This document shows, one piece after another, positions 1 through 64,000 of a DNA stretch of 64,000 bases. The notes beneath the pieces are model-generated. The model was not told the DNA's origin. It searched no databases and was given only the letters and a program-made list of their open reading frames with translations. The stretch covers positions 32,001 to 96,000 of IMG/VR virus record IMGVR_UViG_3300037461_001787; one strand, written 5' to 3'. A program made the position numbers and the translations under genes. This DNA comes from a virus. How positions within the stretch are numbered: the first letter of the stretch is position 1; each line of letters begins with the position of its first letter.

Positions 1-66
1 GTTGACCCTGAGCTGGCTCGCGCACATGCGGTTTGATGGTGGTGTGTTGGTTTCTGGAAAAATCTC

Positions 67-3000
67 ATGATTGGAGATAACTCCATGCTTCCTATGACTA
101 AATTTTATTTTCTGGAACCTGAACCATTGATCAAGGCCCTCATCAAGATGAAGCCGGTGAAGGTGCAGCTCGGAAGCTGGAAGGGCCTGACCATTATCGG
201 TATTGGTCCCAGAAACGGGAAGATTGTGGGATACCGTAGTGATGGTAAGCCGATTTACGCTGGTTCTCATGCGGCAGAGCAGTTGGCTCTGATACAAAAA
301 CAGAAACATACTTACACTCCCGCACAGCAAGATGTGGAACTGGTCAAGTGGCTCCAGGCGCTCGGGCTGCAGGGAGCGGTGGATGCCGAGCAGGTGCATC
401 TGAGCAAAGAGGGAGCTACGTTGCTCCAGACTGCGTTCGGCGTGACGCCAGCGGCCCTCGGAGGGGGGAAGTGGGGAATTGGCAAGGCTCTACTACTTCC
501 CCATCTAGGAGAGCCTCTAAAGCCCACTGAGGAGCATATCACGGGATGGGCAGCGCAGATGGCTGCGGGAGATCAGGATGAGGTTTTCCCACCTCTGCAC
601 ACTTTGAAGGAAATACCTGCGGGGAAGTTTGTTGGCTCGCACAACAATCAGTTATTTTTGGACAAGAGTGGGAAAAAATGGGTATTCAAGCCTGCTGACC
701 CTACTATTGCGCGAGCAGAGGAAGCTGCTTCCAGAATTGGGCGGTTGTTGCTGGGCGATCGCATTCCCGCTGCCAAATATGTGGATGTAAAAGGAAAAGG
801 TGGGGTGCTCATCCAAGTTCTGGATGGGGAAGTATGGCAGGAATCGTCGAGCCAACATTCTGACCCACAGTTGTCCTACCTCAAAAAATACGCAGAGCAG
901 GTGGTGCAGCATGAGGTGGTCGATTGGCTGATCAGCAATCATGATTCCCACGCGGGCAATTTTTTGGCCGACGGGGAGAAGCTGGTAGCCATCGACAAGG
1001 GGCAGGCGTGGAAATGGATTGGGAACGACGTGCTTGATCCAGCGTATAAAGGGAGCAACCCAAGTTATCAGATTTACAATAAATTTTGGGAATCGGTGAA
1101 GCAAGGGAAAATCGGATCCGTTGGGCTCGTGGAGGCCGTAGCTGAAATAGTGAATCGTGCGGAAAAGATTTCTCCCGAGCAGTTTGCGTTACTCGTAGCG
1201 CCTTATGTATCGACGTGGGCGGGTGGGAAGGATGCCGACCCACATGAGCGTCTCCAGAAAATGGTTTCCAGATTGACCAATCTGAGGGGCGACTTCGAGC
1301 AATTTTTGAGTTCACAGCTTCAAAAACCGATCACACTGCCTAAGCCATCGGCGGTGCAGGTGAATTGGGAAACTCCGCCGGTACAGCCGCTGGGGGAAGA
1401 AAAAGGCAAAGTAAAACAGGAAGAAAAGCCGCAACCAGTCCAATTGACGACGCCGGCGTCAGAAAGCCAGCCTATTTTGCAGGAAGTGGAACATACTCCC
1501 GTTTTGTCGGCCAAACCAGCGGCGGGTTGGCCGCTGACGAAAAAGGGTGCGAAGACGGTGCAGGTAACTGTGCACCATCCGGGGCAGGTGCCTCCCACCA
1601 ATTGGCCGGTGGGGACGCCTGGGCCCGCTATGCATCTTACTTGCGGGTACAAAGGGGCACAGTATTCCTTGATGGTCGGGGAGGACATGGCGGCCAAAAA
1701 GCCGATCTTCACGGTGACCTATCCCAACGGTGACAAGGCGGATTTTAGCTCGCTGAATGCGGCGGGAGATTCGCTCTATCTGTACAATAAGGGGCTGCCT
1801 CTCAATCTGACTGCGACTGAAAAAAAGAAGCAGGGCATCAGCTTGGGCAGCAAGGTCTTTCAGCTCAAGCTCTTTGAGCAGGAGTTGGCCGAAGCTTACG
1901 GGAAGAAGGATGAGCCGGTGCCGGTAGCGGTGGCGACCCCCGAGCAGCTCGAAGAGCAGAAGGTCATTGAGCCCGAGCAAAAGCAGGCGACGGCGTTCCA
2001 GTTGCTGACCACGGCACAGCCAGCAGGCACGGTGCTGTCGATGTACGATCCAGCGCTGCCGCAGGAAATCAAAGAGTTCACGCTTGCGCATTCTGGCAAG
2101 AATCAGTTGAGCGGGGATTGGGATTTGGCGCTCACGCCCGGGCAAGTGGTGATTGGCAAGCACGACTTTTTTGGAGGTCCGGTTATTTTTGCAGCGAGGT
2201 TGTCGAAGGAAGGTAAGCCCGAGCTTTGGGGTTGGTGGGAAGGAGTCGAAGGAGCGCCGCAAAGCGGCCAATGGACGGGCGCGACGGCAAAGGTATTTCT
2301 GGAAAGTTTGGGGTTGAAAAACAACCCCGCCCTCGCCCAGGCCAAAAAGGAGTACGAGCAGGCGGTGCAGTTTGAGGCATCGCATTCTGACCCTATTGGT
2401 TCTCCACCGGAGGTAGTGCTTCCAGAAAGCGCGACAGTTCCAGAAACCGCGCCGAAGTTCACGGCGGGACCGCTTGCCGCGGGCACAACGATCAAGGTCA
2501 AAAAGAAGGTTCCGGGATACGACAAAAAGCAAGAGGTCGTGCTCACCGCGCTGCAGAATGGCAAGTTGCTGGTCGAAATTCCGGGGCAAACCGCACAGAC
2601 TTTTGACACGCTTTCGGCTGCAAGTGATCATGTCTGGGTTGTCCAGAAAGGATACACCGATGCGGCAGATTACAAAGCTCAAAACAAAACTAATAAAGTA
2701 CCCTCTGGGGGTGGCTGGAAGTTTTGGGGTGTCAGCCCGACGACAGCAACAGTTGGCGCGGGCGATCAATTGGGTGCTGGAGCTGTTGCTGCTCCTTCTG
2801 TTGCTGGGAATGATCTACCAGCTGTTGGAGCACCCGCCGAAGTTCCTGCTCCCGCTGGAGTGACGGCTCCTGCAGAGGCCAAAGAACAGGGCAAGGTGCC
2901 GTTCGATGCAGCGCTTGGAGAAAAGGACAGCCAAGGCTGGCAGGCGTTGAAAACGGCAACTACCCCAGTGATTGATGCGTTGCCAGCGGGGACAGTTCTT

Positions 3001-6000
3001 TCGTGGCCGAGCCATTGGCAGCAGGGCAACCACCAGGCCAAGAAAGAGGCAGATGGAAGTTGGGACTTTATTGCTGCGCCAAATCCTCAGATGGGCCCAT
3101 TTGGGAAGCAGAGCCTGTATCAGCTAATGGCTTATGTGTCCCTATCCGTTGGCGCAGGCCATCAGCCAAAAGTGAAGTTGCCGAATGAAGGCGGGCCGGA
3201 AGCTGCATCGGCTGCGCCAGTTCCAGAAAATTCCAAAACTGATCAGCAGGTGGCGTTGGTTGACGAAATCAAAGCCACAGTGAAGTTGCCGAAGCTTGCC
3301 GGGTTTGCGAAAACGGTTCAGTTGTTGAAGGATTTGCCCACGGGGATTGTGCTCAAAACAAAATCTGGTCTGGGGACGCAGTACGCTTACGCGAAGCAAG
3401 CCGATGGCACATGGTCAGTGAGTGGAGGGCTTACGACCGTTTCTAATTTTGCGATCGATGCCCTTGCGGCTGATTTGTGTTCTGAGAATGAGATTATTGT
3501 CGGCTTCACCCCCGCAAGCGAAGTAGCGCCGATTGTCCCTACGAGCGAAAAGTTCCCCACGGACGTGGTGGCGTTTTCTCAGTTGCCTGTCGGGACCTTT
3601 GTGCAGACCAAGGCGAATTGGGGCGCGATCACCAAATGCGTCAAAAAAGCGGACAACAAATGGGAAGTCACATTGGAGTCGGGGGAGTCGGTTACCTATA
3701 GCGACATAGATGCGTTCAATCTGATCAGCGCTGAAAAACTCGACACCTGGAATCCGAAAGGAGAGGTTTTATTCGCGCCAGAACAGGCGCCAGAATCGGG
3801 AGCATCCAACTGGCCATGGTTTGAGCTGCATCCAACAGAGGCAGCGGATAAAGTCAAACCGGATATCGAGGTCGGGGGAAAAGAATTCGACAAGCTGCCA
3901 GCGGGTACCAAACTACAGTTTGTGAAAGACAAGGGGCCGAATGCCCTCTTGCACACGGCGGTCAAGAACGACGAAGGAAAATGGGATTTCAAGTTTGCGC
4001 AAGGCATCAAAGAGACCTATTCCAATGCTACTGCAAAGATTGCGCTGGGGCATCTCAATGTGGGCATCAAACAGCTTGTCGGGCCGGGCAAAGATTTCAT
4101 CGAAGATGCAGCACCAAAACTGCAAGAGCCTAGCATTCCCCCAGGTCTCATTGCGCAGGATGTAGCTACGTTGCCATTGAACATTGAGAATTTTGTGGGT
4201 TTGCCTGTTGGCACTGTGGTGACAACGATCAGCAACGTGGGCTCGGGTTGGACTTACACCAAAACCGATACGGATACGTGGCAAGCGCAAAAGGGGGGAA
4301 CAGAGAACATTTTTTCTGGAATGATGAGCGCAACAGTTTTGGGGGATCTGAAGGACGAGCACATATTGACGTATGCCATCCCGTCTGTTGCGGATATTCC
4401 TGCCCCAATAAAGCCAGCGCAGAAGCTCGATAGCATCGTGAGCTACGTTGATCTGCCCGCGGCGGCTAAAGACGCTATGACCACAGTGATGGTCAATATT
4501 TTGAAGCTTCACAAAAACGATCCGACCAAATTGCAAAAGCCGAGCAATTGGCCGGCATGGGTACCGCCCACAGCGCTTATTCTCAAGGGCGTGATCGACG
4601 GCAAAGAGTTTTACGTTTTCAATTCGGCGATGGCCAAGAACAATGACGGATCACCGGCTACGCAATTTCGGTTTTCTGTGGTGCTGCCTGACGGCACTTT
4701 TTACACTGGAGTGCCAGATGAAAAGCCAATAATGGCGTTGGGCTCAGCCATGCAGCAGGCCGGAATTACGGCCAGTGGCATCGACGCCAAAGAGGCGCTC
4801 GGGTTGTATGGGGTGAGTTTTCCAACGGGCGCGACTGAAGCGGATCCATTTCTGGAAAAAGCATCTCCTGCTATTGGAGCGCTCAAACCGGTAGAGCAGA
4901 TGACCCCGGTGGAGAAGACCGCCAAAGTCAAAACCAACATGCCGCTCAAGCAAGCGCTCAAAATGCATCCGGGCCTGCAAGCGGGAACGCTCAAGGTGAA
5001 AAAGGCCAAGGGCGATGCGATGTATATTTGCTTGGATGGTGTCGAAGGGGCCAGCACCAAACTCTACGAGGCTCTCCAGGACCTCGGAGTGGCGCACGCG
5101 ATCAAGAATGTTGGTGGCATGCCCAAAGTCAACGCGAAGGGAGCTTTTGTAACGGTCGATAATTGGGTGCTTGATCAGGAAGTGACTGTGGAGACCACAG
5201 CGCTTGCTGCTTCCAGCGCGCAACATGCGCCGAGCGATCCCAATTGGCAGACGATGCCCAAAGCCAAAACGAAAAAGCAAACCAAGAAGCAGATCCAAGC
5301 GGCCAAAGAAGCGCAGCAGAAAATGGCAGAGGCCAAGGCCAAGGCTGGGCAGATCAAGGTCTGGGGAGAGCAGCATCCGCCAGTTTCCGATGCGGCTGAT
5401 CTGCAGTTGCTCGCTTATGTGCAGAAGGGATTTGATCTGTTTGGTATCCCTTACGGGGCCATTGCTCGGGCGGGGGATGGCAAGATATTTCTGGGCCACA
5501 AGACGCACTACGAGCAGCTTAAGAAATATTTGACGCAGCTCGATGCGGGTAAGGGCGCGGTTGTCCCGGTGAAGACTCCGCTGGGCGAGATGCTCTCGGT
5601 TGATCTTGTGCAGCTCAAACCGGCGTTGGAGAGCTTTAGTGGTCTGCCGATTGGTGGAGTGATCAAAGGGCCTGACGGGAAGGAATACCCGGCTGGAACT
5701 ACGTTCCAGAAAAAGGTGGTTGAGACCACGGTTGCGCAGTTGTTACCCGGAGAGCCGGGATTCTACAAGATCATGGATCACAAGGCTGAGCCCAACGTGC
5801 TTGGCTTGATCAAGATTTCTGGGACTGGCGCTGAGCAGATCGCGCAAATGAAAGCGATGATCGAGAAGTATGGGCTCGAAGGGCCTTTCCCGGCGCCGAA
5901 GGCTTCAGAGAATTCCATTATTCACTCGGTCTACAAAAAGTCGCTCCAGAAAATCTGGAAGACGGAGGAAGTGCATACGCCTACGATCCCAGAACAGCCG

Positions 6001-7398
6001 GCGGCTTTTGTCGCGGGGTCGTTGCCTTATTCTGAGCCCGCGAAGGTATGGGAGGAAGTTGGGGATGGGTCGGGGGATCTGGCCAATATCGCGGCGGTGA
6101 AACCGGCGTTGTTTGGGACCGTGTTGCGCATTGGCGCTCCAGGACAATTGCGTGATTTCAGCATTCGCTACCGTAAGGTCAAGGATCCCAATGGCAAACT
6201 CTACTATGAGTTCACTGGGGATCTGGTGACCTTCAATGGGTTGGGTACGGGATTGCAGTCGGGGACGGTCAAATACGCTTCTACCCAAAACAAGCCGATG
6301 TCTGGGATGGGTGAGAAGAGCGTCAAGGTGATGGACTATGATCCAGCCACGGGCGTGCATACAGAAGCGTCGGAAATCGGTGACGGACCTGACCCCAAAG
6401 GATTTTTCGGTACCACTGAGGCGGGCAGCTCGATTTCAGTTGTTCCGCCCAGCAGTGATCAAGATACGCTAAAAAACACATTCCGCGTGCGTATCCCGAT
6501 GGAGTTGGATCCGGTGGCGGAGTTGCGTGCGGCATTCCAGAAAATGGGTAAGGACCCCGATTTGGTGCTGGCTTCGATCAACGAAGACAGTGATCGCATT
6601 TTCAAAAAATCAATGTACGTTCGCGGTCTGATGGGAGCCAGTGGGTGGAATGAGGGGCAATTTACTCCGGAATTGATGCACAATGAGGAGTGGCTGGATG
6701 CACAGCTTGCAAAATTCGGGGCCAAAACGAAGGCCCAGAATTTGAAAGTGGTGAAAACATTCGATAACCAAGTTTCTGTAGTGGCTGATGATGTCGAGAA
6801 GTTCGCAGAGTGGAACTTCGCCTATGTGGGCTCAAAGTCGTTTGGGACAACACTCCAGCTGCTACAAGGTTCAGGCTGGTCCAGTCGGCGCAATCGATTG
6901 CTGCACGGAGTCTGGAACGGGGGGCAATCAGCGGGAGCTGATTTCCAAAACGGAGGAGCGAAAGGGACTTTCTTTCGCATCGCAGGTCCGGGGAAAGCGA
7001 TGCTCAGTTCCTATGAATGCCAGATCATTGTTCATCCACGGGTATTTCAGCGCACTGACTGGTGGCGATACAACCAAGATGGGTACGGCAACACCTCCTC
7101 ATACAACCAACATGGTGCTCCTGTGGCTAAATCTCCCAAACGGTATACGGGGGAATTGTCCACCACCAATGAGATCATTTTTGAAGGCGGTGTTTCCGCC
7201 CAGGACATTGTTGCGGTGGTCGTAAACGATGACACGCAACGCGCGGACATGATAGCCAAGCTCCAGGCGGCGGGGATTACTGAGCTGAATGGAAAACCGC
7301 TCAACGAGGTAATTATTCCGGAAGTCTACAAAGGCGCCAATGCATATGGAAACTCGGATGCCTTTGCCAAGGTGTTGGGGATCAAGAAAGGCGAGTAG
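67..7398 (+). CDS. Giant polyvalent protein, probably head-packaged: HipA/PI3-PI4K-like kinase + 2 RAMA/DUF2924-like domains + 5 LPxGT repeats + C-terminal ART-like domain
   Basis: Kinase motifs GSH..KWVFKP, E-AAS, DWLISNHDSHAGN, IDKG (~590-1330). RAMA signature GPLAAG..FDTLSAAS..GGGWKFW (~2467-2733). C-terminal LLQGSGWSSR..GGAKGTFFR..YGN..NEIIF. Lies just upstream of the head genes. The real start may be ATG 85 (GGAG at 73-76). Confidence 0.75.
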   Translation: MIGDNSMLPMTKFYFLEPEPLIKALIKMKPVKVQLGSWKGLTIIGIGPRNGKIVGYRSDGKPIYAGSHAAEQLALIQKQKHTYTPAQQDVELVKWLQALGLQGAVDAEQVHLSKEGATLLQTAFGVTPAALGGGKWGIGKALLLPHLGEPLKPTEEHITGWAAQMAAGDQDEVFPPLHTLKEIPAGKFVGSHNNQLFLDKSGKKWVFKPADPTIARAEEAASRIGRLLLGDRIPAAKYVDVKGKGGVLIQVLDGEVWQESSSQHSDPQLSYLKKYAEQVVQHEVVDWLISNHDSHAGNFLADGEKLVAIDKGQAWKWIGNDVLDPAYKGSNPSYQIYNKFWESVKQGKIGSVGLVEAVAEIVNRAEKISPEQFALLVAPYVSTWAGGKDADPHERLQKMVSRLTNLRGDFEQFLSSQLQKPITLPKPSAVQVNWETPPVQPLGEEKGKVKQEEKPQPVQLTTPASESQPILQEVEHTPVLSAKPAAGWPLTKKGAKTVQVTVHHPGQVPPTNWPVGTPGPAMHLTCGYKGAQYSLMVGEDMAAKKPIFTVTYPNGDKADFSSLNAAGDSLYLYNKGLPLNLTATEKKKQGISLGSKVFQLKLFEQELAEAYGKKDEPVPVAVATPEQLEEQKVIEPEQKQATAFQLLTTAQPAGTVLSMYDPALPQEIKEFTLAHSGKNQLSGDWDLALTPGQVVIGKHDFFGGPVIFAARLSKEGKPELWGWWEGVEGAPQSGQWTGATAKVFLESLGLKNNPALAQAKKEYEQAVQFEASHSDPIGSPPEVVLPESATVPETAPKFTAGPLAAGTTIKVKKKVPGYDKKQEVVLTALQNGKLLVEIPGQTAQTFDTLSAASDHVWVVQKGYTDAADYKAQNKTNKVPSGGGWKFWGVSPTTATVGAGDQLGAGAVAAPSVAGNDLPAVGAPAEVPAPAGVTAPAEAKEQGKVPFDAALGEKDSQGWQALKTATTPVIDALPAGTVLSWPSHWQQGNHQAKKEADGSWDFIAAPNPQMGPFGKQSLYQLMAYVSLSVGAGHQPKVKLPNEGGPEAASAAPVPENSKTDQQVALVDEIKATVKLPKLAGFAKTVQLLKDLPTGIVLKTKSGLGTQYAYAKQADGTWSVSGGLTTVSNFAIDALAADLCSENEIIVGFTPASEVAPIVPTSEKFPTDVVAFSQLPVGTFVQTKANWGAITKCVKKADNKWEVTLESGESVTYSDIDAFNLISAEKLDTWNPKGEVLFAPEQAPESGASNWPWFELHPTEAADKVKPDIEVGGKEFDKLPAGTKLQFVKDKGPNALLHTAVKNDEGKWDFKFAQGIKETYSNATAKIALGHLNVGIKQLVGPGKDFIEDAAPKLQEPSIPPGLIAQDVATLPLNIENFVGLPVGTVVTTISNVGSGWTYTKTDTDTWQAQKGGTENIFSGMMSATVLGDLKDEHILTYAIPSVADIPAPIKPAQKLDSIVSYVDLPAAAKDAMTTVMVNILKLHKNDPTKLQKPSNWPAWVPPTALILKGVIDGKEFYVFNSAMAKNNDGSPATQFRFSVVLPDGTFYTGVPDEKPIMALGSAMQQAGITASGIDAKEALGLYGVSFPTGATEADPFLEKASPAIGALKPVEQMTPVEKTAKVKTNMPLKQALKMHPGLQAGTLKVKKAKGDAMYICLDGVEGASTKLYEALQDLGVAHAIKNVGGMPKVNAKGAFVTVDNWVLDQEVTVETTALAASSAQHAPSDPNWQTMPKAKTKKQTKKQIQAAKEAQQKMAEAKAKAGQIKVWGEQHPPVSDAADLQLLAYVQKGFDLFGIPYGAIARAGDGKIFLGHKTHYEQLKKYLTQLDAGKGAVVPVKTPLGEMLSVDLVQLKPALESFSGLPIGGVIKGPDGKEYPAGTTFQKKVVETTVAQLLPGEPGFYKIMDHKAEPNVLGLIKISGTGAEQIAQMKAMIEKYGLEGPFPAPKASENSIIHSVYKKSLQKIWKTEEVHTPTIPEQPAAFVAGSLPYSEPAKVWEEVGDGSGDLANIAAVKPALFGTVLRIGAPGQLRDFSIRYRKVKDPNGKLYYEFTGDLVTFNGLGTGLQSGTVKYASTQNKPMSGMGEKSVKVMDYDPATGVHTEASEIGDGPDPKGFFGTTEAGSSISVVPPSSDQDTLKNTFRVRIPMELDPVAELRAAFQKMGKDPDLVLASINEDSDRIFKKSMYVRGLMGASGWNEGQFTPELMHNEEWLDAQLAKFGAKTKAQNLKVVKTFDNQVSVVADDVEKFAEWNFAYVGSKSFGTTLQLLQGSGWSSRRNRLLHGVWNGGQSAGADFQNGGAKGTFFRIAGPGKAMLSSYECQIIVHPRVFQRTDWWRYNQDGYGNTSSYNQHGAPVAKSPKRYTGELSTTNEIIFEGGVSAQDIVAVVVNDDTQRADMIAKLQAAGITELNGKPLNEVIIPEVYKGANAYGNSDAFAKVLGIKKGE

Positions 7399-7400
7399 CT

Positions 7401-7736
7401 ATGCGCACTGATTTGGCCTACGAGGTACACTGTGTTTCCGATCCTGCGTCAGCCATTGGGCGTATCGGAACGATCATCCCGCGGCCAGGTGGAATCTTGC
7501 TCGCGACGGATGGTCATTCGCAATTTCTGGAAATAGACGACCCGGATGATCAGCTCATCGATGACGAATCGACGGGATACGTGGAAATCACCACAGCCAA
7601 GGGCCGTTATTTTCTGAATGCCATTGATCGTGACGCGGGCGAGGAACTTTCCCCTTTTTTCCAGAACGCTCCGGCCGAGTTTGACAGCGATGAGGCGGCC
7701 CAGGCTTTTTACCAAAAATTATTGGCGCAATTATGA
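7401..7736 (+). CDS. Small acidic hypothetical protein, candidate immunity/antidote for the upstream effector
   Basis: 111 aa, D/E-rich, starts 2 nt after the giant ORF stop; function inferred from position only. Confidence 0.55.
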   Translation: MRTDLAYEVHCVSDPASAIGRIGTIIPRPGGILLATDGHSQFLEIDDPDDQLIDDESTGYVEITTAKGRYFLNAIDRDAGEELSPFFQNAPAEFDSDEAAQAFYQKLLAQL

Positions 7737-7942
7737 GATGCCCGCACTGTGACAATCACCTGCTCCAGAAATCTGGAAGTCGGGTGCGGGTGCGGACACA
7801 AGGGCCCATTGAGTTTGAGGGGGCGCATTGTCGGGCAAAATGCTATTGGTGTGGTTCGGCGGTGGACTTGCCGCTCAAAATCCAAGAGGGTGCTCCTATC
7901 GCCCGAGAGCAGTTTCTTCTATCTTCACGGAAAAGAGATTGA
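7733..7942 (+). CDS. Com-like zinc-ribbon protein
   Basis: MRCPHCDNHLL...KCYWCG (two CxxC motifs); ATGA overlap with the upstream gene. Confidence 0.6.
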   Translation: MRCPHCDNHLLQKSGSRVRVRTQGPIEFEGAHCRAKCYWCGSAVDLPLKIQEGAPIAREQFLLSSRKRD

Positions 7943-7966
7943 CAGAATTCTGGAATCGGATACGTT
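7939..7966 (+). promoter_or_regulatory. Sigma70-type promoter for the head operon
   Basis: TTGACA (7939-44), 16-nt spacer containing TTCTGGAA, TACGTT (7961-66). Confidence 0.5.
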
Positions 7967-8018
7967 GAAATCAATCAGAGAAGCGCGGCGATAGGCCCGT
8001 TAAGGTTACTACCGGTCG

Positions 8019-8059
8019 GGGCGGACGCTTTGCAGTACGAGCGGTCCGCCCTTACTTTT
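8019..8059 (+). terminator. Leader hairpin with U-rich tail (terminator or attenuator) before the protease RBS
   Basis: GGGCGGAC..GTCCGCCC stem, then TTACTTTT, then AGGAG and ATG 8070. Confidence 0.5.
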
Positions 8060-8069
8060 AGGAGCAAAG

Positions 8070-8900
8070 ATGGAGTCATTCGCTTTCGATGTGCCGGTAG
8101 ATTTTTTCGAAAAGGCCGATGCCGAGCCGGGTAAAGAGCGACGTATTGGCGGCATCGCGACCATCGAGACCAAAGACCGTCAGGGGGAAGTGATTCTCGC
8201 CCGCGGCGTGGATTTCAGTGATTTTGTCCAAAATGGTTGGTTCAACGACAACCATTCGAAGCGCACCACCGACATTCTCGGTTACCCCGAGCGGGCCCGG
8301 TTTTTTCGCAAAGGGGAAGAGCTGCCCAGTGGAGAGAAAGCTCAGGCTGCGGGGCATTGGGTAGAGGGTTATTTGCTTGCGACCCCCGAAGCCGATCGAG
8401 TCTGGGAATTGGGCAAGGCGCTTGCACAAACCAAGCGGCGGCTGGGGTTTTCGGTGGAAGGGAAGATTGAGAAGCGTGTTGGCCCAGCGCAAAAGACCAT
8501 TGCCAAGGCGTTGGTGAGGAATATTGCCATTACCAATTGTCCTGTTAATGCTGGGGCTCGGATGGAAATTCTGGCCAAGAGCCTCTACCACCTCGGGCTG
8601 GACGCGCCGGTGGAAAAGTCACTCGGCATGGGCGTTGTTTCTGGGAATCCTCCGGTTCCGCCGGCGATGATGGGCCCGCAGAGCGGCATGGGCGCCGGAC
8701 GGGTGCTTGCTGGCCAAAGCCTGGAACACGATGAGATCGATACTGTCTCTGACGAGGACGAGAAAAAGAAAAAACGGCGCATCAAGAAGTCACTGACCGA
8801 TAGCGAGGCGTATGCGTGGCTGCGCGCCCGGCTGCCCCACGCCAAACCGGAACAAATCGGGCGCATCATCACGCTGACCCGCGAGCGCAAGCGGCGGTAA
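8070..8900 (+). CDS. Prohead protease (SPO1/Twort-like)
   Basis: IGGIAT..DRQGE..GWFNDNH..LGFSVEGK..IAITNCPVN motifs; position before scaffold and capsid. Confidence 0.9.
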   Translation: MESFAFDVPVDFFEKADAEPGKERRIGGIATIETKDRQGEVILARGVDFSDFVQNGWFNDNHSKRTTDILGYPERARFFRKGEELPSGEKAQAAGHWVEGYLLATPEADRVWELGKALAQTKRRLGFSVEGKIEKRVGPAQKTIAKALVRNIAITNCPVNAGARMEILAKSLYHLGLDAPVEKSLGMGVVSGNPPVPPAMMGPQSGMGAGRVLAGQSLEHDEIDTVSDEDEKKKKRRIKKSLTDSEAYAWLRARLPHAKPEQIGRIITLTRERKRR

Positions 8901-8921
8901 GCATATGCGAAGGAGATAGGT

Positions 8922-9806
8922 ATGGCAGACAAGTTGAAGAAAGCGCAAGACGAGGAAGAGGAAGGTGGGGGGATGGACAACCCCGATGAGCAGATGGCCG
9001 CTGAGGAAGATTCGGAGAAGGGTTGTGGCGCGAAGAAAAGCGCTTGCGGCACAGCCGAGAAGGGTTGTGGCACAGCCGAGAAGGGCTGCAAAAAGTCGGA
9101 TGAGCTGACAGAGGATGATCTGCAGAAGTCCCTTGATCAGCTCTCGGCATTGACGGAAGACAAGACCATCTCCCGCAAGCAGCAATTGCTTACCAAGGCT
9201 CAGGGGAGCGAGCTGAGCAAGAGCGAGCAAAACGAGCTGTTTGAGTTGCTTGGCAAGAGCGAGCAGACCAAGCAGTCGCTCAGCGGTGAAGTCACAAAGG
9301 GCTTGGGCAATAATGACACCTTGCAAAAGGCACTTGATGTTTCCGATTTTCTGCAAGAGCAGCACTCCGAGCTGATCAAATCACTCGGAGTGCTGGCTGA
9401 GGCACTGGAGAAGAGCGATTCGCGGCAGCATGAGTTCAATCTGGTGCTCGCCCGCGCGGTCTCGGGCATTGGCCAGTTGACGAAGAGCCTGGGTGAGCGA
9501 GTCGGCGTCATCGAGGCGCAACCGGCACGCGGTCCCAAGAGTCGCGGAGTTGCTGGCGCCCAGCCGCTGGAGAAGAGTTTTGTCGGCGCCAATGCTCAGG
9601 GAACGCAGCTGAGCAAGGCCGCGGTGCTCGATGAGCTGGAAAACATGGTCCAGGAGTCGATGCAGAAATCCCTCGGTGGGATGACCGAAGATGGTTTCGA
9701 TTTGGTCACCGCCAGCTCAAAGTACGAGCAATTCAACCTCATCAGCCAAGGCCTGCTCGACCAGGTGCAGAAGCGCATCCAGGAGCGAAAGGTCGCTGCC
9801 CGCTGA
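8922..9806 (+). CDS. Scaffold-like head protein with many (L/I/M)xK(S/A) sites
   Basis: Acidic and helical, between protease and MCP; LQKS, LTKA, LSKS, LGKS, LQKA, LIKS, LEKS, LTKS, LSKA, MQKS. Confidence 0.75.
   Translation: MADKLKKAQDEEEEGGGMDNPDEQMAAEEDSEKGCGAKKSACGTAEKGCGTAEKGCKKSDELTEDDLQKSLDQLSALTEDKTISRKQQLLTKAQGSELSKSEQNELFELLGKSEQTKQSLSGEVTKGLGNNDTLQKALDVSDFLQEQHSELIKSLGVLAEALEKSDSRQHEFNLVLARAVSGIGQLTKSLGERVGVIEAQPARGPKSRGVAGAQPLEKSFVGANAQGTQLSKAAVLDELENMVQESMQKSLGGMTEDGFDLVTASSKYEQFNLISQGLLDQVQKRIQERKVAAR
9012..9092 (+). repeat. 21-bp coding tandem repeat (EKGCG/TAEKGC)
   Basis: ggcacagccgagaagggttgt followed by ggcacagccgagaagggctgc, plus a degenerate earlier copy. Confidence 0.8.
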
Positions 9807-9863
9807 GCATCCGGGCCAGCAAACTTTAGGTAATTTTGCCCAAGCGGGCAGGAGGAAAAATTC

Positions 9864-11294
9864 ATGTTCGGATTGAACCAGGTGAGCTGGAAAGACTATG
9901 AGGGCGTCGAAGGTTTTGGCGCCGCTACCCAGCAGGATGTGGACGAGTTGAACAAAGCGCTGACCGCCGGTCAGGCCATCCAGGGCCCGGGAGGCACTGC
10001 GGGGGATGGCTTCGCGCTGCGCGTCGAATCGCTGGAACGGACCCTGAAAAACACCACGTACAAGATGGAGCACATTCGGTTCTGGAAGGCCTTGCCCAAG
10101 TTGCCAGCTTACAACACGGTCGAAGAGCACAATGAGATGAGCCAGTACGGGGCGAACCCGGATGCGGGATTCATCTCGGAAGGCGATCTGCCCGAAGAGG
10201 ACGATTCGATCTACACCCGTAAGTACGCAGTGGTGAAGTACCTCGGCACCACGCGGAAGGTCACCCACGTCATGTCGCTGATCAAGCCTGCCCACGGCAA
10301 CGTGGTCGCGCAAGAGACGGTCAACGGAACCATGCACCTGCTGCGCGTGATGGAGCGGGCCCTGTTCTACGGAGACAGCAGCTTGTCCGCTCTCCAGTTC
10401 GACGGCTTCGAGAAGTTGATGAAGGATTTGTGCCCGACAACCAACGTCATCGATCTGCGTGGTTTGCCGTTGAGTGAGGACGTGCTCACCGATTCAGCGC
10501 TGACCATTCAGGACGCGCCCAACTACGGCACGCCCACCCATCTGTATCTCAATCCCAAGGTCAAGACGGATCTGGTCAAGACTTTCTTCCCCAAAGAACG
10601 CCACGACACGTTCCAGAAACAGGGTGGATTCGTCGGTCTCGACATCAAGGGCTTCACGTCCCCTGCGGGTGACGTGCTCTTCGAACCCGATGTGTTCATC
10701 ACCGATGGTGGCGGCGCGAATGCCAATGCGGTTGGCGATGCGTCAAAGCGTCCGGGTTCGCCGTCTTTCACGACCAATCCGACCACGCCGGCTGAGACCA
10801 CCGGGAAGTTCACGGCGGACGATGCCGGTGACTATCGCTATGCGGTGGTCGCGGTGAATCGCTACGGGCGTTCGGCTGCGGTGGCTTACGGTTCCGCAGT
10901 GACCGCTCACACGGGAGATAAGGTCACTTTTGGTCTGACCCCTTCGAGCGCGACAACGGGCTGGTACGAGATCTATCGGACGCCGAAGAACGGCGCGATC
11001 GGCACAGCACGCCTTATCATGCGCGTTCCCAATGCGGCAGGCGCGGGTGAGACCACCATCAACGATCTCAACTGGAACCTGCCGGGCTGCACAAGCGCGT
11101 TCTTGTTCCAGCTCAATCTGGAGAGCATGAGCTTCAAACAGCTCGCTCCCATGGTCAAAATTCCGTTGGCGACCATCGACAGCTCGATTCGCTGGATGCA
11201 GCTGCTCTATGGCGTGCCTGTGCTCTACACCCCGGGCAAGAACGTCCTGATCCGCAATATCGGAAGAGCCGCAGGATACGTGGGCGCTCCGTAA
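9864..11294 (+). CDS. Major capsid protein (SPO1/Twort/phage K Cps-like)
   Basis: ELNKALTAG..ALRVESLE..F..EG..KYLGTTRKV..ERALFYGD..QFDG pattern typical of Herelleviridae capsids; strong AGGAGG RBS. Confidence 0.92.
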   Translation: MFGLNQVSWKDYEGVEGFGAATQQDVDELNKALTAGQAIQGPGGTAGDGFALRVESLERTLKNTTYKMEHIRFWKALPKLPAYNTVEEHNEMSQYGANPDAGFISEGDLPEEDDSIYTRKYAVVKYLGTTRKVTHVMSLIKPAHGNVVAQETVNGTMHLLRVMERALFYGDSSLSALQFDGFEKLMKDLCPTTNVIDLRGLPLSEDVLTDSALTIQDAPNYGTPTHLYLNPKVKTDLVKTFFPKERHDTFQKQGGFVGLDIKGFTSPAGDVLFEPDVFITDGGGANANAVGDASKRPGSPSFTTNPTTPAETTGKFTADDAGDYRYAVVAVNRYGRSAAVAYGSAVTAHTGDKVTFGLTPSSATTGWYEIYRTPKNGAIGTARLIMRVPNAAGAGETTINDLNWNLPGCTSAFLFQLNLESMSFKQLAPMVKIPLATIDSSIRWMQLLYGVPVLYTPGKNVLIRNIGRAAGYVGAP

Positions 11295-11323
11295 GGTTTG
11301 AAGCGGCCGAGTATTGATCTGCT

Positions 11324-11374
11324 GGAAGGGGTACCGGGTTTTGCGGAAATGCTGCTTTTCCTGGTCCCCTTTCC
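11324..11374 (+). terminator. Putative hairpin/terminator after the MCP gene
   Basis: Imperfect inverted repeat GGAAGGGG-ACCGGG ... CCTGGT-CCCCTTTCC. Confidence 0.4.
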
Positions 11375-11398
11375 AGATTTCCAGAAAGTGAGAAAAGC

Positions 11399-12013
11399 AT
11401 GGAAAATACAATTTCCGATGCGGTGAAAAACCGCATTCCCTCGGTCGAAGAAGAAGAATTTATCCACCAGGCAATGACTGGCGCGCTTTCCGTGTTCATG
11501 GGCACCCCAGTGGTGGCGGATACAGATCGGATTGTCACCACGGTGCTGTTCGCCAATGGCACTTTGAGCATCGCCGCTCAGCCCGATTGCCCCCGCAATG
11601 TCACTGCGACGTTGACCGATGCAGATGACAGCGTGGTGGGTACTCTGACGATCACGGGCAAGGATCCGATGGGGCGCACCATCGTGGAAGTGATGAGCCC
11701 TGATGGCGAGGGCGCCGGCAAGACACTGACGGGCACCAAAATATTCGCCAAGATCGATTCAGTGATGATCAGCGGCGCATCTGGCGGCGAAGCGGATGTG
11801 GACATGCTGGTAGTTGGCGTGGGTACCGTCATCGGGCTGCCGGTCGATCTGCCTGCAGATGATGGCGTGCGCCATGTGTTTCTTGGTGGCGCCAGGCAAG
11901 CGACCCCTACGGTGGCTATTGGCATCTCGACCAGCGGCATCGATGCGTCGGCTGGGACGTACAATGGCGCGAAGGTGCTGCATGCTTTCGTCCAGCCGAT
12001 TGCGCGGGTCTGA
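11399..12013 (+). CDS. Putative virion decoration protein (beta-rich)
   Basis: Follows the MCP; TITGKDPMG..EV..G..LTGTKIFAKI motif shared with the sheath insertion. Confidence 0.55.
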   Translation: MENTISDAVKNRIPSVEEEEFIHQAMTGALSVFMGTPVVADTDRIVTTVLFANGTLSIAAQPDCPRNVTATLTDADDSVVGTLTITGKDPMGRTIVEVMSPDGEGAGKTLTGTKIFAKIDSVMISGASGGEADVDMLVVGVGTVIGLPVDLPADDGVRHVFLGGARQATPTVAIGISTSGIDASAGTYNGAKVLHAFVQPIARV

Positions 12014-12035
12014 TTCCAGAAAAGGAGAGCGAGCG

Positions 12036-12335
12036 ATGAAGTTGCAAAATATACTCCCGCACATGGCCAACAGCTCGGTGCTGGTCAACGGGCGCACGTA
12101 TGAGATTGATGGGCACGGCGTGATCTTGGGCGATGTGGTGCTGGAAGATGCCCAAAAGTTGCTTGTCAATCGTGCTGCGTGGCGGGTGGTAGTCGAGCGT
12201 CAAGCGGTGGCTGAACCGATAGCGGTACCGCCGGCGCCTGGCCCAGACCCCGTGCTGGAAGGGAAGGAGCCAGCTGAGCCTCTGCCGGTTCCAGAAATCA
12301 AACCCGCGGGAGGATTGCTACGTAGAAAAAAGTAG
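12036..12335 (+). CDS. Hypothetical protein with Pro-rich tail
   Basis: ATG after the AGGAGAGCGAGC leader, in the frame of ORF 11814-12335. Confidence 0.65.
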   Translation: MKLQNILPHMANSSVLVNGRTYEIDGHGVILGDVVLEDAQKLLVNRAAWRVVVERQAVAEPIAVPPAPGPDPVLEGKEPAEPLPVPEIKPAGGLLRRKK

Positions 12336-12382
12336 CGTTCCAGAAAAATCCAGAAAGCCCTTGAGGCTGCTAGGAGCATAGC

Positions 12383-12724
12383 ATGGCAACGAGTACCATT
12401 CCGAAAAACGCGCAAGAGTACATTCCCTACTTGAAGGATCAGGGAATCCCCAATGTGACCGGCGCCGCGGCAAAGGGCGTCTCGATTCAAGTGCATCAGG
12501 TAGCCATGCCGTCTGACGGCATCGTGGTTTTTGCGACCCACGGATTGATGGACATGGCTGATGGGTCCTACGTGGTTCTGATCCACAATCACACGACAGA
12601 GGCGAAACAAGGCAAATCTGCTTTGGCGGATCGCAAGGCCACTCAGCTCACCATCGTCGGTCCGGCAGAGGGAGAGATCTTGGACGTGGTGCTTGTCGGC
12701 AAGCTCAAGGGCCAAATCGCCTGA
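12383..12724 (+). CDS. Hypothetical virion protein
   Basis: AGGAG RBS; gene packing in the structural operon. Confidence 0.6.
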   Translation: MATSTIPKNAQEYIPYLKDQGIPNVTGAAAKGVSIQVHQVAMPSDGIVVFATHGLMDMADGSYVVLIHNHTTEAKQGKSALADRKATQLTIVGPAEGEILDVVLVGKLKGQIA

Positions 12725-12741
12725 GCTGAAAGGAGCCAGGC

Positions 12742-13053
12742 ATGAGTGTCCTGGAGACCAGAGGCGGGGCACCTCATGTGTTCCGTGAGACCATCGATAA
12801 CAGCACTGGTCGGGTGCACGCTTTTCCGTTTGTCTCGAAGTACCTGAAGGTGCGTGCGGCGACCAACCCGTGCAAACTCTATTTCTCCGAAGCTGACTGG
12901 ATTGCCGATGCCAATTACGTGGTCGTGCCGGTCGCTGGAACTTCTACTCCCAATGGGGAGTGGGAGGGTCCGGTGGAGGCCTCCGCGGTGTGGCTCAAAG
13001 GAAGTGGCGGAAGTAGCGCGATAGAGCTGGTGGCTTTCCAGCGCCGCGGATAG
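12742..13053 (+). CDS. Hypothetical virion protein (small beta-sandwich)
   Basis: AAGGAG RBS; beta-rich sequence. Confidence 0.6.
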   Translation: MSVLETRGGAPHVFRETIDNSTGRVHAFPFVSKYLKVRAATNPCKLYFSEADWIADANYVVVPVAGTSTPNGEWEGPVEASAVWLKGSGGSSAIELVAFQRRG

Positions 13054-13086
13054 ACTAGGGCCAAACCCGATTTCGGGAGGTGTCTA

Positions 13087-13683
13087 GTGGGTCCGCGCCA
13101 ATTGCTGCGTCTATACGAGACGCGAAAATCGGAATCCTTCAACGATCAAAAGACCCCCAACGAAATTCAGCTTGCTGAAAGTGCAGCGCAGACCCATCAA
13201 GACTTTCTGGAATACATGCTATCGCAGATCCGACAGATCATCGGGACTGCGAGATGGCATGATCCGGTTCCTATTTCGATTGCACAGCTCCTCGCTTCTC
13301 AGAACGCTTTCGCGGCCAATTGTTTGAGCGCGGACAGAGTGGGCGATTGCGTTTACTCAAGTGCGCCACCAGCGAGTGGCGTGGTGCAGGTGACGCGCTG
13401 CGACCCGTTCAACTACGCAACACTCCCGGCTATCGGGGTCATCGTTTCAAAATCGACATCGACCAATTGCGTGGTGCAATACGGGGGCATTCTCACTGGT
13501 GTCTATGGTGGATTGGAGCGGCCATTGCCTGTGTTTCTGGCTTCTGATGGCGGACTCACGCACGCGGTTCCAACCGCGGATGTTGGCCATCCGGTCTGGC
13601 TCCAGCACATGGGTTCCGCGGTGGGGGAGAGCGTGATCGCGTTGAACCCTTCTCCTGTGCTGACAAAGTTGGTTCGAGATTGA
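13087..13683 (+). CDS. Protein with capsid-cement-like (DUF2190-like) domain
   Basis: VGDCVY..AIGV..G...G..VFLASDGGLT..P..MGSA pattern; GGAGG RBS before GTG. Confidence 0.55.
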   Translation: MGPRQLLRLYETRKSESFNDQKTPNEIQLAESAAQTHQDFLEYMLSQIRQIIGTARWHDPVPISIAQLLASQNAFAANCLSADRVGDCVYSSAPPASGVVQVTRCDPFNYATLPAIGVIVSKSTSTNCVVQYGGILTGVYGGLERPLPVFLASDGGLTHAVPTADVGHPVWLQHMGSAVGESVIALNPSPVLTKLVRD

Positions 13684-13716
13684 CGTTTGGACAATAACCC
13701 CATGCGGAGGTGACAA

Positions 13717-14142
13717 ATGGACGATTTGCGGACTCCACTTCGCCGGCTGGAGCCAGAGGTATCTTTGGTCTTGGGCCAGGACCCCCTCGGGGCCAAAGAA
13801 AGCCCAAAAACCGCGGAGCAGGAAAAGGACAGCGGTTTTCGGGAGCGAATCGAAGACCCGGTAGGTGTGCTGCGATTGGCGCTTTTGCAGGAGCGGATGC
13901 TGCGCATTCAGGCGGAGAAGCAAACCCGGCCAGCTTGGTATGAGGCACGAATTGCGCAGGCAATTCGCCAATTGAATGAGGAGCGCAATCGAAAAATGGC
14001 GGAGCTGCAGCAGGAAGAGGCAGAATCTACTGCCGAAATGAAAATGATGCGTGAATTTCTAGCAGAAAAGCATGGGATTGACCTATCCTCGTACTCATAT
14101 GACGACGCTACCGGGACTCTGCTTTTGCTTCCGCAGGACTAG
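13717..14142 (+). CDS. Coiled-coil hypothetical protein, possibly a fibre chaperone
   Basis: GGAGGT RBS; heptad-rich; C-terminal YSYDDATG. Confidence 0.6.
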   Translation: MDDLRTPLRRLEPEVSLVLGQDPLGAKESPKTAEQEKDSGFRERIEDPVGVLRLALLQERMLRIQAEKQTRPAWYEARIAQAIRQLNEERNRKMAELQQEEAESTAEMKMMREFLAEKHGIDLSSYSYDDATGTLLLLPQD

Positions 14143-14254
14143 GCATTTTCCATTTTCTGGAACCTGGGCAGCGCGTATTTACCTTTGAATTAAAAGAGTT
14201 TTGATATTGCTGAATGCTGCGCGCGCATCTCAACCCTTTGCAAAGGAGATTTGA

Positions 14255-15862
14255 ATGGCAATCAAGAAATTCCTTTTCATGGACGGCACTTACGGTTACC
14301 AACATGAGCAAGAATCGACGGACGGCCTCAAGCTCCCCAGTCTGGTTCTGGGCGCGGGTTCCGAATCCGCTGGCAATATCCAGATGTCGGGTACGGGAAA
14401 GGTAATTGGTCTGGCCAACGGTACCGATGCGGCCGATGCAATCAACAAGAGCCAGCTGGATGCGGCGATAGCGGGCTATGAATGGCAGGCGCCAGTTTCG
14501 GTGCTGAAAATGAAGTCGGATGTCGCACGCACACCCACGGGAGCGATCATCGAAGGTTCGGGTGGAACTGGAATCGTCAATCTGACCACGGGCAATGCTT
14601 TCACCGTGGCCATCGACGGCGAAACCCCGGTGGTTGTCACTCTCGCCTCTGCTCCGGCTGATGTGGCAGCGGCAATCGCGGCCATCAATTCGCTCTATGC
14701 GGCGGGTGGCGGAACGGGTGGAACCATCGCGGTCGATGGCGGTGGCGGACAGATCGACATCAAGAGCAACACCACAGGCACGGGTTCGAGCGTGGCGCTC
14801 ACCTCGGTGCACGCCAACTGGGCTGAGGTCGGCATCACTGCTGGTACCGACGCTGGCACCAACGATTTGCCCACCGCGGGTGCTGCGGGCGAGGCGTGGG
14901 TCGTCAATGGCTGGGGCACTGGCTACAACAACGGCGACATCGTGGAGTGGGACGGGAGCACCTGGAATGTGGTGCTGTCCAATTCTGGTGGGGAGCCCCC
15001 CAATGCTACCCGTGTAGCGGTCATCAGCGCCAGTGCGGCTGGCTCGTTTGCGGCTCATGAGAATACCATCGGGACGTACAATGCGACGACCGACACTTGG
15101 TCTTTCTTGGCTGCGACGGACGGGGACGCGGTGCTGGTCTCGGGCGAGAACAGTGTTTACGAAAACATCGGTTTCGTATACGACACTGGCTCAAGTTGGG
15201 TGGCTTTTACGGGTCCAGCCAGCATTCCGGATGCGACTGGTGCCTCCGGTGGTGGGATCAAAGGCAAGGCGACCTTTGACACTGACAAAGGGCTTGCGGT
15301 TGCTTCGGGCGTGGTTTCGGCCAAGCTCGCTGCAGCGGGTTCGGGTACTGGCGGTTTGGAATTCAACGGCTCGGGTGCGATGCAGCTGGATCTGGATGCC
15401 AGTGGAGCGCTGGATCTGAGCGCCAGTGGGCTCGCCGTGAAGGTGGATGGCTCGACCATCACGATCAATGGTTCCAATCAGCTGACAGCCGCTGTGGCGG
15501 AGTCGGAGCGGACGGAAAAGGATTACGCTGTTGGTGAAGCCATTGCCAAGGGTGATCCGGTCTATTTCTCGGCGAATGACACTGTGTCCAAGGCCGATGC
15601 GGGCAATGAGACGAAAGCACGCACGGTCGGTATTGCGCGCATCGCCATCCCCAGCGGCAGCGGGCCCGTGTGCTTCTCGGGTTTGGTCACGGGTGTGCTC
15701 ACCACGGCTACGGTCAACACCCCTTACTACTTGGCTTCTGGCGGCGGCTTGACCGCCACTCGGCCGACGGGTAACGTCCGCATTATCCGCATTGGGTATG
15801 CGGCCAGCGCGTCCGATCTGTTGGTCCAGATTACCGACTTTGGCCGTGGTGTTGCTGCGTAA
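14255..15862 (+). CDS. Gly/Ala/Thr-rich fibre with C-terminal cement-like domain (possible head fibre)
   Basis: LANGTDAADAINKSQLD fibre motif; GDIVEWDGSTW; C-terminal IAKGDPVY..VGIA..YYLASGGGLT. Confidence 0.65.
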   Translation: MAIKKFLFMDGTYGYQHEQESTDGLKLPSLVLGAGSESAGNIQMSGTGKVIGLANGTDAADAINKSQLDAAIAGYEWQAPVSVLKMKSDVARTPTGAIIEGSGGTGIVNLTTGNAFTVAIDGETPVVVTLASAPADVAAAIAAINSLYAAGGGTGGTIAVDGGGGQIDIKSNTTGTGSSVALTSVHANWAEVGITAGTDAGTNDLPTAGAAGEAWVVNGWGTGYNNGDIVEWDGSTWNVVLSNSGGEPPNATRVAVISASAAGSFAAHENTIGTYNATTDTWSFLAATDGDAVLVSGENSVYENIGFVYDTGSSWVAFTGPASIPDATGASGGGIKGKATFDTDKGLAVASGVVSAKLAAAGSGTGGLEFNGSGAMQLDLDASGALDLSASGLAVKVDGSTITINGSNQLTAAVAESERTEKDYAVGEAIAKGDPVYFSANDTVSKADAGNETKARTVGIARIAIPSGSGPVCFSGLVTGVLTTATVNTPYYLASGGGLTATRPTGNVRIIRIGYAASASDLLVQITDFGRGVAA

Positions 15863-15944
15863 GGGAGTTGACACCCCGGGCATTGGTTTTGGTGTTCTTT
15901 TCCGCTTCCTTGTCCATCTCCAGATAATCGAGTAAGTTGAGGGC

Positions 15945-16505
15945 ATGGCGAAAGATCGTGTGCACCCGCTCAAGCTCGAAGACTCCCCTAGTGGTGGCGT
16001 GGAGCTGGATCCGTATCCCACTGGCTTGGATCCCAATGAGGATTATGTCGATGTGCACGGTATCACTTTCCAGGACGCGACTTCTAATGACGAGGACGTT
16101 TCGATTGAGCGCGATGATTCTGGAAATTTGGTTTTGACTGACAAGATTTCTGGAATCTGGAAACTCTCCGATTTGAGCGGCGGGGGGCTCACGGAGATAA
16201 CGCACCCAGCAGTTCGGCAGCTCATTCATTTCGTTGACAATGGTCCGGCAGAGGGCTTTGCGTCTGGAGCTTACCGCGAGATCACAGGGACGGTGTTTCC
16301 GACGGCGGTAATTTGGTATGACCAGGCTGGCGTGGGGAAGAAAAAGATTGTTGAGAAGCTGATCACCTGGACGGGCGCAACGCCGACAACCATTGTCTGG
16401 AAGGTTTACGATGCTGCGGAAGTTTTGATCGCAACGTTGACCGATACGATTACGTATTCAGGGATGTTCGAGACTTCGCGGGCTCGGACAATTACGGTGG
16501 CCTAG
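15945..16505 (+). CDS. Hypothetical virion protein
   Basis: ORF packed in the structural cluster; beta-rich C-terminus. Confidence 0.6.
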   Translation: MAKDRVHPLKLEDSPSGGVELDPYPTGLDPNEDYVDVHGITFQDATSNDEDVSIERDDSGNLVLTDKISGIWKLSDLSGGGLTEITHPAVRQLIHFVDNGPAEGFASGAYREITGTVFPTAVIWYDQAGVGKKKIVEKLITWTGATPTTIVWKVYDAAEVLIATLTDTITYSGMFETSRARTITVA

Positions 16506-17705
16506 ATGGGCGAGGGACCAAGCGCAGTTCTTGTCGATCCGGTATCGGGCACCACGTTGGCTGTTGCGACCGATGGTTCCGACAAAAAGTTGGACATCAC
16601 GACCAAGGTTCGTGATTCGGACGGAGCCGTCATTGACCCGGCAACTGAAGATGGCAATTTGGCGACGCTCGCTGCAGTGGATTTCGCGACGGAGGCAACG
16701 CTTGCCGCGATCAAGGATACCGATGGGGTAAAGAAGATCACTGATCCATTGCCCGCAGGAGACAACAACATTGGGAATGTCGATCTGGCATCTGCCATTC
16801 CGTCTGGGACGAATGAGATCGGAAAAGCTGCGCAGGGTACTCGCGCTGCGGCAGCGGCCGGGTGGCCGGTTTACGTGGTTGATGACGTGGGTAACAAAGT
16901 TGGTGTTGTGCTAGATGGTGCGATCTACCGATTGCAGACCGATACCAAGCTTGTCACCGGGACTGCGGAAATTGGAAAAGTGGCCCAAGGGACGCGGGCC
17001 GCTGCGGCCGCAGGGTGGCCGGTTTATGCTGTGGATGCCAGTGGAAATGCGGTTGGGGTCATACTCGACGGCGCGGTTTATCGTTTTGCGACCGACGCGA
17101 AGATCAGCAAGGGCGATTCGACTTTGGTGCATCTGGACGCGATCGATACGGCCTCTGGAAGAGGGCGGCTAAAAACAACGCTGTACACGCAAGATGGGAT
17201 TCCAGTTTCGTTTGGATCCACTCCCCCCAATCCTGAATCGATCAAGAATGCCTTCATCAAAAATGGGACGAATGATTCACTGCTGGTCAATGGCAGTGTC
17301 ACGCCCGTTGTTTTCTCATACAATGCGGATGCGACCCGTGACATTTCGATCCAAGAGTTGAAGTTCGTCATGGGGGCAAATGGAATTACGTTTGGCACTG
17401 ATAAATTCGGGGTTATTAATGCATTGACCAATGGGTTGCTTATCGAGTTGGTCTCAGACGGCAACACAGGAACGGTGGCGGTACTCAACATCAATGAATG
17501 CTTTGTGCATCTAGCGTCCCCTGGTGGATTTATTTGGGTGGTGTCGTCCAAGGATATGATGGCATCTGCGTACACCATCGGGGGTAGTCTGCGACTCAAA
17601 GCAGGCACCAATGACATGGTAAAAGTGACGGTGCGTGACAATCTATCTTCCGCAGCAACGTATTTCAAATGCTGCGTGAAGGGTAACCTTCTGGAAAGCA
17701 CATGA
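16506..17705 (+). CDS. Fibre-like structural protein with a 51-aa internal duplication
   Basis: FATEATLAAI and LPAGDNNIGNV fibre motifs; duplicated GTxEIGKxAQGTRAAAAAGWPVY. Confidence 0.65.
   Translation: MGEGPSAVLVDPVSGTTLAVATDGSDKKLDITTKVRDSDGAVIDPATEDGNLATLAAVDFATEATLAAIKDTDGVKKITDPLPAGDNNIGNVDLASAIPSGTNEIGKAAQGTRAAAAAGWPVYVVDDVGNKVGVVLDGAIYRLQTDTKLVTGTAEIGKVAQGTRAAAAAGWPVYAVDASGNAVGVILDGAVYRFATDAKISKGDSTLVHLDAIDTASGRGRLKTTLYTQDGIPVSFGSTPPNPESIKNAFIKNGTNDSLLVNGSVTPVVFSYNADATRDISIQELKFVMGANGITFGTDKFGVINALTNGLLIELVSDGNTGTVAVLNINECFVHLASPGGFIWVVSSKDMMASAYTIGGSLRLKAGTNDMVKVTVRDNLSSAATYFKCCVKGNLLEST
16806..17106 (+). repeat. 153-bp period tandem duplication
   Basis: Units start at 16806 and 16959 and encode near-identical peptides. 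Confidence 0.8.
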
Positions 17706-17712
17706 GGGTGCA

Positions 17713-18558
17713 ATGAGCCCTGTAGCGATTTCAAGTGAGACGCCGATCCCGATCGTTGGCGATGTGCATCAGATGCCGTTAGACGGCCGACGCCACGATT
17801 GTTACACTTCTGACTTTTGCAAGAAGGAAACGTGGTGGCAAGACAGCTCGCGGGTGACGAATGAGACGCTGGCTGATTCCGGCGATCACACCACTTATAC
17901 TCCAGCAACAAGCCGTTACTGGGTAGACGTGATGCACGGCAAGCTTTTCCGTGAACGGGATTTGCGCGAGGATTATGCTCCAGTCATCAAGGTCAATGGA
18001 GACGCCAAAACTGAAAACCCTGCAGGGCGCACCACGGGCGATTATTCGATTGATTACACAACGGGAGCGGTGACTTTCAATGTGGCTCTTCAGGCGAACG
18101 ATGTGGTCACTGCTAGCTATTCTTACGTGCGCACTTCACTGTTCAAGGCCCAGGTCCCCAGTGGTTATACCTGGACTTCGAACACGGTCAAGGTAATGTA
18201 CGCCAAGAACGTTGGAATGCGGGACAGCGTGTTTTTCCAGCTTTGGGGTGATGTTGGGTACGGGATGATGCCGCTTTCTGATCCGGAAATCTACCAGACA
18301 TTGGATGATCTGAAAAAGGACGCCTCGCGCATAGAATGGGAAGACGCTATTGAGAGCGGAGGCGGGGGCAGTTACGATGGCTGGCGAATGCCGGCCCAGC
18401 CGCGGGTTTTTCTGTACTATGATTATACCGCGCGCGCAGCTAATGCCCTCCACAGTTGTTATTCGATGGAGATTCGTTGCTGGTTGGAAAATGACATTCC
18501 CTTTGTGGGCGAAATGGGAGTGGCCTCTTTCTTTGGTCGTAAGGACGAAGAGTCATGA
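17713..18558 (+). CDS. Structural protein with YSIDYTTGAVTF domain
   Basis: DYSIDYTTGAVTF..VTASYSY, a motif common in phage tail/virion proteins. Confidence 0.6.
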   Translation: MSPVAISSETPIPIVGDVHQMPLDGRRHDCYTSDFCKKETWWQDSSRVTNETLADSGDHTTYTPATSRYWVDVMHGKLFRERDLREDYAPVIKVNGDAKTENPAGRTTGDYSIDYTTGAVTFNVALQANDVVTASYSYVRTSLFKAQVPSGYTWTSNTVKVMYAKNVGMRDSVFFQLWGDVGYGMMPLSDPEIYQTLDDLKKDASRIEWEDAIESGGGGSYDGWRMPAQPRVFLYYDYTARAANALHSCYSMEIRCWLENDIPFVGEMGVASFFGRKDEES

Positions 18559-18767
18559 GCGAAAACAAGCGTGAAAAGATGCGGGCCATCAAGCAGGAAA
18601 TGGATCATTTGATCAAAAATAGTCCAGTTGCTGTGACTGCGGTGCTTTCTACGGCTGCTATGCGTGAATGCTTGCGCTTGAATTGGGCGCAGCAGGATGG
18701 GGCTGCCAATTTTGTGCCAACGGAATTGGGCAAGGCAATGATGGGGCGAAAGGAAGATGGATCGTGA
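18555..18767 (+). CDS. Hypothetical protein
   Basis: 4-nt stop/start overlaps on both sides. Confidence 0.55.
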   Translation: MSENKREKMRAIKQEMDHLIKNSPVAVTAVLSTAAMRECLRLNWAQQDGAANFVPTELGKAMMGRKEDGS

Positions 18768-19267
18768 GCAAGGTCTGGATCGTATTTGAGCGCGATAGAG
18801 GATTTTCTGCTTGGCTGATTCGAGCGGTCATGGGGTTCGAGTATAACCATTGCGCCATCCTCTATGAGTCAGATGATTGGGAGAGTCTATGGGTCGCAGA
18901 AGCCACCACGCGCGGGGTGCGCGCGGTGCCGCAAAAGAAGCGGATTTGGCGCCAACGATTCCGAGTTGAAGACCCGAAAATCTGGGAAGCAATGCGGGCT
19001 GAGGCTATTCATTTTGGCGAAAAATACGATTACGTGGGATTGGTCGTGTTTGGGTTGCTCATTCTTTTCTGGAAAATGTGCAAGAAGAAATTACGCCATC
19101 CATTGCGATCTTTTTCTGGCCTGTTTTGCTCGGAATACTTGGCCATGGTCTTGAAGCAGTTGGGATGCGCTGTTGAGGATCCGCAGTATGCGGATGTTCG
19201 CGCCATCTGGAATTTGTGCGTTCAGAATCCGACACAATTTGTCGAAGAGCCGATAACGATCACCTGA
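18764..19267 (+). CDS. Permuted papain-like NlpC/P60 enzyme (YiiX/YaeF-like)
   Basis: His-before-Cys order: YNHCAI..EA..GV..GEKYDY..LFCSEY; GTG start overlaps the upstream TGA. Confidence 0.8.
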   Translation: MSKVWIVFERDRGFSAWLIRAVMGFEYNHCAILYESDDWESLWVAEATTRGVRAVPQKKRIWRQRFRVEDPKIWEAMRAEAIHFGEKYDYVGLVVFGLLILFWKMCKKKLRHPLRSFSGLFCSEYLAMVLKQLGCAVEDPQYADVRAIWNLCVQNPTQFVEEPITIT

Positions 19268-19280
19268 ATAGGAGGTAGCT

Positions 19281-19685
19281 TTGCGGGTACTCATCGCCGA
19301 CCATGACGTTGAGGCCAAGCAGCGTTACCGCGCATATTTGGAGCAGCATCATTTCGAAATTCTGGAAGCTGGAACGGTCGAAGGCGCCTTGGAGCATCTG
19401 GTCAATTTTCAGGTGGATTTGTTGCTGGTGGATTTGGGACTGGCGCGAGAAAATCAATGGCAGTTGATCGATTATATTCGCAAGGATCTACATCATGGGC
19501 CGATCGATTTGCCGATCATTATTCTGAGCAAGATAGAAGGTGTGGATTTGCAGCTCGACTACATGCGCCATGGGGTCAATGACTGGCTAGGCGAACCGAT
19601 CCAGCCCCTGGCTCGCCTGCTCGCGCGCATCTGGATTCTACTGGGGGAGAAAGGGAAAGCCGATGCAGCAATCGATCAGCCTTGA
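19281..19685 (+). CDS. Stand-alone CheY-like receiver domain, atypical
   Basis: RVLIADHD..VDLLLVDL..LPIIILS..GVNDWLGEP; AGGAGG RBS with TTG start. Confidence 0.85.
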   Translation: MRVLIADHDVEAKQRYRAYLEQHHFEILEAGTVEGALEHLVNFQVDLLLVDLGLARENQWQLIDYIRKDLHHGPIDLPIIILSKIEGVDLQLDYMRHGVNDWLGEPIQPLARLLARIWILLGEKGKADAAIDQP

Positions 19686-20127
19686 GGTGGTGTTGGCGAT
19701 TGCGGGCGGCGTAGTTACGCTGATTTCTTCTATCGTGGGATTTTTGATGCGCTCGCTCCTCCAGACCCATCGAGAAAAAACCGAGCAGAAGTACATGGAG
19801 CTTGGCAACGTGATTTCTGGCCTCATCATTCAGCGCAAAGAATGTGAAGAACGTGAATTGCGGGCGGTTTCGCGACTGGATGAGACCATGGAGAAATTGC
19901 GGGATCGATGGGAGCAATTTGTGCGCGAAGATACAGCCATGGAATCAACGCGGGGGCGTAAAGTGGATGCGCTTTTCAACGTTGTCGATCACATTCGCGA
20001 AGAGATGCGTCAGTTGCGACCGGCATTGCTGCAGCGCTTGGAAGATCTGCACACCCGCAGCAAACTGGATCTGCGCCAGGAGCTACGCGACTATGTGCGA
20101 GAATTGTGCGAAAAAAACGATGCTTGA
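19663..20127 (+). CDS. Single-TM coiled-coil membrane protein (holin/XhlA-like?)
   Basis: Hydrophobic aa 9-29 followed by a coiled coil. Confidence 0.55.
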   Translation: MQQSISLEVVLAIAGGVVTLISSIVGFLMRSLLQTHREKTEQKYMELGNVISGLIIQRKECEERELRAVSRLDETMEKLRDRWEQFVREDTAMESTRGRKVDALFNVVDHIREEMRQLRPALLQRLEDLHTRSKLDLRQELRDYVRELCEKNDA

Positions 20128-20314
20128 CGCGGAGATCGAGACATCGCGGTATAGTCCGCTGCGATTTCATGCCGAGACCTTTCGGCACATGGATGATTTG
20201 CATGGGCAGTTAGAAGATCTGCTAGGAGAGTTACAACGGCTACGCAGCAATGACGAAGGATTGGATCTAATTTGGTACGCTAAAACCATAGTGGACAATT
20301 CGAAATGGCACTAG
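20120..20314 (+). CDS. Small hypothetical protein
   Basis: ATG at 20120 fills the gap between overlapping neighbours. Confidence 0.45.
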   Translation: MLDAEIETSRYSPLRFHAETFRHMDDLHGQLEDLLGELQRLRSNDEGLDLIWYAKTIVDNSKWH

Positions 20315-20550
20315 TGATCACTCGCCGCACGGTTTACTGCCCACTCACCCCAGCCCCAGATGGGGTCACTCAGATTTTCTGGACAAGCGTGGAGTATATT
20401 TCTGGAACGGTATCGGTCTGGCGAAATGGGGTGCGTTTGGTAGCCAGCTGGGATACCGGATATGAGGAGCTGGGAAATCGCCAAGTGCGTTTCCGCGAGG
20501 CGCCTTTGATTGGGGATAGCTTGACTGCGAAGTTCGAGAGGAAACCATGA
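20305..20550 (+). CDS. Small virion protein (DG..F..V..NG..P..GD domain)
   Basis: PDGVTQIF..VWRNGVR..FREAPLIGDSL; paralog of the next gene. Confidence 0.6.
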   Translation: MALVITRRTVYCPLTPAPDGVTQIFWTSVEYISGTVSVWRNGVRLVASWDTGYEELGNRQVRFREAPLIGDSLTAKFERKP

Positions 20551-20987
20551 TCACGCTCAAGGAGACTGCCGGCGATACGCTGCTTGGGGCAGTCGATGGG
20601 GTCAACACGGAGTTTTACGTTTCTTTCGATTTTACTCCAGAAACGGTGCAGGTGTTCCTGAACGGGCGGCTGAAGATTCGCGATTGGGACGATGGATTTT
20701 TGGTGCAGGGTGCGCGCAAGGTGGTGATGAAGGAGCCCCCTCTCGCGGGAGATTCTCTGGAAATCGAGTACGCATCTACTGTGCGCACTGGAGGCGGCGC
20801 CGATGGGGGTTGCCCGAGCGCCCCGGAGGCCACTATCATGCAACCAGACACCCTCACGGGCGAGGACACCCCGGGGATGGGCAGTGCGGAATTAGGTTCC
20901 ATTTTGGCTGCCCAGTCCGAATCAGTGCCGGTGTTGGTGAATCTGTCGGAGCGACCGAGCTTGTTTGTCTCGGCGGTGGAGGATTAG
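20547..20987 (+). CDS. Virion protein with the same domain as upstream plus an acidic tail
   Basis: VDGVNTEF..VFLNGRL..MKEPPLAGDSL. Confidence 0.6.
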   Translation: MITLKETAGDTLLGAVDGVNTEFYVSFDFTPETVQVFLNGRLKIRDWDDGFLVQGARKVVMKEPPLAGDSLEIEYASTVRTGGGADGGCPSAPEATIMQPDTLTGEDTPGMGSAELGSILAAQSESVPVLVNLSERPSLFVSAVED

Positions 20988-22016
20988 ATGGCGGTCATCA
21001 CGCTAAAGATAGTCGTCGCAAATCTGGAAACAGTGCAGCGGACGTTCAACCAGATCAAAATCTATCGCTCCATCACTGGCATCGAGGGGGTTTACTCTGA
21101 GATCACGGGTCCCAGTTCGCGCATCGCGCTGGAGACGGGGAAGATGGTCTACGAGTATACCGATCAAGCTGGGGCTGCGGGCTATTACTACAAGTCGAGT
21201 TATTTTCATTCGGTCTCACTGCTGGAATCTTCGCTGTCTGCGGCGCAGCAGGGCGAAGGGGATTTCGCGCTGGACATCGTATCGGTCGCGGAGCTGAAAA
21301 CCAACTACCTCTATGGGCTCGATCTGACCGATGACCAGGGCAATGAAATGCCTGATTTGCTCTTCGAATGGTTCATAAAAAGCGCAGTGAGTTGGATGGA
21401 GCATAGGCTGCAAATTCCACTTCGCCCCAAACCAGTGACATCCGAATTACACGATTACTATGTGGAAGATTTTCGGCAGTATATTTGGATCAAAACTAAG
21501 GATTACCCAATCCTCGATGTCGATGAATTGCGCATCGTCATTCCTGGGGTTGGAGGGACTGTTTTGCAACAATTTGGGCGAGAAAATTTGCATGTCGAAA
21601 AAGAGGCGGGGCACGTTCAAGTGGTCCCAGGAACTACGGGAGCTGGGATGGTAATGATGGGCTCGGGAGTGCCTTGGGTACCCAATATGTTCGGGTCCCG
21701 CCGTTTTATTCCCGGAGCTTTTCAGATCGATTACACTGCAGGTTTTGAGAGTGGCGAGATCCCAATGGTTCTAAGAGATGCCATCGCCAAACAAGCTAGT
21801 TTTGGGCCATTAAATCCGCTGGGAGATTTGCTTGGCGGCGCAGGTATTGCGTCGCAGAATCTTTCGATTGATGGGCTTTCTCAAGGGTATACTACAACTT
21901 CATCTGCGACCATGGCTGGCTATGGCGCACGGCTTTTCCAGTATGAGAAAGAATTGAAGGCTGTCATTCCTACGTTGGAGAAATGGTACAAGGGATTGCG
22001 CATGGTGGTGGCATGA
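20988..22016 (+). CDS. Head completion / head-tail adaptor
   Basis: IKSAVSWMEHRL..IDYTAGF..IP..LSIDGLSQ adaptor pattern; position. Confidence 0.7.
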   Translation: MAVITLKIVVANLETVQRTFNQIKIYRSITGIEGVYSEITGPSSRIALETGKMVYEYTDQAGAAGYYYKSSYFHSVSLLESSLSAAQQGEGDFALDIVSVAELKTNYLYGLDLTDDQGNEMPDLLFEWFIKSAVSWMEHRLQIPLRPKPVTSELHDYYVEDFRQYIWIKTKDYPILDVDELRIVIPGVGGTVLQQFGRENLHVEKEAGHVQVVPGTTGAGMVMMGSGVPWVPNMFGSRRFIPGAFQIDYTAGFESGEIPMVLRDAIAKQASFGPLNPLGDLLGGAGIASQNLSIDGLSQGYTTTSSATMAGYGARLFQYEKELKAVIPTLEKWYKGLRMVVA

Positions 22017-22837
22017 CCATCCGGCCGACCAGACCAGTCTTTCCAGTTTCTGGAATTCCGTCGGGAATGAAAGAGACGATGAGCCGGGCGGATTTTTTGA
22101 CCGACTCTTTCGCTTTTTTGGTCGAGACCAAAGGGTATTTGCTGTCCTGGGAGCGGGCGAGTATTTGCCCCTGTCGGCCGGTGGTTCCTACCACGGAACA
22201 GCCGGATCCCAATTGCGCACTTTGTAAAGGAGCGGGCTGGCTTTATTTCGGGCTGGAGACGCCTATCACCGATTTTTCTGACATTGGTGATCTGGACGAA
22301 GTGCAGCAGAAGATCGTGCAGCAGAATAACGCCATGGTCATCCGCGGGGTGATTACCAGCATCCAAAACGACTACAATCCTTGGGATCGTTTTGGCAACT
22401 GGATGTCTGGATCGATGATGCTGACCGTGCGGCATGAAAACAAGATCGGCTATTACGATCGATTGACCATTCTGGATAGTTCGATTGTCTACGTAGAAGT
22501 TCGCGACGCTACCGGCGACAACACTCTCCCGCTACGCTATTTGGCGACGGGGGTGAACTACCTGCGTAGTTTTGATCGGGTGTACAAAGCGGATGTGGAT
22601 TTTGACATCGTGGAAGGGCACATCCGATTTTACGAGGGCAAGGCGCCATCGAGTGGAGAGCGGTTGTCGATCCATTATATTTGCCATCCGACGGTATTGG
22701 TGGTGGAGCACCCGCATGTGATTCGCCAGACCACAATCCAGAAAAAAGTTCAGAAACCGAAAACTGTGCGAGGGGACCCAGCGGGGATGCCGATTCAAGC
22801 CATGGTGCGCTATGATTTCATCCCGGAGCCGTCATGA
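22013..22837 (+). CDS. Neck protein (SPO1/Twort-like, CPC...CxxC)
   Basis: WERASICPC..PDPNCALCKGAGW..IGYYDRLT; ATGA overlap. Confidence 0.75.
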   Translation: MTIRPTRPVFPVSGIPSGMKETMSRADFLTDSFAFLVETKGYLLSWERASICPCRPVVPTTEQPDPNCALCKGAGWLYFGLETPITDFSDIGDLDEVQQKIVQQNNAMVIRGVITSIQNDYNPWDRFGNWMSGSMMLTVRHENKIGYYDRLTILDSSIVYVEVRDATGDNTLPLRYLATGVNYLRSFDRVYKADVDFDIVEGHIRFYEGKAPSSGERLSIHYICHPTVLVVEHPHVIRQTTIQKKVQKPKTVRGDPAGMPIQAMVRYDFIPEPS

Positions 22838-23673
22838 GCGTAAAGGTGCAAATGGTACAAGCGCTCATCCCGCCGGAATTGGTTGCGGGGTTGAGCAAAG
22901 GCGCGATCAACACGGTGCTGGGCGATATTGCGGCTGGGGCGCGAGCGGAGTGGGTGCGCCTCGGCTCTGAAATCAATTCGAGCTTTCGCAACGACTATAT
23001 CCGCGGCATCCAACCGGTGCAGATGATGGAGGGCGTAGCAGTAGTGGCGCTGGTCGGAGCCGTTCCGCATATGCTGGAAGACGGGGCCCCAAAGACTGAT
23101 TTGCGCGATACGTTGCTTGGCCCAAATGTTCCGATCGTGCCAGTTGGCGAGCGCGGCAAACATCAGAGCAAGCCAAAGGGCAAAAACGAAGAGGGCGGCC
23201 CTTACTTTTATCGGGCTATTCCGTTGCGGCATTCCACCCCAGGCACGACCAAGCAAATCGGCCAGCCAATGGGCTCTCCCTACGCCGGGCATGACGCGGT
23301 TGTGAATTCGAAAAAACTCGGCAAAACTGTCTATGCAGCGGCGAAGAAGCTCGCGCCTACTACGGGAATGCCGTATGGGGGCACAAGCTGGGGGGAAAAG
23401 CTCAATACGAGCGATTTTGGGATTCCGCTTCTGAAGCCCCACCACAAGAGCGATATCTACTCCGGCATGTACCGGATGCAGAAAACCTATGAAGCGGCTA
23501 CTCAAAATTACTACATGACTTTCCGCACCATTTCGACCCGCCCGCATCATCGGGATAGTTGGATTCGCAAGCCCTTCCCCGCGCGGCATTTGGCCAAACA
23601 AGTGGCGGCTTACGTCCAGAAAATCGCGCCAGCGGCTTTCCAGGCATACTATCAGGAGCAAGGCATCAAATGA
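22834..23673 (+). CDS. Neck/tail completion protein
   Basis: MLEDG..D..IPLRH..Y.GM...YMTFRTIS..SWI pattern seen in Herelleviridae-like neck proteins. Confidence 0.65.
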   Translation: MSVKVQMVQALIPPELVAGLSKGAINTVLGDIAAGARAEWVRLGSEINSSFRNDYIRGIQPVQMMEGVAVVALVGAVPHMLEDGAPKTDLRDTLLGPNVPIVPVGERGKHQSKPKGKNEEGGPYFYRAIPLRHSTPGTTKQIGQPMGSPYAGHDAVVNSKKLGKTVYAAAKKLAPTTGMPYGGTSWGEKLNTSDFGIPLLKPHHKSDIYSGMYRMQKTYEAATQNYYMTFRTISTRPHHRDSWIRKPFPARHLAKQVAAYVQKIAPAAFQAYYQEQGIK

Positions 23674-24362
23674 TCCAGCGTTATCTATACGATTTGCTCA
23701 AAGAAGGTTTTGACAAGATTACTCAAGATCCGCTTTTGATCGAAGACATCTTTCTGGACAATTTTGGATTGGCGGAATCTGAGGTCAGGGCGATCAAGAC
23801 CTTTTACGCTGCGCACCCGGTGTACATTGTCAACGGCTACGCCCGTCAGGACAATAGGTATCCTGTGATCGCCATCACCTTGGGGTCCGAAGGAGAAGCG
23901 GAGACTGTTTTGGGCGACGACGCTGGAATGATCGATGATCCAGACGATCATTTGTACCAATGCGATGTCACCTCGGCACTTTGGAAACATACCTACTTTC
24001 TAACGGTGATCTCTGAGCATCCAGACGTGACAGCCTACTACTACGAGATGGCCAAACCCATCTTGCTGGCTGGTCTGGAATGGTTGACCACCAAAGGGCT
24101 TTCAGACTTCAGCCTGTCAGGGGAAGAATTGTTGTTAGAACCAACGTACATGCCGGAGCATTTGTTCCTGCGGCGGCTCATCTTTACGGCTCAGCGCGAG
24201 TTGTGGCAACCGGATCGGAAATCGCGGTTGCTCAAGGCGTTCAAGGTGGGGGGCATTGCGGTTGACAAATCCGGGAGCCCGAGTGATGTTGGTGGGGTCA
24301 ATACCAACGTAATTCCCTATCTTGACGACGGAGATGAGTCTGATGCCGGAGACCAAAGTTGA
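23670..24362 (+). CDS. Tail terminator-like protein
   Basis: ATGA overlap; YPVIAITLGSE; lies before the sheath. Confidence 0.6.
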   Translation: MIQRYLYDLLKEGFDKITQDPLLIEDIFLDNFGLAESEVRAIKTFYAAHPVYIVNGYARQDNRYPVIAITLGSEGEAETVLGDDAGMIDDPDDHLYQCDVTSALWKHTYFLTVISEHPDVTAYYYEMAKPILLAGLEWLTTKGLSDFSLSGEELLLEPTYMPEHLFLRRLIFTAQRELWQPDRKSRLLKAFKVGGIAVDKSGSPSDVGGVNTNVIPYLDDGDESDAGDQS

Positions 24363-24609
24363 AATTTCAGATCTGAAAGTTCCTGCCGATTCGGTCGGAG
24401 AGTCTGTTGTTGTTCCTACCGCGCCTGAGACTGTTGCGCCGCTACCCCGAGCCGCTGTGAGCTTTGAGGTTTGGGCCCGGTTGTCGGGCAAGCGCTTCGA
24501 CCAATTGGCCGGATTCCGCAACCACGTCAAACGTGGGAAAATTGGCCCGCTGACCGTCTTGGGGTGGCGTGAAGCGTTCCAGAAATTCATGAGCACCCCC
24601 ACCAAATAA
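24334..24609 (+). CDS. Small pre-sheath protein
   Basis: Position; C-terminal LAGF..W..F pattern. Confidence 0.55.
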   Translation: MSLMPETKVEISDLKVPADSVGESVVVPTAPETVAPLPRAAVSFEVWARLSGKRFDQLAGFRNHVKRGKIGPLTVLGWREAFQKFMSTPTK

Positions 24610-24619
24610 GGAGCGCGCG

Positions 24620-26926
24620 ATGGCGACCAGCATTTTCTTCAACGGCAGGTTGATCAGCGTCCCGGGCAGCTACTCCCAGATCGATGCATCGGGATTAGAG
24701 TCGGTGGGCCTGGGCGCTTCTGGCATCATCGGTGTGATTGGCACGGCTGAAGGCGGGAAGCCTGCCTCGGCGATGACCGAGCCAAATGAATTCTTGCGGC
24801 TGACCAAACCGGAGAAAGGAAAGCAGTTGTTCCGCTCAGGTGATCTGCGCGAGGTGGCGGATATGCTGTTCGCACCTTCGAAGGATCCGGATATCCTGGC
24901 CGGCGCGCAAGAAGTGGTAGCCATGAAAGTGAACCCGGCTACCCAATCCGCAGCGACACTGATCAACAGCTACGGCGATTCGATCGCACTTTCATCGATC
25001 GACTACGGGGCTTTCACCGGGCAGATCAATGTGTCCATCGATGACGGCACAACGCAGGGCAAGCTCATTACCATCACGTTCGAGGATGTGGTTGAGGCCG
25101 GGGACGATATCGGCGGTAACGTATTTTGCAAATTGAAATACGTCAAGCCGACCAACGGCTGGGACACGATGACCTCGGAAGTGGAATCGAGCGGGGCCAT
25201 TGTGGCGAAGGCCACTCGCGCTCAGTTGGGGCTCGATGGCGACATCACCAGCCAGCTTTCCAGCGACACGCTGGTGGATATCGTCTCGGCATCTGCTGCC
25301 GACGTGGGGCTCTCGGCCATTGTCTATGGTCTCACTGCAGGTGGTGCGGCCCAGATCGAGACGCTGGTGCTCAATGGCACAACGGCGGTCAACGGTGCGC
25401 TGACCTTCAGCAAGGTGCTTGGCATCCGCATTATCGGCACCACGGTTGGCACGGTGACCCTGACCAAGCATACTGGTGGCGCGACGGTACTGACCGTCGC
25501 TGCCGGAGCAAACGCCACCAAGGGTTTGGGCAAGTTTGCCTCTGGCTACGTCGCCAATCTACCGGTGACCGCGGTTTCCAGTGGCGCCAGCACCAAACGG
25601 TTGCTGCTCATCGGATTGAGCACCTCCGGAGCGGTTCAGGTAGAAAAGCTGACGCTCACCGGCACCACTCCGGTGGTCGGCGCAGCAAACTTCTCCGAGC
25701 TGCAATATCTCGCGATGGGCGAGGTAGAAGCGGCGCAAACCATCACTCTTTCGGCCAATGCCGGACGAACTTCAATAGCGGTGCAATCGACGCTCCAGAA
25801 ATGCGCCGATTACTACAACGCCCGCTACGCCTCCAGCGCGGGATTTGTCTTTACGCTGGTCACGGGAAAGACGAGTTTTTCCCCCCAAAATCTGGACGTG
25901 ACCACAGGGGCTCAGGGGCCTGTGAGCTGTCTCTCCCCGGCAGAGCCCAGCTACTACGCGGACCTCTGGACTTGCATTGATTGGATCAACACGCATTCGC
26001 AATACGTCTCTGCGGCGAAGGCCTCTGGGGCCAAGGGTGGCGCTCCGGCGAACACCACCACTCCCACGTTCTTGGCTGGTGGTGGGGAAGGCACCACTCT
26101 CTTTTCGCATTGGCAAAACGCGCTGAACCTGCTCAAAAAGGTGCGCGTCAATTCCATCGTGGTATTGACCGGAGATCCGGCGGTGCATGCTGCGCTCGAT
26201 GCGCATTGCGCGTATATGTGCGGGATCGGGCGGAATGAACGCGACGGCTTCGTGGGTTTACTCAACGCGGGGCTCACGGACGTGGCAACCAAGACAGAAG
26301 CCAAAAGCCAAGCGGTGGATCTGAACACACGGCACATCCGCGCTTTCCCTCAGTCGATCGAGCGTTACAACACTGCAGGGGAGCGAGAAGATTTTCTTCC
26401 CTATTTTACCGCGGCGATTGCTGCGGGCATGCAAGCGGGCGCGCCTCCAGGCACGTCGCTGACGTTCAAGTACGCCAATGTCCTTGCGCTGCGCCAGGAC
26501 AGTAGCTGGAATCCAGTGGATGACGCTGAGGAGATGATCCAGGGCGGTCTTTGCTTTCTGGAAAACATCGAAGGCGTGGGCCGGCGGTTTGTGCGCAACG
26601 TGACAACCCACCTTTCTTCCGACAATCTTGCTTTCATCGAAGGGTCGGTGAATGCAGCGGTGAACTTCGCTTGCTTCAATTTTCGGACAAATATGGAGAT
26701 GGCGGTTGGCAAGCGCGGGTTTGCTGGCACCATCAATGCGGCCAAGGGAGTCGCGCTGAACGCGTTGGGGCTGTTGGTCGATTCCATCGTGTTGGTGGCT
26801 TGGCGGAGCTTGGGAATCGAATTGGCGGTTGATGTGCTCGATGTGGAAGTGGAGATAGCGCCCATCATCCCGGTCAATTTTGTCAAAAACACGATCCACC
26901 TGGTGACGATCCGCCAGACGACATAA
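24620..26926 (+). CDS. Contractile tail sheath protein with a duplicated insertion domain
   Basis: FNGR..PGSYS..IGTAEGG..LFRSGDL N-terminus; SLTFK..TT..EIAPIIPVNFV C-terminus. Confidence 0.92.
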   Translation: MATSIFFNGRLISVPGSYSQIDASGLESVGLGASGIIGVIGTAEGGKPASAMTEPNEFLRLTKPEKGKQLFRSGDLREVADMLFAPSKDPDILAGAQEVVAMKVNPATQSAATLINSYGDSIALSSIDYGAFTGQINVSIDDGTTQGKLITITFEDVVEAGDDIGGNVFCKLKYVKPTNGWDTMTSEVESSGAIVAKATRAQLGLDGDITSQLSSDTLVDIVSASAADVGLSAIVYGLTAGGAAQIETLVLNGTTAVNGALTFSKVLGIRIIGTTVGTVTLTKHTGGATVLTVAAGANATKGLGKFASGYVANLPVTAVSSGASTKRLLLIGLSTSGAVQVEKLTLTGTTPVVGAANFSELQYLAMGEVEAAQTITLSANAGRTSIAVQSTLQKCADYYNARYASSAGFVFTLVTGKTSFSPQNLDVTTGAQGPVSCLSPAEPSYYADLWTCIDWINTHSQYVSAAKASGAKGGAPANTTTPTFLAGGGEGTTLFSHWQNALNLLKKVRVNSIVVLTGDPAVHAALDAHCAYMCGIGRNERDGFVGLLNAGLTDVATKTEAKSQAVDLNTRHIRAFPQSIERYNTAGEREDFLPYFTAAIAAGMQAGAPPGTSLTFKYANVLALRQDSSWNPVDDAEEMIQGGLCFLENIEGVGRRFVRNVTTHLSSDNLAFIEGSVNAAVNFACFNFRTNMEMAVGKRGFAGTINAAKGVALNALGLLVDSIVLVAWRSLGIELAVDVLDVEVEIAPIIPVNFVKNTIHLVTIRQTT

Positions 26927-26936
26927 GGAGTGATTC

Positions 26937-27386
26937 ATGGCTGCCAAAGGAAATCTTTTCACCGGTGCAAGGGCTCGATTTCTGATTGAAGGTGTCAAAG
27001 TCGGCTACGCAACCAGTGTCGCCATCACCGAAGAGATCGAATATCAGCCAGTTGAAGTGCTCGACAACATCGAGGTGGAGGAACACGTCCCGGTGGCGTA
27101 TCGAGTGCGATTTTCCGCGCGGAAGTTTCGGATTGTTGGCGAGACGCTCAAAAGCAGGGGCTGGTTCCCTGCCACCGGAAAGAATACGGACGAGCACCTG
27201 GCGAACATCCTTGACGCGGGGGTGCTTTCGGCGCAGATTGAAGACACCAAGACAAGCAAAGTCATCAGCTACCTGGATCAGGTGAAGATCGCCAGCCACA
27301 ATTGGACGGTGGACGCTCGCGGGATTGTGGGCGAGGATGTAGAATTCGTCGCCATCAGGACCAAAGACGAAAGCGAGTTGGTCTGA
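26937..27386 (+). CDS. Tail tube protein
   Basis: FTGARA..VGYA..VEVLD..EHV; 149 aa directly after the sheath. Confidence 0.88.
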   Translation: MAAKGNLFTGARARFLIEGVKVGYATSVAITEEIEYQPVEVLDNIEVEEHVPVAYRVRFSARKFRIVGETLKSRGWFPATGKNTDEHLANILDAGVLSAQIEDTKTSKVISYLDQVKIASHNWTVDARGIVGEDVEFVAIRTKDESELV

Positions 27387-27419
27387 GACAGAATGCTCGG
27401 GCCTATAGTCTGAGCGAGT

Positions 27420-27468
27420 AAAGGGCCCTGGATGTCTCCCCCCCGCATCCGGCGGCCCTTTCTTTTTT
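27420..27468 (+). terminator. Intrinsic terminator after the tube gene
   Basis: AAAGGGCC-CTGGATG ... CATCCGG-C-GGCCCTTT followed by CTTTTTT. Confidence 0.75.
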
Positions 27469-27532
27469 GAGGGATTGCTCTCTCCCAGCGCATCTCGTAT
27501 TCTCAGCGCAGACCCCAGGAAGGAGAGCGAGC

Positions 27533-28060
27533 ATGGCTGATAAGATTGGAATCCCCCCAGGTACGTATGAGAAGTTGACCAAACCGGAGCATCTTCGTTC
27601 CATGATTCCAGAGGAGTTGGAAACCATCAAGGAGGCCATTGGCCGCAGAATGGAAAGCTTGGCAGAAGGCGTTCCAGAAAACGAAAAGGAAGCTGACAAT
27701 CCACGATTGCAACGCGAGTATACTTTTGATTTTCGCTGGAAGGATGGACGGGGCAAAGTCTGGACAGGGAGCTTTACCAACCGCGTGCTCAGTATCCGTG
27801 ATCGGCAGTTGATGGGGATCATGCGTTCCAATTTAGGCGCGGGAATATCTCCAACGAATCTTGATGGGCTCACCGCTGAAATCAATCTGATGGTAGCGCA
27901 TCTATCTTTCAGTTTGGTTTCTCGGCCCAAGTGGGCTGAGGATTTGCTCGCGCTCGATGATGTCCGGCTGCTGCAAGAGATCTACACGGAGGTGGTCTCG
28001 CACGAGTCTACCTTTCTCGGATATGCGAAAAGTTCGCTATCGAGCGGAGCGGGAAGTTGA
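27533..28060 (+). CDS. Tail assembly chaperone
   Basis: Between tube and tape measure; G.F..R..S..D...P.W pattern; AGGAGAGCGAGC leader. Confidence 0.7.
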   Translation: MADKIGIPPGTYEKLTKPEHLRSMIPEELETIKEAIGRRMESLAEGVPENEKEADNPRLQREYTFDFRWKDGRGKVWTGSFTNRVLSIRDRQLMGIMRSNLGAGISPTNLDGLTAEINLMVAHLSFSLVSRPKWAEDLLALDDVRLLQEIYTEVVSHESTFLGYAKSSLSSGAGS

Positions 28061-28370
28061 ATCGGGGCTGGCCGGACTAAAGCGCTGGTGGAGCGGGAAG
28101 TACAAGTTACCGCCCAATCATGCGCTATTTCTGGAACAGAGTGTGTCTGAGCTGAACCAGGAAATGATCGAGGATCTACTGACGCGCAAGCGCGAGATTC
28201 TTTCAGCGCTGGAAAACGACGAGTTGTCGATGAAAGAGCAGCAGGAGTTGAGCCGGCAGATGCGCGCGATATTGTCTGCGCTCGGCGACCCAGTTGAGAC
28301 GGAAGATGCGTTGGTTGATCAATGGGAGCGCGATCTGGAAGAAGGGCGCATACCTGATCTGGAGGCATAG
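28023..28370 (+). CDS. Second tail assembly chaperone
   Basis: WW..KYKLPPNH..F, directly before the tape measure. Confidence 0.65.
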   Translation: MRKVRYRAEREVESGLAGLKRWWSGKYKLPPNHALFLEQSVSELNQEMIEDLLTRKREILSALENDELSMKEQQELSRQMRAILSALGDPVETEDALVDQWERDLEEGRIPDLEA

Positions 28371-28372
28371 CG

Positions 28373-30733
28373 ATGGCAGGCGAGATCCGTACCGGGGTAG
28401 TCATTGCCGCTGAAGCGCAGGGCTTTGATGAAGCGCTCCAGAAAATCCTCAAAGTCAATGAGTCAACGCTCAAGGGCATGAAGGAACAAGCCAAGAGCTA
28501 CGACGAAGCTCAGGCAAAGATTTTGGGACTTGAGGGCCAAATCGGAAAGCTCGCCAAAACCCAAGCCTCACTCTATGAATCGATGAGTGGGATCAAGGAC
28601 AAATCTTCTGCGGCCTACAAAGCTCTGGCCGAAAGCCTGAAGGACGTGCAGGGGCAGTCGGCAGATCTGGAAGGGGCGGTCAAAAATCTGGAAAAGGCCT
28701 ACGCCGCTGAAGCGCGTGCGGTGAAAGAATTGAACCGCGCGGAAGAGCAGTTGGCCAAGACGGAAGAACGGCGCCAGCAGAACGCTGCCAGAGAGCAAGA
28801 GCGCGAGGATCAGAAGCGCAGTCAAGCGGAACAGCAGGGCAAGTGGGCTTTCACCCAGGGCTTCGCGCAGACCGCAACCCCTTGGATGGCGCCATTGTTT
28901 CTGCAGCGCGGCCCAGGATTTTTGCGCCAAGCCGCGGGGCAGATGACTGGCGCTGCGGTACGCGGGGGGCTGCAGCGCGCCGGGGCTTTTGGGGGTGCAG
29001 TATTGCAAGCGCCATTTCAAGGCGCGCAAGGGTTAGCGAGCATGATGGGGGCGCTGCCCATCCCAGGCGCTGGAATTCTCGGCGGGCTGATGGGCACTGC
29101 GACCGGATATGCCGGGCGAGCGATGGAGTGGCATCGGCAACGGCTTGAAGCGCTCCCGTATATCGGCGGCGGGCTTGAGATGGGCCAAGGGCGCGGAACG
29201 TTGGATGCGCGAACCCAATCAATCCAGAAACAGTTCAATCTGGAATACAATGCCGCAGAGAAGACAGCGATTCGAGCGACAAGTGCTGCCCGAGCGTGGG
29301 ATAAAATTGGTGGAGCAGCTAGTCTTTTGCCCCTGAACATAAGCGGATCACTTCCAGAAAACATCGATCGGCTCGCAGGGAGAGGGCCTGGGTTTCGTGA
29401 TGCAAATAAAAGACTGCGGAGCGCCAAGCTTGCCGAGATAGAAGCCAGGAAAAAGTATCCCCTGGAATCATTGTTAGCACCCGTTCGCAAAAGAGCCGAG
29501 GTTGGGCTGGAAGCGGTGCGCGCAGAACGCGGGCAGCTCAACGCGCGATATCAAGAGCCTTACTACGCTGCTCAGCGCGAAGGCCTCCAGTTCGGCATGG
29601 CCAAAGATCAGGCGCTCCAAGCGATGACTGCAATCATTCGCGGAGGCGGTGGTGGCGGGCGCGAAATGCTGAGCCAAGGCATGCTCCAGACCGGATTTGC
29701 CGCGCAGACTCTTTTCGGGATCGGTCCTGAGACTTCTGGCGCGTTCCTGCAAGCGGGGCGTCGTGGAGGTATTGTTGGGGGTCCAGGGAGAGCCGACCAG
29801 CTGATGACGCAAGCGCTTGCTGATGGTCTCAAACTCGGGCTGGAAGGCAGTGAGCTAGTCGATTACATGCAGTCGATGGCCGAGGGCATCCAGCAATGGG
29901 AGACCACGGGTATCCCGATCGCTCCAGACGCCATCAAGGCCATGGCTACGAGCTTTTCGCAAGCGGGAATTTCTGGAACCCGGGCAGCACAGATGGCGCG
30001 TGGGGCGGCAGGTTATATCCAGAATATTGGGGCCCGGGGCCCGCAGGGCGGGCTTGATCTAATGCTGCTTAACAAGATGGGCGGTTACACTGGCGTGGGC
30101 GGTGCCGCGGAATATGAGAGAGCCGTGCTCCAGATGGAGGATCTGGGTGGAAAATTGCGGGAAGGTGGAGTAGGTGCAGTGGGAGCGGACAAAGGGTTGA
30201 GCGACACCATGCGCTCGATCATGGAGATGGGTGGAGGGGGCGCGACCGGCCGGTTTTTCTTGCGCAGTGTGCTCGGCAAACAGATGGGCATCCAGATGGG
30301 GCAGCGTGAAATAGGGTTACTGGAGAAGCAGCTCACCGGCGGGAAGCTCACTCCCGAAGAACAAAAGTACGTGGATGCGGAGGCCGCTCGGCGGGCTGAA
30401 GGAGAAGGGCGTGCAGGAATAGTCGGCACACCAGGAGGGCTTATCAAGACCGCAAAAGGTGCCGTTCCGGGAGATTTGCGCTCCCAGGCCGCTATCCAGA
30501 ATCAACAGATTGCCGCTGGCGAGCAGATGATTGGAATCGTGAACCGCATGGACAAAGCTGCAGTAGATCTCGTCAAAGCATTTGCCAATCTTGCTGGGGA
30601 TAGTGGGATCATCGCGGATTTGACCAAAAAGTTCGAAAATTTTGGAGAGGCAATCGAAAAGGCGACTGGACAGAGAGATGTAACTTTCGGTGACGTTTGG
30701 GAAGCTGGAAAACAAGCGTTGGGACTGAATTGA
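28373..30733 (+). CDS. Tape measure protein
   Basis: N-terminal coiled coil, Gly/Ala-rich helical body, canonical position. Confidence 0.8.
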   Translation: MAGEIRTGVVIAAEAQGFDEALQKILKVNESTLKGMKEQAKSYDEAQAKILGLEGQIGKLAKTQASLYESMSGIKDKSSAAYKALAESLKDVQGQSADLEGAVKNLEKAYAAEARAVKELNRAEEQLAKTEERRQQNAAREQEREDQKRSQAEQQGKWAFTQGFAQTATPWMAPLFLQRGPGFLRQAAGQMTGAAVRGGLQRAGAFGGAVLQAPFQGAQGLASMMGALPIPGAGILGGLMGTATGYAGRAMEWHRQRLEALPYIGGGLEMGQGRGTLDARTQSIQKQFNLEYNAAEKTAIRATSAARAWDKIGGAASLLPLNISGSLPENIDRLAGRGPGFRDANKRLRSAKLAEIEARKKYPLESLLAPVRKRAEVGLEAVRAERGQLNARYQEPYYAAQREGLQFGMAKDQALQAMTAIIRGGGGGGREMLSQGMLQTGFAAQTLFGIGPETSGAFLQAGRRGGIVGGPGRADQLMTQALADGLKLGLEGSELVDYMQSMAEGIQQWETTGIPIAPDAIKAMATSFSQAGISGTRAAQMARGAAGYIQNIGARGPQGGLDLMLLNKMGGYTGVGGAAEYERAVLQMEDLGGKLREGGVGAVGADKGLSDTMRSIMEMGGGGATGRFFLRSVLGKQMGIQMGQREIGLLEKQLTGGKLTPEEQKYVDAEAARRAEGEGRAGIVGTPGGLIKTAKGAVPGDLRSQAAIQNQQIAAGEQMIGIVNRMDKAAVDLVKAFANLAGDSGIIADLTKKFENFGEAIEKATGQRDVTFGDVWEAGKQALGLN

Positions 30734-30734
30734 C

Positions 30735-32234
30735 ATGGCCAACGTTTATAAAACTGGATATCAAGGCAGTGAGACCAGCTGGGTGGAGGTCATTCTTTAC
30801 TCGCATGGCGATGATCCGTTGGTCATGCTGCCGGATGGAATGGGCCGATATCCATTTTCTGGAAAACGCGCAGACTCAAGGCACCCATCGCTGGTCTCGG
30901 TATCGACGCAAAAGATGCTTGGAGCTGCGAGCGGCTCTTTTACGATCGACATCAAACCGTCGCTTGCGGCAGCGAACCTTTTTCAACATATCTGCGATGA
31001 CGACTGGGTGGACATTGTTTTCTACCGCCACTCTCAGCCGTGGCATGTGATGCGCGGGTTGATTGACGAAATTAGACGCAACCGTTCGGTGGGGGGCTCT
31101 GGGGCGACAACGCGAAGCTACACGCTCACGGGGCGGGATTTTGCCAAGATTTGGGAGATCACCCCGGTGTGGTTTTCACCTTGTGGTGATAAGGACATGG
31201 TTTCTGATGCGTGGGCTACGATGATTTTTCAAGCGATCCCGAGTTTGCGCGGAACGCCGCCGGAGGCAGTCAAAGCGTTTCTCTGGAATTTTATGGAGGC
31301 AGTGACGGTCACTGCGGGGGTCAATTGGGAGATGCCTGCAGGCATGCCCAATGGGGGTGGATCATTTTTGAAATGGGTGCAGTTCAATGACAATCACTAC
31401 TATAACACCCCTGCGCGAAAGTCTTTCAATCCAAATTTTCTGGACCCGAATAACACTCTTTGGGCGACGGCACAACAGCATGCTGATCCAGCGTTTGTTG
31501 AGGTCTACGCGGACATGCTGCCGGATGGCGGGCCATTTGATGCGCGCTTGCAATCGGGGGAACCCCTTGCTCCAAAAGATGCGCGAATGACTGTGGTGGT
31601 GCGCGATCGGCCTTTTCCTGTGGTGGACCCATTGATCGATTCCTGGCCGATCAGTTGGGACGCGGTGCCGCAGTTCACGGTGTTTCGACAGCAAATCGTC
31701 ACTGACAATGTGGGGCGCTCGGGATTGGAGCGATTCAATGCTTTCTTTGTCGCTAGTCAGCTTCATCAAGAGGCTTTTGGCCAAAATTCACTCAACATTC
31801 TCACTCCGCTGGTAGACTTCCAGTCGCTGCATCGGCATGGGTTGCGACGTTTTGATGTGCAGTCTTCGATGAGCCCTGATCAGCTCGACTTCTCCAAACT
31901 TTGTGAACAACAGCGGCGAATTGCAAAAGATTGGCATTGTTTGAATCCATACTTTTTATCAGGAACCATCAATCTTGGTATTGGGAGACCGGATATCAAG
32001 ATCGGCTGTAAGGTGCGTATTCCTGGTGAGCACGGGGAACGTGATCAAGAAACCTATTACATCGAATCGGTGGGGCACAACTGGCGCTTTGGTCAGGGCA
32101 TACGCACTGCGCTGGGCGTCACTCGGGGGTGGATGGGTTCGGATCAATCGATGGTAGCAGCTCTCCAGCAAATGTCGGCCCGCTACCAGGAACCACAGTT
32201 GTTGACGGACGTTTCTTGGTTACAATGGCAATGA
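30735..32234 (+). CDS. Baseplate hub / tail protein
   Basis: SGSFTI..DWVDI..MRGLIDEI..TLTGRDFAK..GRPDIKIG..YYIESVGHNW..LGVTRG. Confidence 0.75.
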   Translation: MANVYKTGYQGSETSWVEVILYSHGDDPLVMLPDGMGRYPFSGKRADSRHPSLVSVSTQKMLGAASGSFTIDIKPSLAAANLFQHICDDDWVDIVFYRHSQPWHVMRGLIDEIRRNRSVGGSGATTRSYTLTGRDFAKIWEITPVWFSPCGDKDMVSDAWATMIFQAIPSLRGTPPEAVKAFLWNFMEAVTVTAGVNWEMPAGMPNGGGSFLKWVQFNDNHYYNTPARKSFNPNFLDPNNTLWATAQQHADPAFVEVYADMLPDGGPFDARLQSGEPLAPKDARMTVVVRDRPFPVVDPLIDSWPISWDAVPQFTVFRQQIVTDNVGRSGLERFNAFFVASQLHQEAFGQNSLNILTPLVDFQSLHRHGLRRFDVQSSMSPDQLDFSKLCEQQRRIAKDWHCLNPYFLSGTINLGIGRPDIKIGCKVRIPGEHGERDQETYYIESVGHNWRFGQGIRTALGVTRGWMGSDQSMVAALQQMSARYQEPQLLTDVSWLQWQ

Positions 32235-32241
32235 GGTAAGT

Positions 32242-33303
32242 ATGGGTACTGAAGATACATATAAGTCTGTGCGTACTCGGGCTGGCACTTTGTTGCAGTC
32301 AGCTGTCCCGAAGCGCCAAATTGGGGCGCTGCGGGCCAATGGGCTGCTTCTGCGTGGGGTGGTGACCGCTACCTATGTCCTGGACGACCCCCACCATCCC
32401 TATGCCTCTGAGGGCGCGCTACAGCCGGGGGATAAGGGGGCTACTCCAGTCGGGGTTTACTGCGATGTGCTCCTTTTCCCTTCCATCCCTGGCCAACGTT
32501 GGGTTGGGTTGACCAATGTGATGGTCATGCAGGAAGGTGGATCGGGATTGCACGCAGGCAGAATCTGGATGCCCCGGCCTTCACGAGTGGACTTGCATCA
32601 AGGGATTTGCCCGACCTCGGACCCGGCGTACATGGACGGGGATCATGTCATTGTCGGATTCCTGAATGATTCTATGGAAATGCCGGTAATTTTGGGCGCT
32701 CTTCCCCACCCGGTGCTCGATTTGGGCAGACGAGACGAGGACCTCGGAGTGCGGATGGGGGTGAAGCTGGCTGATGGGAACCCTGATTTGCGCCGGCACA
32801 ATGGGGTGCACTGGGGCGTCGATGGGTTGGGAAATTGGCTGCTTGATACCCGGAGAGCTGGTGATGGCAGTCTGGAGCAGGATGGCACTGAGAAGCTCTA
32901 TCCGACAGATGCCACCAAGGGGAATCAGACACTCAATCTGCCCAAAGAGGCCAAGCTGCAGGTGGCCATCTACGACATGGATGATCCAGATAACCCTACT
33001 GAACTTGCCAGGTTAGTGTTCCAGAAAACGGGTTTAGAAGTAACTCTGGAAGGAGATCCGGAGTGGCGAGTGGAAGGCAGTGCGGAGACAGCCAAACTCA
33101 TTCTTGGTGATGGGGCAGTCCAGGTGGCGATAGCTGACCACTTGAAAACACTGTACAATTCGTTGAAATCAAAGCTAGATGCCTTTGACGCGCATGTACA
33201 CCCACATCCGCAGGGGCCCACATCGGCGACGACTACGCCGATTGCAGCGCCAGAATGGGATGAGGGTATAGAGTCAAATCATTTACTAATTCCAGATGGT
33301 TAG
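32242..33303 (+). CDS. Baseplate central spike (gpV/Gp5-like)
   Basis: OB-fold GDHVIVGFLND..PVILG and C-terminal HVH metal-binding apex (FDAHVHPHPQGPTS). Confidence 0.75.
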   Translation: MGTEDTYKSVRTRAGTLLQSAVPKRQIGALRANGLLLRGVVTATYVLDDPHHPYASEGALQPGDKGATPVGVYCDVLLFPSIPGQRWVGLTNVMVMQEGGSGLHAGRIWMPRPSRVDLHQGICPTSDPAYMDGDHVIVGFLNDSMEMPVILGALPHPVLDLGRRDEDLGVRMGVKLADGNPDLRRHNGVHWGVDGLGNWLLDTRRAGDGSLEQDGTEKLYPTDATKGNQTLNLPKEAKLQVAIYDMDDPDNPTELARLVFQKTGLEVTLEGDPEWRVEGSAETAKLILGDGAVQVAIADHLKTLYNSLKSKLDAFDAHVHPHPQGPTSATTTPIAAPEWDEGIESNHLLIPDG

Positions 33304-33399
33304 CACGGATATGGTTATCATTGCCTTTACAGCGCGGTATCACTCGGTATATTGGAATGACCTTGGTTGTGGGGCCATTCTAGTTGCCCGATGCTGTTT

Positions 33400-33437
33400 G
33401 ACACCCGGCGCTGTTTTCCACGGCGGCGCCGGGTGTC
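33400..33437. promoter_or_regulatory. Perfect 12-bp GC-rich inverted repeat upstream of the baseplate gene
   Basis: GACACCCGGCGC ... GCGCCGGGTGTC with no U-tract. Confidence 0.6.
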
Positions 33438-33458
33438 GATCGCTTGAGGAGAACGCGG

Positions 33459-35435
33459 ATGGCCTTCACCGACAACATTCCTGGTAGGGCAATCGCCCAA
33501 TTCAAAGAGGTCGCGCGTCAGAAGCAAAACAAGGACGATTATTTCTACAAACGGTTGCTCTACTATTTCGAGTTGCGCGTACCGACGAGCATTGCGGCGC
33601 AAATCGGTAACGAGCCGTTTCTCTTTCCGTTGGTCATTCCGCCGCAAAACTATTCGATGAGCGAGCCTTTCGCTGTGGAGGTGACGCAGACGCAAGGGGG
33701 TGGAGTTTACGTGGAAGAAAACGGCATCATCGTGCGCACCATCCGTTTGTCGGGGCACACTGGATGGCGGCCACGAACGCTACCGTTGAAACGGTCTGTA
33801 GCGTTGTCGCTGGAGAAGACGGATAAGAATTATAGCCGCGCATTGCAACCCACTTGGGTTGGGGCGCTTTCTGGGCAACGGCATTTCCAGTATCTCCAGG
33901 ATTCGGTTTTCCGCACTTATGGGGATTTGAAACGCAATCCCGAGACTGCGGCGGACACAAAACTGATCTTCCACAATCCTCGGGATCAGGAAGACTGGGA
34001 GGTGATCCCTCAGCGTTTCGATCTGACGCGCACTGCGGGGGAGCCGCTCCTCTATCGCTATGACATTGAGCTACTCGCTGTGGGCCCGGCTGAGGATGTC
34101 AAAGCAGACTTTTCGGAAGATCAATCCGTCTTTGACGCGATCAAAGACAAATTGGCTTGGGTAAAGGCGGGCGCTGATTGGGTGCGAGGAGCCGTGAGCG
34201 ATTTGACTGCGTTGGTCAATGAAGTGCGCTTGTACGTGCAAAACATCAACGTCATCCTGGATTCAGTGAATGCTATTTTGAAAGCAGTGGATGATTTTCT
34301 GGATGGGAGTACTGTGCTCATCCAAGCCCCTTACGCTTTTCTGGAAACGACCATCGATATTGTAGAAAACGCGCTGGAGATCGAAAACTCTGCTCAAGAG
34401 ATGCGGGATGCGGCCGGCGCAATCTCGAATTTTCCAGAAGTTGCACGGCAGAAGCTACGGCAAGTGCAAGACGGGCTGGAACGGTTGGGGACTACGCCAG
34501 AAAAATGGGAGCGTGGGAATGACACAGTGATGGAGGACATTCGCAGATTCCAAGAAATGCGCCGGAGAGTAAGCGCGCAGAGGCGCGCAGAGGCGCGCGC
34601 GGGAGTTTCGCCTGCGACCTTCAATGATTTGCGCAATTGGGGCAGCAAGCTCACCCCAGGCGAAGAAATCGCGATCGATGGCGAGTTTGTGATCGGCGGG
34701 GAGACCTTCAAATTCCGATCAGCTCGTTTGGTTGTCGTGGGCCAAGGGGATACGCTCATGTCCCTTGCCGCTCAGTATCTGGGAGATGCCCGCAAATGGC
34801 AGTACATCGCTATCATCAATGGGCTTCAACCGCCTTTCACCAATGCGCAGGCTTCAGCTCCATTGGTTGGAGTTCGAATTTCTGGAACAACCAGTGGGGT
34901 AGATGCGGGACCGTTTCCGCAGGCGATAGGTGTTGGTTCAAAGATTCTGATTCCCAGCAATCAGATCTCAGTGATCGATTTACCCGTGCTACCCATTGCC
35001 GGGGTCCAGCTCAACGAACCAGCCGAGAATCATCTGTTGGGAGTCGATTTTGCGTTAGAGGTGGCCGTGGGCCATACCGGAGAACGCAATGCGCGGTATG
35101 ACATCGCGATTGACATCGATATGGGTTCGGTGGATGCCAAATTGGTTGAGGGCAGAGCCAACATCAAGCAGGCTGTTTTTCAGCGCTTGGTCATCGACCG
35201 TGGGACTGATACCTTATACAAGAATGTCGGTTTGCGCCGTGTGGTGGGCTTGGGATTGGCCACCGTAGATATCGAGATGGCGCGATTTCGCGTAGTAGAA
35301 GCGGTGCGCGCGGATCCTCGCATTGTGGGAGTAGAGGATGTAGCGTTCAATGTTGAAGATGACATTTTCGAAACCGACTTGACTGTCTCGGTGCGTGGTT
35401 CAGCCGAATCTATCGCGATCAAGGCAGCGGTGTAG
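33459..35435 (+). CDS. Baseplate fusion protein: tube-initiator-like + LysM + gp25/W-like
   Basis: LysM VGQGDTLMSLAAQYLGDARKW..IAIINGL; C-terminal VEGRANIKQA..DPRI gp25-like region. Confidence 0.75.
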   Translation: MAFTDNIPGRAIAQFKEVARQKQNKDDYFYKRLLYYFELRVPTSIAAQIGNEPFLFPLVIPPQNYSMSEPFAVEVTQTQGGGVYVEENGIIVRTIRLSGHTGWRPRTLPLKRSVALSLEKTDKNYSRALQPTWVGALSGQRHFQYLQDSVFRTYGDLKRNPETAADTKLIFHNPRDQEDWEVIPQRFDLTRTAGEPLLYRYDIELLAVGPAEDVKADFSEDQSVFDAIKDKLAWVKAGADWVRGAVSDLTALVNEVRLYVQNINVILDSVNAILKAVDDFLDGSTVLIQAPYAFLETTIDIVENALEIENSAQEMRDAAGAISNFPEVARQKLRQVQDGLERLGTTPEKWERGNDTVMEDIRRFQEMRRRVSAQRRAEARAGVSPATFNDLRNWGSKLTPGEEIAIDGEFVIGGETFKFRSARLVVVGQGDTLMSLAAQYLGDARKWQYIAIINGLQPPFTNAQASAPLVGVRISGTTSGVDAGPFPQAIGVGSKILIPSNQISVIDLPVLPIAGVQLNEPAENHLLGVDFALEVAVGHTGERNARYDIAIDIDMGSVDAKLVEGRANIKQAVFQRLVIDRGTDTLYKNVGLRRVVGLGLATVDIEMARFRVVEAVRADPRIVGVEDVAFNVEDDIFETDLTVSVRGSAESIAIKAAV

Positions 35436-35446
35436 AAGGAGCGGCG

Positions 35447-36859
35447 ATGCCGGTTTTTACTACCAAGAGGTATGAGCAGTTTTTGGCGCAAATGATTGCG
35501 AAAGTAGTCACCCGCACCAAACTCTCGGATATCTCAGATACGTCAGTAGTCAAGCATGTGCTGGCCGCTACGGCCCGCCAGCTCGATGAGATCAGCTACC
35601 AGATGTATCTTCTGCGCCAGATTTTTTCGATCGACACTGCCACTGGCGATGATCTGGATGAACGGGCAGCTGAAATTCAGCCGGCGCTCATTTCCAGAAA
35701 TCAGCCGGCAAAGGCGACTGGGCTGTTGGTATTTTCCAGAAATTCGCCCATAGGCACCGTGGTCATTCCAGTCGGGACAAGAGTGCGCACTTCGACAGGC
35801 ACTGAGTTTGTCACAACGGTTGCGGGGTCGATTACTCCGACCAGCCCAGAGCAAATCAGTGGGCATGGAATTGGTGCCGATTCTGGACAGATTGCCGCGC
35901 AAGCGTCGCTGCCCGGTCTTTCTGGAAATGCTGCGGCTAATACGGTTGTCCGATTTGTCTCTCGCCCTTCTGGGGTAGATAGTGTGACTAATCAAACCGC
36001 ATTCGCCTGGGGCACAGACAAAGAGAGCGACGACAGCTTTCGGAATCGCATCAAACGATTTGTTGCGTCTCTTGGGCGATCTACTGTGGAATCCATTGAG
36101 GATGCGGTACGTGGAGTGATTGATCCCGCTACTGGAGCCACCATCCTGTTTGTGAAAGCGGTCGAAGATATCGTCAATCCGGGGCATGTGATGTTGTACA
36201 TCGACGATGGTACCGGGGCGGCAGAATCAACAGAAGTGGTGGTGGACGAGATCGTGACGGAAGGTCTCGCTGGCCCTCCAGCCGGTTCAGCGGTGGGTGG
36301 AGAGACACGGCTCTACTTAGACTACGCAGCGATCAAAGATGCAGCTGGATTCACGTTGGTGAGTAACTACCGTGGAGAGTTGGAGCGCGGGGTAGACTTC
36401 TGGTTGAATGCGGCTTCAGGGCAGCTTGTTTTTGACCCCGCATTGACCGCGGGGGAAATTTTGACTGCCAACTACACCCGCTATACTGGGCTCATTGCGC
36501 TTGCACAGAAGATTGTCGATGGCGATGCCAATGACCGCGCGAATTATCCGGGGTATCGTGCGGCGGGTGTGTTGGTCATCGTTGCGACCCCGCAGGTGCT
36601 GATTCAAACCGTCAGTGCTGTGGTCACAGTTCAGGATGGATACGATCTGGAGGAAGTTCGGGCGGCTCTCAAATCTGCTATTCGCGATTATATCAACACG
36701 CTCGGCATTTCTGGGGATATGCTGCGAGCGCAGTTGATCAAACAGATCATGAGCACAGCAGGAGTCTACAACGTAAATTTGGTGGCTCCAGCAACGGATG
36801 TTATTTTGCTCGACGATCAGATTGCGCGTGTCACGGACGAAAACATCGTCATCGGCTAG
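35447..36859 (+). CDS. Baseplate J-like protein
   Basis: IDTATGDDLD..ATG..F..GN..GVDSVTN..GTDKESDDSFRNR. Confidence 0.9.
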   Translation: MPVFTTKRYEQFLAQMIAKVVTRTKLSDISDTSVVKHVLAATARQLDEISYQMYLLRQIFSIDTATGDDLDERAAEIQPALISRNQPAKATGLLVFSRNSPIGTVVIPVGTRVRTSTGTEFVTTVAGSITPTSPEQISGHGIGADSGQIAAQASLPGLSGNAAANTVVRFVSRPSGVDSVTNQTAFAWGTDKESDDSFRNRIKRFVASLGRSTVESIEDAVRGVIDPATGATILFVKAVEDIVNPGHVMLYIDDGTGAAESTEVVVDEIVTEGLAGPPAGSAVGGETRLYLDYAAIKDAAGFTLVSNYRGELERGVDFWLNAASGQLVFDPALTAGEILTANYTRYTGLIALAQKIVDGDANDRANYPGYRAAGVLVIVATPQVLIQTVSAVVTVQDGYDLEEVRAALKSAIRDYINTLGISGDMLRAQLIKQIMSTAGVYNVNLVAPATDVILLDDQIARVTDENIVIG

Positions 36860-36868
36860 GAGATTTCG

Positions 36869-37282
36869 ATGAGTCTAACCCTATTTTCATTTTCTCCGTT
36901 GATTGTGCCTGATGCAGGAGGAGTGCTCGTAGAAATGCGTGGATCGTTTGTCATGGGGCATCGGCATCGCGCGCGTATTGGAGATACTCTGCTCCCGATA
37001 GATCCTAAATGTTATTCCGGAATACCCGGGCAAGGAGATATTCTTTACCCACTTACCGAAAATACTTTGCGGGCTTACTCGCCTCGGTTGCGGCACACCG
37101 CAGGAGTAGCAGCGCCGTATTCGGTGTTGCTGGTGGACTTGGAGACTTTGGAACAAGGGATACTGATGAATGTGGTGGAAGTATGCCGTCAAAGTTATTC
37201 GGATGCAACGTATGCACTTCGGAAGGTTTTGCCGTTGCACTACCTGACCGGGGCAAGAGATATTAGCCAAGAAAAAGTTTGA
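36869..37282 (+). CDS. Hypothetical protein (IPT/TIG-like baseplate component)
   Basis: FSP..P.AGG..V..G.F pattern; AGGAG RBS. Confidence 0.5.
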   Translation: MSLTLFSFSPLIVPDAGGVLVEMRGSFVMGHRHRARIGDTLLPIDPKCYSGIPGQGDILYPLTENTLRAYSPRLRHTAGVAAPYSVLLVDLETLEQGILMNVVEVCRQSYSDATYALRKVLPLHYLTGARDISQEKV

Positions 37283-37310
37283 GCCAATTTTTAGAAAGAA
37301 AGGATCCGCC

Positions 37311-37559
37311 ATGCCGGTCAACGTGAGGCAAATCGCAATTCAATTTTCCTGCATCTATCGAGAGACCGATCAAGTCTATTATCCGGATCTGGATTTCGTC
37401 GGGGTGCAAGTCGAATCGGACCGGGGAACGCTTTCTTTCCCGATTCAGCTCACCACAGAGATGCGCAACAAAGTATTTCAGGCAACCAATGCCGAGGGAG
37501 AATTTGTCCACGATCTTTGCGCAGCGATCAAGGCATTCCTTTCCGGCCAGGAGGGATGA
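37311..37559 (+). CDS. Hypothetical protein
   Basis: AAGGA RBS; gene packing. Confidence 0.55.
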   Translation: MPVNVRQIAIQFSCIYRETDQVYYPDLDFVGVQVESDRGTLSFPIQLTTEMRNKVFQATNAEGEFVHDLCAAIKAFLSGQEG

Positions 37560-37562
37560 GCC

Positions 37563-39464
37563 ATGGCGTACAAAGGAAAGCACATACTGGTCAACAGCGC
37601 TTTGGACTTCAACAAACGGCTAGTCGATTGGCTCGTGAATGAAGTAGGCTGGGCGCATGATCCCAACAGCCCTACCATAGATTTGACCGCACGTACCGCG
37701 CAAGACGACAAGCACGCTTTCAAACTCGGCTGGTTTTTGAAATCGAACGGAGAAGACGGGAATCAGAATATTCCGATCCATATTGGTTGGCAGGACATCT
37801 CCAATATCGCAACCTCCTATACCATGTGGTATGGGCGGACTGCGTATTTGTCTGCAGGGATAAGCGCTACAGATACTGCTATCACGCTAAAATCGGCAAT
37901 GACCAATCTGGCTAATGGAGACATTATCCAGATTGGCGATGAGCTGATCTATGCCGGCGTGGTGTCTGGAGCGAATCTTTCATCGTGTGTTCGCGGGTAT
38001 TACGGCACAACCGCAACAACCCACGATGTGAAAGATGTGGTAGGGAGAATCACGGGAAGTGCGCCAGCGATCACGGTCTTTGGCGTGCGGGATTTGGCGA
38101 CTCCGCTGCTATCTAGTTCGGGTACGCCAAGCTGGTCTTTCGGAGAGACCGCCACTTCTAGCAACAATCTGGCAGTCGATCTCCCGAGGAACACTTCGCG
38201 GGATGCGAGCAAACTCAACCACAGCACATTGGTCAAAATCACCAGTGGCGCTGAATCTGGAAAGTGGCGCTGGGTGACGGCCCAGCCTTGCACCATCACC
38301 AATCAGATCGGCCTTACCTACGATGAATTTTACGGAGCGCCGGGTGCGGCATCTTGCGAGATTTATTCTGGTGGGATGCACCCATCGGTATCTCGCCATA
38401 TGTCTATAGGACCGAATGGCAGTAGCTACACTGCAGCGCTCTACCCGACAGCTTTTGCAAGCCCAAAAGATGTCTGGCTCTATGGATCGAAAAACGGCTT
38501 TACCATCGTGCTGCTCGCTGCCAACAATACCTATCGCATGTTCTATTTCGGGCAGTACGCCCCTTACGGCAACATGACGGCGACCACGGCCACTTCTGCA
38601 GCTGATGGAGATATCGCTTTGGGAGCTACGCAGATCAAAGTCGCCAACATCAATCTGTTTGCGGTAGGCGGCAGGTACATGCTGCTCTCTGCTTCCCCAG
38701 CGCTTGATTACCGGGCGAATTGCAATCAGATCTCAAACTCCTATATGGGAGCACCTGGAGGAGGATCGCCCAATTCTTGGCCGAATTTAGACGGGGATGA
38801 AGCATGCTTCGAGTACGTGCTGGTTACCAACGTCAATCTTGTATCCAACGTGATTACCGTTCAGTGCGGCACTTGTTATTCCTATAAAGCGGGAGCACTG
38901 ATTGGCGAATGCTTGCGCCCGCATATAGGGTATGCTTGCCAATCAGATGGAGCTGCCAATCAGTTTGCGGGATCAAGTCTCGGGGGGTACGCAAATTGCG
39001 TCGTATGGCATGCGCATCGCAATAGCCGAGTATTCACTACGCATCCGGCGCATCGTGTGCGTTGGCGATGCTGCCAAAGTGAAAACAACAGTGGGTTCCC
39101 AACGGTCAAACCCTGGAATGCGGACTTTGGCCGCAACGCTTACGTGCAGCGCGAATGCGCATACGGGAATCTTGGAGACGGAACAGCTGAGATTGGCGCC
39201 TCTCCAGAACCGTATTCGGGATCGGCGATGCTACTTGCGCCAAGACTTCGCGATACCGATCCTGGCAACGATCGATCTGCCTGGGGTGGAGACATGAATC
39301 GGCGGCCTGGGTACATTCCTGGTCCGCGCGCAGTAAACAATGTCTGGAGCGCTTTGAATGAGGATCTCATCCGCGTCATGTTCCAAGGCGCTTATTGCAA
39401 TTTTCGGCTTTTCTACCATAGCGATTCTGGCTATTGGTGGGCTTGCGGTCCCGAGACGGATTAA
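37563..39464 (+). CDS. Tail fibre / receptor-binding-like protein
   Basis: LSAGISATDTAI..IQIGDELI.Y..L..CVRG..GT...H domain; Cys/aromatic-rich C-terminus. Confidence 0.6.
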   Translation: MAYKGKHILVNSALDFNKRLVDWLVNEVGWAHDPNSPTIDLTARTAQDDKHAFKLGWFLKSNGEDGNQNIPIHIGWQDISNIATSYTMWYGRTAYLSAGISATDTAITLKSAMTNLANGDIIQIGDELIYAGVVSGANLSSCVRGYYGTTATTHDVKDVVGRITGSAPAITVFGVRDLATPLLSSSGTPSWSFGETATSSNNLAVDLPRNTSRDASKLNHSTLVKITSGAESGKWRWVTAQPCTITNQIGLTYDEFYGAPGAASCEIYSGGMHPSVSRHMSIGPNGSSYTAALYPTAFASPKDVWLYGSKNGFTIVLLAANNTYRMFYFGQYAPYGNMTATTATSAADGDIALGATQIKVANINLFAVGGRYMLLSASPALDYRANCNQISNSYMGAPGGGSPNSWPNLDGDEACFEYVLVTNVNLVSNVITVQCGTCYSYKAGALIGECLRPHIGYACQSDGAANQFAGSSLGGYANCVVWHAHRNSRVFTTHPAHRVRWRCCQSENNSGFPTVKPWNADFGRNAYVQRECAYGNLGDGTAEIGASPEPYSGSAMLLAPRLRDTDPGNDRSAWGGDMNRRPGYIPGPRAVNNVWSALNEDLIRVMFQGAYCNFRLFYHSDSGYWWACGPETD

Positions 39465-39509
39465 CAGGCGTGATTCCAGAAAACACCACCGGTCGGGAGA
39501 CGCTGAGCG

Positions 39510-40400
39510 ATGGCAATCAACAATAGTATTCTAGGGCACCCGAGTTTACCCAATGAGCTTGTTGCGTACTACAAGCTTGATGGCGATGCCAACGACGCGC
39601 ATATCAATGCGCTCCATGGCACTGCCGTAGGCACTCCGACATGGCCTACAGCGGCAGCAAACTGCCGGCTACGTCAAGGCCTCCAGCTCAATGGGACTAC
39701 TCAGTATATCTGGATGGCGGACAACGATCTCTTTGAGCCAACTACTGGGCTTTCTGCCGGAGGTTGGTTTTGGATTGACAGTACTGGCAGTGATTGGCAA
39801 CCATTGGTCAACAAATACTATTGGGGGAGTCCCTGGACAAATAAAAGTTGGCAGCTGTATTTTCAGCTCAGCACCAATACGCTAACGGCTAGTATCGTTT
39901 GGGGCCCTACAAATGGAGTGGATTATTGGACAGTGATCAAGGGTTCTTTGAGCGCGCTAAAAAATTCCTGGCACTATATAGCTTTTACGTATGACAAGTC
40001 TATTTTCATTTTGTACGTAGATGGAATTGAGGTGGCCAGGACTACGGGATGTTCTGGGAATCCTTTGGCCAATGCTACGCCAGTGTATATCGGAAGTTTT
40101 TGGGATCAAGACGGTTCCATCCGTTATTACTCCAAAGGGTATTTTGATGAAATTGCCATTGCTGCTCGCGCGTGGACGCCAGCTGAAGTACTTGCATTCT
40201 ATCATTCGGGATACCCTATTCGCTACGCAGAAGTTTATGCAGACGCTTCAGGTACTGCAGGCAGTAAGGTAATCGAGAATCTCATCATTCACCCAGCACC
40301 AGAAAATTACAGAGTGGTGACTCCGCGAGTGCATCCAGATCCGATACCGCGAGTGGTGCAAACCCCGGGATGGGGATACGGCATCAAGGGAAGAGGGTGA
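39510..40400 (+). CDS. LamG/concanavalin A-like lectin protein
   Basis: LVAYYKLDG..WHYIAFTYD..LYVDG..IG..GYFDEIAI. Confidence 0.85.
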   Translation: MAINNSILGHPSLPNELVAYYKLDGDANDAHINALHGTAVGTPTWPTAAANCRLRQGLQLNGTTQYIWMADNDLFEPTTGLSAGGWFWIDSTGSDWQPLVNKYYWGSPWTNKSWQLYFQLSTNTLTASIVWGPTNGVDYWTVIKGSLSALKNSWHYIAFTYDKSIFILYVDGIEVARTTGCSGNPLANATPVYIGSFWDQDGSIRYYSKGYFDEIAIAARAWTPAEVLAFYHSGYPIRYAEVYADASGTAGSKVIENLIIHPAPENYRVVTPRVHPDPIPRVVQTPGWGYGIKGRG

Positions 40401-40401
40401 C

Positions 40402-43400
40402 ATGGGCAATTCGATCATTTCAGATCCCGCATTGGTCTCTGCTCTTCTCGCTTATTATAAGCTAGATGGAAACGCGCTTGATAGCCATGGCAGCAATCAT
40501 GGCACTGCCGAAAAAACAATTGTCACTGCATCGGGTATGCTCAGGAATTGTATTGTTTTCGATGGCAATGGTGATCCGCCAGATGCACAGGGAACTTGCC
40601 AGATAATCAATTGCGGATCAGTGCTAAATACAAGCGCGAGTTTTTCGATCTCTTACTGGGCGTATGCCAACGGTGTTGACCCGTATAATTGTCATCTTTC
40701 GATCGCGTGCTGGAATGGAGGCGGATGGCAACAGCCTGGTACTCGTTTGTTCATCCAGCAACCCAATGGTTCCTATATCACTGTAACTTTCGCTTATTTT
40801 GGAAGTAGTGGTAATGTTTCAGTGCCTATCAGCGCAGAAGGGGGATTGTGGACGCATTGGGTGATCGCGGTAAACTATAATGTTGGCACCGGAATATCCA
40901 CTCTCACCATTTATAAAAATGGTGTTCGAGCTGGAACCAATGCAGGATCGGTTGGCGGGCCAAGCTTTGGGCCTATTCCACTGTTGATTGGGGGCGCTTG
41001 CTATAATTGGGGTTCTAACTATCGGCTGCACCAGGTAAATGGAAAAATAGATGAAGTGGCAGTGTTCAATCGGGCTCTTACCCCCCTTGAGGCGATCCAA
41101 CTTTATCATGCGGGTTACCCGTATCGATACGATGAATTCTATGCGGACATTTCTGGAACGGCTGACGCTACACTTTTCGATTTGGAATCGTTGGCGGGTT
41201 TGACTTCCGGGTATGTGTTTCCTGCGGCCACTGACTTTGAAGCGATTACCGGTCCAGCGCAAAGGCAAATTTCTCTTTCTTGGGTCAACCCAGTGCACCC
41301 TGATTTTCTGGAAGTCACAGTACGCCGTTCAAAAACTGGATATCCACCTTCGATACACGTTGGCGAGACTGCGTATACCGGGACCGGTACTGGTTTTATC
41401 GACAGCAATTTGGATCCTGATGAGCTGTACTATTATTCAATTTTTGCCTGTGACACTTATCGCACCTACTCAGTAGCGGTCAATGCTAGTGCGGTTGCAA
41501 AAGAACTAAATCGCGCAAAACTTCTCTCGGCTGTTGCGATCGCCAAAGACAAAGTGCGGGTCACCTGGGACCAAGAGCTGCATTTGGGTGAGGGGGATGC
41601 TACAGACGCGCTTGTCCCGGCAAACTGGACCTTCGAGACGCTGGCGCATCCAGTAGCAGCACAAGCAATCAGCACCCATCAGCTCGCGCCAACAATTCTG
41701 GACATTACCTTAGATGAGGAAGGGACTGTTGACGCGGACTATACCGCAATAGCAGCGGCTACGTTGCAGGCGGCGGATCTGCGCACCATCAGCCCTACTG
41801 ATCGTGAATTTGAGTTCACTGGTTTGGGCGAAATGCCGCAAGTGATGTTTGCGCAATCGATTGGGCTTTTTTACGCTATCGTACAATTCTCCGAGGCGGT
41901 GCTTGGCGCTGAGGACAAGGCCAACTACAATATTCCCGGTTTGGTCATCGCCAGTGTTTCTGTGTTTGATCCCGTGCTCTACAAATACCAGCTGCGTACT
42001 GGCCAGCAAGCTTTTGCGGCACCTTATTTGGTGGAGGTGTCTGGGGTCACCGATTTGGCGGGGAGCCCCATCGATCCAGCGCACGATACTTACGCATTCA
42101 CTGGATTCTCGCCAGAAAGTTCCAGCGCGGTAGAGCCTTCAGATCTAGGATTGATTGCCGCATTGACTAGCGCCATTGGGGAAGCTTGCACTGAGATGGC
42201 GGGGCTTGTCTCCACTCGGTTGAGTGAGCCTGTAACAGAGGGGGAAACGGTCTTTCCCGTCGAATCCACAGAAGGATGGTCAGATGCAGGGCGTTTTGCG
42301 GTAGAGGGCATCCCGTATACGTATACTGGCAAAGGCACTGCTTCGCTGACTGGGGTAAAGCACATACGCGGTGGGGAAGAGCAGAACGGCGCGGCCATGC
42401 TCCACCATGTGGAAGCTGCAGTTACTGATATCGGTCGAAATCGAAGTTATGCAGAAAAGCTTCGCCGAGCGCTGCTACTCAATTACGCTGAGGGCGAGGA
42501 TCTGAATGTCGTCGGGCGCAATTTTGGGCTCATTCGTCATCCATTTTTTACGGATGATGCAGTTTACCGTGAAGTCATTCGGGCCATGGCTTACAGCCCG
42601 AAGGGGACGATGCTCGGATTAGAGCTTGGGCTTTGCGGGATGGTAGGGGAGGGGAACTTTGAGATTTATGAAGACCTCATTCGCTATCCCTGCCAAGTGT
42701 TTATTCGGCTAACGGGAGATGCGCTCCAGGCACAACAAACGGTGGTAGGCAAAGCCTGGATGACCGAGCTGTACTGGGATGCGCTGCGCACTACGGCCAA
42801 TCAATTGGATCTAGGTGCTGCTCCACTGAGTGTCTATGGGGTGCAGCTCAAACCGCTGCAGGAGGTTTTTGATTTCCGTACTCTCAAGCCCAGTGACGTG
42901 ACCTATCCATATTACCCAGGCAGCACTCCACAAGCTGCGTTTGGCTACGCGGGCACGCTCGTGGAGGGGGATTCGGTCTTGGTCGCTGAAGGGCAAACCA
43001 AACTCACCTGCGGCAGCGTGGGCACTATTTTCTATCGCATGCTCGATACCCAAGGCGCCCGCGTGACGCCCGCGTCTGATTGGGTAGTGTCGATGCTGAT
43101 GTGCATCCCAACCGGAGCAAGCCTGAAGCACGGAGAGCTTTTTCAGGCTGGGCTTTCCGTCTTTGACGGTCAGTACCGGATAAGCTGTGGCCTGGAAGAC
43201 GATCTGACTTTTGGTTTGATGGCGACTTCTGGCGGAGGGTTCCTGGGTACGACGGTAACGCTTGCCCGAGATACGTACTATGCAGTGGAACTTCGTCGAG
43301 CCTGGGGTGACGTGATCGAGTTACGGGTCAACGGACAACTTGTTGCTTCTGTGGCTCGATCGAACTTTTCTGCCGCGCCGACTACCGACCATCAAATTGA

Positions 43401-44301
43401 GTTTGGCATCCGCGGTACGCCAAATTCTGGAATGGCTTTTTGGGGTAAGCAGTTTATGGCGTCAATCACGGCCCCAACTGATTACTGGAGTGGACGCGGG
43501 GTGGACGGGGCGACCAATGATGCAGCTCCCACCCAGCTCATTATTGGTGGCGCAACCCATGATTTTCTCCTGGAGGACGTGGGTAAATCATTGCGGACTT
43601 TCGGCTCAGCAGTTACCAATGCGCGTGGTGGGAACAACAATGGGCGGTGGAGAATCGCGACTTACGTGAGCGCTACAACGGTGACGTTGCGCGGGGTGGA
43701 ACAAGCAGATGCTGAGACCAGTAGCGCTGCTCCCACCCAAATCACTGTCCCTCTTTTTGATGGGCTGGGCCCGTTTGTCTACCCGGACGATTTGGGCAAG
43801 CAGCTTGTGATTTCTGGGTCGCATTACGGCAATGATGGCGTCTATACCATCTCCAAGCTTTTCGACTCGAATGGTGTCGATTACGCGACTACGCGCATTT
43901 CTGGAACAGCTCGATCGAATGTCTGCCAGGTGACCACGCCAACCATTACTACCGAAGTGGGGTTGACCTGGGAATTGCGCCCGGCTTTTGTGGATGAGAC
44001 GGGGCTCTCTTTCGAGATGAGCGGCGCGGGGTCAATTTCTGGAACAGAATTGACCTTGCGTAAGTCGCTCTGGAAGAATGATTTGATCATGGAAATTTTG
44101 GCGATTGATGAGCATTCTGCGCAGCTCGTCGATCATTCGGCGGCGAATTTTGTCAAAGACGAGGGGCCCCCTCCAGTCTTCGCTGCCTACCCATGGTATG
44201 TGGCAGATCCATTGGCTATGCTGAAGCCGTTTAGTGACCAACTGACGGCGGCTGGTGTGGTGCCTAAATATTACATAGGAGACGAGCTAAATGGCGACTG
44301 A
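40402..44301 (+). CDS. Large baseplate wedge/adhesin: LamG + Fn3 + Ig-like + tail-protein-I-like core
   Basis: N-terminal LamG; LSWVNP..FIDSNL..YYYSIFA Fn3; AEGEDLNVVGRNFGL.R..D..YR wedge motif. Confidence 0.7.
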   Translation: MGNSIISDPALVSALLAYYKLDGNALDSHGSNHGTAEKTIVTASGMLRNCIVFDGNGDPPDAQGTCQIINCGSVLNTSASFSISYWAYANGVDPYNCHLSIACWNGGGWQQPGTRLFIQQPNGSYITVTFAYFGSSGNVSVPISAEGGLWTHWVIAVNYNVGTGISTLTIYKNGVRAGTNAGSVGGPSFGPIPLLIGGACYNWGSNYRLHQVNGKIDEVAVFNRALTPLEAIQLYHAGYPYRYDEFYADISGTADATLFDLESLAGLTSGYVFPAATDFEAITGPAQRQISLSWVNPVHPDFLEVTVRRSKTGYPPSIHVGETAYTGTGTGFIDSNLDPDELYYYSIFACDTYRTYSVAVNASAVAKELNRAKLLSAVAIAKDKVRVTWDQELHLGEGDATDALVPANWTFETLAHPVAAQAISTHQLAPTILDITLDEEGTVDADYTAIAAATLQAADLRTISPTDREFEFTGLGEMPQVMFAQSIGLFYAIVQFSEAVLGAEDKANYNIPGLVIASVSVFDPVLYKYQLRTGQQAFAAPYLVEVSGVTDLAGSPIDPAHDTYAFTGFSPESSSAVEPSDLGLIAALTSAIGEACTEMAGLVSTRLSEPVTEGETVFPVESTEGWSDAGRFAVEGIPYTYTGKGTASLTGVKHIRGGEEQNGAAMLHHVEAAVTDIGRNRSYAEKLRRALLLNYAEGEDLNVVGRNFGLIRHPFFTDDAVYREVIRAMAYSPKGTMLGLELGLCGMVGEGNFEIYEDLIRYPCQVFIRLTGDALQAQQTVVGKAWMTELYWDALRTTANQLDLGAAPLSVYGVQLKPLQEVFDFRTLKPSDVTYPYYPGSTPQAAFGYAGTLVEGDSVLVAEGQTKLTCGSVGTIFYRMLDTQGARVTPASDWVVSMLMCIPTGASLKHGELFQAGLSVFDGQYRISCGLEDDLTFGLMATSGGGFLGTTVTLARDTYYAVELRRAWGDVIELRVNGQLVASVARSNFSAAPTTDHQIEFGIRGTPNSGMAFWGKQFMASITAPTDYWSGRGVDGATNDAAPTQLIIGGATHDFLLEDVGKSLRTFGSAVTNARGGNNNGRWRIATYVSATTVTLRGVEQADAETSSAAPTQITVPLFDGLGPFVYPDDLGKQLVISGSHYGNDGVYTISKLFDSNGVDYATTRISGTARSNVCQVTTPTITTEVGLTWELRPAFVDETGLSFEMSGAGSISGTELTLRKSLWKNDLIMEILAIDEHSAQLVDHSAANFVKDEGPPPVFAAYPWYVADPLAMLKPFSDQLTAAGVVPKYYIGDELNGD

Positions 44302-46690
44302 CAGATTGCGCGTGGAAGGCAATGAGCGAATGGATTTGCAGGATTTCCAATACCTGGTGGGGGAGCAGCAGGTGGCCGCTGAGCGGCAGCTGCTTTCGCA
44401 GCTCATTTGCTCTCCAGATCGAGAGCGCAAATGGGTGCTCTCGGGTTTTGCCATCAGCAATCCCACTGGCGCTCAGGTACAGGTGACCAAGGGCAGGGCC
44501 TTGTTGGCCGAGTTTCGAAACGGGGCGGCCTACTATGGGATGCTTACGACGGAAGGGGATGCTACGAAGATTGTGGACATCAACACCTACGCAAATGGCG
44601 TCTATGGGATTTACGTTCGCTTCGAAGAAATTGAGGGTGCCTTTCAACCACGAATTTTCTGGAACGCGGCGGGGCTTGGTTCGGAATACCCCGAGACCAT
44701 CGCTACCCGTTATCTGGCCAACTGGGCAGTGCGGGTAGAAGCAGCAAGCCCCGGAGAGGAATGGTTACAGATCGGCACGGTGAATCGCGCCGACATGGCG
44801 CTGGTGGATATGCGCGATTTCTATTTTGAAGGGCCTGTGGATGACAGCTACAAGAGCGGCTGGTCAACGGACGGGGGCGGGAGCGCCAATGATCGCAGCG
44901 CGGATCGGAAGACCTACGGGGTTAGCGATTTCCAGAAATTTAGCGCAGCGACTCGCCAGTGTCTGGAAGACATCAAAGGCCGGGGGCTGCGTCGTTGGTG
45001 GGAGAGGGACATTGGTGGGATGAATCTCGGCTTTGATGCGGCTCCAGTCGAAGATCGACTCGCGCTCGGAGACGCAGACTTCTACCTCGATGGCGGGGCT
45101 ACCAAACGCTGGCAGTTTGCGCCCAATGATCATCTGACTTACGACCGCACGGGCAACGTGTTGGCGCTTTCTATTGGTGCAGATAAATATAAATGGGATG
45201 CAACCGCATATTTTCCAGAAACCGCTGATGCGGTTGATCTGGGCAAGAGTGACAAGCGCTTCAACACCCTTTACCTGGGGGGGTTGGCTCGTTTTGCGCA
45301 TGCGACAGCGGACGAAGGTGAACGCAATTGGCAGATTTCCATTGCTGAAGTGGATGGAGCTGAGACTCTTCGAATTGGTACGGCGACCGCAGCTTGGGCG
45401 CATGCCATGGCTGGGATTTCTTTTACTCGGACCCTAAATGGTTGGTCTATCACCAAAGTCAATTTTCCCAATGGGCTTTATTACGATGTGGCCAATTACG
45501 CACTCTGCGCCGATACCACTTATGGTGCATTGGGCAAGACCGATGAGCGCTGGAAATATGTGTACGCTGATCTTGTTCATGGTACCACTGTTCAGGGCCC
45601 TGCTGTGGTCGCTGAAACAGCTTTTCTTCCCGATGCTCATAATGGAGCAAATTTGGGAGCAGATGACAAATATTTCAATAGTGGGTGGGTGACCACTTTG
45701 ACTATGGCAACCGGTATCGTCAACACGGTTATAAAACCTGATGTAGATGAAGGCGCGGATATCGGTACAAATCTGATTTATTTTAATAATGCGTACCTTG
45801 AATCAGTGTTTATTGGCACGAAACTTATGCCCCGTTTTCATAACCAGCAAGATTTGGGGGATGTGAATACGTGGTTTCGCAATGGGTACGTAGATAATTT
45901 TAATATGTATACGGCGACTATTGGGCATTCATTAGTGCCAGATGATCATGGGGGAGCAAGTTTAGGCACTGCAAGTCCGCTTAAATGGTTTAGCACTACT
46001 TATACTCTGAACCTGATGTTAAGTACTGATGTTGGTGGCGGAGTGGGTACTGATCTAAGACCTTCTGAAAATGGTACTCTGGATTTAGGGCATTCAAGCT
46101 ATCGTTGGAAAGCTGGGTACGTCAATTCCCTGTATTCCGCATGGGTATATACCGAAAAACTTTCTCGGGCTGATGCCGGAGACATTCTTGTCTATTATGA
46201 TTTGGTGCCTAGTACGAATGGCGCTGCCAATCTTGGTACGGTAGACACAACCTGGGGTACTTTGTGGGTGGGTACGATCACTGGAGGGGTAGGTGGAATT
46301 TCTTCTGGCGGCGTAGTTAGCGGCGCGGGAATGACTTGCAGTGGCGAGTTGTACCTACCAGGTTTTGCAGGGTCGCATGGACGGGAGATCAAGTGGGAAT
46401 GGGCGGCAGGTGGAACTTGGTCGCCGTGGAATGTGCTGTACTCGGAGGTTGGCGCCTTTTATTCCGTAGGCCTTTATACGCAATATTGGACGAAACTAGG
46501 GGGCACTCTGCCGATCCTCGTCAGCGGGCAAGTATTGATTGGAGAAGCATATGACGCGCACATAAACCACAACGTCAGTGAGATCCATGGGGTTGGCGCA
46601 GTGGCCAATCGTGGGTTCCTTACCCTCCGGTTCAATGAAGTTGATTACGTGATCCCGGTTTGGTATTGGACCGATATGGAAACTCCCTAA
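44291..46690 (+). CDS. Tail fibre with repeated (D/N/S)LGxxxx(R/Y/W)(F/W)xxxY units
   Basis: About 8 repeats (DLGKSDKRFNTLY, NLGADDKYFNSGW, DLGHSSYRWKAGY...); AT-richer C-terminal half. Confidence 0.7.
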   Translation: MATDRLRVEGNERMDLQDFQYLVGEQQVAAERQLLSQLICSPDRERKWVLSGFAISNPTGAQVQVTKGRALLAEFRNGAAYYGMLTTEGDATKIVDINTYANGVYGIYVRFEEIEGAFQPRIFWNAAGLGSEYPETIATRYLANWAVRVEAASPGEEWLQIGTVNRADMALVDMRDFYFEGPVDDSYKSGWSTDGGGSANDRSADRKTYGVSDFQKFSAATRQCLEDIKGRGLRRWWERDIGGMNLGFDAAPVEDRLALGDADFYLDGGATKRWQFAPNDHLTYDRTGNVLALSIGADKYKWDATAYFPETADAVDLGKSDKRFNTLYLGGLARFAHATADEGERNWQISIAEVDGAETLRIGTATAAWAHAMAGISFTRTLNGWSITKVNFPNGLYYDVANYALCADTTYGALGKTDERWKYVYADLVHGTTVQGPAVVAETAFLPDAHNGANLGADDKYFNSGWVTTLTMATGIVNTVIKPDVDEGADIGTNLIYFNNAYLESVFIGTKLMPRFHNQQDLGDVNTWFRNGYVDNFNMYTATIGHSLVPDDHGGASLGTASPLKWFSTTYTLNLMLSTDVGGGVGTDLRPSENGTLDLGHSSYRWKAGYVNSLYSAWVYTEKLSRADAGDILVYYDLVPSTNGAANLGTVDTTWGTLWVGTITGGVGGISSGGVVSGAGMTCSGELYLPGFAGSHGREIKWEWAAGGTWSPWNVLYSEVGAFYSVGLYTQYWTKLGGTLPILVSGQVLIGEAYDAHINHNVSEIHGVGAVANRGFLTLRFNEVDYVIPVWYWTDMETP

Positions 46691-46711
46691 TTGTTTGTAA
46701 CCGAGGAACCC

Positions 46712-46972
46712 ATGCCTACCATTATTCCAGAAAATGTGCAGATCAATGTACCCAAGTACCAAGAGAAGCTCAATCAGTTGCTCTCGGTGACTTTGGACGC
46801 GGCTACTGTGTTCAGCTACATCCAGGCGCATGAGATTCCAGAATTGGCGGATATCATGAGCACCTTCAACATTGGCAAACCAGACGCGGTGAAAATAGGG
46901 TATTTGGCTCGCGATTGGCATATCGGAATGTGCCGGAAGAAGCTAAATTACCCTGAGTATAACATGCTGTAA
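46712..46972 (+). CDS. Hypothetical protein
   Basis: GAGG RBS before ATG 46712. Confidence 0.55.
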   Translation: MPTIIPENVQINVPKYQEKLNQLLSVTLDAATVFSYIQAHEIPELADIMSTFNIGKPDAVKIGYLARDWHIGMCRKKLNYPEYNML

Positions 46973-46993
46973 CGAGCAAAAAGGAGAGCGAGC

Positions 46994-47386
46994 ATGAATC
47001 CAGAATTGAAGAAAACAATGGAATTCAGTGGGGACGAAGAACGATTGCTTCAGCGTGCAGAAGAGCTGCGGCAAAAGAAACTGAAGGAGAAAAATTCCAG
47101 GGCCGCTGCCCTGGTCAATGGCGAAATCAAACCGCCCAATGAAATGGTGTCATATCTGGTGCAGCGAATTCGCGCTACCCGTCGCGAGTACGAGCAAGTC
47201 ACGCAGCAGATTCAACAGCTCAATACCCAGCTGCAATCATTGACGCAACGGCAGGCCAATCTCGAAGGCGATCACAATAGCCATGTTGCCGATTTGCAGT
47301 TCTGGGACAAGGATTCGACAGAATCTCTGGAAAATCCCAATGTCATCTCCATGAAGTTACCTGACGTAGAAATTCCCGTTCCCTGA
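46994..47386 (+). CDS. Coiled-coil protein (possible fibre chaperone)
   Basis: Gln-rich heptads; AGGAGAGCGAGC leader. Confidence 0.6.
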   Translation: MNPELKKTMEFSGDEERLLQRAEELRQKKLKEKNSRAAALVNGEIKPPNEMVSYLVQRIRATRREYEQVTQQIQQLNTQLQSLTQRQANLEGDHNSHVADLQFWDKDSTESLENPNVISMKLPDVEIPVP

Positions 47387-47445
47387 TTTTTCTTTTCTCC
47401 CACAGCTGCGGTAGCCTGGATGAAACTTCGATACGGAGGGCAATC

Positions 47446-47772
47446 ATGATTTGCCGCGTCTGGACTTGGATCTGGGTGGTATTCTACCGTTACGTGCTGC
47501 GCTTGATCATGGAAAAAGACGAAAACCGCAAACCGATAGTGTCTCTCGGGCGGCTGGCTTTTGCGGCGGTGCTCATCCAGTTTTTCATTCTCTGGCGTCG
47601 CGCCTTATTTTCTGGAACAGAGGTGCAATGCCCGCCCGGTCTTCTGGAAGTTTTTTACACGCTGGCCGCTTACGTCTTGGGCACCAAAATCGTTCGCGCT
47701 GGAGTGGAAGCAATAGAGGCGCGAAAAAATCAAGCGGTGTTGCTCTCCAGGGATAAGGAGCCGCAGTCATGA
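47446..47772 (+). CDS. Holin-like membrane protein
   Basis: 2-3 hydrophobic segments, K..SLGR motif, charged C-terminus. Confidence 0.6.
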   Translation: MICRVWTWIWVVFYRYVLRLIMEKDENRKPIVSLGRLAFAAVLIQFFILWRRALFSGTEVQCPPGLLEVFYTLAAYVLGTKIVRAGVEAIEARKNQAVLLSRDKEPQS

Positions 47773-48116
47773 TGCCTGGGCAGTGGAGATTGGCGCTGCG
47801 GGTGACCGGGATTGCGCTGGTGGTCACGTTGTTGGTGGTGGGAGTGGCCTTGCTTCACCGGTTTTTCCCACAGCTCGCCAGTCGCTCTATCGGGCGATTG
47901 CAGGGGCGACTGGATGCGGAGAAAGCTGGACTGGCTGTTGCCAAGATTGAGGCACAAGAAGGAGCTGCGGCAGCTCGGGCTGAAGTGCTCGCTTGTTACG
48001 CCCACCAAATGGAGGTGCTTGATGTGCGGCAAAAGGCTCAGGCCGAATCGCTGGAGAAGGACCCCGTGGCTCTCGCTCGTTATCTGGTGCGGGTGGGCTC
48101 TACTGTTTCTCGGTAG
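47769..48116 (+). CDS. i-spanin/Rz-like protein
   Basis: N-terminal TM plus coiled coil; overlaps both neighbours. Confidence 0.5.
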   Translation: MMPGQWRLALRVTGIALVVTLLVVGVALLHRFFPQLASRSIGRLQGRLDAEKAGLAVAKIEAQEGAAAARAEVLACYAHQMEVLDVRQKAQAESLEKDPVALARYLVRVGSTVSR

Positions 48117-48522
48117 CCTCTACGTGCTTTTCTGGGCTGCGCAGGCAAGCGCGCAAGAGGGCGAGCGGGTCTGTGACCCCAAGGACGCAGGGAAGTGCTC
48201 CCAGGCGCTCGAAAAGGGTGAAGAGGCGCCATTCAGCGGGCAGTTGTTGACACCAAAGCTCGCAATCGCCTTGGCGCAGAAGGCTGAAAGGTTCGACATC
48301 GAGCTGCAAATCGAGCTGGAAAAGGACCGTGCGCTGGCCCGAATTGACCTTGAATTGCAGCGGCGTCTCAGACAGCTCGAAAATGCCAGTTTCGAGCGTC
48401 AAAAAACGGAGTACGAAAATGCGATTTTTCAGTTTTCGCGTTGGTTTCGCGCTCCGATCGTCGTTTTTGGCAGCGGTTTGCTTATAGGAATTTTCTCCAC
48501 ACTACTGATTTCAAGCATTTAG
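48022..48522 (+). CDS. Exported coiled-coil protein with C-terminal TM (spanin-like)
   Basis: GGAGG RBS; signal-like segment ending AQASA; APFSGQLL; C-terminal hydrophobic helix. Confidence 0.55.
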   Translation: MCGKRLRPNRWRRTPWLSLVIWCGWALLFLGSLYVLFWAAQASAQEGERVCDPKDAGKCSQALEKGEEAPFSGQLLTPKLAIALAQKAERFDIELQIELEKDRALARIDLELQRRLRQLENASFERQKTEYENAIFQFSRWFRAPIVVFGSGLLIGIFSTLLISSI

Positions 48523-48528
48523 CTTCAA

Positions 48529-48869
48529 AAAATGCACAAACTTTGTGCATTTTGCCTGTCTGTTTTGCACCAAGTTTGTGCATTTTTGCGTCCATTTTTG
48601 GGGCAAATGGGGGGCATTTGCCAACAGGGGAGGTTTTATTAAATGATTTTGACCAATGTTTTGTGGACCCGGGGGATCTCTTGCTTTTTCACCCGAAACG
48701 TATTCAAAGGTAGTACCTACTCCCATAGTAATAGATTTTTTATTTATTGATATTACTTCATAAATTGGAAATTTTTTTTCTGGAATTTTTCTGGAATATA
48801 GGGTGCTCTAACCGAAAAATAAAACCCTGTGGAAAAAGTTTTGTCATGCGCACAACATTTGTGCATTTT
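48529..48869. promoter_or_regulatory. Three GCAC-N7-GTGC palindromes (NtrC/Fis-type operator-like)
   Basis: TGCACAAACTTTGTGCA (48533-49), TGCACCAAGTTTGTGCA (48566-82), CGCACAACATTTGTGCA (48849-65). Confidence 0.6.
48724..48800. other. AT-rich tract (candidate unwinding element)
   Basis: Strongly A/T-rich stretch in a GC-rich genome, ending in two tandem TTTTCTGGAA. Confidence 0.5.
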
Positions 48870-49155
48870 CCGCGCAACATCTTGGAGCACAACGATTTTT
48901 AGGCCTGCCGTGAATCACGCTATTTTCCAGAAAATTCGTGAACTTTTTTCGTTTGGCTGCCCCTGATCGACTGGCCGTAGATACTTGTTCTTATTATGGA
49001 AAAAAATAATCCTTGACACGGGCAAAAAAAAGTTTTGGTAAGTATGCATCCCTGATGCAGGTCTGCATGTTTTGAAGATTTTCCGAAAGGGACTGAGCGA
49101 GTACCCGCAAACTCCAAAAATCGAGGTTCCTGCTTTTAGCGTACAAGCTGGGGAA

Positions 49156-49340
49156 ACGATCAAAATCTGGAAGTAGCAGATCGAAGACGATCAAAGCTGG
49201 GAAAAGACGATCAGAGCAGATCAAAGTTGGGGGAAGACGATCAAAGCGGATCAAAGCTGGGAGAAGACGATCAGAGCGGATCGAAACTGGGGGAAGGCGA
49301 TTAAAGCAGATCGAAGCTGGGAGAAGGCGATCGAAACCTG
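49156..49340. repeat. 30-bp tandem array with 10-bp sub-period and 11 GATC sites
   Basis: Unit tcaaagctgg-gagaagacga-tcagagcgga, ~4.7 copies from 49191 plus partial copies upstream. Confidence 0.9.
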
Positions 49341-49437
49341 GTAGCAGTAAACAAGCAAAGAGTGGTGAGTGGATAAAGAGGGCGAGGGCGCGCAAATGGG
49401 ATCCTCTGCCCACAAATTTTGAGAAGGGGGATAAACG

Positions 49438-49617
49438 ATGGAAGTGATCAGGCGGCTCAAGCGACGGCAACGGAGAGAAGGGGTACAGCGATTTCTGGTG
49501 AGGTGCGCGGATTGCGTGCATCTGGAGGGGTGCCGGCAGAAGCTTGGCGGGGAGTTGATGGAAGACGGTCCGTGCTCGTTCTATCCCAGTTCTTGGCAAA
49601 GGCGTCCGGAAAAATAG
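49438..49617 (+). CDS. Small Cys-rich protein (59 aa, missing from the ORF track)
   Basis: GAAGGGGG RBS; MEVIRRLKRRQRREGVQRFLVRCADCVHLEGCRQ..GPCSFY.. Confidence 0.5.
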   Translation: MEVIRRLKRRQRREGVQRFLVRCADCVHLEGCRQKLGGELMEDGPCSFYPSSWQRRPEK

Positions 49618-49722
49618 CCGGTGCGCCTTTTCTGGACTTTTTGTGCTTGCACTTTCTGGAACATTTTCGTAGAACAAAGGTACGCGCGTAGTGCGCGGGA
49701 TGTCCAACAACGGGAGAATGAG

Positions 49723-49911
49723 ATGCCAAGAATCGCAAAAAAAGTAGAATCAAAGCGCGCTACCACTACGCGCGCTGCAGGTACAAAGACCGCGGCCAAG
49801 TCAACGCGAGGTGCGAAGAAGGTGGCCAAGAGTGCGGCCAAGCCCGCCCAGGCCAAAAAAAGGAAGAGCCGTGTCGCGAAAGCCACGCAAGATGATGACG
49901 CTGACCTTTGA
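49723..49911 (+). CDS. Histone H1-like K/A-rich DNA-binding protein
   Basis: MPRIAKKVESKRATTTRAAGTKTAAKSTRGAKKVAKSAAKPAQAKK..; GGGAG RBS. Confidence 0.65.
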   Translation: MPRIAKKVESKRATTTRAAGTKTAAKSTRGAKKVAKSAAKPAQAKKRKSRVAKATQDDDADL

Positions 49912-50104
49912 CAGCGTTCTTCGCGAGAGTGAGAGTGGCTTTGCCTTGCTGTTTGACTTTGGCAAAGGAAAGCGTGAGTGGATTCCCAAGAGCCAGATCA
50001 AAGAATTGGTGGAGCCGGCGGTAGCAGGGGATTCGGGTACGGCGCTCGTCCCTGAGTGGTTGGTGCTGGAGAAGGGATTGGAGGCGTTCGCCGAGGAGTA
50101 TTGA
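49892..50104 (+). CDS. Small conserved phage protein (WIPKSQ..PEWL..EKGL type)
   Basis: Recognisable WIPKSQI / VPEWLVLEKGL motif. Confidence 0.65.
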   Translation: MMTLTFDSVLRESESGFALLFDFGKGKREWIPKSQIKELVEPAVAGDSGTALVPEWLVLEKGLEAFAEEY

Positions 50105-50105
50105 C

Positions 50106-52646
50106 GTGGTTTTGTTGCGCGTCCAGAATTCCCGCACGGAAATTTATCAGGCTGATCCATTTTTACTGCACATCCTAGACACGGAATTTCGATATCCGAC
50201 TTCTACGGCGCATCTGATTGCCCGGGCGGGGCCAGAGGCTGTTGAGCAGTCCGGGGGATGGGATGGCTGGATCCGTCTACTTCGCCAGCCGCGGTCTAGT
50301 GCTCCTTGGGTGCCAAGTGGGCTTCTCGATCGCGTGATCTATTTTGCGCAAAAATTTGGGTATCCAGTGCGCGTCGAGGATCAACGCCAGCGCCCAGAAG
50401 GGGATGTGCCAGATCCGGTGCGCATTCCGTTGCGGCATTATCAGCTCGAAGCGGTGGAACGCGCGGTGGAGCGTGGGATGGGCGTACTTGATTTACCTCC
50501 GCGTTGTCATGCTTTAGGGGAATTGGTGCTTATGGCTAATGGGGAATGCAAGCCGGCGGAGCAAATCTGCGTAGGGGATCGGCTGTTGGGCCCGGATGGG
50601 CGTTCTCGGGTAGTTTTGGAAGTGCATCAAGGAGAAGGGCAACTGTACCGTGTCACTCCGTTTTGGAGTCAGGAGTCTTTTGTGGTCAACGGGCACCACG
50701 AACTAGTTTTGCGCAAGCATTGTGATCGGGGAAAGCAGAAGCATAAACTGAGATGGCATTGGGAAGATCGGGTTGTCGCAGTTCAAGATTTCGTCAATTG
50801 GCCGCATAATTCCCGCAGGAAAAGTTATTTGATTTACCCTCAGACGGTGGAATTCCCGGAAGGATTTTCGGGAATTCATCGAATAGATCCCTATGTGCTT
50901 GGGGTTTTGTTGGGAGATGGGTATTTTAGAAAGACTGGTGTTTGCGTGTCTACTAGTTCAGTATTGTTACAGCGCAAATTGGTAGCTGAAGGACTGCGGT
51001 TAGGGTGTGAGCGCTGTCGAGTTGTGCCAAGCAGGACGCGGGTTCCTACGGTTGTTTTTTCTAGAATGCGCGGAAGTTGTCAGCGGCGAGGGGAAAGAAA
51101 CCCCCTCATGTTGGAAGTAGAACGGTTGGGGTTGGTAGGGTGTAGGGCTGGAAACAAATTTATTCCGTGGGAGTATAAAACCGGCTCGGTGCCATCGCGG
51201 TTGGCGTTGTTGGCTGGGCTGATGGATACTGATGGGCATTGCACGGGCACTAGTTTTGACTATGTGAGCAAGAGTTTTCAGTTGGTGCAGGATGTCATGT
51301 TTGTGGCGCGCAGTTTGGGTTTTTGCGCTAGTCCAGGTAAGCCGCGGGTGGTCAAGGGGGTGCAGTATTACCGATGCGCGATTCTGGGAGATATCGCGAG
51401 AATCCCGACCATCCGTCGCATTAGCCATCATGTGCCAAAAAATAGGGATTTCAGAAACGGGAGTTTTTCAGTAGAAGCGATAGGTGTTGGGGAATTTGTT
51501 GGGTTCACGGTGAATGCGGATAATCTGTATCTGCATCGTGATTTTGCGGTATTGAAAAATAGCGGGAAGACTCGGGTTGCTTGCGAAGTCACCCGCAGAC
51601 TCGCGCTGCCGACCATCTGGATCGCTCCTACCGATCGCATCGTGGCACAGACGCAAGAGGTGCTGGAGGGATTTTTTGGCAAGCATTACTCAGCGCATTT
51701 GATCGGATCGGCTGGAGCGTTGGCGGCGTCCAGAAAAAGGATAGTGCTGGCCACCGCTGCTACTGCGTCGCATTTGCCCGCCGAGTTCTATGCTTCCAGA
51801 AAAGTGATAGTGGTCGATGAGTGGCATCATGGTGGGGCGGCGAGCTACCGTAAGATTTTTAATATGTGCGATCACATCTATCATCGCTACGGGATGACTG
51901 GGACCTATTTTCGCTCGGGCGATGACGATATGGCCATGCACGCGCTGATTTCTGGGACCATCCACCGCGCGACCTCCCAGGACATGCTGCGGTTGGGGCA
52001 TCTGGTGCCGGTGCGGGCGGTATTTTTGCCTGTCGATGCGGGCCGGATTTCAGCTCGCTCAGCGAGCTTTTTTTCCGATCATGGGAAGCACGGCATTCAT
52101 GAGCATTCACTACGCAATCAATGGGCGGCGTATGCCGCGCAGGCGCTTTATGCGGTGGGGCGAAAGGTACTGATTCTGGTCGGGACCAAGGCTCAGGGCA
52201 ACATTCTCCGCGATATGTTGCTTCCTGCGCTACCTGCTGCGCCACAGGCGGCGGAGTTTGCTGCGGCGGAGTTTGTCTCGACGGCTTGTAGGCGGGATCG
52301 GCAAGGGCGAATTTTGAAGTCGTTTGTAGCGGGGGAGGAAGTGAAAATTCTCATCGGGACTTCGATTCTCGGGGAGGGGGTTGATCTGCCCGCCGTGGAC
52401 GCTTTGGTTTACGCGAAGGGTGAGAAAGCCGAGGTATCGCTGACCCAGGCGATCTACCGTGTTTGCACGGCCATTGAGGGAAAGCGCGAAGCGGTGCTGG
52501 TAGATTTCGCAGATAGGCATCATCGAAAATTATTGGCGCATGCGCAGGAAAGATTGCGTATTTATTATGAAGAGCCGATTTTTCGAGTCGAAGTAGTCAA
52601 GGATACGCAGGCCTTTGTCGCGTGGTTGGCGAATTTGGCTAGGTAG
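50106..52646 (+). CDS. SF2 (UvsW-like) helicase interrupted by an intein
   Basis: LRHYQ; Walker A PPR|SGKT split by the insertion; DEWHH; GMTGT; EGVDLP; DFAD. Confidence 0.9.
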   Translation: MVLLRVQNSRTEIYQADPFLLHILDTEFRYPTSTAHLIARAGPEAVEQSGGWDGWIRLLRQPRSSAPWVPSGLLDRVIYFAQKFGYPVRVEDQRQRPEGDVPDPVRIPLRHYQLEAVERAVERGMGVLDLPPRCHALGELVLMANGECKPAEQICVGDRLLGPDGRSRVVLEVHQGEGQLYRVTPFWSQESFVVNGHHELVLRKHCDRGKQKHKLRWHWEDRVVAVQDFVNWPHNSRRKSYLIYPQTVEFPEGFSGIHRIDPYVLGVLLGDGYFRKTGVCVSTSSVLLQRKLVAEGLRLGCERCRVVPSRTRVPTVVFSRMRGSCQRRGERNPLMLEVERLGLVGCRAGNKFIPWEYKTGSVPSRLALLAGLMDTDGHCTGTSFDYVSKSFQLVQDVMFVARSLGFCASPGKPRVVKGVQYYRCAILGDIARIPTIRRISHHVPKNRDFRNGSFSVEAIGVGEFVGFTVNADNLYLHRDFAVLKNSGKTRVACEVTRRLALPTIWIAPTDRIVAQTQEVLEGFFGKHYSAHLIGSAGALAASRKRIVLATAATASHLPAEFYASRKVIVVDEWHHGGAASYRKIFNMCDHIYHRYGMTGTYFRSGDDDMAMHALISGTIHRATSQDMLRLGHLVPVRAVFLPVDAGRISARSASFFSDHGKHGIHEHSLRNQWAAYAAQALYAVGRKVLILVGTKAQGNILRDMLLPALPAAPQAAEFAAAEFVSTACRRDRQGRILKSFVAGEEVKILIGTSILGEGVDLPAVDALVYAKGEKAEVSLTQAIYRVCTAIEGKREAVLVDFADRHHRKLLAHAQERLRIYYEEPIFRVEVVKDTQAFVAWLANLAR
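50505..51560 (+). mobile_element. Intein with LAGLIDADG homing endonuclease (352 aa)
   Basis: Starts CHALG; block B VNGHH; LGVLLGDG and LAGLMDTDG; ends VLKN|S. Confidence 0.9.
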
Positions 52647-52752
52647 ATTTCCGGTCTCTTTTTTTGGCTGGCGACTTAAATCTGATGCCGGGAACGTGAA
52701 GCATGTGGTATCGTGGCGGCGAACTTCCACGAGTAGCGCTGACCACGCACCA

Positions 52753-52789
52753 GGGCTCCGAGTTACCCGCTCGGAGCCCATTTTATTTT
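52753..52789 (+). terminator. Intrinsic terminator/attenuator
   Basis: Perfect 10-bp stem GGGCTCCGAG/CTCGGAGCCC plus ATTTTATTTT, directly before an RBS. Confidence 0.75.
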
Positions 52790-52804
52790 CTGGAAGGAGA
52801 CGCC

Positions 52805-53221
52805 ATGCAGCAGGTGTTGTTGCTCGAAGCAGAGGGCTTGAGTGAGCAGGAGAAATTGGAGCGTTTGGGCCGAGTGGCGATCAGCGATCCGGCGCATTTA
52901 AAAGCTTGGCTGCGCGACACAAATCGGCGCTGGCTCATTTTTGATGCGTTAGATCTGGTAGATTCTTTGCCTTTTCCAAGTGGGGTTGACAGTCTGGTGC
53001 AGCTGATCGCATGCTACAGGGACCACCGCAGAGCGATCCCCACCGGTCGTGTAGAGGTGCAGACCGATCCGGTAACCGGCGCCGCAGTCGAGGTGCCTGT
53101 ATGCAAAGGAGACGCGCTGGAAGTGAGTGAGCTGGATCAGGTGATCCGCTACCTGGTTACGCTCATTCATGAGCGGGATCCTGCCTGGCCGTTGGGTTGG
53201 GATGCGAGCGGTAAAATATAA
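52805..53221 (+). CDS. Hypothetical protein
   Basis: AAGGAG RBS before ATG 52805. Confidence 0.6.
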   Translation: MQQVLLLEAEGLSEQEKLERLGRVAISDPAHLKAWLRDTNRRWLIFDALDLVDSLPFPSGVDSLVQLIACYRDHRRAIPTGRVEVQTDPVTGAAVEVPVCKGDALEVSELDQVIRYLVTLIHERDPAWPLGWDASGKI

Positions 53222-53245
53222 ACCAGGTAGACGTGGAGAGCGAGC

Positions 53246-53884
53246 ATGTCAGGCCTGATCGAACAGCTGTTTGGGGATTACTGTTTCTATCGTCGGCAGA
53301 CCGCCAACATTCGTGCCTTGAAAAACAAGGGGGCGCGAATCAGCGATCCAGAATTGAACGCAGAGCGCGCAGAAGTATTTGGGGCGCTGGTGGTATTTTG
53401 CAAGCAGCATGCAGTCCCGCCGCGCCAGTGGCTCTATTATATTTTTGCGCGCCGGAGGTGGCTTTATTCCCCTCGCTGTGATCGGGCCAATTTGCTCTGC
53501 GAGCGGGCGCTCGCGGGATATCGTAGTTGGCCGGATTTTTCTGGATTCCAGAAAAGGATAGCGGCTACCGAGGCCCAAAGAGAGGCCATTTACCTCGATC
53601 ATGTGTACGATCCAAATCGGGACTTGAATCATTCTGTGGAGCTGCTAAAAGGGGCGTTGGTGGCTCGCGGGCAGGTTGACCGGTGCCTCGTGGGGATGCA
53701 CTCCCAGACGTTTGGCTATCACCCGCGAAGCCACATTTGTCAGCGTTGTATGGTGCGTTTTGTTTGCGCGGAGCAGTTGCGGGGGGCTGTCAATTTCGAC
53801 ATTCTGGCATTGCGCCGGGGCGAGATAACTTCCGCCCAGGCGCAAGCGAATGCGCTGGCGGGGGTCAATCGGTATGCCCGTTGA
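53246..53884 (+). CDS. Hypothetical replication-associated protein with C-terminal Cys cluster
   Basis: C..YHP.S..CQRC...C; directly upstream of the DnaB-like helicase; GGAGAGCGAGC leader. Confidence 0.6.
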   Translation: MSGLIEQLFGDYCFYRRQTANIRALKNKGARISDPELNAERAEVFGALVVFCKQHAVPPRQWLYYIFARRRWLYSPRCDRANLLCERALAGYRSWPDFSGFQKRIAATEAQREAIYLDHVYDPNRDLNHSVELLKGALVARGQVDRCLVGMHSQTFGYHPRSHICQRCMVRFVCAEQLRGAVNFDILALRRGEITSAQAQANALAGVNRYAR

Positions 53885-55331
53885 GCGGACCCCGGTACCG
53901 GCTTCGGCTGCACCTGCGGCTGGAGATAGATTTCCATTTGGAGTTGAGTATCAAGCGTCATTGCTCAAGTTGCTTGCGCAGGATGGTTCTTTTGCGTCAG
54001 CTGTTATGCCGCATTTGAAGCCGGGGTTTTTCGAGAACGAGGTTTACGGCTGGGCCTTCGCTCGCATGCAGGAGTACCGCGAGAAGTACGACAGTGTTCC
54101 TTCCTTGCGGATCGTCTGCGAGCAGACGCGCGCGCTCGATGCCCGCGCGCGTGAGTTTTTTCGGCTGACTTTGGAGCGCGTGCTGGAGGCCGATCTTTCT
54201 GCTGAGAGTTGGTTGCGTGATACGGTCATTGATTTTGTCAAACGCCATCTATTCGTGTCTGCTTTTCATGAGTCCCGCGCTTTTTTCAATACCGGAAATG
54301 TCGCTCAGAGCTATGAGGTGATGTACCGGGCCATGGATCGCATCTTTCATACCCAATGGGAGACGGCCGATCGGTGTTTTTTCTTTGAGGAGTTGTCTCG
54401 GCGCATGGCCTACCGGATGGGTACAGATGTGCACGCGGATGCGATGCCTTCGGGTATCCCTGAGTTGGATCATGTGCTCTCTGGCGGGCTGAAAAAAGGC
54501 GAGATGGGTGTTTGGGTCGCTTACCCCAAACGGGGGAAATCGACCATGCTGGTCAATCTGGGCGCGCAGGGTGTTCGGCGGGCAGATATGCGCGTGCTGC
54601 ATTATGTTTTGGAGGGTTCCAGAAAAATGGTGGAGAACCGCTATGACGCGGTTTTCGCCCAGGAAGAATATTGGCGGATCAAAGATGGATCGCTTTCTAC
54701 TGAGGCGTGGCAGCGCTTGCAGTATGAGTATCAGGCATATCGGTCGAAGCTGGTTATTCGCGGGCTCACTGAGCGCTGGACGTATTCGGTGGCGGATTTG
54801 CAAGAGGAGATTCGCGAGCTGAAGCAGCGTTACAATTGGGTGCCGGATGCACTGGTCGTCGATTACGGGGACTTGCTCCGTGCGCGGGAAGAGCATCTGC
54901 GCACTGAGACTGAGGTGCAAAGAGCAGCTTTTCGCGATCTGAAGACATTGGCCAATCGTGGCTACGTGTTGTGGACTGCCTCTCAAGCGCAGCGGCCAAA
55001 AGATGATATCGATGTGTCCACTGAGATTCTGCAAGCGCGGCGAGTCGCTGATTGTTACGACAAGGTGCGGGTGGCTGATTTTTTGGGGTCGATCAATCAG
55101 ACGCAAGAGGAACGCGAAGCTCGCCAGGCGCGATTGTACGCAGAACTTTATCGGGACAATGCTGCCGGGCAGCTGATTTTGGTTTACGCGGATTTCCAGA
55201 AAATGACGATCGCTTCTGCTTCGGCGTTCGGGAATGTAACGCCGGTGGGAGCGGTAGCGGGGGTGGGGCCGGTAGTTCCGTTGGGCTACGTGAAACCTAT
55301 AACTCCGATCCAAATGAGGGCGCCAATATGA
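53874..55331 (+). CDS. Replicative DnaB-like (T4 gp41-type) helicase
   Basis: SGIPELD..GGL..GE..PKRGKS; VVDYGDLL; WTASQAQR. Confidence 0.9.
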   Translation: MPVERTPVPASAAPAAGDRFPFGVEYQASLLKLLAQDGSFASAVMPHLKPGFFENEVYGWAFARMQEYREKYDSVPSLRIVCEQTRALDARAREFFRLTLERVLEADLSAESWLRDTVIDFVKRHLFVSAFHESRAFFNTGNVAQSYEVMYRAMDRIFHTQWETADRCFFFEELSRRMAYRMGTDVHADAMPSGIPELDHVLSGGLKKGEMGVWVAYPKRGKSTMLVNLGAQGVRRADMRVLHYVLEGSRKMVENRYDAVFAQEEYWRIKDGSLSTEAWQRLQYEYQAYRSKLVIRGLTERWTYSVADLQEEIRELKQRYNWVPDALVVDYGDLLRAREEHLRTETEVQRAAFRDLKTLANRGYVLWTASQAQRPKDDIDVSTEILQARRVADCYDKVRVADFLGSINQTQEEREARQARLYAELYRDNAAGQLILVYADFQKMTIASASAFGNVTPVGAVAGVGPVVPLGYVKPITPIQMRAPI

Positions 55332-56341
55332 GCTGGTCCGCGATCGATCGTTTTGACGTGTCAGGTTATCTGCAAAAGTTTTCTCCCAGGCGGGTGCAGG
55401 CGGATGAGGTGGTGCTGCGATGCCCGAAATGCGGAAAAGACAAATTGACGGTCAATGTTCAACGTAGGACCTGGCATTGCTGGGTTTGCGAAGAGTTTAC
55501 GATCGATTACCAGACTGGCCAGCGCCGGGCGGTGAGCGGGGCAGGCGGGTTGCTCGCGCTCATCTCCATGCTGGAAGGGATAGGGAGGGAGCAGGCTGCG
55601 GAATGGGTGCGGAATCGGAGTGGGCTGCTTGGCGAAGAGGCCTGGATGCGCGGCGGGCAGATGGAGCAGCGGCCTGAGTCGTTTGAGCTACCTACGCTGC
55701 CGATGATCCTCCCGCCGGAAGGCGCTGCCCCAATACACGGCACCTTGCCGTATTTAGAAAAACGCGGTATACTGGAAGATGATGTGCGGCTCTTTGGTTT
55801 GTTCTGGTGTTCGAGCGGGCGCTACGCCAACCGGGTGGTGTTCCCCGTCTATGAGACCGGGCGCATGGTCTACTACCAGGCTCGGGCGATGTGGGATCCG
55901 TTCCCAGGAGAGCGGTTCCAGAAAGCACTCAATCCGCCGGCGGCTCCGGGGGCAGCGACAGCGGGTGAGGTGTTGATGAATCTGGACGTGGCCAAGAATT
56001 TCCCGCGGGTGGCGATCGTGGAGGGTCCGGTGGATTGCATTCACGCGGGGCCCAGTGCGGTGGCCACCTTTGGGAAGAAGATCACTTTGGTCCAGATGCT
56101 CAAGCTCCGGCAGGCCGGGGTGCGGGCAGTGGACCTGATGTGGGATGGGCCAAGCGCCAGCGAGCCGGAGGGCGCATGGCCGGAGATGGTAGCCACCGCT
56201 CCAAAGCTTGCGGGGCTCTTTGATGTTCGATTGGTGCGGCTGCCGCAGGGGGACCCTGGGGAGTACAGTCGTGGAGCGCTGGAGGCCTTCCGGTTCCAGG
56301 CCCGGCCGGTGGGAGCGGTATCCAGGTTGGAGTCGTTGTAG
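55328..56341 (+). CDS. DNA primase (Zn-binding domain + TOPRIM)
   Basis: CPKC..HCWVC; YLEKRG; RVVFP; IVEGPVD; DPGE. Confidence 0.88.
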   Translation: MSWSAIDRFDVSGYLQKFSPRRVQADEVVLRCPKCGKDKLTVNVQRRTWHCWVCEEFTIDYQTGQRRAVSGAGGLLALISMLEGIGREQAAEWVRNRSGLLGEEAWMRGGQMEQRPESFELPTLPMILPPEGAAPIHGTLPYLEKRGILEDDVRLFGLFWCSSGRYANRVVFPVYETGRMVYYQARAMWDPFPGERFQKALNPPAAPGAATAGEVLMNLDVAKNFPRVAIVEGPVDCIHAGPSAVATFGKKITLVQMLKLRQAGVRAVDLMWDGPSASEPEGAWPEMVATAPKLAGLFDVRLVRLPQGDPGEYSRGALEAFRFQARPVGAVSRLESL

Positions 56342-56361
56342 GCGTGAAAGGAGAGCGAGCA

Positions 56362-56619
56362 ATGACCAAGAAAAGTTTGTTGGGGGCCCAGGAGGATCGG
56401 ATCAAAACTGACCTCCGGCTGCCTCCGGAGTTGCTGGATCAGGTTGAGCAGATCACCACGGCGTTGCAGATACCCAAAAACGCTTTTTTCGTCTTGGCGG
56501 CGTCGTTGCTGGTGTTGCAGTTATCGCCTTTGGTGCGGGTCAAGCAGCGCAAGGCGCTGGTAATGGCGGTTCAGGATCTTTTCCAGAAAGTGCTGGGAGA
56601 GATTGCAAAGACCTTATAA
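56362..56619 (+). CDS. Ribbon-helix-helix DNA-binding protein
   Basis: IKTDLRLPPELLDQVE..IPKNAF; AGGAGAGCGAGC leader. Confidence 0.7.
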   Translation: MTKKSLLGAQEDRIKTDLRLPPELLDQVEQITTALQIPKNAFFVLAASLLVLQLSPLVRVKQRKALVMAVQDLFQKVLGEIAKTL

Positions 56620-56722
56620 TCATGGGTTAGAAGTTGCCCTTCCAGATTTTGCGTCAATTACATTTTCTACTGTTGACATTTCCGGCGTAGAGCCGTATTC
56701 CAGATATGGGTGTGTGGGAAAA

Positions 56723-57637
56723 ATGATGCAAGTGATCAAGCATGAGATCCCGGGAACGGGCATTTACCTCGATCGAGTCGAGGGTTTTGTTCATCCGCTT
56801 ATCCCAGAAGGCATAGGTGAATATTGCTTTCGCCGTGATCTGGTGGAGGAGATTGCGTATTGCCTGGAGACGGCTACGCACTGCCTCTTAGTTGGAGATG
56901 CGGGGACGGGGAAGAGTTCGATCGTTGAGCAGCTCGCCTTTCAGCTCAATCGGCCGCTGCGGCGGCTGAACCTTCATGGTGAGTCGGATACCACGGTGCT
57001 GCTCGGGCGCGACTATCCTTCGATCGCTGAGGATGGCACTAGGATTTTGCAGTTTCGCCGGGGACCGCTGCCCGAGGCGGTGGCTCTCGGGCACTGGATT
57101 TTGCTCGATGAGATCGACGCGGCGCTGCAACCGGTTCTCTTTTGCCTGCAACAGTTGCTCGAAGAGGGCGGGAAGATCGTGCTGGAGGACGTGGAGGGCA
57201 CGGTGATCCGCCCGCATCCGGCTTTTCGGTTTTTTGCGACCGCCAATTCGGTTGGGATCGCTAGCCGGCATAAATTGTTGTACACCGGGACGATGGCGCG
57301 GATGAATGAGGCTACTTTGGATCGGTTTGGTGTGGTGGTGCACGTTGAGTCGATGTCGGCGGCGTTGGAGCAAGAGGTTATTCGCAAACGGGTGCCTGCT
57401 TTGGATGCGGATTTCATCGAGGCTATTGTGCGCATTGCTGGAGAGGCGCGAAAAGATTTGACCAACGACAAGATCGCCTGCACGTTTTCCACGCGAAGGT
57501 GTTTGCAGTGGGCGCGGGCGATGACCCGCTTTCATCCGTTGCGCGCGGCCAAACTGACCGTTTTGAACAAATTGGCGGAGGATGACTACCGGGTGCTGGA
57601 GGGGGTTGTGCAGCGCTATTTTGGAAAGGAAAAATGA
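56723..57637 (+). CDS. MoxR/CobS-like AAA+ ATPase
   Basis: GDAGTGKS; LLDEID; HPAFRFFATAN; LDRF; STR. Confidence 0.88.
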   Translation: MMQVIKHEIPGTGIYLDRVEGFVHPLIPEGIGEYCFRRDLVEEIAYCLETATHCLLVGDAGTGKSSIVEQLAFQLNRPLRRLNLHGESDTTVLLGRDYPSIAEDGTRILQFRRGPLPEAVALGHWILLDEIDAALQPVLFCLQQLLEEGGKIVLEDVEGTVIRPHPAFRFFATANSVGIASRHKLLYTGTMARMNEATLDRFGVVVHVESMSAALEQEVIRKRVPALDADFIEAIVRIAGEARKDLTNDKIACTFSTRRCLQWARAMTRFHPLRAAKLTVLNKLAEDDYRVLEGVVQRYFGKEK

Positions 57638-57638
57638 C

Positions 57639-58190
57639 GTGGACGATACTGTGTATCGATTGGAATATTATTCGGTGGTAGTGGAGGAGGATTCGAAAAC
57701 TCCAGTGTTTGTTACGCTGGGTGATACTGTGGACGAAATCAAGGAATGGGCAACGCTTCAGATGACTGCGATGTTGGCTACGGCAATGGAGGAAAAGGTG
57801 ATTTTGCCGTTCGACGCATCCAAGATGCAGTTGTGGCCGCGGGCAAAGTTTCGTCGGGAGATTGGGCAGCTTGATTTGCATACTGCGGAGTACGCTGAAT
57901 GGTACGGCCGTTCGATAGTGGCGTATTTGACATTTCGGGTGGGCAAAGAGGTCGAGTGGCTCAGCGCAGCGCTGCGTGCTGGGGAGCACAAAGAAGCTAC
58001 AAAATTTGGGGATTCGCTGCGAAAGAGTTGGTTTCATCTGTTCGCCGCGTTGGAATCCTGTGATGTGCGGCCGGTTATTATCGAGCATGAGCCGGATGCG
58101 CGGTGTGCTTCTTGCTCTGAAGTGCATGATTGCTCCAAGGGGTTGGAGTATATGTTGCACCTGGATCCGGCAAAGAAAATTCTGAACTGA
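57639..58190 (+). CDS. Hypothetical protein with C-terminal CxxC..C
   Basis: AAGGA RBS with GTG start; sits between the AAA+ and VWA genes. Confidence 0.55.
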   Translation: MDDTVYRLEYYSVVVEEDSKTPVFVTLGDTVDEIKEWATLQMTAMLATAMEEKVILPFDASKMQLWPRAKFRREIGQLDLHTAEYAEWYGRSIVAYLTFRVGKEVEWLSAALRAGEHKEATKFGDSLRKSWFHLFAALESCDVRPVIIEHEPDARCASCSEVHDCSKGLEYMLHLDPAKKILN

Positions 58191-59932
58191 TGCCCTTGTC
58201 GTTTACAGAAGCTGCTTTGGAATCCCGGAGTGAACGCATCGCGCGGATGATGACCCGCCAGTACGGGGTGCGGGTGCGCATTGAGGGTTCGCTTGCTTAT
58301 GTGGATTCTTGCACGCTGGAAATTGTGTTGCCCAATTTTAGTGATGCGCATTTAGGAGCATTGGGCAAGGCTTTTGACGGATTTTTAGACCATGAATGCG
58401 CGCATCTCCTGTTCACAAAGTTTGACTGCGTGGCAGCGTTGCGCGAGCCCACACGCGGAATCTGGAATGCGTTGGAAGATGCTTGGATCGAGCGGCGCAT
58501 GTCGCAGGAGTATCCCGGGTGCGGGGAAAATCTAGGCGTGTTGGATCAATTGATTGGCGAGAAGGTGCGGGAGGAATGGGAAATGGTGCCCCATGGGGCA
58601 CGTTTTTTGCACATGGTTGGTTGTTATGCGCGAAAAGGGCGCTGCCCAAAAGAGTTGGAATTGGATGCTGTGGTCCAGAAATGGGTGGAGGCGGCGCGGG
58701 CAGAGCTAGAGCGGGCTTCCAGGATCGCTTCGACGGCCGAGGCCGCAAAATTGGCCGAGGCTATTGTCGCGGCGATATGCTGGAAGGCGCTTGCGCCTCC
58801 TCCATCAGCTGTTGGGGGGATGGAGGGGATGCCTCTGTCGCTGATGGGGGAAGGGGAGATGGATGCTTTGATGGATTTGGCTACGGGTACGGGCCCGCGA
58901 TGCGATGCTGAGTGGCTGGTCAATTCTATCGGAGAGCGGGTAGCGGCAGAGAGCGCAATCGGGGAGAAAGGGAGTGGGCCAGCGGAGTACAACGTGTTTT
59001 CTACTGCTTACGATTTTGATCGGGTTTTTGATAGGGAGGAGCGGCTCGAATGGAGCGCGGAATATCGAGCGCTACGTGAGAAGGTCGCGGACTATATCGG
59101 CACCATGGCAGCGAGCTTAGAGCTGGCTCTGGCCTCCCAGTCTCAGGTGCGTTGGATTGGGGGACAGCGCCGGGGGCGGCGATGGGATCGGCGGGCGTTA
59201 CCGCGTTGGTTTTTGGGGGGAGACGATGATCGTGTTTTTGCCGTAAAAGAGCAGGGGACGGCGCTCGATACGGCGGTCACGTTGCTGTGGGATTGTTCGG
59301 GGTCAATGGGCTCTGTCCGGCACGTCACTTCAAAGTCTGTGTTAGCGCGTTTGGCGGCTGTGGCATTTCACGAGGCGTTGTTGAAGGCGGGAGTGCCGCA
59401 TGAGGTGCTTGGCTTCAATACCTCTGCCAGTCCACCGGCAGAGTTGGTGGACCGGGTGCGTCGAGTGATTGCTGCGGGGGGGAATGTTTCTGCGTACAGT
59501 AGGCTCGATGAGATCGATAATCGGATGGTGCTTGTACCTTTTTCTGGAACGGATGGGCGCGCAATTTGTGCGATTGATGGGCATGGCGCCAATCGGGATG
59601 GAGAGTGTGTGCTTTGGGCTGCGCGGCGTCTTGCTGCGCGCCCGGAGAGTCGGCGGATTCTCATCGTGGGTTCGGATGGCCTACCCCAAGGGGCGATTTA
59701 CAACGATACCGAATGCCGCTATCTCAAGCAGGTGGTGGAACGGATTTCGGCTGCGGGGATTGAGACGATTGGTATTGGGATTCAGAGCAAAGCTGTGAAG
59801 GAATTTTATCCCCGTTCGGTGGTGCTGCGGGATATTTCAGCGTTGCCGGGCGTGATTATGCGAGAGTTAGTCACCCTTTTGACAAGTGAGGCACATCGTG
59901 GAAGTGCAAAAGGAGCAGGTGGAGTATCTTGA
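58190..59932 (+). CDS. CobT-like protein: HExxH zincin-like domain + VWA domain
   Basis: DHECAH..NALED..IE; MIDAS DCSGSM; SDG.P. Confidence 0.85.
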   Translation: MPLSFTEAALESRSERIARMMTRQYGVRVRIEGSLAYVDSCTLEIVLPNFSDAHLGALGKAFDGFLDHECAHLLFTKFDCVAALREPTRGIWNALEDAWIERRMSQEYPGCGENLGVLDQLIGEKVREEWEMVPHGARFLHMVGCYARKGRCPKELELDAVVQKWVEAARAELERASRIASTAEAAKLAEAIVAAICWKALAPPPSAVGGMEGMPLSLMGEGEMDALMDLATGTGPRCDAEWLVNSIGERVAAESAIGEKGSGPAEYNVFSTAYDFDRVFDREERLEWSAEYRALREKVADYIGTMAASLELALASQSQVRWIGGQRRGRRWDRRALPRWFLGGDDDRVFAVKEQGTALDTAVTLLWDCSGSMGSVRHVTSKSVLARLAAVAFHEALLKAGVPHEVLGFNTSASPPAELVDRVRRVIAAGGNVSAYSRLDEIDNRMVLVPFSGTDGRAICAIDGHGANRDGECVLWAARRLAARPESRRILIVGSDGLPQGAIYNDTECRYLKQVVERISAAGIETIGIGIQSKAVKEFYPRSVVLRDISALPGVIMRELVTLLTSEAHRGSAKGAGGVS

Positions 59933-60434
59933 GTATCGAGCAAAGATCGGAGCGCAAAAGTTGTGTAGAAGTTTGCCCGGCGGAGAGTCTGTCCTTGGAT
60001 CTGGGTATCAGGAGCGTCTTTTTGATCGTGTTTTTGACGCATTTGTTTCTCAGAATCCAATAGCGGAAAGGGATTTTGAGCATTTTGTGCATTCGGTGAT
60101 TTTTTTCGAGGCACGGAATATTCGTAATTTGGTTGTGCGAAGGGGATATCTTGATCTGGAATTCAGGGGATATTGTTCTGCTGGCGATGATTGCAGCGAT
60201 TTTTATTGCCGTCAGTTGGAGGCCCGCTCTGACATCGAGTTGTTGCGCAAACGGCTCTCGAAATGGGATTTGGCGTTGATATCTATATTTCTGGAATATG
60301 AGAAGGTGCGTCCGGCGGCGAAGGCCTGGGCCCAACAGCGCGCAGCGGAGGGTAAGTTTCCGCGTGGGCGGAATTGGTGTGCGTATCAAATACGGCGATC
60401 GATCAGGCGGGCGCGGGAAATTTTGGGAGAATAG
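59898..60434 (+). CDS. Possible divergent sigma70/ECF-like factor
   Basis: F..FV...I..EARN..R (region 2-like) and L..RLS......I..C-terminal HTH-like helices. Confidence 0.4.
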   Translation: MEVQKEQVEYLEYRAKIGAQKLCRSLPGGESVLGSGYQERLFDRVFDAFVSQNPIAERDFEHFVHSVIFFEARNIRNLVVRRGYLDLEFRGYCSAGDDCSDFYCRQLEARSDIELLRKRLSKWDLALISIFLEYEKVRPAAKAWAQQRAAEGKFPRGRNWCAYQIRRSIRRAREILGE

Positions 60435-60513
60435 AAAAATCTGGATTTCTGGACTTCGCTGCGATAGGTCTGAATGCGGGCAGTCCAGAAAAATTCCAGA
60501 AAGGATCTGAGTC

Positions 60514-61587
60514 ATGAGCATGCCAAGTTGTTACGGTCAGGTGTGGGAAGGGGTTGCGGGATCCATTTGCGTGGATCAGGGATGCGGGGTGATCGATGAC
60601 TGTCTCATGCGTTTCGCCAGTGGGGTGCTAGTGGACTGGCAGCGGCAGCTGGGTGAGTCGGCCAGCGTTGAGCAGCTCTCCCAGGCCATGGCAGTTAAGC
60701 CAGAGGCGATTCAGCGGGCGCTTGAATTCCAGAAAACTGCAGGGATTATCCCGTTTGTCAAATCAGTTGTGATCCCAGCTCCGGTAGAGCAGGTACTGCC
60801 GCAGGCTTCGCCTGCAATGGTAGAGGTGGCGGTTACTGAAGTATCGGAGGTGGGGTGCCCGTCTGAAGAGCAACAGCAATCTGTTGTGGATGCTCCATTG
60901 GCGGAGGTGGTCGAGATGCCCGTGACCGCGGAAGCAACGCGGGCGCTAGAGGAGGTAGCGGGGATGGTCATTCGGAAGAAAAATAAGGGCAGGGCAAAAG
61001 CCGCGCCCAAGGGCAAAATGCCCAGGGGTACGGGGACGAAAAAGGGGGCGGCGTCAACTGTTACCCGCCGCCCCAAGTCGGCCGGGCCTGCGAAGAGTGC
61101 CAGGGTACCGGCCAAGGGCAACAAGGCGTGTGTGCGCCTTGTTGCGGCACAGGGCGCCAGCAAAAAACGGGGGCGCAAGCCGGCACAGCCGGAACAGGGT
61201 GCGCACAAGAAGTTGGAGCGCAAGTCAGCGGCGGAAGAGCAGAGCCGGCAGTGGGGCCGATCGGCAGCGATGAATCGCAGTCGGTGGCAGCGGGAGCGGG
61301 AGCGGTCATCTCTCATTGCGCAGTTGAAGCCCGGCATGAAGTTGAAGCGACTTTGGGAGGGCAAAACTCTGGAAGTCGTCTGTGTGCGGGACGGGTACCG
61401 GTACCAGGGAGATATCTATCCGACGCTTTACAGCGTGGTGATGGCGATTGTGGGGACAGTTCCCAGAAAGAAACAGAAGAAGGCGGACGGCACAATCCCT
61501 GGGGGTACGCGCAATCTAACAAACTGGTCAGCGCCGAAATTTTTCAGACTCCCCTGGATCATCGGGGGCAAGAAGGGCGCGACGTAA
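60514..61587 (+). CDS. DUF2924/RAMA-like protein with N-terminal Cys cluster and K-rich linker
   Basis: LKPGMKLKRLWEGK..V..DGYRYQG..YPTLYSV...IVG..WSAPKFFRL. Confidence 0.75.
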   Translation: MSMPSCYGQVWEGVAGSICVDQGCGVIDDCLMRFASGVLVDWQRQLGESASVEQLSQAMAVKPEAIQRALEFQKTAGIIPFVKSVVIPAPVEQVLPQASPAMVEVAVTEVSEVGCPSEEQQQSVVDAPLAEVVEMPVTAEATRALEEVAGMVIRKKNKGRAKAAPKGKMPRGTGTKKGAASTVTRRPKSAGPAKSARVPAKGNKACVRLVAAQGASKKRGRKPAQPEQGAHKKLERKSAAEEQSRQWGRSAAMNRSRWQRERERSSLIAQLKPGMKLKRLWEGKTLEVVCVRDGYRYQGDIYPTLYSVVMAIVGTVPRKKQKKADGTIPGGTRNLTNWSAPKFFRLPWIIGGKKGAT

Positions 61588-61592
61588 ATGCT

Positions 61593-61877
61593 GTGCCGGT
61601 GGCGCAGTGGGTGCTGAATTTGACCTCGCTGCAGATGGCGCGGGTCGATTGGCCTGGGCATCCTTCACTTGCGACATTGGCGAGTGGGGATCAGATCATG
61701 CAGATACTCATCTGGGTTCCGGCGTTGAACAAATGGATGCGGATCGGGTCCCAGGGCAAAGGTATTGATGCGCATGGGACGGTCAATGTGACATTTGCGG
61801 AATTCACGTTTTTGGCGCAATCAGCTGAGCGAGGGCTGCCGTTGGATCAAGCTCTCGCTATGTTGCTGACGCGATAG
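61593..61877 (+). CDS. Hypothetical protein (start uncertain)
   Basis: 3' part of ORF 61128-61877 filling the gap before the polymerase. Confidence 0.45.
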   Translation: MPVAQWVLNLTSLQMARVDWPGHPSLATLASGDQIMQILIWVPALNKWMRIGSQGKGIDAHGTVNVTFAEFTFLAQSAERGLPLDQALAMLLTR

Positions 61878-61892
61878 ATTAGGCGGTGCGGG

Positions 61893-64000
61893 ATGGCGGT
61901 GCAGACAACCGGTTTTCACGATTACGTGTTGGAGCATCGCCGTCCCGACTGTCATTTGATCATGACGGGAGATCGCTTTGAGTGGATGATTCGTTTTCTG
62001 GAGGCAAGCCCAATATTGGTTTATGACACTGAGACAAGCGGGCTTGATTGGTTTCGCGATGCCCGGGCGTGCGGGGTAGCTTTTGGCGGAATTTCTGGAA
62101 CGGAGGCCCATCAGTTTTACGTGCCTTTCCGCCATCGCACTGGCGAGCAGCAATTGGACATCGAGCGCATCTCGCCGGCGATTCGTCAGCTGCTCGCCAG
62201 TGCGAAGTTTAAGATCGGTCATCATCTGAAGTTTGATAAGCACATTTCGCATCGGGAGGGTTGGAAAATTGCACCTCCAGTCTATGACACGATGGTTGCG
62301 GCCAAGCTTTACGATGAGAATCGTTTTATCGCGCTCAAGACCCGAGCGGTCGAGGATCTGGGTCGTGAGGATGCCAAGGTTGGCGAGCGCAGAGTGGCGA
62401 TGATGGTCGCGCAGCTCGCCAAGCAGCAGAAGATGGGTATCTCTGAGTACCGCTCGCGGTACGGTTACAGTCAGGTGCCGATTTGGCTGCTCGGGGAGTA
62501 CGCTTGCGGGGATGTGGAGTTTACCCGGTTGCTTTGGCAGTTCTACGAGGATCCGCAGCGCTCCATCTCCCAGCGTTTCCCGCGCATCTGGGCCACTGAG
62601 ATGGACTTGATCGATGTGCTTTGCGATGCCGAGGAGGCGGGGATCGCCATCGATGTGGAGTATCTATCGCGGTTGCGCCAGGAGCTGCGCGATCACCTTG
62701 CGCAGATCGAGGCTGAGATCAGGTTGTTGTTTGATGGGCGCAAGTTAGAATTGGGATCGGATGCGGCGGTGCGTCGGTTTCTGTTGGAGGAGTTACGTTG
62801 TCCGCTGACCAAGCTCACCCGCGGGGGTAAGAGCGGGGAGAAGCAGTTTGCGGTGGACAAGGAGGTGTTGGCTGAGTTTGCTCATGTGCACCCGGTGGTC
62901 CCGCGTATCGTGGCTTGGCGAGAAGCGGAAAAGTTGGCGAACACGTACACCTCGTCGATTCTGGATCGGATTGATTCCAGAAATTACCTGCATCCGGAGT
63001 TTCAGCAGGTGGGAACTACTTCGGGTAGGCTATCTTGTAGTTCACCTAATTTCCAGAATCAGCCGGTGGACGATGACGAACGGGCCAAGCGCTATTCTGG
63101 AAAGTCTCTGGAAGAGGGCGGGGTTGATCCTTGGTCTATTCGTCGGGCTTACGTGGTGGGAAGGCCGGGGTGTGCTAGATTGTTTTTTGATTACTGCCTT
63201 GCGCCGGAGACGCTGGTGGAGACGGTTGCGGGTAAGCGCCCGTTGGGCGACCTGCAAGCGGGAGACAAAGTTTATACCTATCGCGATGGGAAAATTGCGT
63301 GGGGGGCGGTGACGCGCAGCGTGCGAGTGGGATTTCTCCCGGCGTACCGGGTGACGTTTGACAATGGGGAGAGTGTGGTGGCGTCGGCGGATCATAGGTG
63401 GCCGATTCGGGTGCGTAGACCGGGGAAAGGGGGGCCGCTGGCGGAAGAGATTCGGACTACCAGCGAGTTGCAAGTTGGGGATCGGATGATTCCGATGAAG
63501 CGGGTGCAAGCTAATTACGTCCACCTCTATTCTCGGGGAGCTACGTTGTACACCAAAGAGCATTTGTTGGTGGCAGAAGCGGTATTAGGGCCTTGCCCTG
63601 CGGATTACGTGGTGCACCACATAGATGAAGATAAAAGCAACAATCATTTTTCTAATTTGAAATATGTGCCGCGGGGAGCGCATTTCAGTGTTCATGGGAG
63701 AGCGAATTACCAAAAGCAAGATCACATAAAGCGGCTGGCGGCTTTACGGGTGGGGTTGGCGGATCGGCGTAACTATGCTGGGGCGGGGAATCCCAATTTT
63801 GGGAAGCAGAAAGGCGCGCCAGTGGAGTGCGCTTGCTGCGGGAAAGTCTTTTATCGTCCGCCCAGTCATGCGGCTAAGTTTTGTTCGCAAAAATGCTATT
63901 TCCAAGCAAAGCGCGACGGGAATAATCATCGGGTGGTGGCGATTGAATTTCTTGGGGATCGGGAAATGGCCGCGATCACGGTAGAGCCTGATCATAATTT
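61893..64000 (+). CDS. polA: Family A DNA polymerase with 3'-5' exonuclease, intein-containing, truncated by the window end
   Basis: Manual translation: YDTETSGL (ExoI), GHHLKFD, YACGD, GTTSGRLSCSSPNFQN, IRRAY..FFDY (motif A). Absent from the ORF track because it has no stop in the window. Confidence 0.92.
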   Translation, partial: MAVQTTGFHDYVLEHRRPDCHLIMTGDRFEWMIRFLEASPILVYDTETSGLDWFRDARACGVAFGGISGTEAHQFYVPFRHRTGEQQLDIERISPAIRQLLASAKFKIGHHLKFDKHISHREGWKIAPPVYDTMVAAKLYDENRFIALKTRAVEDLGREDAKVGERRVAMMVAQLAKQQKMGISEYRSRYGYSQVPIWLLGEYACGDVEFTRLLWQFYEDPQRSISQRFPRIWATEMDLIDVLCDAEEAGIAIDVEYLSRLRQELRDHLAQIEAEIRLLFDGRKLELGSDAAVRRFLLEELRCPLTKLTRGGKSGEKQFAVDKEVLAEFAHVHPVVPRIVAWREAEKLANTYTSSILDRIDSRNYLHPEFQQVGTTSGRLSCSSPNFQNQPVDDDERAKRYSGKSLEEGGVDPWSIRRAYVVGRPGCARLFFDYCLAPETLVETVAGKRPLGDLQAGDKVYTYRDGKIAWGAVTRSVRVGFLPAYRVTFDNGESVVASADHRWPIRVRRPGKGGPLAEEIRTTSELQVGDRMIPMKRVQANYVHLYSRGATLYTKEHLLVAEAVLGPCPADYVVHHIDEDKSNNHFSNLKYVPRGAHFSVHGRANYQKQDHIKRLAALRVGLADRRNYAGAGNPNFGKQKGAPVECACCGKVFYRPPSHAAKFCSQKCYFQAKRDGNNHRVVAIEFLGDREMAAITVEPDHN
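63195..64000 (+). mobile_element. Intein with HNH endonuclease in polymerase motif A (partial)
   Basis: DY|CLAPETLV; block B ASADHRW; HLLVAEAVLG..VVHHIDEDKSNN..SNL; CACC..CSQKC; VVAIE..ITVEPDHN at the window end. Confidence 0.88.

Follow-up and report, generated by a model that had tools for sequence, protein, structure and literature searches.

Results

The window analysed here, a stretch of 64,000 nucleotides from the genome of an uncultured phage (109,277 bp; named G000 in the comparisons), holds the major capsid gene, a region with two helicase genes next to a primase gene, and a gene for a DUF2924 protein. Scattered through and between these genes is a nine-letter DNA word, TTCCAGAAA, which recurs about once per kb, irrespective of strand and reading frame. 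The sites, their clusters and two candidate reader genes are listed in Table 1. The 7-mer TCTGGAA/TTCCAGA, for which the initial annotation had tallied about 100 copies by hand, is counted 106 times against a uniform expectation of about 8, and its individual sites at 7948, 10080, 10611, 11379, 12338, 48778/48789 and 60494 are all real. In dinucleotide shuffles of the window, the 8-mer TTCTGGAA/TTCCAGAA is expected 2.36 +/- 1.5 times (shuffle maximum 7) and is found 75 times, and 62 copies carry the exact 9-mer. The whole genome contains 135 8-mers, where 3-9 are expected in 109 kb, and 112 9-mers. The perfect palindromes are not enriched, as had been noted from the sequence: TTCCGGAA occurs twice in the window and 4 times in the genome, and TTCTAGAA once in each.

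Table 1. Positions of word sites, site clusters and candidate reader genes in the window
Feature	Position	Strand	Details
Dispersed T-TCCAGA-A-A set	52..63102	.	75 8-mers, 62 9-mers, 106 7-mers; mostly intragenic
Two overlapping-phase cores, TCCAGAttTCCAGAAAG	11372..11388	+	27 and 19 bp upstream of gene starting 11399
Three same-orientation cores	12290..12354	+	93, 44 and 34 bp upstream of gene starting 12383
Tandem word pair, 11 bp apart	48778..48796	-	inside 51-aa ORF listed 48747-48902
Candidate reader 2, 'gene 78', ~138 aa	52805..53218 (ORF listed 52703-53221)	+	no known family
Four cores before DUF2924 gene	60440..60503	.	within 79-bp gap
Candidate reader 1, 357-aa protein	60514..61587	+	DUF2924 (RAMA-like), H1-like

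The sequence logo of the sites gives T-TCCAGA-A-A as the full word, with flanks that hold no information, so the word is not part of a longer repeat or a mobile element. Its edges are sharp, since variants with one mismatch at positions 3-7 occur at background level. Across the genome the 9-mers are spread evenly, 55 on the plus and 57 on the minus strand, with random, Poisson-like spacing, no preferred pair distance and no switch of strand along the genome. Genes contain 87% of the copies, and six frames are all in use (FQK, xPEx, xSRx, FLE, xSGx and xFWx). With synonymous codons shuffled, a comparison in which an observed/expected ratio near 1 would have spoken against a DNA-level signal, 119 8-mers stand against 16.2 expected (z = 31) and 98 9-mers against 7.1 (z = 36); codon permutation of the genes gives z > 50. 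The early view of a genome-wide mark of the HIP1 or uptake-sequence kind, rather than a codon or peptide artefact, is thus sustained. The opposite view, that the excess stems from a bias in codon pairs, from a repeated peptide or from a small mobile repeat, could point to a contribution at the amino-acid level (the synonymous-shuffle mean of 16 exceeds the codon-permutation mean of 3.9) and to the presence of the word inside tandem coding repeats of unrelated viral contigs. However, it is refuted by the uninformative flanks, by the use of six frames with different peptides and by z > 30 with the proteins held fixed, and intergenic DNA is enriched as well; we regard its probability as negligible.

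Several sites are grouped in front of genes. The pair at 11372..11388 lies directly after the major capsid gene. The cluster before the DUF2924 gene consists of TCTGGAttTCTGGA, a spacer of about 30 bp and TCCAGAaaaatTCCAGAaagga; its last core overlaps the ribosome-binding site of that gene, and the four-core layout is kept in the relative G001 despite a diverged spacer. The open reading frame around the tandem pair at 48778..48796 may not be a real gene. Of the clustering in intergenic DNA that had been proposed at the outset, the tandem sites hold, but intergenic density is only about 1.7-2 times coding density. The proposed head-operon promoter around the site at 7948 did not reappear, as a simple consensus scan finds no sigma-70-like promoter there.

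Comparison with G001, which shares 72% nucleotide identity with G000, reveals that the sites are conserved one by one. In a gapless alignment 48 of 64 9-mer sites (75%) are identical in G001, compared with 7% of control 9-mers, and in a protein-guided alignment 58 of 90 are identical. Such a difference at 72% nucleotide identity indicates that single sites are under purifying selection. Word density is alike in accessory DNA (1.46/kb) and core DNA (1.1/kb).

Related phages use lineage-specific dialects, namely TTCCAGAAA, TCCAGAA, TCCAGC, TTTCCAGACTTT, the palindromic TCCGGA/TTCCGGAA, AGATCCA and GACAAT. These dialects span phages of 44-68% G+C, the core TCCAG is common to phages of 44-66% G+C, and one genome, G008, carries up to 514 word cores. 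Some lineages have no word, including L019 with 75% capsid identity, and across the capsid phylogeny the trait comes and goes. Since relatives either keep the word in the same places or have their own versions, selection acts on the DNA itself. The palindrome TCCGGA/TTCCGGAA is abundant in G006 and G007 (319-364 sites against about 30-50 expected), and G006 is enriched for both TCCAGA and TCCGGA. In protein-guided alignments, 7 of 131 TCCAGA sites of G000 lie opposite TCCGGA in G006 and 3 of 96 in G007, compared with 0.3% of control positions, so the suggested link between the word and the palindrome is real. At the same time, 6-bp palindromes are purged in G000, with no CTCGAG, one TCTAGA where 10 are expected and 24 TCCGGA where 34 are expected; in G009 and G010 TCCGGA is absent, against 44 and 25 expected. 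Judged from these sequence counts, the purge probably explains the lopsided, non-palindromic spelling in G000.

Two genes were considered as sources of a reader. The 357-aa protein has an N-terminal four-cysteine domain, an acidic linker, a Lys/Ala/Pro-rich stretch resembling histone H1 and a C-terminal DUF2924 domain, a family treated as RAMA-like and DNA-binding (PMC11342252). It matches PF11149 over residues 251-315 (E = 5.4e-9; 36.9 bits against a cut-off of 31.2); 224 cluster representatives match this family at E <= 0.001, and the domain is C-terminal in most of the 150 matches listed. In each of the seven related genomes that cover the region, its orthologue is the gene immediately upstream of DNA polymerase A. 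The AF2 model of the RAMA-like domain has a pLDDT of 88. Its best VIA-align match, a weak one, is the C-terminal domain of CcrM (6pbd_B; Z 5.1, rmsd 3.9, 71 residues), followed by an equally weak match to mouse MPND (7ydt_A; Z 4.9), and Foldseek returned no match to the model at E <= 0.001. It is plausible that this protein, whose gene follows the four-core cluster kept in G001, binds DNA. A 2443-aa protein had no RAMA or DUF2924 match in Pfam. Gene 78 lies between an intein-bearing helicase and a DnaB-type helicase, next to the primase. It is found in every genome examined that carries a TCC(A/G)G word and is missing at the same spot in G009 and G010 (Fisher p = 0.013, confounded by phylogeny), but the word is absent from 13 of its 26 carriers. 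DUF2924 homologues and gene 78 are also present in the word-less relatives L345, L346, L353, L354, L363, L351 and L364. As readers, both proteins are associated with the word only weakly.

The word was also looked for in bacteria. Five bacterial genomes contain it at 0.01-0.07 copies per kb, and in the sampled genomes it is 15-100 times rarer than in the phage. Of 301 genomes sampled evenly across one bacterial phylum, not one contains two or more close pairs of the word, and in two pair scans the sole genome-wide carrier among the matches listed is the relative G001. Across 311 sampled bacterial genomes and the matches listed in a genome contig scan, the word was not found enriched.

Discussion

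In our judgement, the chances are about even that TTCCAGAAA is a recognition word in double-stranded DNA, kept at about one copy per kb and bound singly, in either orientation, by a sequence-specific factor that is probably encoded by the phage. Each copy would be bound on its own, and binding would set the entire phage chromosome apart from other DNA. Word and reader would drift together, so that every lineage would end up with a dialect of its own. The palindrome TTCCGGAA, with TTCY read twice as a half-site, may have been the ancestral or an alternative form; a purge of 6-bp palindromes, of TCTAGA and partly of TCCGGA, would then leave only the mixed form TTCC-AGAA, which would land on either strand with equal chance and whose weaker half the extra A might strengthen. 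This half-site and restriction-escape account of the asymmetry draws on composition tables and on the 10 positions at which the two spellings align. We infer that a protein reads the word and that its gene is the phage's own, and likewise what its binding does: our preferred guess is that the RAMA/H1-like protein of the replication module nucleates a histone-like coat or organises the replicating DNA. More tentatively, we propose a family of myoviruses of about 110 kb in which word and phage protein reader co-evolve, so that a word of 6-9 bp, present about 100-500 times in the phage's own genes, may let the phage's DNA be told apart from the host's when it is coated, protected or replicated, with a spelling shaped by restriction escape.

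A rather unlikely competitor is that the signature is set by the host, whose own machine reads the word, either as a Chi-like site for an enzyme of the RecBCD/AddAB type or as an uptake- or HIP-like mark, so that the phage copies it and the dialects reflect hosts. The uptake sequences USS and DUS occur at about 1 per kb, in both orientations and with all frames used, and these are exactly the statistics of the phage word. The patchiness of the trait across the capsid phylogeny, down to a close relative such as L019, fits a dependence on the host, the dialects shift along with G+C content, and the heavy purge of palindromes shows that these phages are exposed to host nucleases. Chi enrichment is moreover documented in phages (PMC12315714). 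In lambdoid phages, however, it accompanies the absence of a Rec module (PMC12315714), whereas G000 has RecA, SbcC-like and RuvC genes; with its even strands (55:57) and the palindromic dialects, which would be odd for Chi, the Chi analogy raised in the initial annotation fits poorly. Against any host signature, the same TCCAG core is kept at 44-66% G+C, and no enriched bacterial genome appeared in samples covering less than 1% of species.

Two further explanations were weighed. In one, which we consider improbable, host methylation of TCCGGA-like sites combined with repair of the very-short-patch type, or deamination of methylcytosine, makes and keeps the word without any binding function; Elhai's model for HIP1 is said to be a mutational or repair drive of this kind. 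The word is indeed one transition away from TCCGGA, the spelling of hundreds of sites in G006 and G007, the two spellings share some homologous sites, and TTCGGA/TCCGAA, the transition neighbour, falls to 0.44 of its expected frequency in G007. HIP1 likewise has alternate dialects (PMC4390886). However, a six-frame search with PF00145 and PF01555 found no methyltransferase in G000, G006, G007 or G008; none of the five genomes searched has a C5 enzyme, and one N6/N4 enzyme was found, in G009. No one-off neighbour of TCCAGA is depleted in G000, G001 or G008 except TCTAGA, which contains the generally avoided CTAG. Decay of TCCGGA can explain neither the asymmetric flank, with two extra A on one side only, nor the fact that 75% of the non-palindromic sites stay in place, and no single kind of methylatable palindrome lies close to AGATCCA, GACAAT and TTTCCAGACTTT alike. 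The deamination or methylation-coupled origin first suggested for the word therefore finds little room. Still less probable is a replication signal that marks the starts of lagging-strand primers or points of fork reloading, on both strands since replication would be driven by recombination without a fixed direction. One site per about 2 kb per strand is close to the length of bacterial Okazaki fragments, a primase, a DnaB-type helicase and recombination proteins are encoded by the phage itself, and gene 78, whose occurrence follows the TCC(A/G)G words, is placed among the helicases and primase. On the other hand, known primases of the DnaG/T7 type read three to five bases, quite unlike a sharp 9-mer, there is no strand switch anywhere in the genome, the word-less G010 also has the primase and DnaB genes, and the link to gene 78 is weak, with half of its carriers lacking the word.

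The reading of the word as a recognition site for a phage-encoded factor can be set beside several known systems. Uptake sequences, such as the USS of Haemophilus and the DUS of Neisseria with its dialects, belong to competent bacteria and spread by biased uptake and recombination. They resemble the phage word in a non-palindromic core of 9-10 bp with a weak A/T-rich flank, in density, in equal orientations and the use of all frames with a preference for cheap peptides, and in positions conserved between relatives and family-level dialects. Unlike them, the phage has no known competent host or receptor, the sampled bacteria are not enriched, and inverted terminator pairs are no feature of its word. 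Sites of the Noc/ParB type, for example the Bacillus Noc-binding site ATTTCCCGGGAAAT, show how a protein can nucleate on dispersed sites, spread and mark a DNA molecule, and the half-site flavour of TTCC..GGAA resembles the palindromic phage dialect. Yet Noc sites are 14-16 bp long and number about 70 per 4 Mb, compared with 6-9 bp and about 1 per kb for the phage word, and no ParB-like protein was found among the proteins scanned against Pfam or PHROGs. Among phages, the 17-bp dyad repeats of Cluster O mycobacteriophages and the stoperators of Cluster A (PMC4351075) are likewise phage-specific repeated sites, scattered over the genome, partly intragenic and presumed to be docking sites for a protein, although the function of the Cluster O repeat is unknown (PMC4351075). 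Their sites are 13-17 bp long, and a genome has some 30 of them, for the most part between genes or close to gene starts, whereas the word in G000 has 112-135 copies, largely inside genes. Phages that lack recombination genes and are enriched for Chi (Zheng et al. 2025, PMC12315714) also load their genomes with a short word read by a DNA-processing machine, as an adaptation to breakage and recombination-dependent growth; Chi differs in being polar and the host's own word, and in that these phages lack the Rec modules that G000 has. A further comparison is with the cyanobacterial HIP1 (GCGATCGC) and alternate highly iterated palindromes (Elhai 2015, PMC4390886). In both cases a short, sharp word occurs about once per kb in and between genes, far above composition models, is swapped or lost in some lineages and has an unknown function. 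However, highly iterated palindromes, of about 8 bp, lie in cellular chromosomes, and the genome that carries them also encodes a cognate methyltransferase (PMC4390886), whereas G000 is a phage with no match to PF00145 or PF01555, no Vsr-like signature turned up, and a true palindrome, TCCGGA/TTCCGGAA, is found in the relatives G006 and G007 only. If the proposed reading is correct, the word would be the viral equivalent of an uptake sequence or of HIP1, and its reader could be discovered.

The iterated word and its independence of coding

The word iterated in this phage DNA, T-TCCAGA-A-A with the core TCCAGA, is real, strongly selected and lineage-specific. Its 8-mer form, TTCTGGAA/TTCCAGAA, has 75 copies in the window where dinucleotide shuffles give 2.36, and the 7-mer TCTGGAA/TTCCAGA, tallied by hand at about 100 in the initial annotation, was counted 106 times there. 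The whole source genome (G000) holds 305 TCCAGA cores, 135 8-mers and 112 copies of the 9-mer TTCCAGAAA/TCCAGAAA, 55 on the + strand and 57 on the - strand, evenly distributed along the genome. The word logo reads t-TCCAGA-a-a(-a/t) with no information beyond it, which indicates a short word that is no part of a longer repeat; a longer repeat or mobile element as its source is ruled out by these uninformative flanks. Variants with one mismatch at positions 3-7 stay at background level. The gaps between sites have a coefficient of variation of 0.95-1.05, like random placement, and no pair distance is favoured, which rules out regular spacing or helical phasing; the sole exception is a small excess of direct pairs 7-11 bp apart.

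All six reading frames are used (FQK, xPEx, xSRx, FLE, xSGx and xFWx), as had been noticed earlier for several frames on both strands, the rarest being those that require Trp or an AGA codon, and the word is about twice as dense in intergenic as in coding DNA. When synonymous codons were shuffled within genes with the proteins fixed, the 119 observed 8-mers fell to 16.2 +/- 3.3 and the 98 observed 9-mers to 7.1 +/- 2.5, while codon permutation gave means of 3.9 and 1.0, respectively. The claim that the word is no codon or peptide artefact is thus borne out by the codon-preserving shuffle, and since the excess survives it, the word is selected or driven as DNA. Even the proteins are bent a little to fit it.

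The phage genome

G000 is a single record of 109,277 bp with 55.4% G+C, rated complete by CheckV, of which the window covers bases 32,001-96,000; nearly all of its genes lie on the + strand, the ORFs of which by themselves give 92% coverage. It is a large tailed phage with a T4-type terminase and a portal, and megablast against phage records found no close cultured relative in the phage collection. Its replication and recombination genes include an intein-bearing helicase, a DnaB-type helicase, a primase, a DNA polymerase A with an intein, SSB-like and clamp-like proteins, RecA, an SbcC/Rad50-like ATPase and RuvC. The helicase intein appears to be absent from two related genomes, G009 and G010, whose helicases are 514 and 505 aa long (846 aa in G000). 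The AAA ATPase and vWA pair was found only in the closest relatives (G001 and G014), and the 2443-aa protein has homologues (29-45% identity) in G001, G008 and G006 alone. A Pfam scan of this protein at E <= 0.01 found nothing, leaving the RAMA, DUF2924 and kinase domains suggested for it earlier unconfirmed at that threshold. The stalk match of the tail-fibre protein may faintly suggest a Gram-negative host; a search for tRNA genes as a host clue found none.

Features of the phage genome and its relatives (window positions unless stated)
Feature	Position	Description
2443-aa protein	67-7398	beside head genes
Major capsid protein	9864-11294	39% identity to SPO1/SP-10-type Bacillus phage capsids
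Probable tail-fibre protein	14255-15862	weak YadA-stalk match (E = 4e-5, under Pfam cut-off)
Helicase	50106-52646	intein with Hint and LAGLIDADG homing-endonuclease domains
Gene 78	52805-53218	in every TCC(A/G)G genome; absent at syntenic spot in G009, G010
CbbQ/MoxR-type AAA ATPase and CobT-type vWA protein	56603-57637 and 58130-59932	within replication module
RAMA/H1-like protein	60514-61587	4-Cys N-terminal domain, acidic linker, H1-like stretch, C-terminal DUF2924
DNA polymerase A	61893-63998 (runs on to 64712, genome terms)	intein with Hint and HNH domains
ADP-ribosylglycohydrolase	2879-3931 of G000/L015, outside window	PF03747, E = 5.6e-63; early region, near deoxynucleoside kinase
Split DUF2924/AT-hook gene of G010	L082:9768-10884	frameshift over two frames
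N6/N4 DNA methyltransferase of G009	G009:C1:20604-21200	only one among five genomes searched

Conservation of sites and dialects across the family

Single sites are often retained in G001, a 96.8-kb IMG/VR contig colinear with G000 (72% nucleotide identity, 58.5% G+C) that carries 105 copies of the same 9-mer. Identical words were found at 48 of the 64 gaplessly aligned G000 sites, against 7% of random aligned 9-mers, and a protein-guided alignment showed the core kept at 58 of 90 8-mer sites. Where G001 lacks the word, 4-6 of the 9 positions usually differ, which indicates that a site is retained as a whole or not at all. The density is 1.46/kb in DNA without a counterpart in G001, compared with 1.15/kb in shared DNA and 1.08/kb in the most conserved core.

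Scans with capsid and helicase profiles gave 48 and 40 related viral loci (L-numbers), respectively; at least nine contigs of 97-113 kb from the wider group are found in IMG/VR, and further ones in Logan assemblies. Iteration of a word is a trait of this phage family, and the strongest word differs lineage by lineage, with at least seven spellings among related genomes and none in some. A comparable iterated word is absent from G010, G013, L008, L019, L021, L353/354 and L363. The (C)GACAAT word of the deeper clade was seen in L377, L378, L382, L384 and L386 at 10-20 times expectation, and L385 iterates TTCCGCA (29 against 3.6 expected). L007, a relative at 44% G+C, has TCCAGA at 3.2/kb. CTCGAG and CTGCAG reach 3-4 times expectation in G010 and G013, which we read as probable codon-pair usage (Leu-Glu and Leu-Gln) and not as a dialect.

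Iterated words in related phage genomes
Genomes	G+C	Word	Copies
G000, G001-G004, G014	55-60%	TTCCAGAAA/TCCAGAAA	9-mers 112 (G000), 105 (G001)
G008	63%	(G/C)TCCAGAA	514 cores vs ~80 expected
G011	64%	TCCAGC(AA)	310 vs ~104 expected (weaker)
G012	66%	12-mer TTTCCAGACTTT	TTTCCAG 48 vs 2.3 expected
G006	64%	TCCGGA, plus TCCAGA	319 vs 41 expected; 128 vs 53
G007	67%	TTCCGGAA	155 vs 1 expected; TCCGGA 364
G009	67%	AGATCCA(A)	208 vs 43 expected
Deeper clade (helicase 38-46% identical)	52-68%	(C)GACAAT	e.g. CGACAAT 58 vs 3.3 expected

Across dialects, TCCAGA in G000 stands opposite TCCAGA in G008 at 14 of 95 aligned sites. Against G006, 9 of 131 aligned sites face TCCAGA and 7 face TCCGGA, and against G007 each spelling is faced by 3 of 96, the control frequencies being 0.04-0.3% per position. 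Judging from these alignments, some sites predate the dialect split.

Palindrome avoidance and the lopsided spelling

Another finding from the comparison is that 6-bp palindromes are purged to an extreme degree, in a lineage-specific manner, in G000, G001 and G006-G011, where CTCGAG, GGATCC, CTGCAG, AGATCT and TCTAGA have 0-2 copies and 10-85 are expected. CTCGAG is missing from G000, G001, G006, G007 and G009, GGATCC from G001 and G006-G008, CTGCAG from G001, G006, G008 and G009 (with one copy in G007), and AGATCT from four genomes including G009; TCTAGA has 0-2 copies in every genome, and TCCGGA has none in G009 (44 expected) and G010 (25 expected). ACCGGT is likewise missing from G009, and AGATCC from G008 (76 expected). 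Such a purge suggests that the DNA is unmodified and that restriction pressure on it is heavy, and it would record in legible form which restriction enzymes each lineage has met. Only in G009, among G001 and G006-G009, is GGATCC not purged (47 against 37 expected), and the N6/N4 methyltransferase of this genome may be a protective methylase of BamHI type.

The 8-mer TTCCAGAA is the sole non-palindromic member of TTCYRGAA. Its palindromic members TTCCGGAA and TTCTAGAA occur four times and once in G000, in agreement with the earlier impression that the palindromes are not enriched, and TCCGGA and TCTAGA are under expectation there. AGATCC in G009 relates to GGATCC and AGATCT as the mixed word does to its palindromes. 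A reader, that is, a putative protein recognising the word, with two similar half-sites would accept either spelling, and escape from restriction would remove all but the mixed one, which would then fall on either strand with equal probability; the additional A's on the AGAA side may make up for the weaker half.

Candidate readers

A scan of 30 small or unfamiliar proteins against Pfam or PHROGs revealed no HTH, RHH, ParB or methylase match. The RAMA/H1-like protein is one candidate. Pfam DUF2924 partly matches the RAMA DNA-binding domain, according to the Aravind group (PMC11342252). The H1-like stretch of the candidate protein is rich in Lys, Ala and Pro, with AT-hook repeats in G010, and the closest folds to the AF2 model of this protein (pLDDT 88) are those of MPND and the CcrM C-terminal domain, with Z only about 5. 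Polymerase A always lies directly downstream of the DUF2924 gene. When upstream word clusters were used as the mark of an autoregulated reader, this gene alone recurred, with two inverted word pairs around a diverged spacer in G000 and G001 and three sites in G008, but not in G006 or G007. In G010, which lacks a word, the gene is split: one frame encodes the N-terminal 4-Cys part along with five KRGRGRPPK AT-hook repeats, and another encodes the RAMA-like domain. Either this is a true pseudogene or the assembly is wrong here. A point against this candidate is that some word-less relatives also have homologues; a DUF2924 locus scan, run with a narrower alignment because the first was too diverse, added only two loci, neither with the word.

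The other candidate, gene 78, belongs to no known family; nothing in the PDB matched its model (pLDDT 77), with Foldseek reaching E = 0.12 and VIA-align Z = 3.4 at best, and the protein atlas gave no match at >= 0.9. Its presence seemed to fit the word profile perfectly over 10 genomes. Over 40 helicase-anchored loci, 13 have both gene and word, 13 the gene only, one the word only and 13 neither. The absences fall in G009, G010, L362 and the deepest clade (helicases 38-46% identical), so the link is weak and confounded by phylogeny, and gene 78 would be at best necessary, not sufficient, for the word.

Discussion

The mechanism that we consider most likely, with about an even chance of being right, is that a sequence-specific protein docks on each copy irrespective of orientation. 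Perhaps somewhat less than half of this chance falls to the RAMA/H1-like protein as the reader. The leading rival, a host-encoded reader or a signature of the host, is considerably less likely. In five bacterial genomes of 1.4-7.4 Mb the word was counted 62-182 times, at most one close pair per genome was seen in five further genomes and in 301 spread evenly over one phylum, and the matches listed in the bacterial and viral contig scans were chance-like matches, coding tandem repeats and the relative G001, those listed in the bacterial contig pair scan including chance-like single matches. This possibility nevertheless keeps real weight. One Gracilibacteria locus (36% G+C) has 12 copies in 8 kb, and its genome 98 copies in 1.4 Mb. 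Unrelated viral contigs were rejected as carriers, the top three by copies holding the word in tandem or near-identical repeats and not genome-wide.

That the word is created by methylation and its repair, as the initial annotation had proposed, is improbable. A methyltransferase search found no C5 enzyme in five genomes, which argues against the footprint of a phage methylase, and an N6/N4 enzyme only in G009. Nor is a drive of the very-short-patch type visible in the TCCAGA genomes: the 18 neighbours one base away from the word stand at 0.5-1.5 of expectation, apart from TCTAGA and from TCCAGN, which is generally in two-fold excess. A signal for replication priming has, in our judgement, a similarly slim chance. 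The likeness to Chi drawn at the outset is a poor fit, as the word has no polarity, some dialects of the family are palindromic and G000 carries its own Rec genes, whereas in lambdoid phages Chi enrichment accompanies the absence of own Rec genes (PMC12315714).

Few examples of selection on DNA itself are as clear as HIP1, uptake sequences and Chi, and what HIP1 does has been a question for decades. The present case is compact, and its apparently complete genomes of about 110 kb with varied spellings make it tractable by comparative genomics and simple binding assays. If the reader is encoded by the phage, this would be an example of a virus marking its own chromosome without base modification, and of restriction pressure reshaping a binding site. 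In practice, the words may also serve as strong markers of lineage when metagenomic phage contigs are sorted. The statistics of the word match those of uptake sequences and HIP1; unlike these, the word sits in a virus and comes with a family-wide set of dialects.

Follow-up and report, generated by a model that had tools for sequence, protein, structure and literature searches.

The window analysed here, 64,000 nt in length, comes from a tailed phage of about 109 kb and opens on a giant gene, around which the gene order is portal, an SNF2 polyvalent protein, an InPase/NTase polyvalent protein, the giant gene, protease, scaffold and major capsid protein. The ORF (67..7398, + strand) is intact, with 2443 aa and zero internal stops, and the head genes lie directly downstream, as an earlier note on this DNA had read the locus. 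Its start is ambiguous among three ATGs (nt 67, 85 and 94), of which nt 85 (2437 aa) is the likelier, since the alignment with homologues begins at M7 and ATG-85 has a GGAG 10 nt upstream. The features are as follows (E values for the head genes are from PHROGs):

67..7398 (+): giant polyvalent protein gene, with homologues P0002-P0013; 2443 aa from ATG-67, 2437 aa from the probable ATG-85
154..576 (+): N-terminal alpha/beta domain, aa ~30-170, kept at the family N-terminus (high-confidence model; family HMM matches in 48 homologues)
574..1326 (+): PI4K-II/CtkA/HipA-like kinase domain, aa 170-420 (model matches and residue conservation)
1558..1890 (+): first copy of the RAMA-like domain, aa ~498-608 (94% to copy 2 by hhalign; no direct RAMA-profile match)
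1960..2286 (+): outlying copy of the LPxGT...W repeat, aa ~632-740 (repeat search)
2449..2742 (+): second copy, a RAMA domain, aa 795-892, with the motifs F-x-T-L-S-A-A-S and GGGWKFWG (hhalign and protein-atlas lead)
2929..4401 (+): the other five LPxGT...W repeats, tandem-dispersed, aa ~955-1445, the family's most variable region (repeat search, homologue comparison)
4534..4866 (+): third copy of the RAMA-like domain, aa ~1490-1600 (88.6% to copy 1 by hhalign)
4924..5211 (+): domain of ~95 aa, aa 1620-1715, with a K/A/Q-rich linker after it (homologue conservation)
5359..6441 (+): C-terminal module part 1 (C1-C3), aa 1765-2125, with a GPDGKEYPxGTTF motif (conserved in homologues)
5758..5961 (+): shared ~65-aa 'HK-dP...VlKV' module, aa ~1898-1965 (hmmsearch E 5e-7 to 4e-5)
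6442..6783 (+): helical domain C4, aa 2126-2239, ahead of the ART domain (model; homologue comparison)
6784..7353 (+): DarT-like ADP-ribosyltransferase (ART) fold (C5), aa 2240-2429 (model, fold search, conservation)
7401..7736 (+): 111-aa acidic protein, pI 4.1, starting 2 nt past the giant gene stop; candidate immunity protein or inhibitor (conservation)
7733..7942 (+): zinc-ribbon protein of 69 aa with four Cys, its start codon overlapping the stop of the 111-aa ORF (ATGA); kept before the protease gene
8070-8900 (+): head maturation protease (E 2.8e-33)
8922-9806 (+): scaffold (E 5.6e-6)
9864-11294 (+): major capsid protein (E 1.5e-98)

Pfam, PHROGs and NCBIfam models gave zero matches anywhere in the giant protein or 11 homologues, and neither phmmer against PDB sequences nor profile searches with the protein, family, ART and repeat alignments found anything significant. 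Folds were modelled with AlphaFold on family alignments. Through these models and profile comparisons, we confirm that the protein unites a kinase fold of HipA/PI4K type with RAMA-type DNA-reader domains and, at its C-terminus, an ART fold. The earlier note's overall reading thus stands for the kinase, the ART fold, at least one RAMA-like domain and the position in the head module, though not for an Alt-like ART. Linkers rich in P, A, E and K are visible in the translation, much as had been described.

By its model, the region spanning aa 170-420 is a PI4K-II/CtkA/HipA-like kinase fold with a complete predicted catalytic set. The model (pLDDT 91.8) matches PI4KIIalpha with Z 15.4 over 223 residues (rmsd 3.7), followed by CtkA (Z 14.5), MavQ (Z 12.9) and HipA (Z 11.8), and Foldseek gives E 3e-5 and a probability of 1.0. 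The catalytic motifs, earlier described as intact and HipA/PI3K-like, were all found and are conserved: VFKP (K208), E219, HDSHAGN (D293, H295, N298) and IDKG (D310), each of these residues being invariant or nearly so in 40-60 homologues. We read D293-S-H295-A-G-N298 against the N-x-D-x-H-x-x-N motif of HipA, and the predicted ATP-binding Lys (K208), catalytic-loop D-x-H-x-x-N and metal-binding Asp (D310) are all present. At the level of sequence, the Pfam HipA_C and PI3_PI4_kinase models have no match in the giant protein or 11 homologues, distant kinase homologues reach only sub-threshold scores against Pfam kinase models (E 0.002-0.045), and a word-based homologue search with the kinase alone returned one match only.

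Among the three small RAMA-type domains, one, copy 2, is directly RAMA-like in profile comparison. Against 7 Pfam-defined RAMA domains it scores 92.2% by hhalign (E 5.8e-7; control domains reach at most 0.4%), with the F-x-S-x-S-x-A and GW-x-W motifs both aligned, which bears out the RAMA domain proposed earlier at nt 2467-2733 (aa ~800-889). For copies 1 and 3, the tie to RAMA runs solely via copy 2 or copy 1; compared directly with RAMA profiles, copy 1 scores 1.6%. The suggestion of a DUF2924-like RAMA at nt 1620-1880 survives in part, as this domain is homologous to copy 2 (the 94% given above), but its likeness to DUF2924 found no support. Pfam DUF2924 matches one other gene only in the genome, and hhalign found nothing between the small RAMA-type domains and that Pfam-positive DUF2924 protein. 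The Pfam RAMA model (PF18755) has no match in the giant protein or the whole phage genome, and a word-based homologue search with copy 2 alone gave none.

Between and beyond these domains lie modules that are peculiar to the family or shared with neighbouring genes. We count six LPxGT...W units (aa ~651, 972, 1090, 1173, 1277 and 1379) where five repeats had been reported, and their number differs among homologues. The conserved C-terminal module extends over ~680 aa and ends in the ART fold. Its first part, C1-C3 (aa 1765-2125), has no usable match in the protein atlas and no hhalign homology to the N-terminal domain, while C4 accompanies the ART domain in some shorter proteins as well. The 'HK-dP...VlKV' module recurs in four other proteins of the phage, three of them inside the portal-protease interval.

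The C-terminal domain, aa 2240-2429, is by its model (pLDDT 90.4) an ART fold closest to DarT, in keeping with the ART-like assignment first made from the letters. Against 48,161 PDB representatives, the sole neighbours with Z of 8 or more are four DarT structures (7omu, 8baq, 7omv and 7yk3; Z 8.5-10.8), whose matches span 149-164 residues, the whole DarT chain. All other neighbours with Z of at least 5 are ART-fold enzymes (Tpt1, SopF, OspC3/CopC), and protein-modifying ARTs score below DarT, at Z 7.1 or less. A Tpt1/KptA-like RNA-repair enzyme was considered and set aside, its score (Z 6.7) lying below DarT and the genomic context being unfitting. Conserved residues comprise S2288, D2292, GG2296-7, R2304, R2329-T-D2331-W, D2338 and N2368-E2369; taken over kinase and ART together, the candidate catalytic residues are conserved in 40-70 homologues. 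E2369 is invariant and sits at the start of a strand in the model, the fifth of the core; it aligns with the Glu of the ScARP Q-x-E motif and with the AE motif of DarT, both sequence alignments being sub-threshold. R2304, R2329, S2288 and D2331 are candidates for the pocket, and among the residues of an H-Y-E or R-S-E triad only the Glu is anchored.

The likeness to DarT thus extends to the fold across the whole chain, the aligned fifth-strand catalytic Glu and a basic domain (pI 9.2). In sequence, however, the phage ART lies outside the DarT family: Pfam DarT (PF14487) has no match in the whole phage genome, nor does Pfam ART-PolyVal (PF18760), hhalign against 12 DarT sequences gives 28% in local and 0.8% in global mode with weak motif agreement (IL..G, GG, TD and the Glu), and the ART alignment finds ScARP alone, below threshold, among PDB sequences. 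The two also differ in setting, DarT being a free toxin of host defence and the phage ART the tip of a 2,400-aa phage protein. The nearest viral models of the domain include baculovirus and iridovirus ORFs, probably of the 'ORF28' family by our reading. The 'ORF28' family was related to DarT by Iyer et al. 2022 (PMC9503650). With DarT as the nearest structures and viral neighbours of a DarT-related group, nucleic acid is a credible target for this ART.

Immediately beyond the ART, the locus continues with a small acidic ORF. Across 8 related IMG/VR contigs the order is conserved as portal, other polyvalent proteins, giant gene, small acidic ORF, Zn-ribbon, protease, scaffold and capsid. The acidic ORF comes directly after the gene that ends in the ART in L006-L013 and also in L019, and in L014-L017 it follows other, unrelated architectures, a placement like that of an immunity gene; L019 was left out of the acidic-ORF model, yet the ORF was found there. 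Its 111-aa product has no Pfam or NCBIfam match. An 81-aa ORF at 7749-7994 was rejected as a gene, being a spurious frame over the zinc-ribbon gene. The conserved position directly downstream of the ART gene suggests a toxin-immunity arrangement, with the acidic protein, judged from sequence, as candidate immunity protein of the ART. Whereas DarT is partnered by a DarG macrodomain or NADAR, neither is encoded next to the giant gene, where the small acidic protein is the candidate partner, and no second immunity gene of ADP-ribosylhydrolase type was seen here.

The giant protein belongs to a broad family that no family database covers. Its full architecture is kept in >60 sequence clusters and its ART domain occurs in about 600; a first viral-contig scan with the single protein found nothing. 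The loci of the unpublished genomes G123 and G229 were omitted, and none of the claims made here depends on them. Other phages encode proteins of ~1100 aa in which this kinase and this ART domain are joined to Phage_Mu_F/SPP1-gp7 domains, and the kinase is present as well in mycobacteriophage proteins encoded after the portal and annotated as fusions of minor capsid protein and ART. Such MuF-kinase-ART proteins include gp54 of prophiFSQJ01-1, gp54 of McProf and gp16 of Onyinye among mycobacteriophages, and metagenomic P0090-type proteins. Their kinase is homologous to that of the giant protein (tblastn E 1e-10 to 9e-13, HMM E 1e-24 to 1e-27) and the order is shared, running from the kinase through a linker or DNA-binding module to the C-terminal ART. 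The gp54 genes of prophage type adjoin portal and head genes, and Onyinye gp16 lies upstream of the terminase. They differ from the giant protein in length (~1,000-1,350 aa), in beginning with a VG15 or MuF head domain and in lacking RAMA domains and LPxGT repeats. The mycobacteriophage ART, moreover, is of ADPrib_exo_Tox (C3/VIP2) type and sequence-unrelated to ours. This pairing of one kinase with two unrelated ART families suggests that the two activities cooperate.

For polyvalent proteins of phages and conjugative elements, packaging and injection have been predicted (Iyer, Burroughs, Anand, de Souza, Aravind 2017; PMC5512222). Two marks of that class, multiple unrelated domains in one ORF and coding among virion genes, are found here. 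As in that study, a giant multidomain chain joins unrelated enzymes with DNA-binding domains and is coded with virion genes, ART and kinase domains are both among the listed themes (PMC5512222), and the neighbouring genes carry the InPase, SNF2 and NTase domains typical of the class. The individual domains differ, however: the kinase in that study belongs to a truncated Ser/Thr/Tyr-kinase clade and ours is PI4K-II/CtkA/HipA-like; the ARTs are Tox-ART-HYD2 and ART-PolyVal types (PMC5512222), whereas ours is DarT-like in structure and gives no PF18760 match; and a zincin peptidase and MuF were undetected in the giant protein. Polyvalent proteins and head-packaged ARTs are nonetheless its precedents (PMC5512222, PMC9503650). 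Predictions make head-packaged polyvalent effectors a widespread class, of which hardly any member has been studied.

Individual activities of this kind are familiar from T4 and T7. T4 Alt is a head-packaged, injected ART, and T7 gp0.7 is a phage take-over protein kinase. The differences are several: Alt is a protein-modifying R-S-E ART from a different clade, gp0.7 stays unpackaged and belongs to another kinase lineage, and giant multidomain proteins contain neither of the two. Alt had been offered as the analogue of our ART; this does not hold, as the domain is nearest DarT and no Alt-like R-S-E ART lies near the top of the fold search.

We favour, with a probability of roughly 0.6, the interpretation that the giant protein is a polyvalent effector of the head module that acts as a virion-delivered kinase and ART. 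It would be made late, with the downstream acidic protein keeping the producing cell unharmed, and would be taken up into the procapsid and ejected along with the DNA. The RAMA domains and repeat region would hold it on nucleic acid, while the kinase would phosphorylate one or more host proteins using ATP and the ART would use NAD+ to ADP-ribosylate a host macromolecule, which may be protein or, given the likeness to DarT, ssDNA or RNA. Together, the two enzymes may favour take-over or blunt defence. Virion delivery is inferred from the position between portal and protease, from the MuF fusions of kinase and ART in other phages, and from the module common to the neighbouring polyvalent proteins. 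The physical tie to the capsid is indirect, because PF04233 (MuF) finds nothing across the whole phage genome, the giant protein included. HipA-type kinases and DarT-like ARTs are growth-arresting toxins in bacteria, and the presence of two such toxin types sits awkwardly with a pro-replication role. If the effector interpretation is right, one phage protein joins predicted HipA-type phosphorylation and DarT-type ADP-ribosylation with DNA-reader domains. With the domain boundaries, candidate catalytic residues and candidate inhibitor described above, what phages inject besides DNA becomes a directly testable question for this family.

DarT modifies ssDNA bases and CmdT modifies mRNA. A tentative alternative, possible though in our judgement the less probable course, is that the C-terminal domain is likewise a nucleic-acid ART, brought to DNA by the RAMA domains, and modifies host DNA or RNA or the phage's own genome, not proteins. 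Several lines of evidence point this way. First, the top structural neighbours are the four DarT chains (Z 8.5-10.8 against at most 7.1 for protein-modifying ARTs), accompanied by the baculovirus and iridovirus ORFs and the weak DarT motifs noted above. Second, a basic domain is paired with an acidic ORF. Third, RAMA domains lie between kinase and ART, at the place that Rho_N occupies in the MuF-kinase-ART proteins. The 62 genomic copies of TTTCTGGAA, with their TNTC-type DarT2 motif (0.74 expected), could be added, but this link is pure speculation. Against these stand the unmatched Pfam DarT model, the hhalign score of only 28% and the absence of a DarG macrodomain or NADAR partner. Moreover, the ART fold alone leaves the substrate unfixed, since the neighbours SopF, OspC3 and CteC modify proteins. 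A fuller version, in which a virion-delivered, RAMA-tethered, DarT-like nucleic-acid ART comes with a co-injected HipA-type kinase and an acidic inhibitor that restrains it in the producing cell and, in its boldest form, marks DNA at TTTCTGGAA, seems doubtful to us. If true, the DarT-like reading would mean that a phage has turned bacterial anti-phage toxin chemistry to offence.

In Bxa/Bsi of Bacteroides prophages, the gene of a head-associated ART toxin is directly followed by that of a small immunity protein, which blocks the toxin's activity (PMC11699363). The giant protein could by analogy be a polymorphic toxin of MuF or Bxa type, its ART and kinase released at lysis or borne on particles against competitors, with the acidic protein as immunity and any benefit to the phage secondary. 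Besides such precedents (PMC5576092, PMC11699363), this would account for a toxin-like C-terminus with a small conserved ORF within 2 nt, for the many MuF proteins of varied N-terminal make-up that end in the same ART, and for relatives in bacterial genomes, probably prophages. We nevertheless consider it unlikely. The whole 2,400-aa architecture is conserved across the >60 clusters, unlike cassette-shuffled toxins with a swappable tip; the N-terminal MuF/SPP1-gp7 domain by which Jamet et al. 2017 define such toxins is undetected (PF04233); and the phage regions examined hold no evidence of an integrase. Bxa itself differs in being short, in lacking kinase and RAMA domains and in coming from a separate ART family. 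Very improbable, finally, is a mainly structural protein (internal head, scaffold or ejection) with enzyme-like domains as inactive relics: its large size, repeat-rich make-up, long low-complexity linkers and variable repeat number in a head-module protein would suit this, but the kinase K/D/N/D and ART Glu/Arg are near-invariant among homologues of only 20-35% identity, a constraint not expected of pseudoenzymes.

Across the phage genome, the 9-mer TTTCTGGAA is present in 62 copies against 0.74 expected, about once per kilobase, and it contains a TNTC-type DarT2 motif.

The giant gene (ORF 67-7398, +) lies in a 109,277-bp IMG/VR virus record rated complete by CheckV, of which the window spans bases 32001-96000, and comprises 2443 codons without a stop. 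Its true start is probably ATG-85, because homologues align from that methionine and a GGAG precedes it by 10 nt. In its public copy, the protein is 2434 aa long and begins at ATG-94. We count residues from ATG-67. The surrounding genes are as follows, in window coordinates unless marked as genome (the whole record).

Upstream in the genome: portal
Genome 19849-25371, upstream: SNF2-helicase protein, 1840 aa, with a LAGLIDADG intein (LAGLIDADG/Hom_end matches)
Upstream: ORFs of 452 and 149 aa
Genome 27213-31553, upstream: InPase/NTase protein, 1446 aa, joining an InPase to a poly(A)-polymerase-head domain; contains an intein (Intein_splicing, Hint_2 matches)
Upstream: 103-aa ORF
7401-7736 (+), downstream: 111-aa ORF
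7733-7942 (+): four-Cys zinc ribbon, 69 aa, its start overlapping the stop of the 111-aa ORF (ATGA); related phages also have it ahead of their protease gene
Downstream of the zinc ribbon: head maturation protease, then scaffold protein and major capsid protein

The placement next to the head genes proposed in the earlier note is thus borne out by the protease, scaffold and major capsid protein genes downstream. The interval from portal to protease already holds two giant multidomain genes, making the present gene the third. Gene order, from the polyvalent genes through the giant gene, acidic ORF (here the 111-aa ORF), zinc ribbon, protease and scaffold to the major capsid protein, is kept in eight related IMG/VR contigs. 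Both neighbouring polyvalent genes (SNF2 and InPase/NTase) contain inteins. An 81-aa ORF at 7749-7994 was rejected as a spurious frame overlapping the zinc-ribbon gene.

Neither the giant protein nor 11 homologues gave any match in Pfam, PHROGs or NCBIfam, and PDB sequence searches with the protein, as a single sequence or as profiles, were empty. A word-indexed search recovered 12 full-length relatives, and exhaustive phmmer with the five-part C-terminal module C1-C5 (aa 1765-2443) returned 614 cluster representatives at E<=1e-3. HMMs made for the single domains of the family alignment showed the same part order in ~60 of the best 150 of these representatives, at lengths of 1,700-3,200 aa: N-terminal domain, kinase, a small domain ('RAMA1'), in most cases followed by a second copy of it, then a middle that varies, and C1-C5. 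The most conserved parts are aa 1765-2443, the kinase and the RAMA copies; the repeat region (aa 900-1620) is the least conserved.

A model of aa 2126-2443 (C4 and C5; 70-sequence alignment) reached pLDDT 90.4 and pTM 0.89. Its top Foldseek matches in the PDB were E. coli DarT1 (E 3.8e-4) and the M. tuberculosis and Thermosipho DarT proteins, with Tpt1, SopF, PARP1, CteC and ScARP as further top hits. Independently of Foldseek, VIA-align against 48,161 representative chains gave Z>=8 for four DarT entries only (Z 8.5-10.8), with alignments of 149-164 residues that span nearly the whole DarT chain; the next neighbours were Tpt1 (6.7), SopF (6.3) and OspC3/CopC (5-6), with rank 50 at 2.8. The nearest viral models in BFVD include phage proteins, one a 'minor capsid protein', as well as betabaculovirus and iridovirus ORFs, which we take to be probably the 'ORF28' family. 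That family has been related to DarT (Iyer et al. 2022, PMC9503650).

The invariant E2369 is the first residue of a beta strand (EIIFEGG). At sub-threshold scores in both cases, it pairs with the catalytic glutamate (AE[FL]L) in a profile of 12 Pfam-defined DarT genes (hhalign 28%) and, in a search with the family profile, with the ScARP Q-x-E glutamate. Conserved Arg, Ser and Asp residues (R2304, R2329, S2288, D2331) are candidates for the NAD+ pocket. The IL..G, GG and TD motifs line up with the DarT profile in a forced global alignment. The Pfam DarT and ART-PolyVal models do not match, while the closest structures are DarT; by its model, the C-terminal domain is therefore an ART fold of an unnamed sequence family, nearest to DarT, in agreement with the ADP-ribosyltransferase-like fold suggested earlier.

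For the kinase, a model of aa 1-440 (40-sequence alignment, pLDDT 91.8) found PI4K-II alpha, H. pylori CtkA, CurKC, HipA, Legionella MavQ and Vps34 as best Foldseek PDB matches (E from 3e-5, probability 1.0). VIA-align of aa 170-420 gave Z 15.4 against PI4K-II alpha (223 residues, rmsd 3.7, 18% identity), followed by CtkA (14.5), MavQ (12.9) and HipA (11.8). Alignments of 40-60 sequences, which take in proteins as little as 20-25% identical, show little or no variation at K208 (VFKP), E219, D293-S-H-A-G-N298 and D310 (IDKG). The proposed HipA/PI3K-like kinase holds in fold and motifs, but not in Pfam membership. By tblastn, the domain also occurs in proteins of mycobacteriophages, some of which carry the annotation 'minor capsid and ADP-ribosyltransferase fusion'; the corresponding part of Onyinye gp16 has sub-threshold HipA_C and PI3_PI4_kinase hits.

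Between these domains lie three related small domains. The Pfam RAMA model had no match, and a language-model search with aa 790-895 gave RAMA clusters at cosine 0.86, a lead only. Against a profile of Pfam-defined RAMA domains from Actinomycetota genomes (two unpublished genomes left out), copy 2 (aa 795-892) scored 92.2% by hhalign (E 5.8e-7), with the F-x-S-L-S-A-A and GW-x-FW motifs aligned, compared with <=0.4% for three unrelated control domains of the giant protein. This supports the RAMA domain placed at nt ~2467-2733. Copy 1 (aa ~498-608) matches copy 2 at 94%, and copy 3 (aa ~1490-1600) matches copy 1 at 88.6%; neither matches the RAMA profile directly, and none of the three matches DUF2924. 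The 'DUF2924-like RAMA' at nt ~1620-1880 (copy 1) accordingly survives as a homologue of copy 2, but not as a DUF2924 or direct RAMA match. The LPxGT...K..dG.W repeats number six (a series of five plus an outlier) rather than five, and have no match among PDB sequences. Elsewhere in the window, a 357-aa protein (60514-61587, +) with a long basic low-complexity linker matches Pfam DUF2924 above cut-off (E 5.9e-11).

Besides the gene order kept in the eight contigs, three observations bear on an association with the head: the company that C5 keeps in other proteins, the recurrence of the kinase and a shared short module. C5 is also the last domain of many shorter proteins carrying Phage_Mu_F, including a recurrent ~1,100-aa architecture of MuF/SPP1-gp7, the same kinase, Rho_N, C4 and C5; no MuF domain was detected in the present phage genome. 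C5 further terminates a >3,481-aa protein with RNase T, UvrD helicase and NUDIX domains (contigs L016/L017, 8-10453). NUDIX and DarT-like ART domains occur together in several other architectures (L016/L017 8-10453; proteins P0092 and P0125). In mycobacteriophages (L001, L002), the same kinase is paired with a different ART, ADPrib_exo_Tox, and prophage-type kinase-ART genes (gp54) immediately follow the portal. That one kinase domain has partners from two unrelated ART families hints at cooperation between the two activities. A ~65-aa module (aa ~1898-1965, window 5758-5961; consensus g.kI.pHK.dP.l.VlKV ... G[vl]e ... G..y.l) recurs in the SNF2, 452-aa, InPase/NTase and 136-aa proteins (E 5e-7 to 4e-5), and may be a common packaging or assembly element. 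Its other locations are:

Genome 338-748
Genome 19825-25368
Genome 25143-26696
Genome 27210-31550

For all C5-ending genes examined in phage contigs, those of the 945-aa, 1,326-aa and >3,481-aa architectures included, a protein of 104-142 aa and pI 4.1-4.8 begins no more than a few bases from the stop codon; C5 itself is basic (pI 9.2). The acidic ORF also holds this place in a Gemmatimonadaceae MAG contig absent from model building (E 1.9e-10), and a different small ORF takes that position at two bacterial-genome loci. A small ORF directly after an ART-ending gene resembles the Bxa/Bsi toxin and immunity gene pair (PMC11699363), and by this analogy the arrangement would follow a toxin-immunity pattern.

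Given the domain folds, the conserved catalytic residues, the genomic context, the head-domain fusions in other phages and the conserved downstream partner, the protein is best read as an effector associated with the phage head and polyvalent as Iyer et al. 2017 (PMC5512222) use the word. Such an effector would combine a predicted active HipA/PI4K-type kinase, nucleic-acid-binding modules and a predicted active DarT-like ART; the protein would be packaged and ejected, and its kinase and ART would then act catalytically on their targets. Polyvalent proteins are already known, as are the occurrence of kinases in them, ARTs packaged into phage heads, and MuF toxins that come with immunity genes. 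In the literature searched, we found no description of the present family, which is large and escapes the databases, of polyvalent proteins bearing a PI4K/HipA-type kinase, of a DarT-like ART on a phage structural-module protein, of kinase and ART recurring together with ARTs from two families, or of RAMA domains between kinase and ART.

Among ARTs, Alt modifies protein, and DarT and CmdT modify nucleic acid. The modelled structure and domain company lead us to lean modestly towards nucleic acid rather than protein as the target, although a shared fold leaves the substrate unfixed. The 9-mer TTTCTGGAA, which contains a DarT2-type TNTC, occurs in 62 dispersed copies across the whole window, on both strands (e.g. 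51, 109, 2296, 2420, 2438) compared with 0.74 expected from shuffles, and two copies flank the giant gene start; a connection to the DarT-like ART is speculative. Separately, a 535-aa protein (14255-15862, +) with a weak match to YadA_stalk, a trimeric autotransporter coiled stalk, is probably a fibre-like virion protein.
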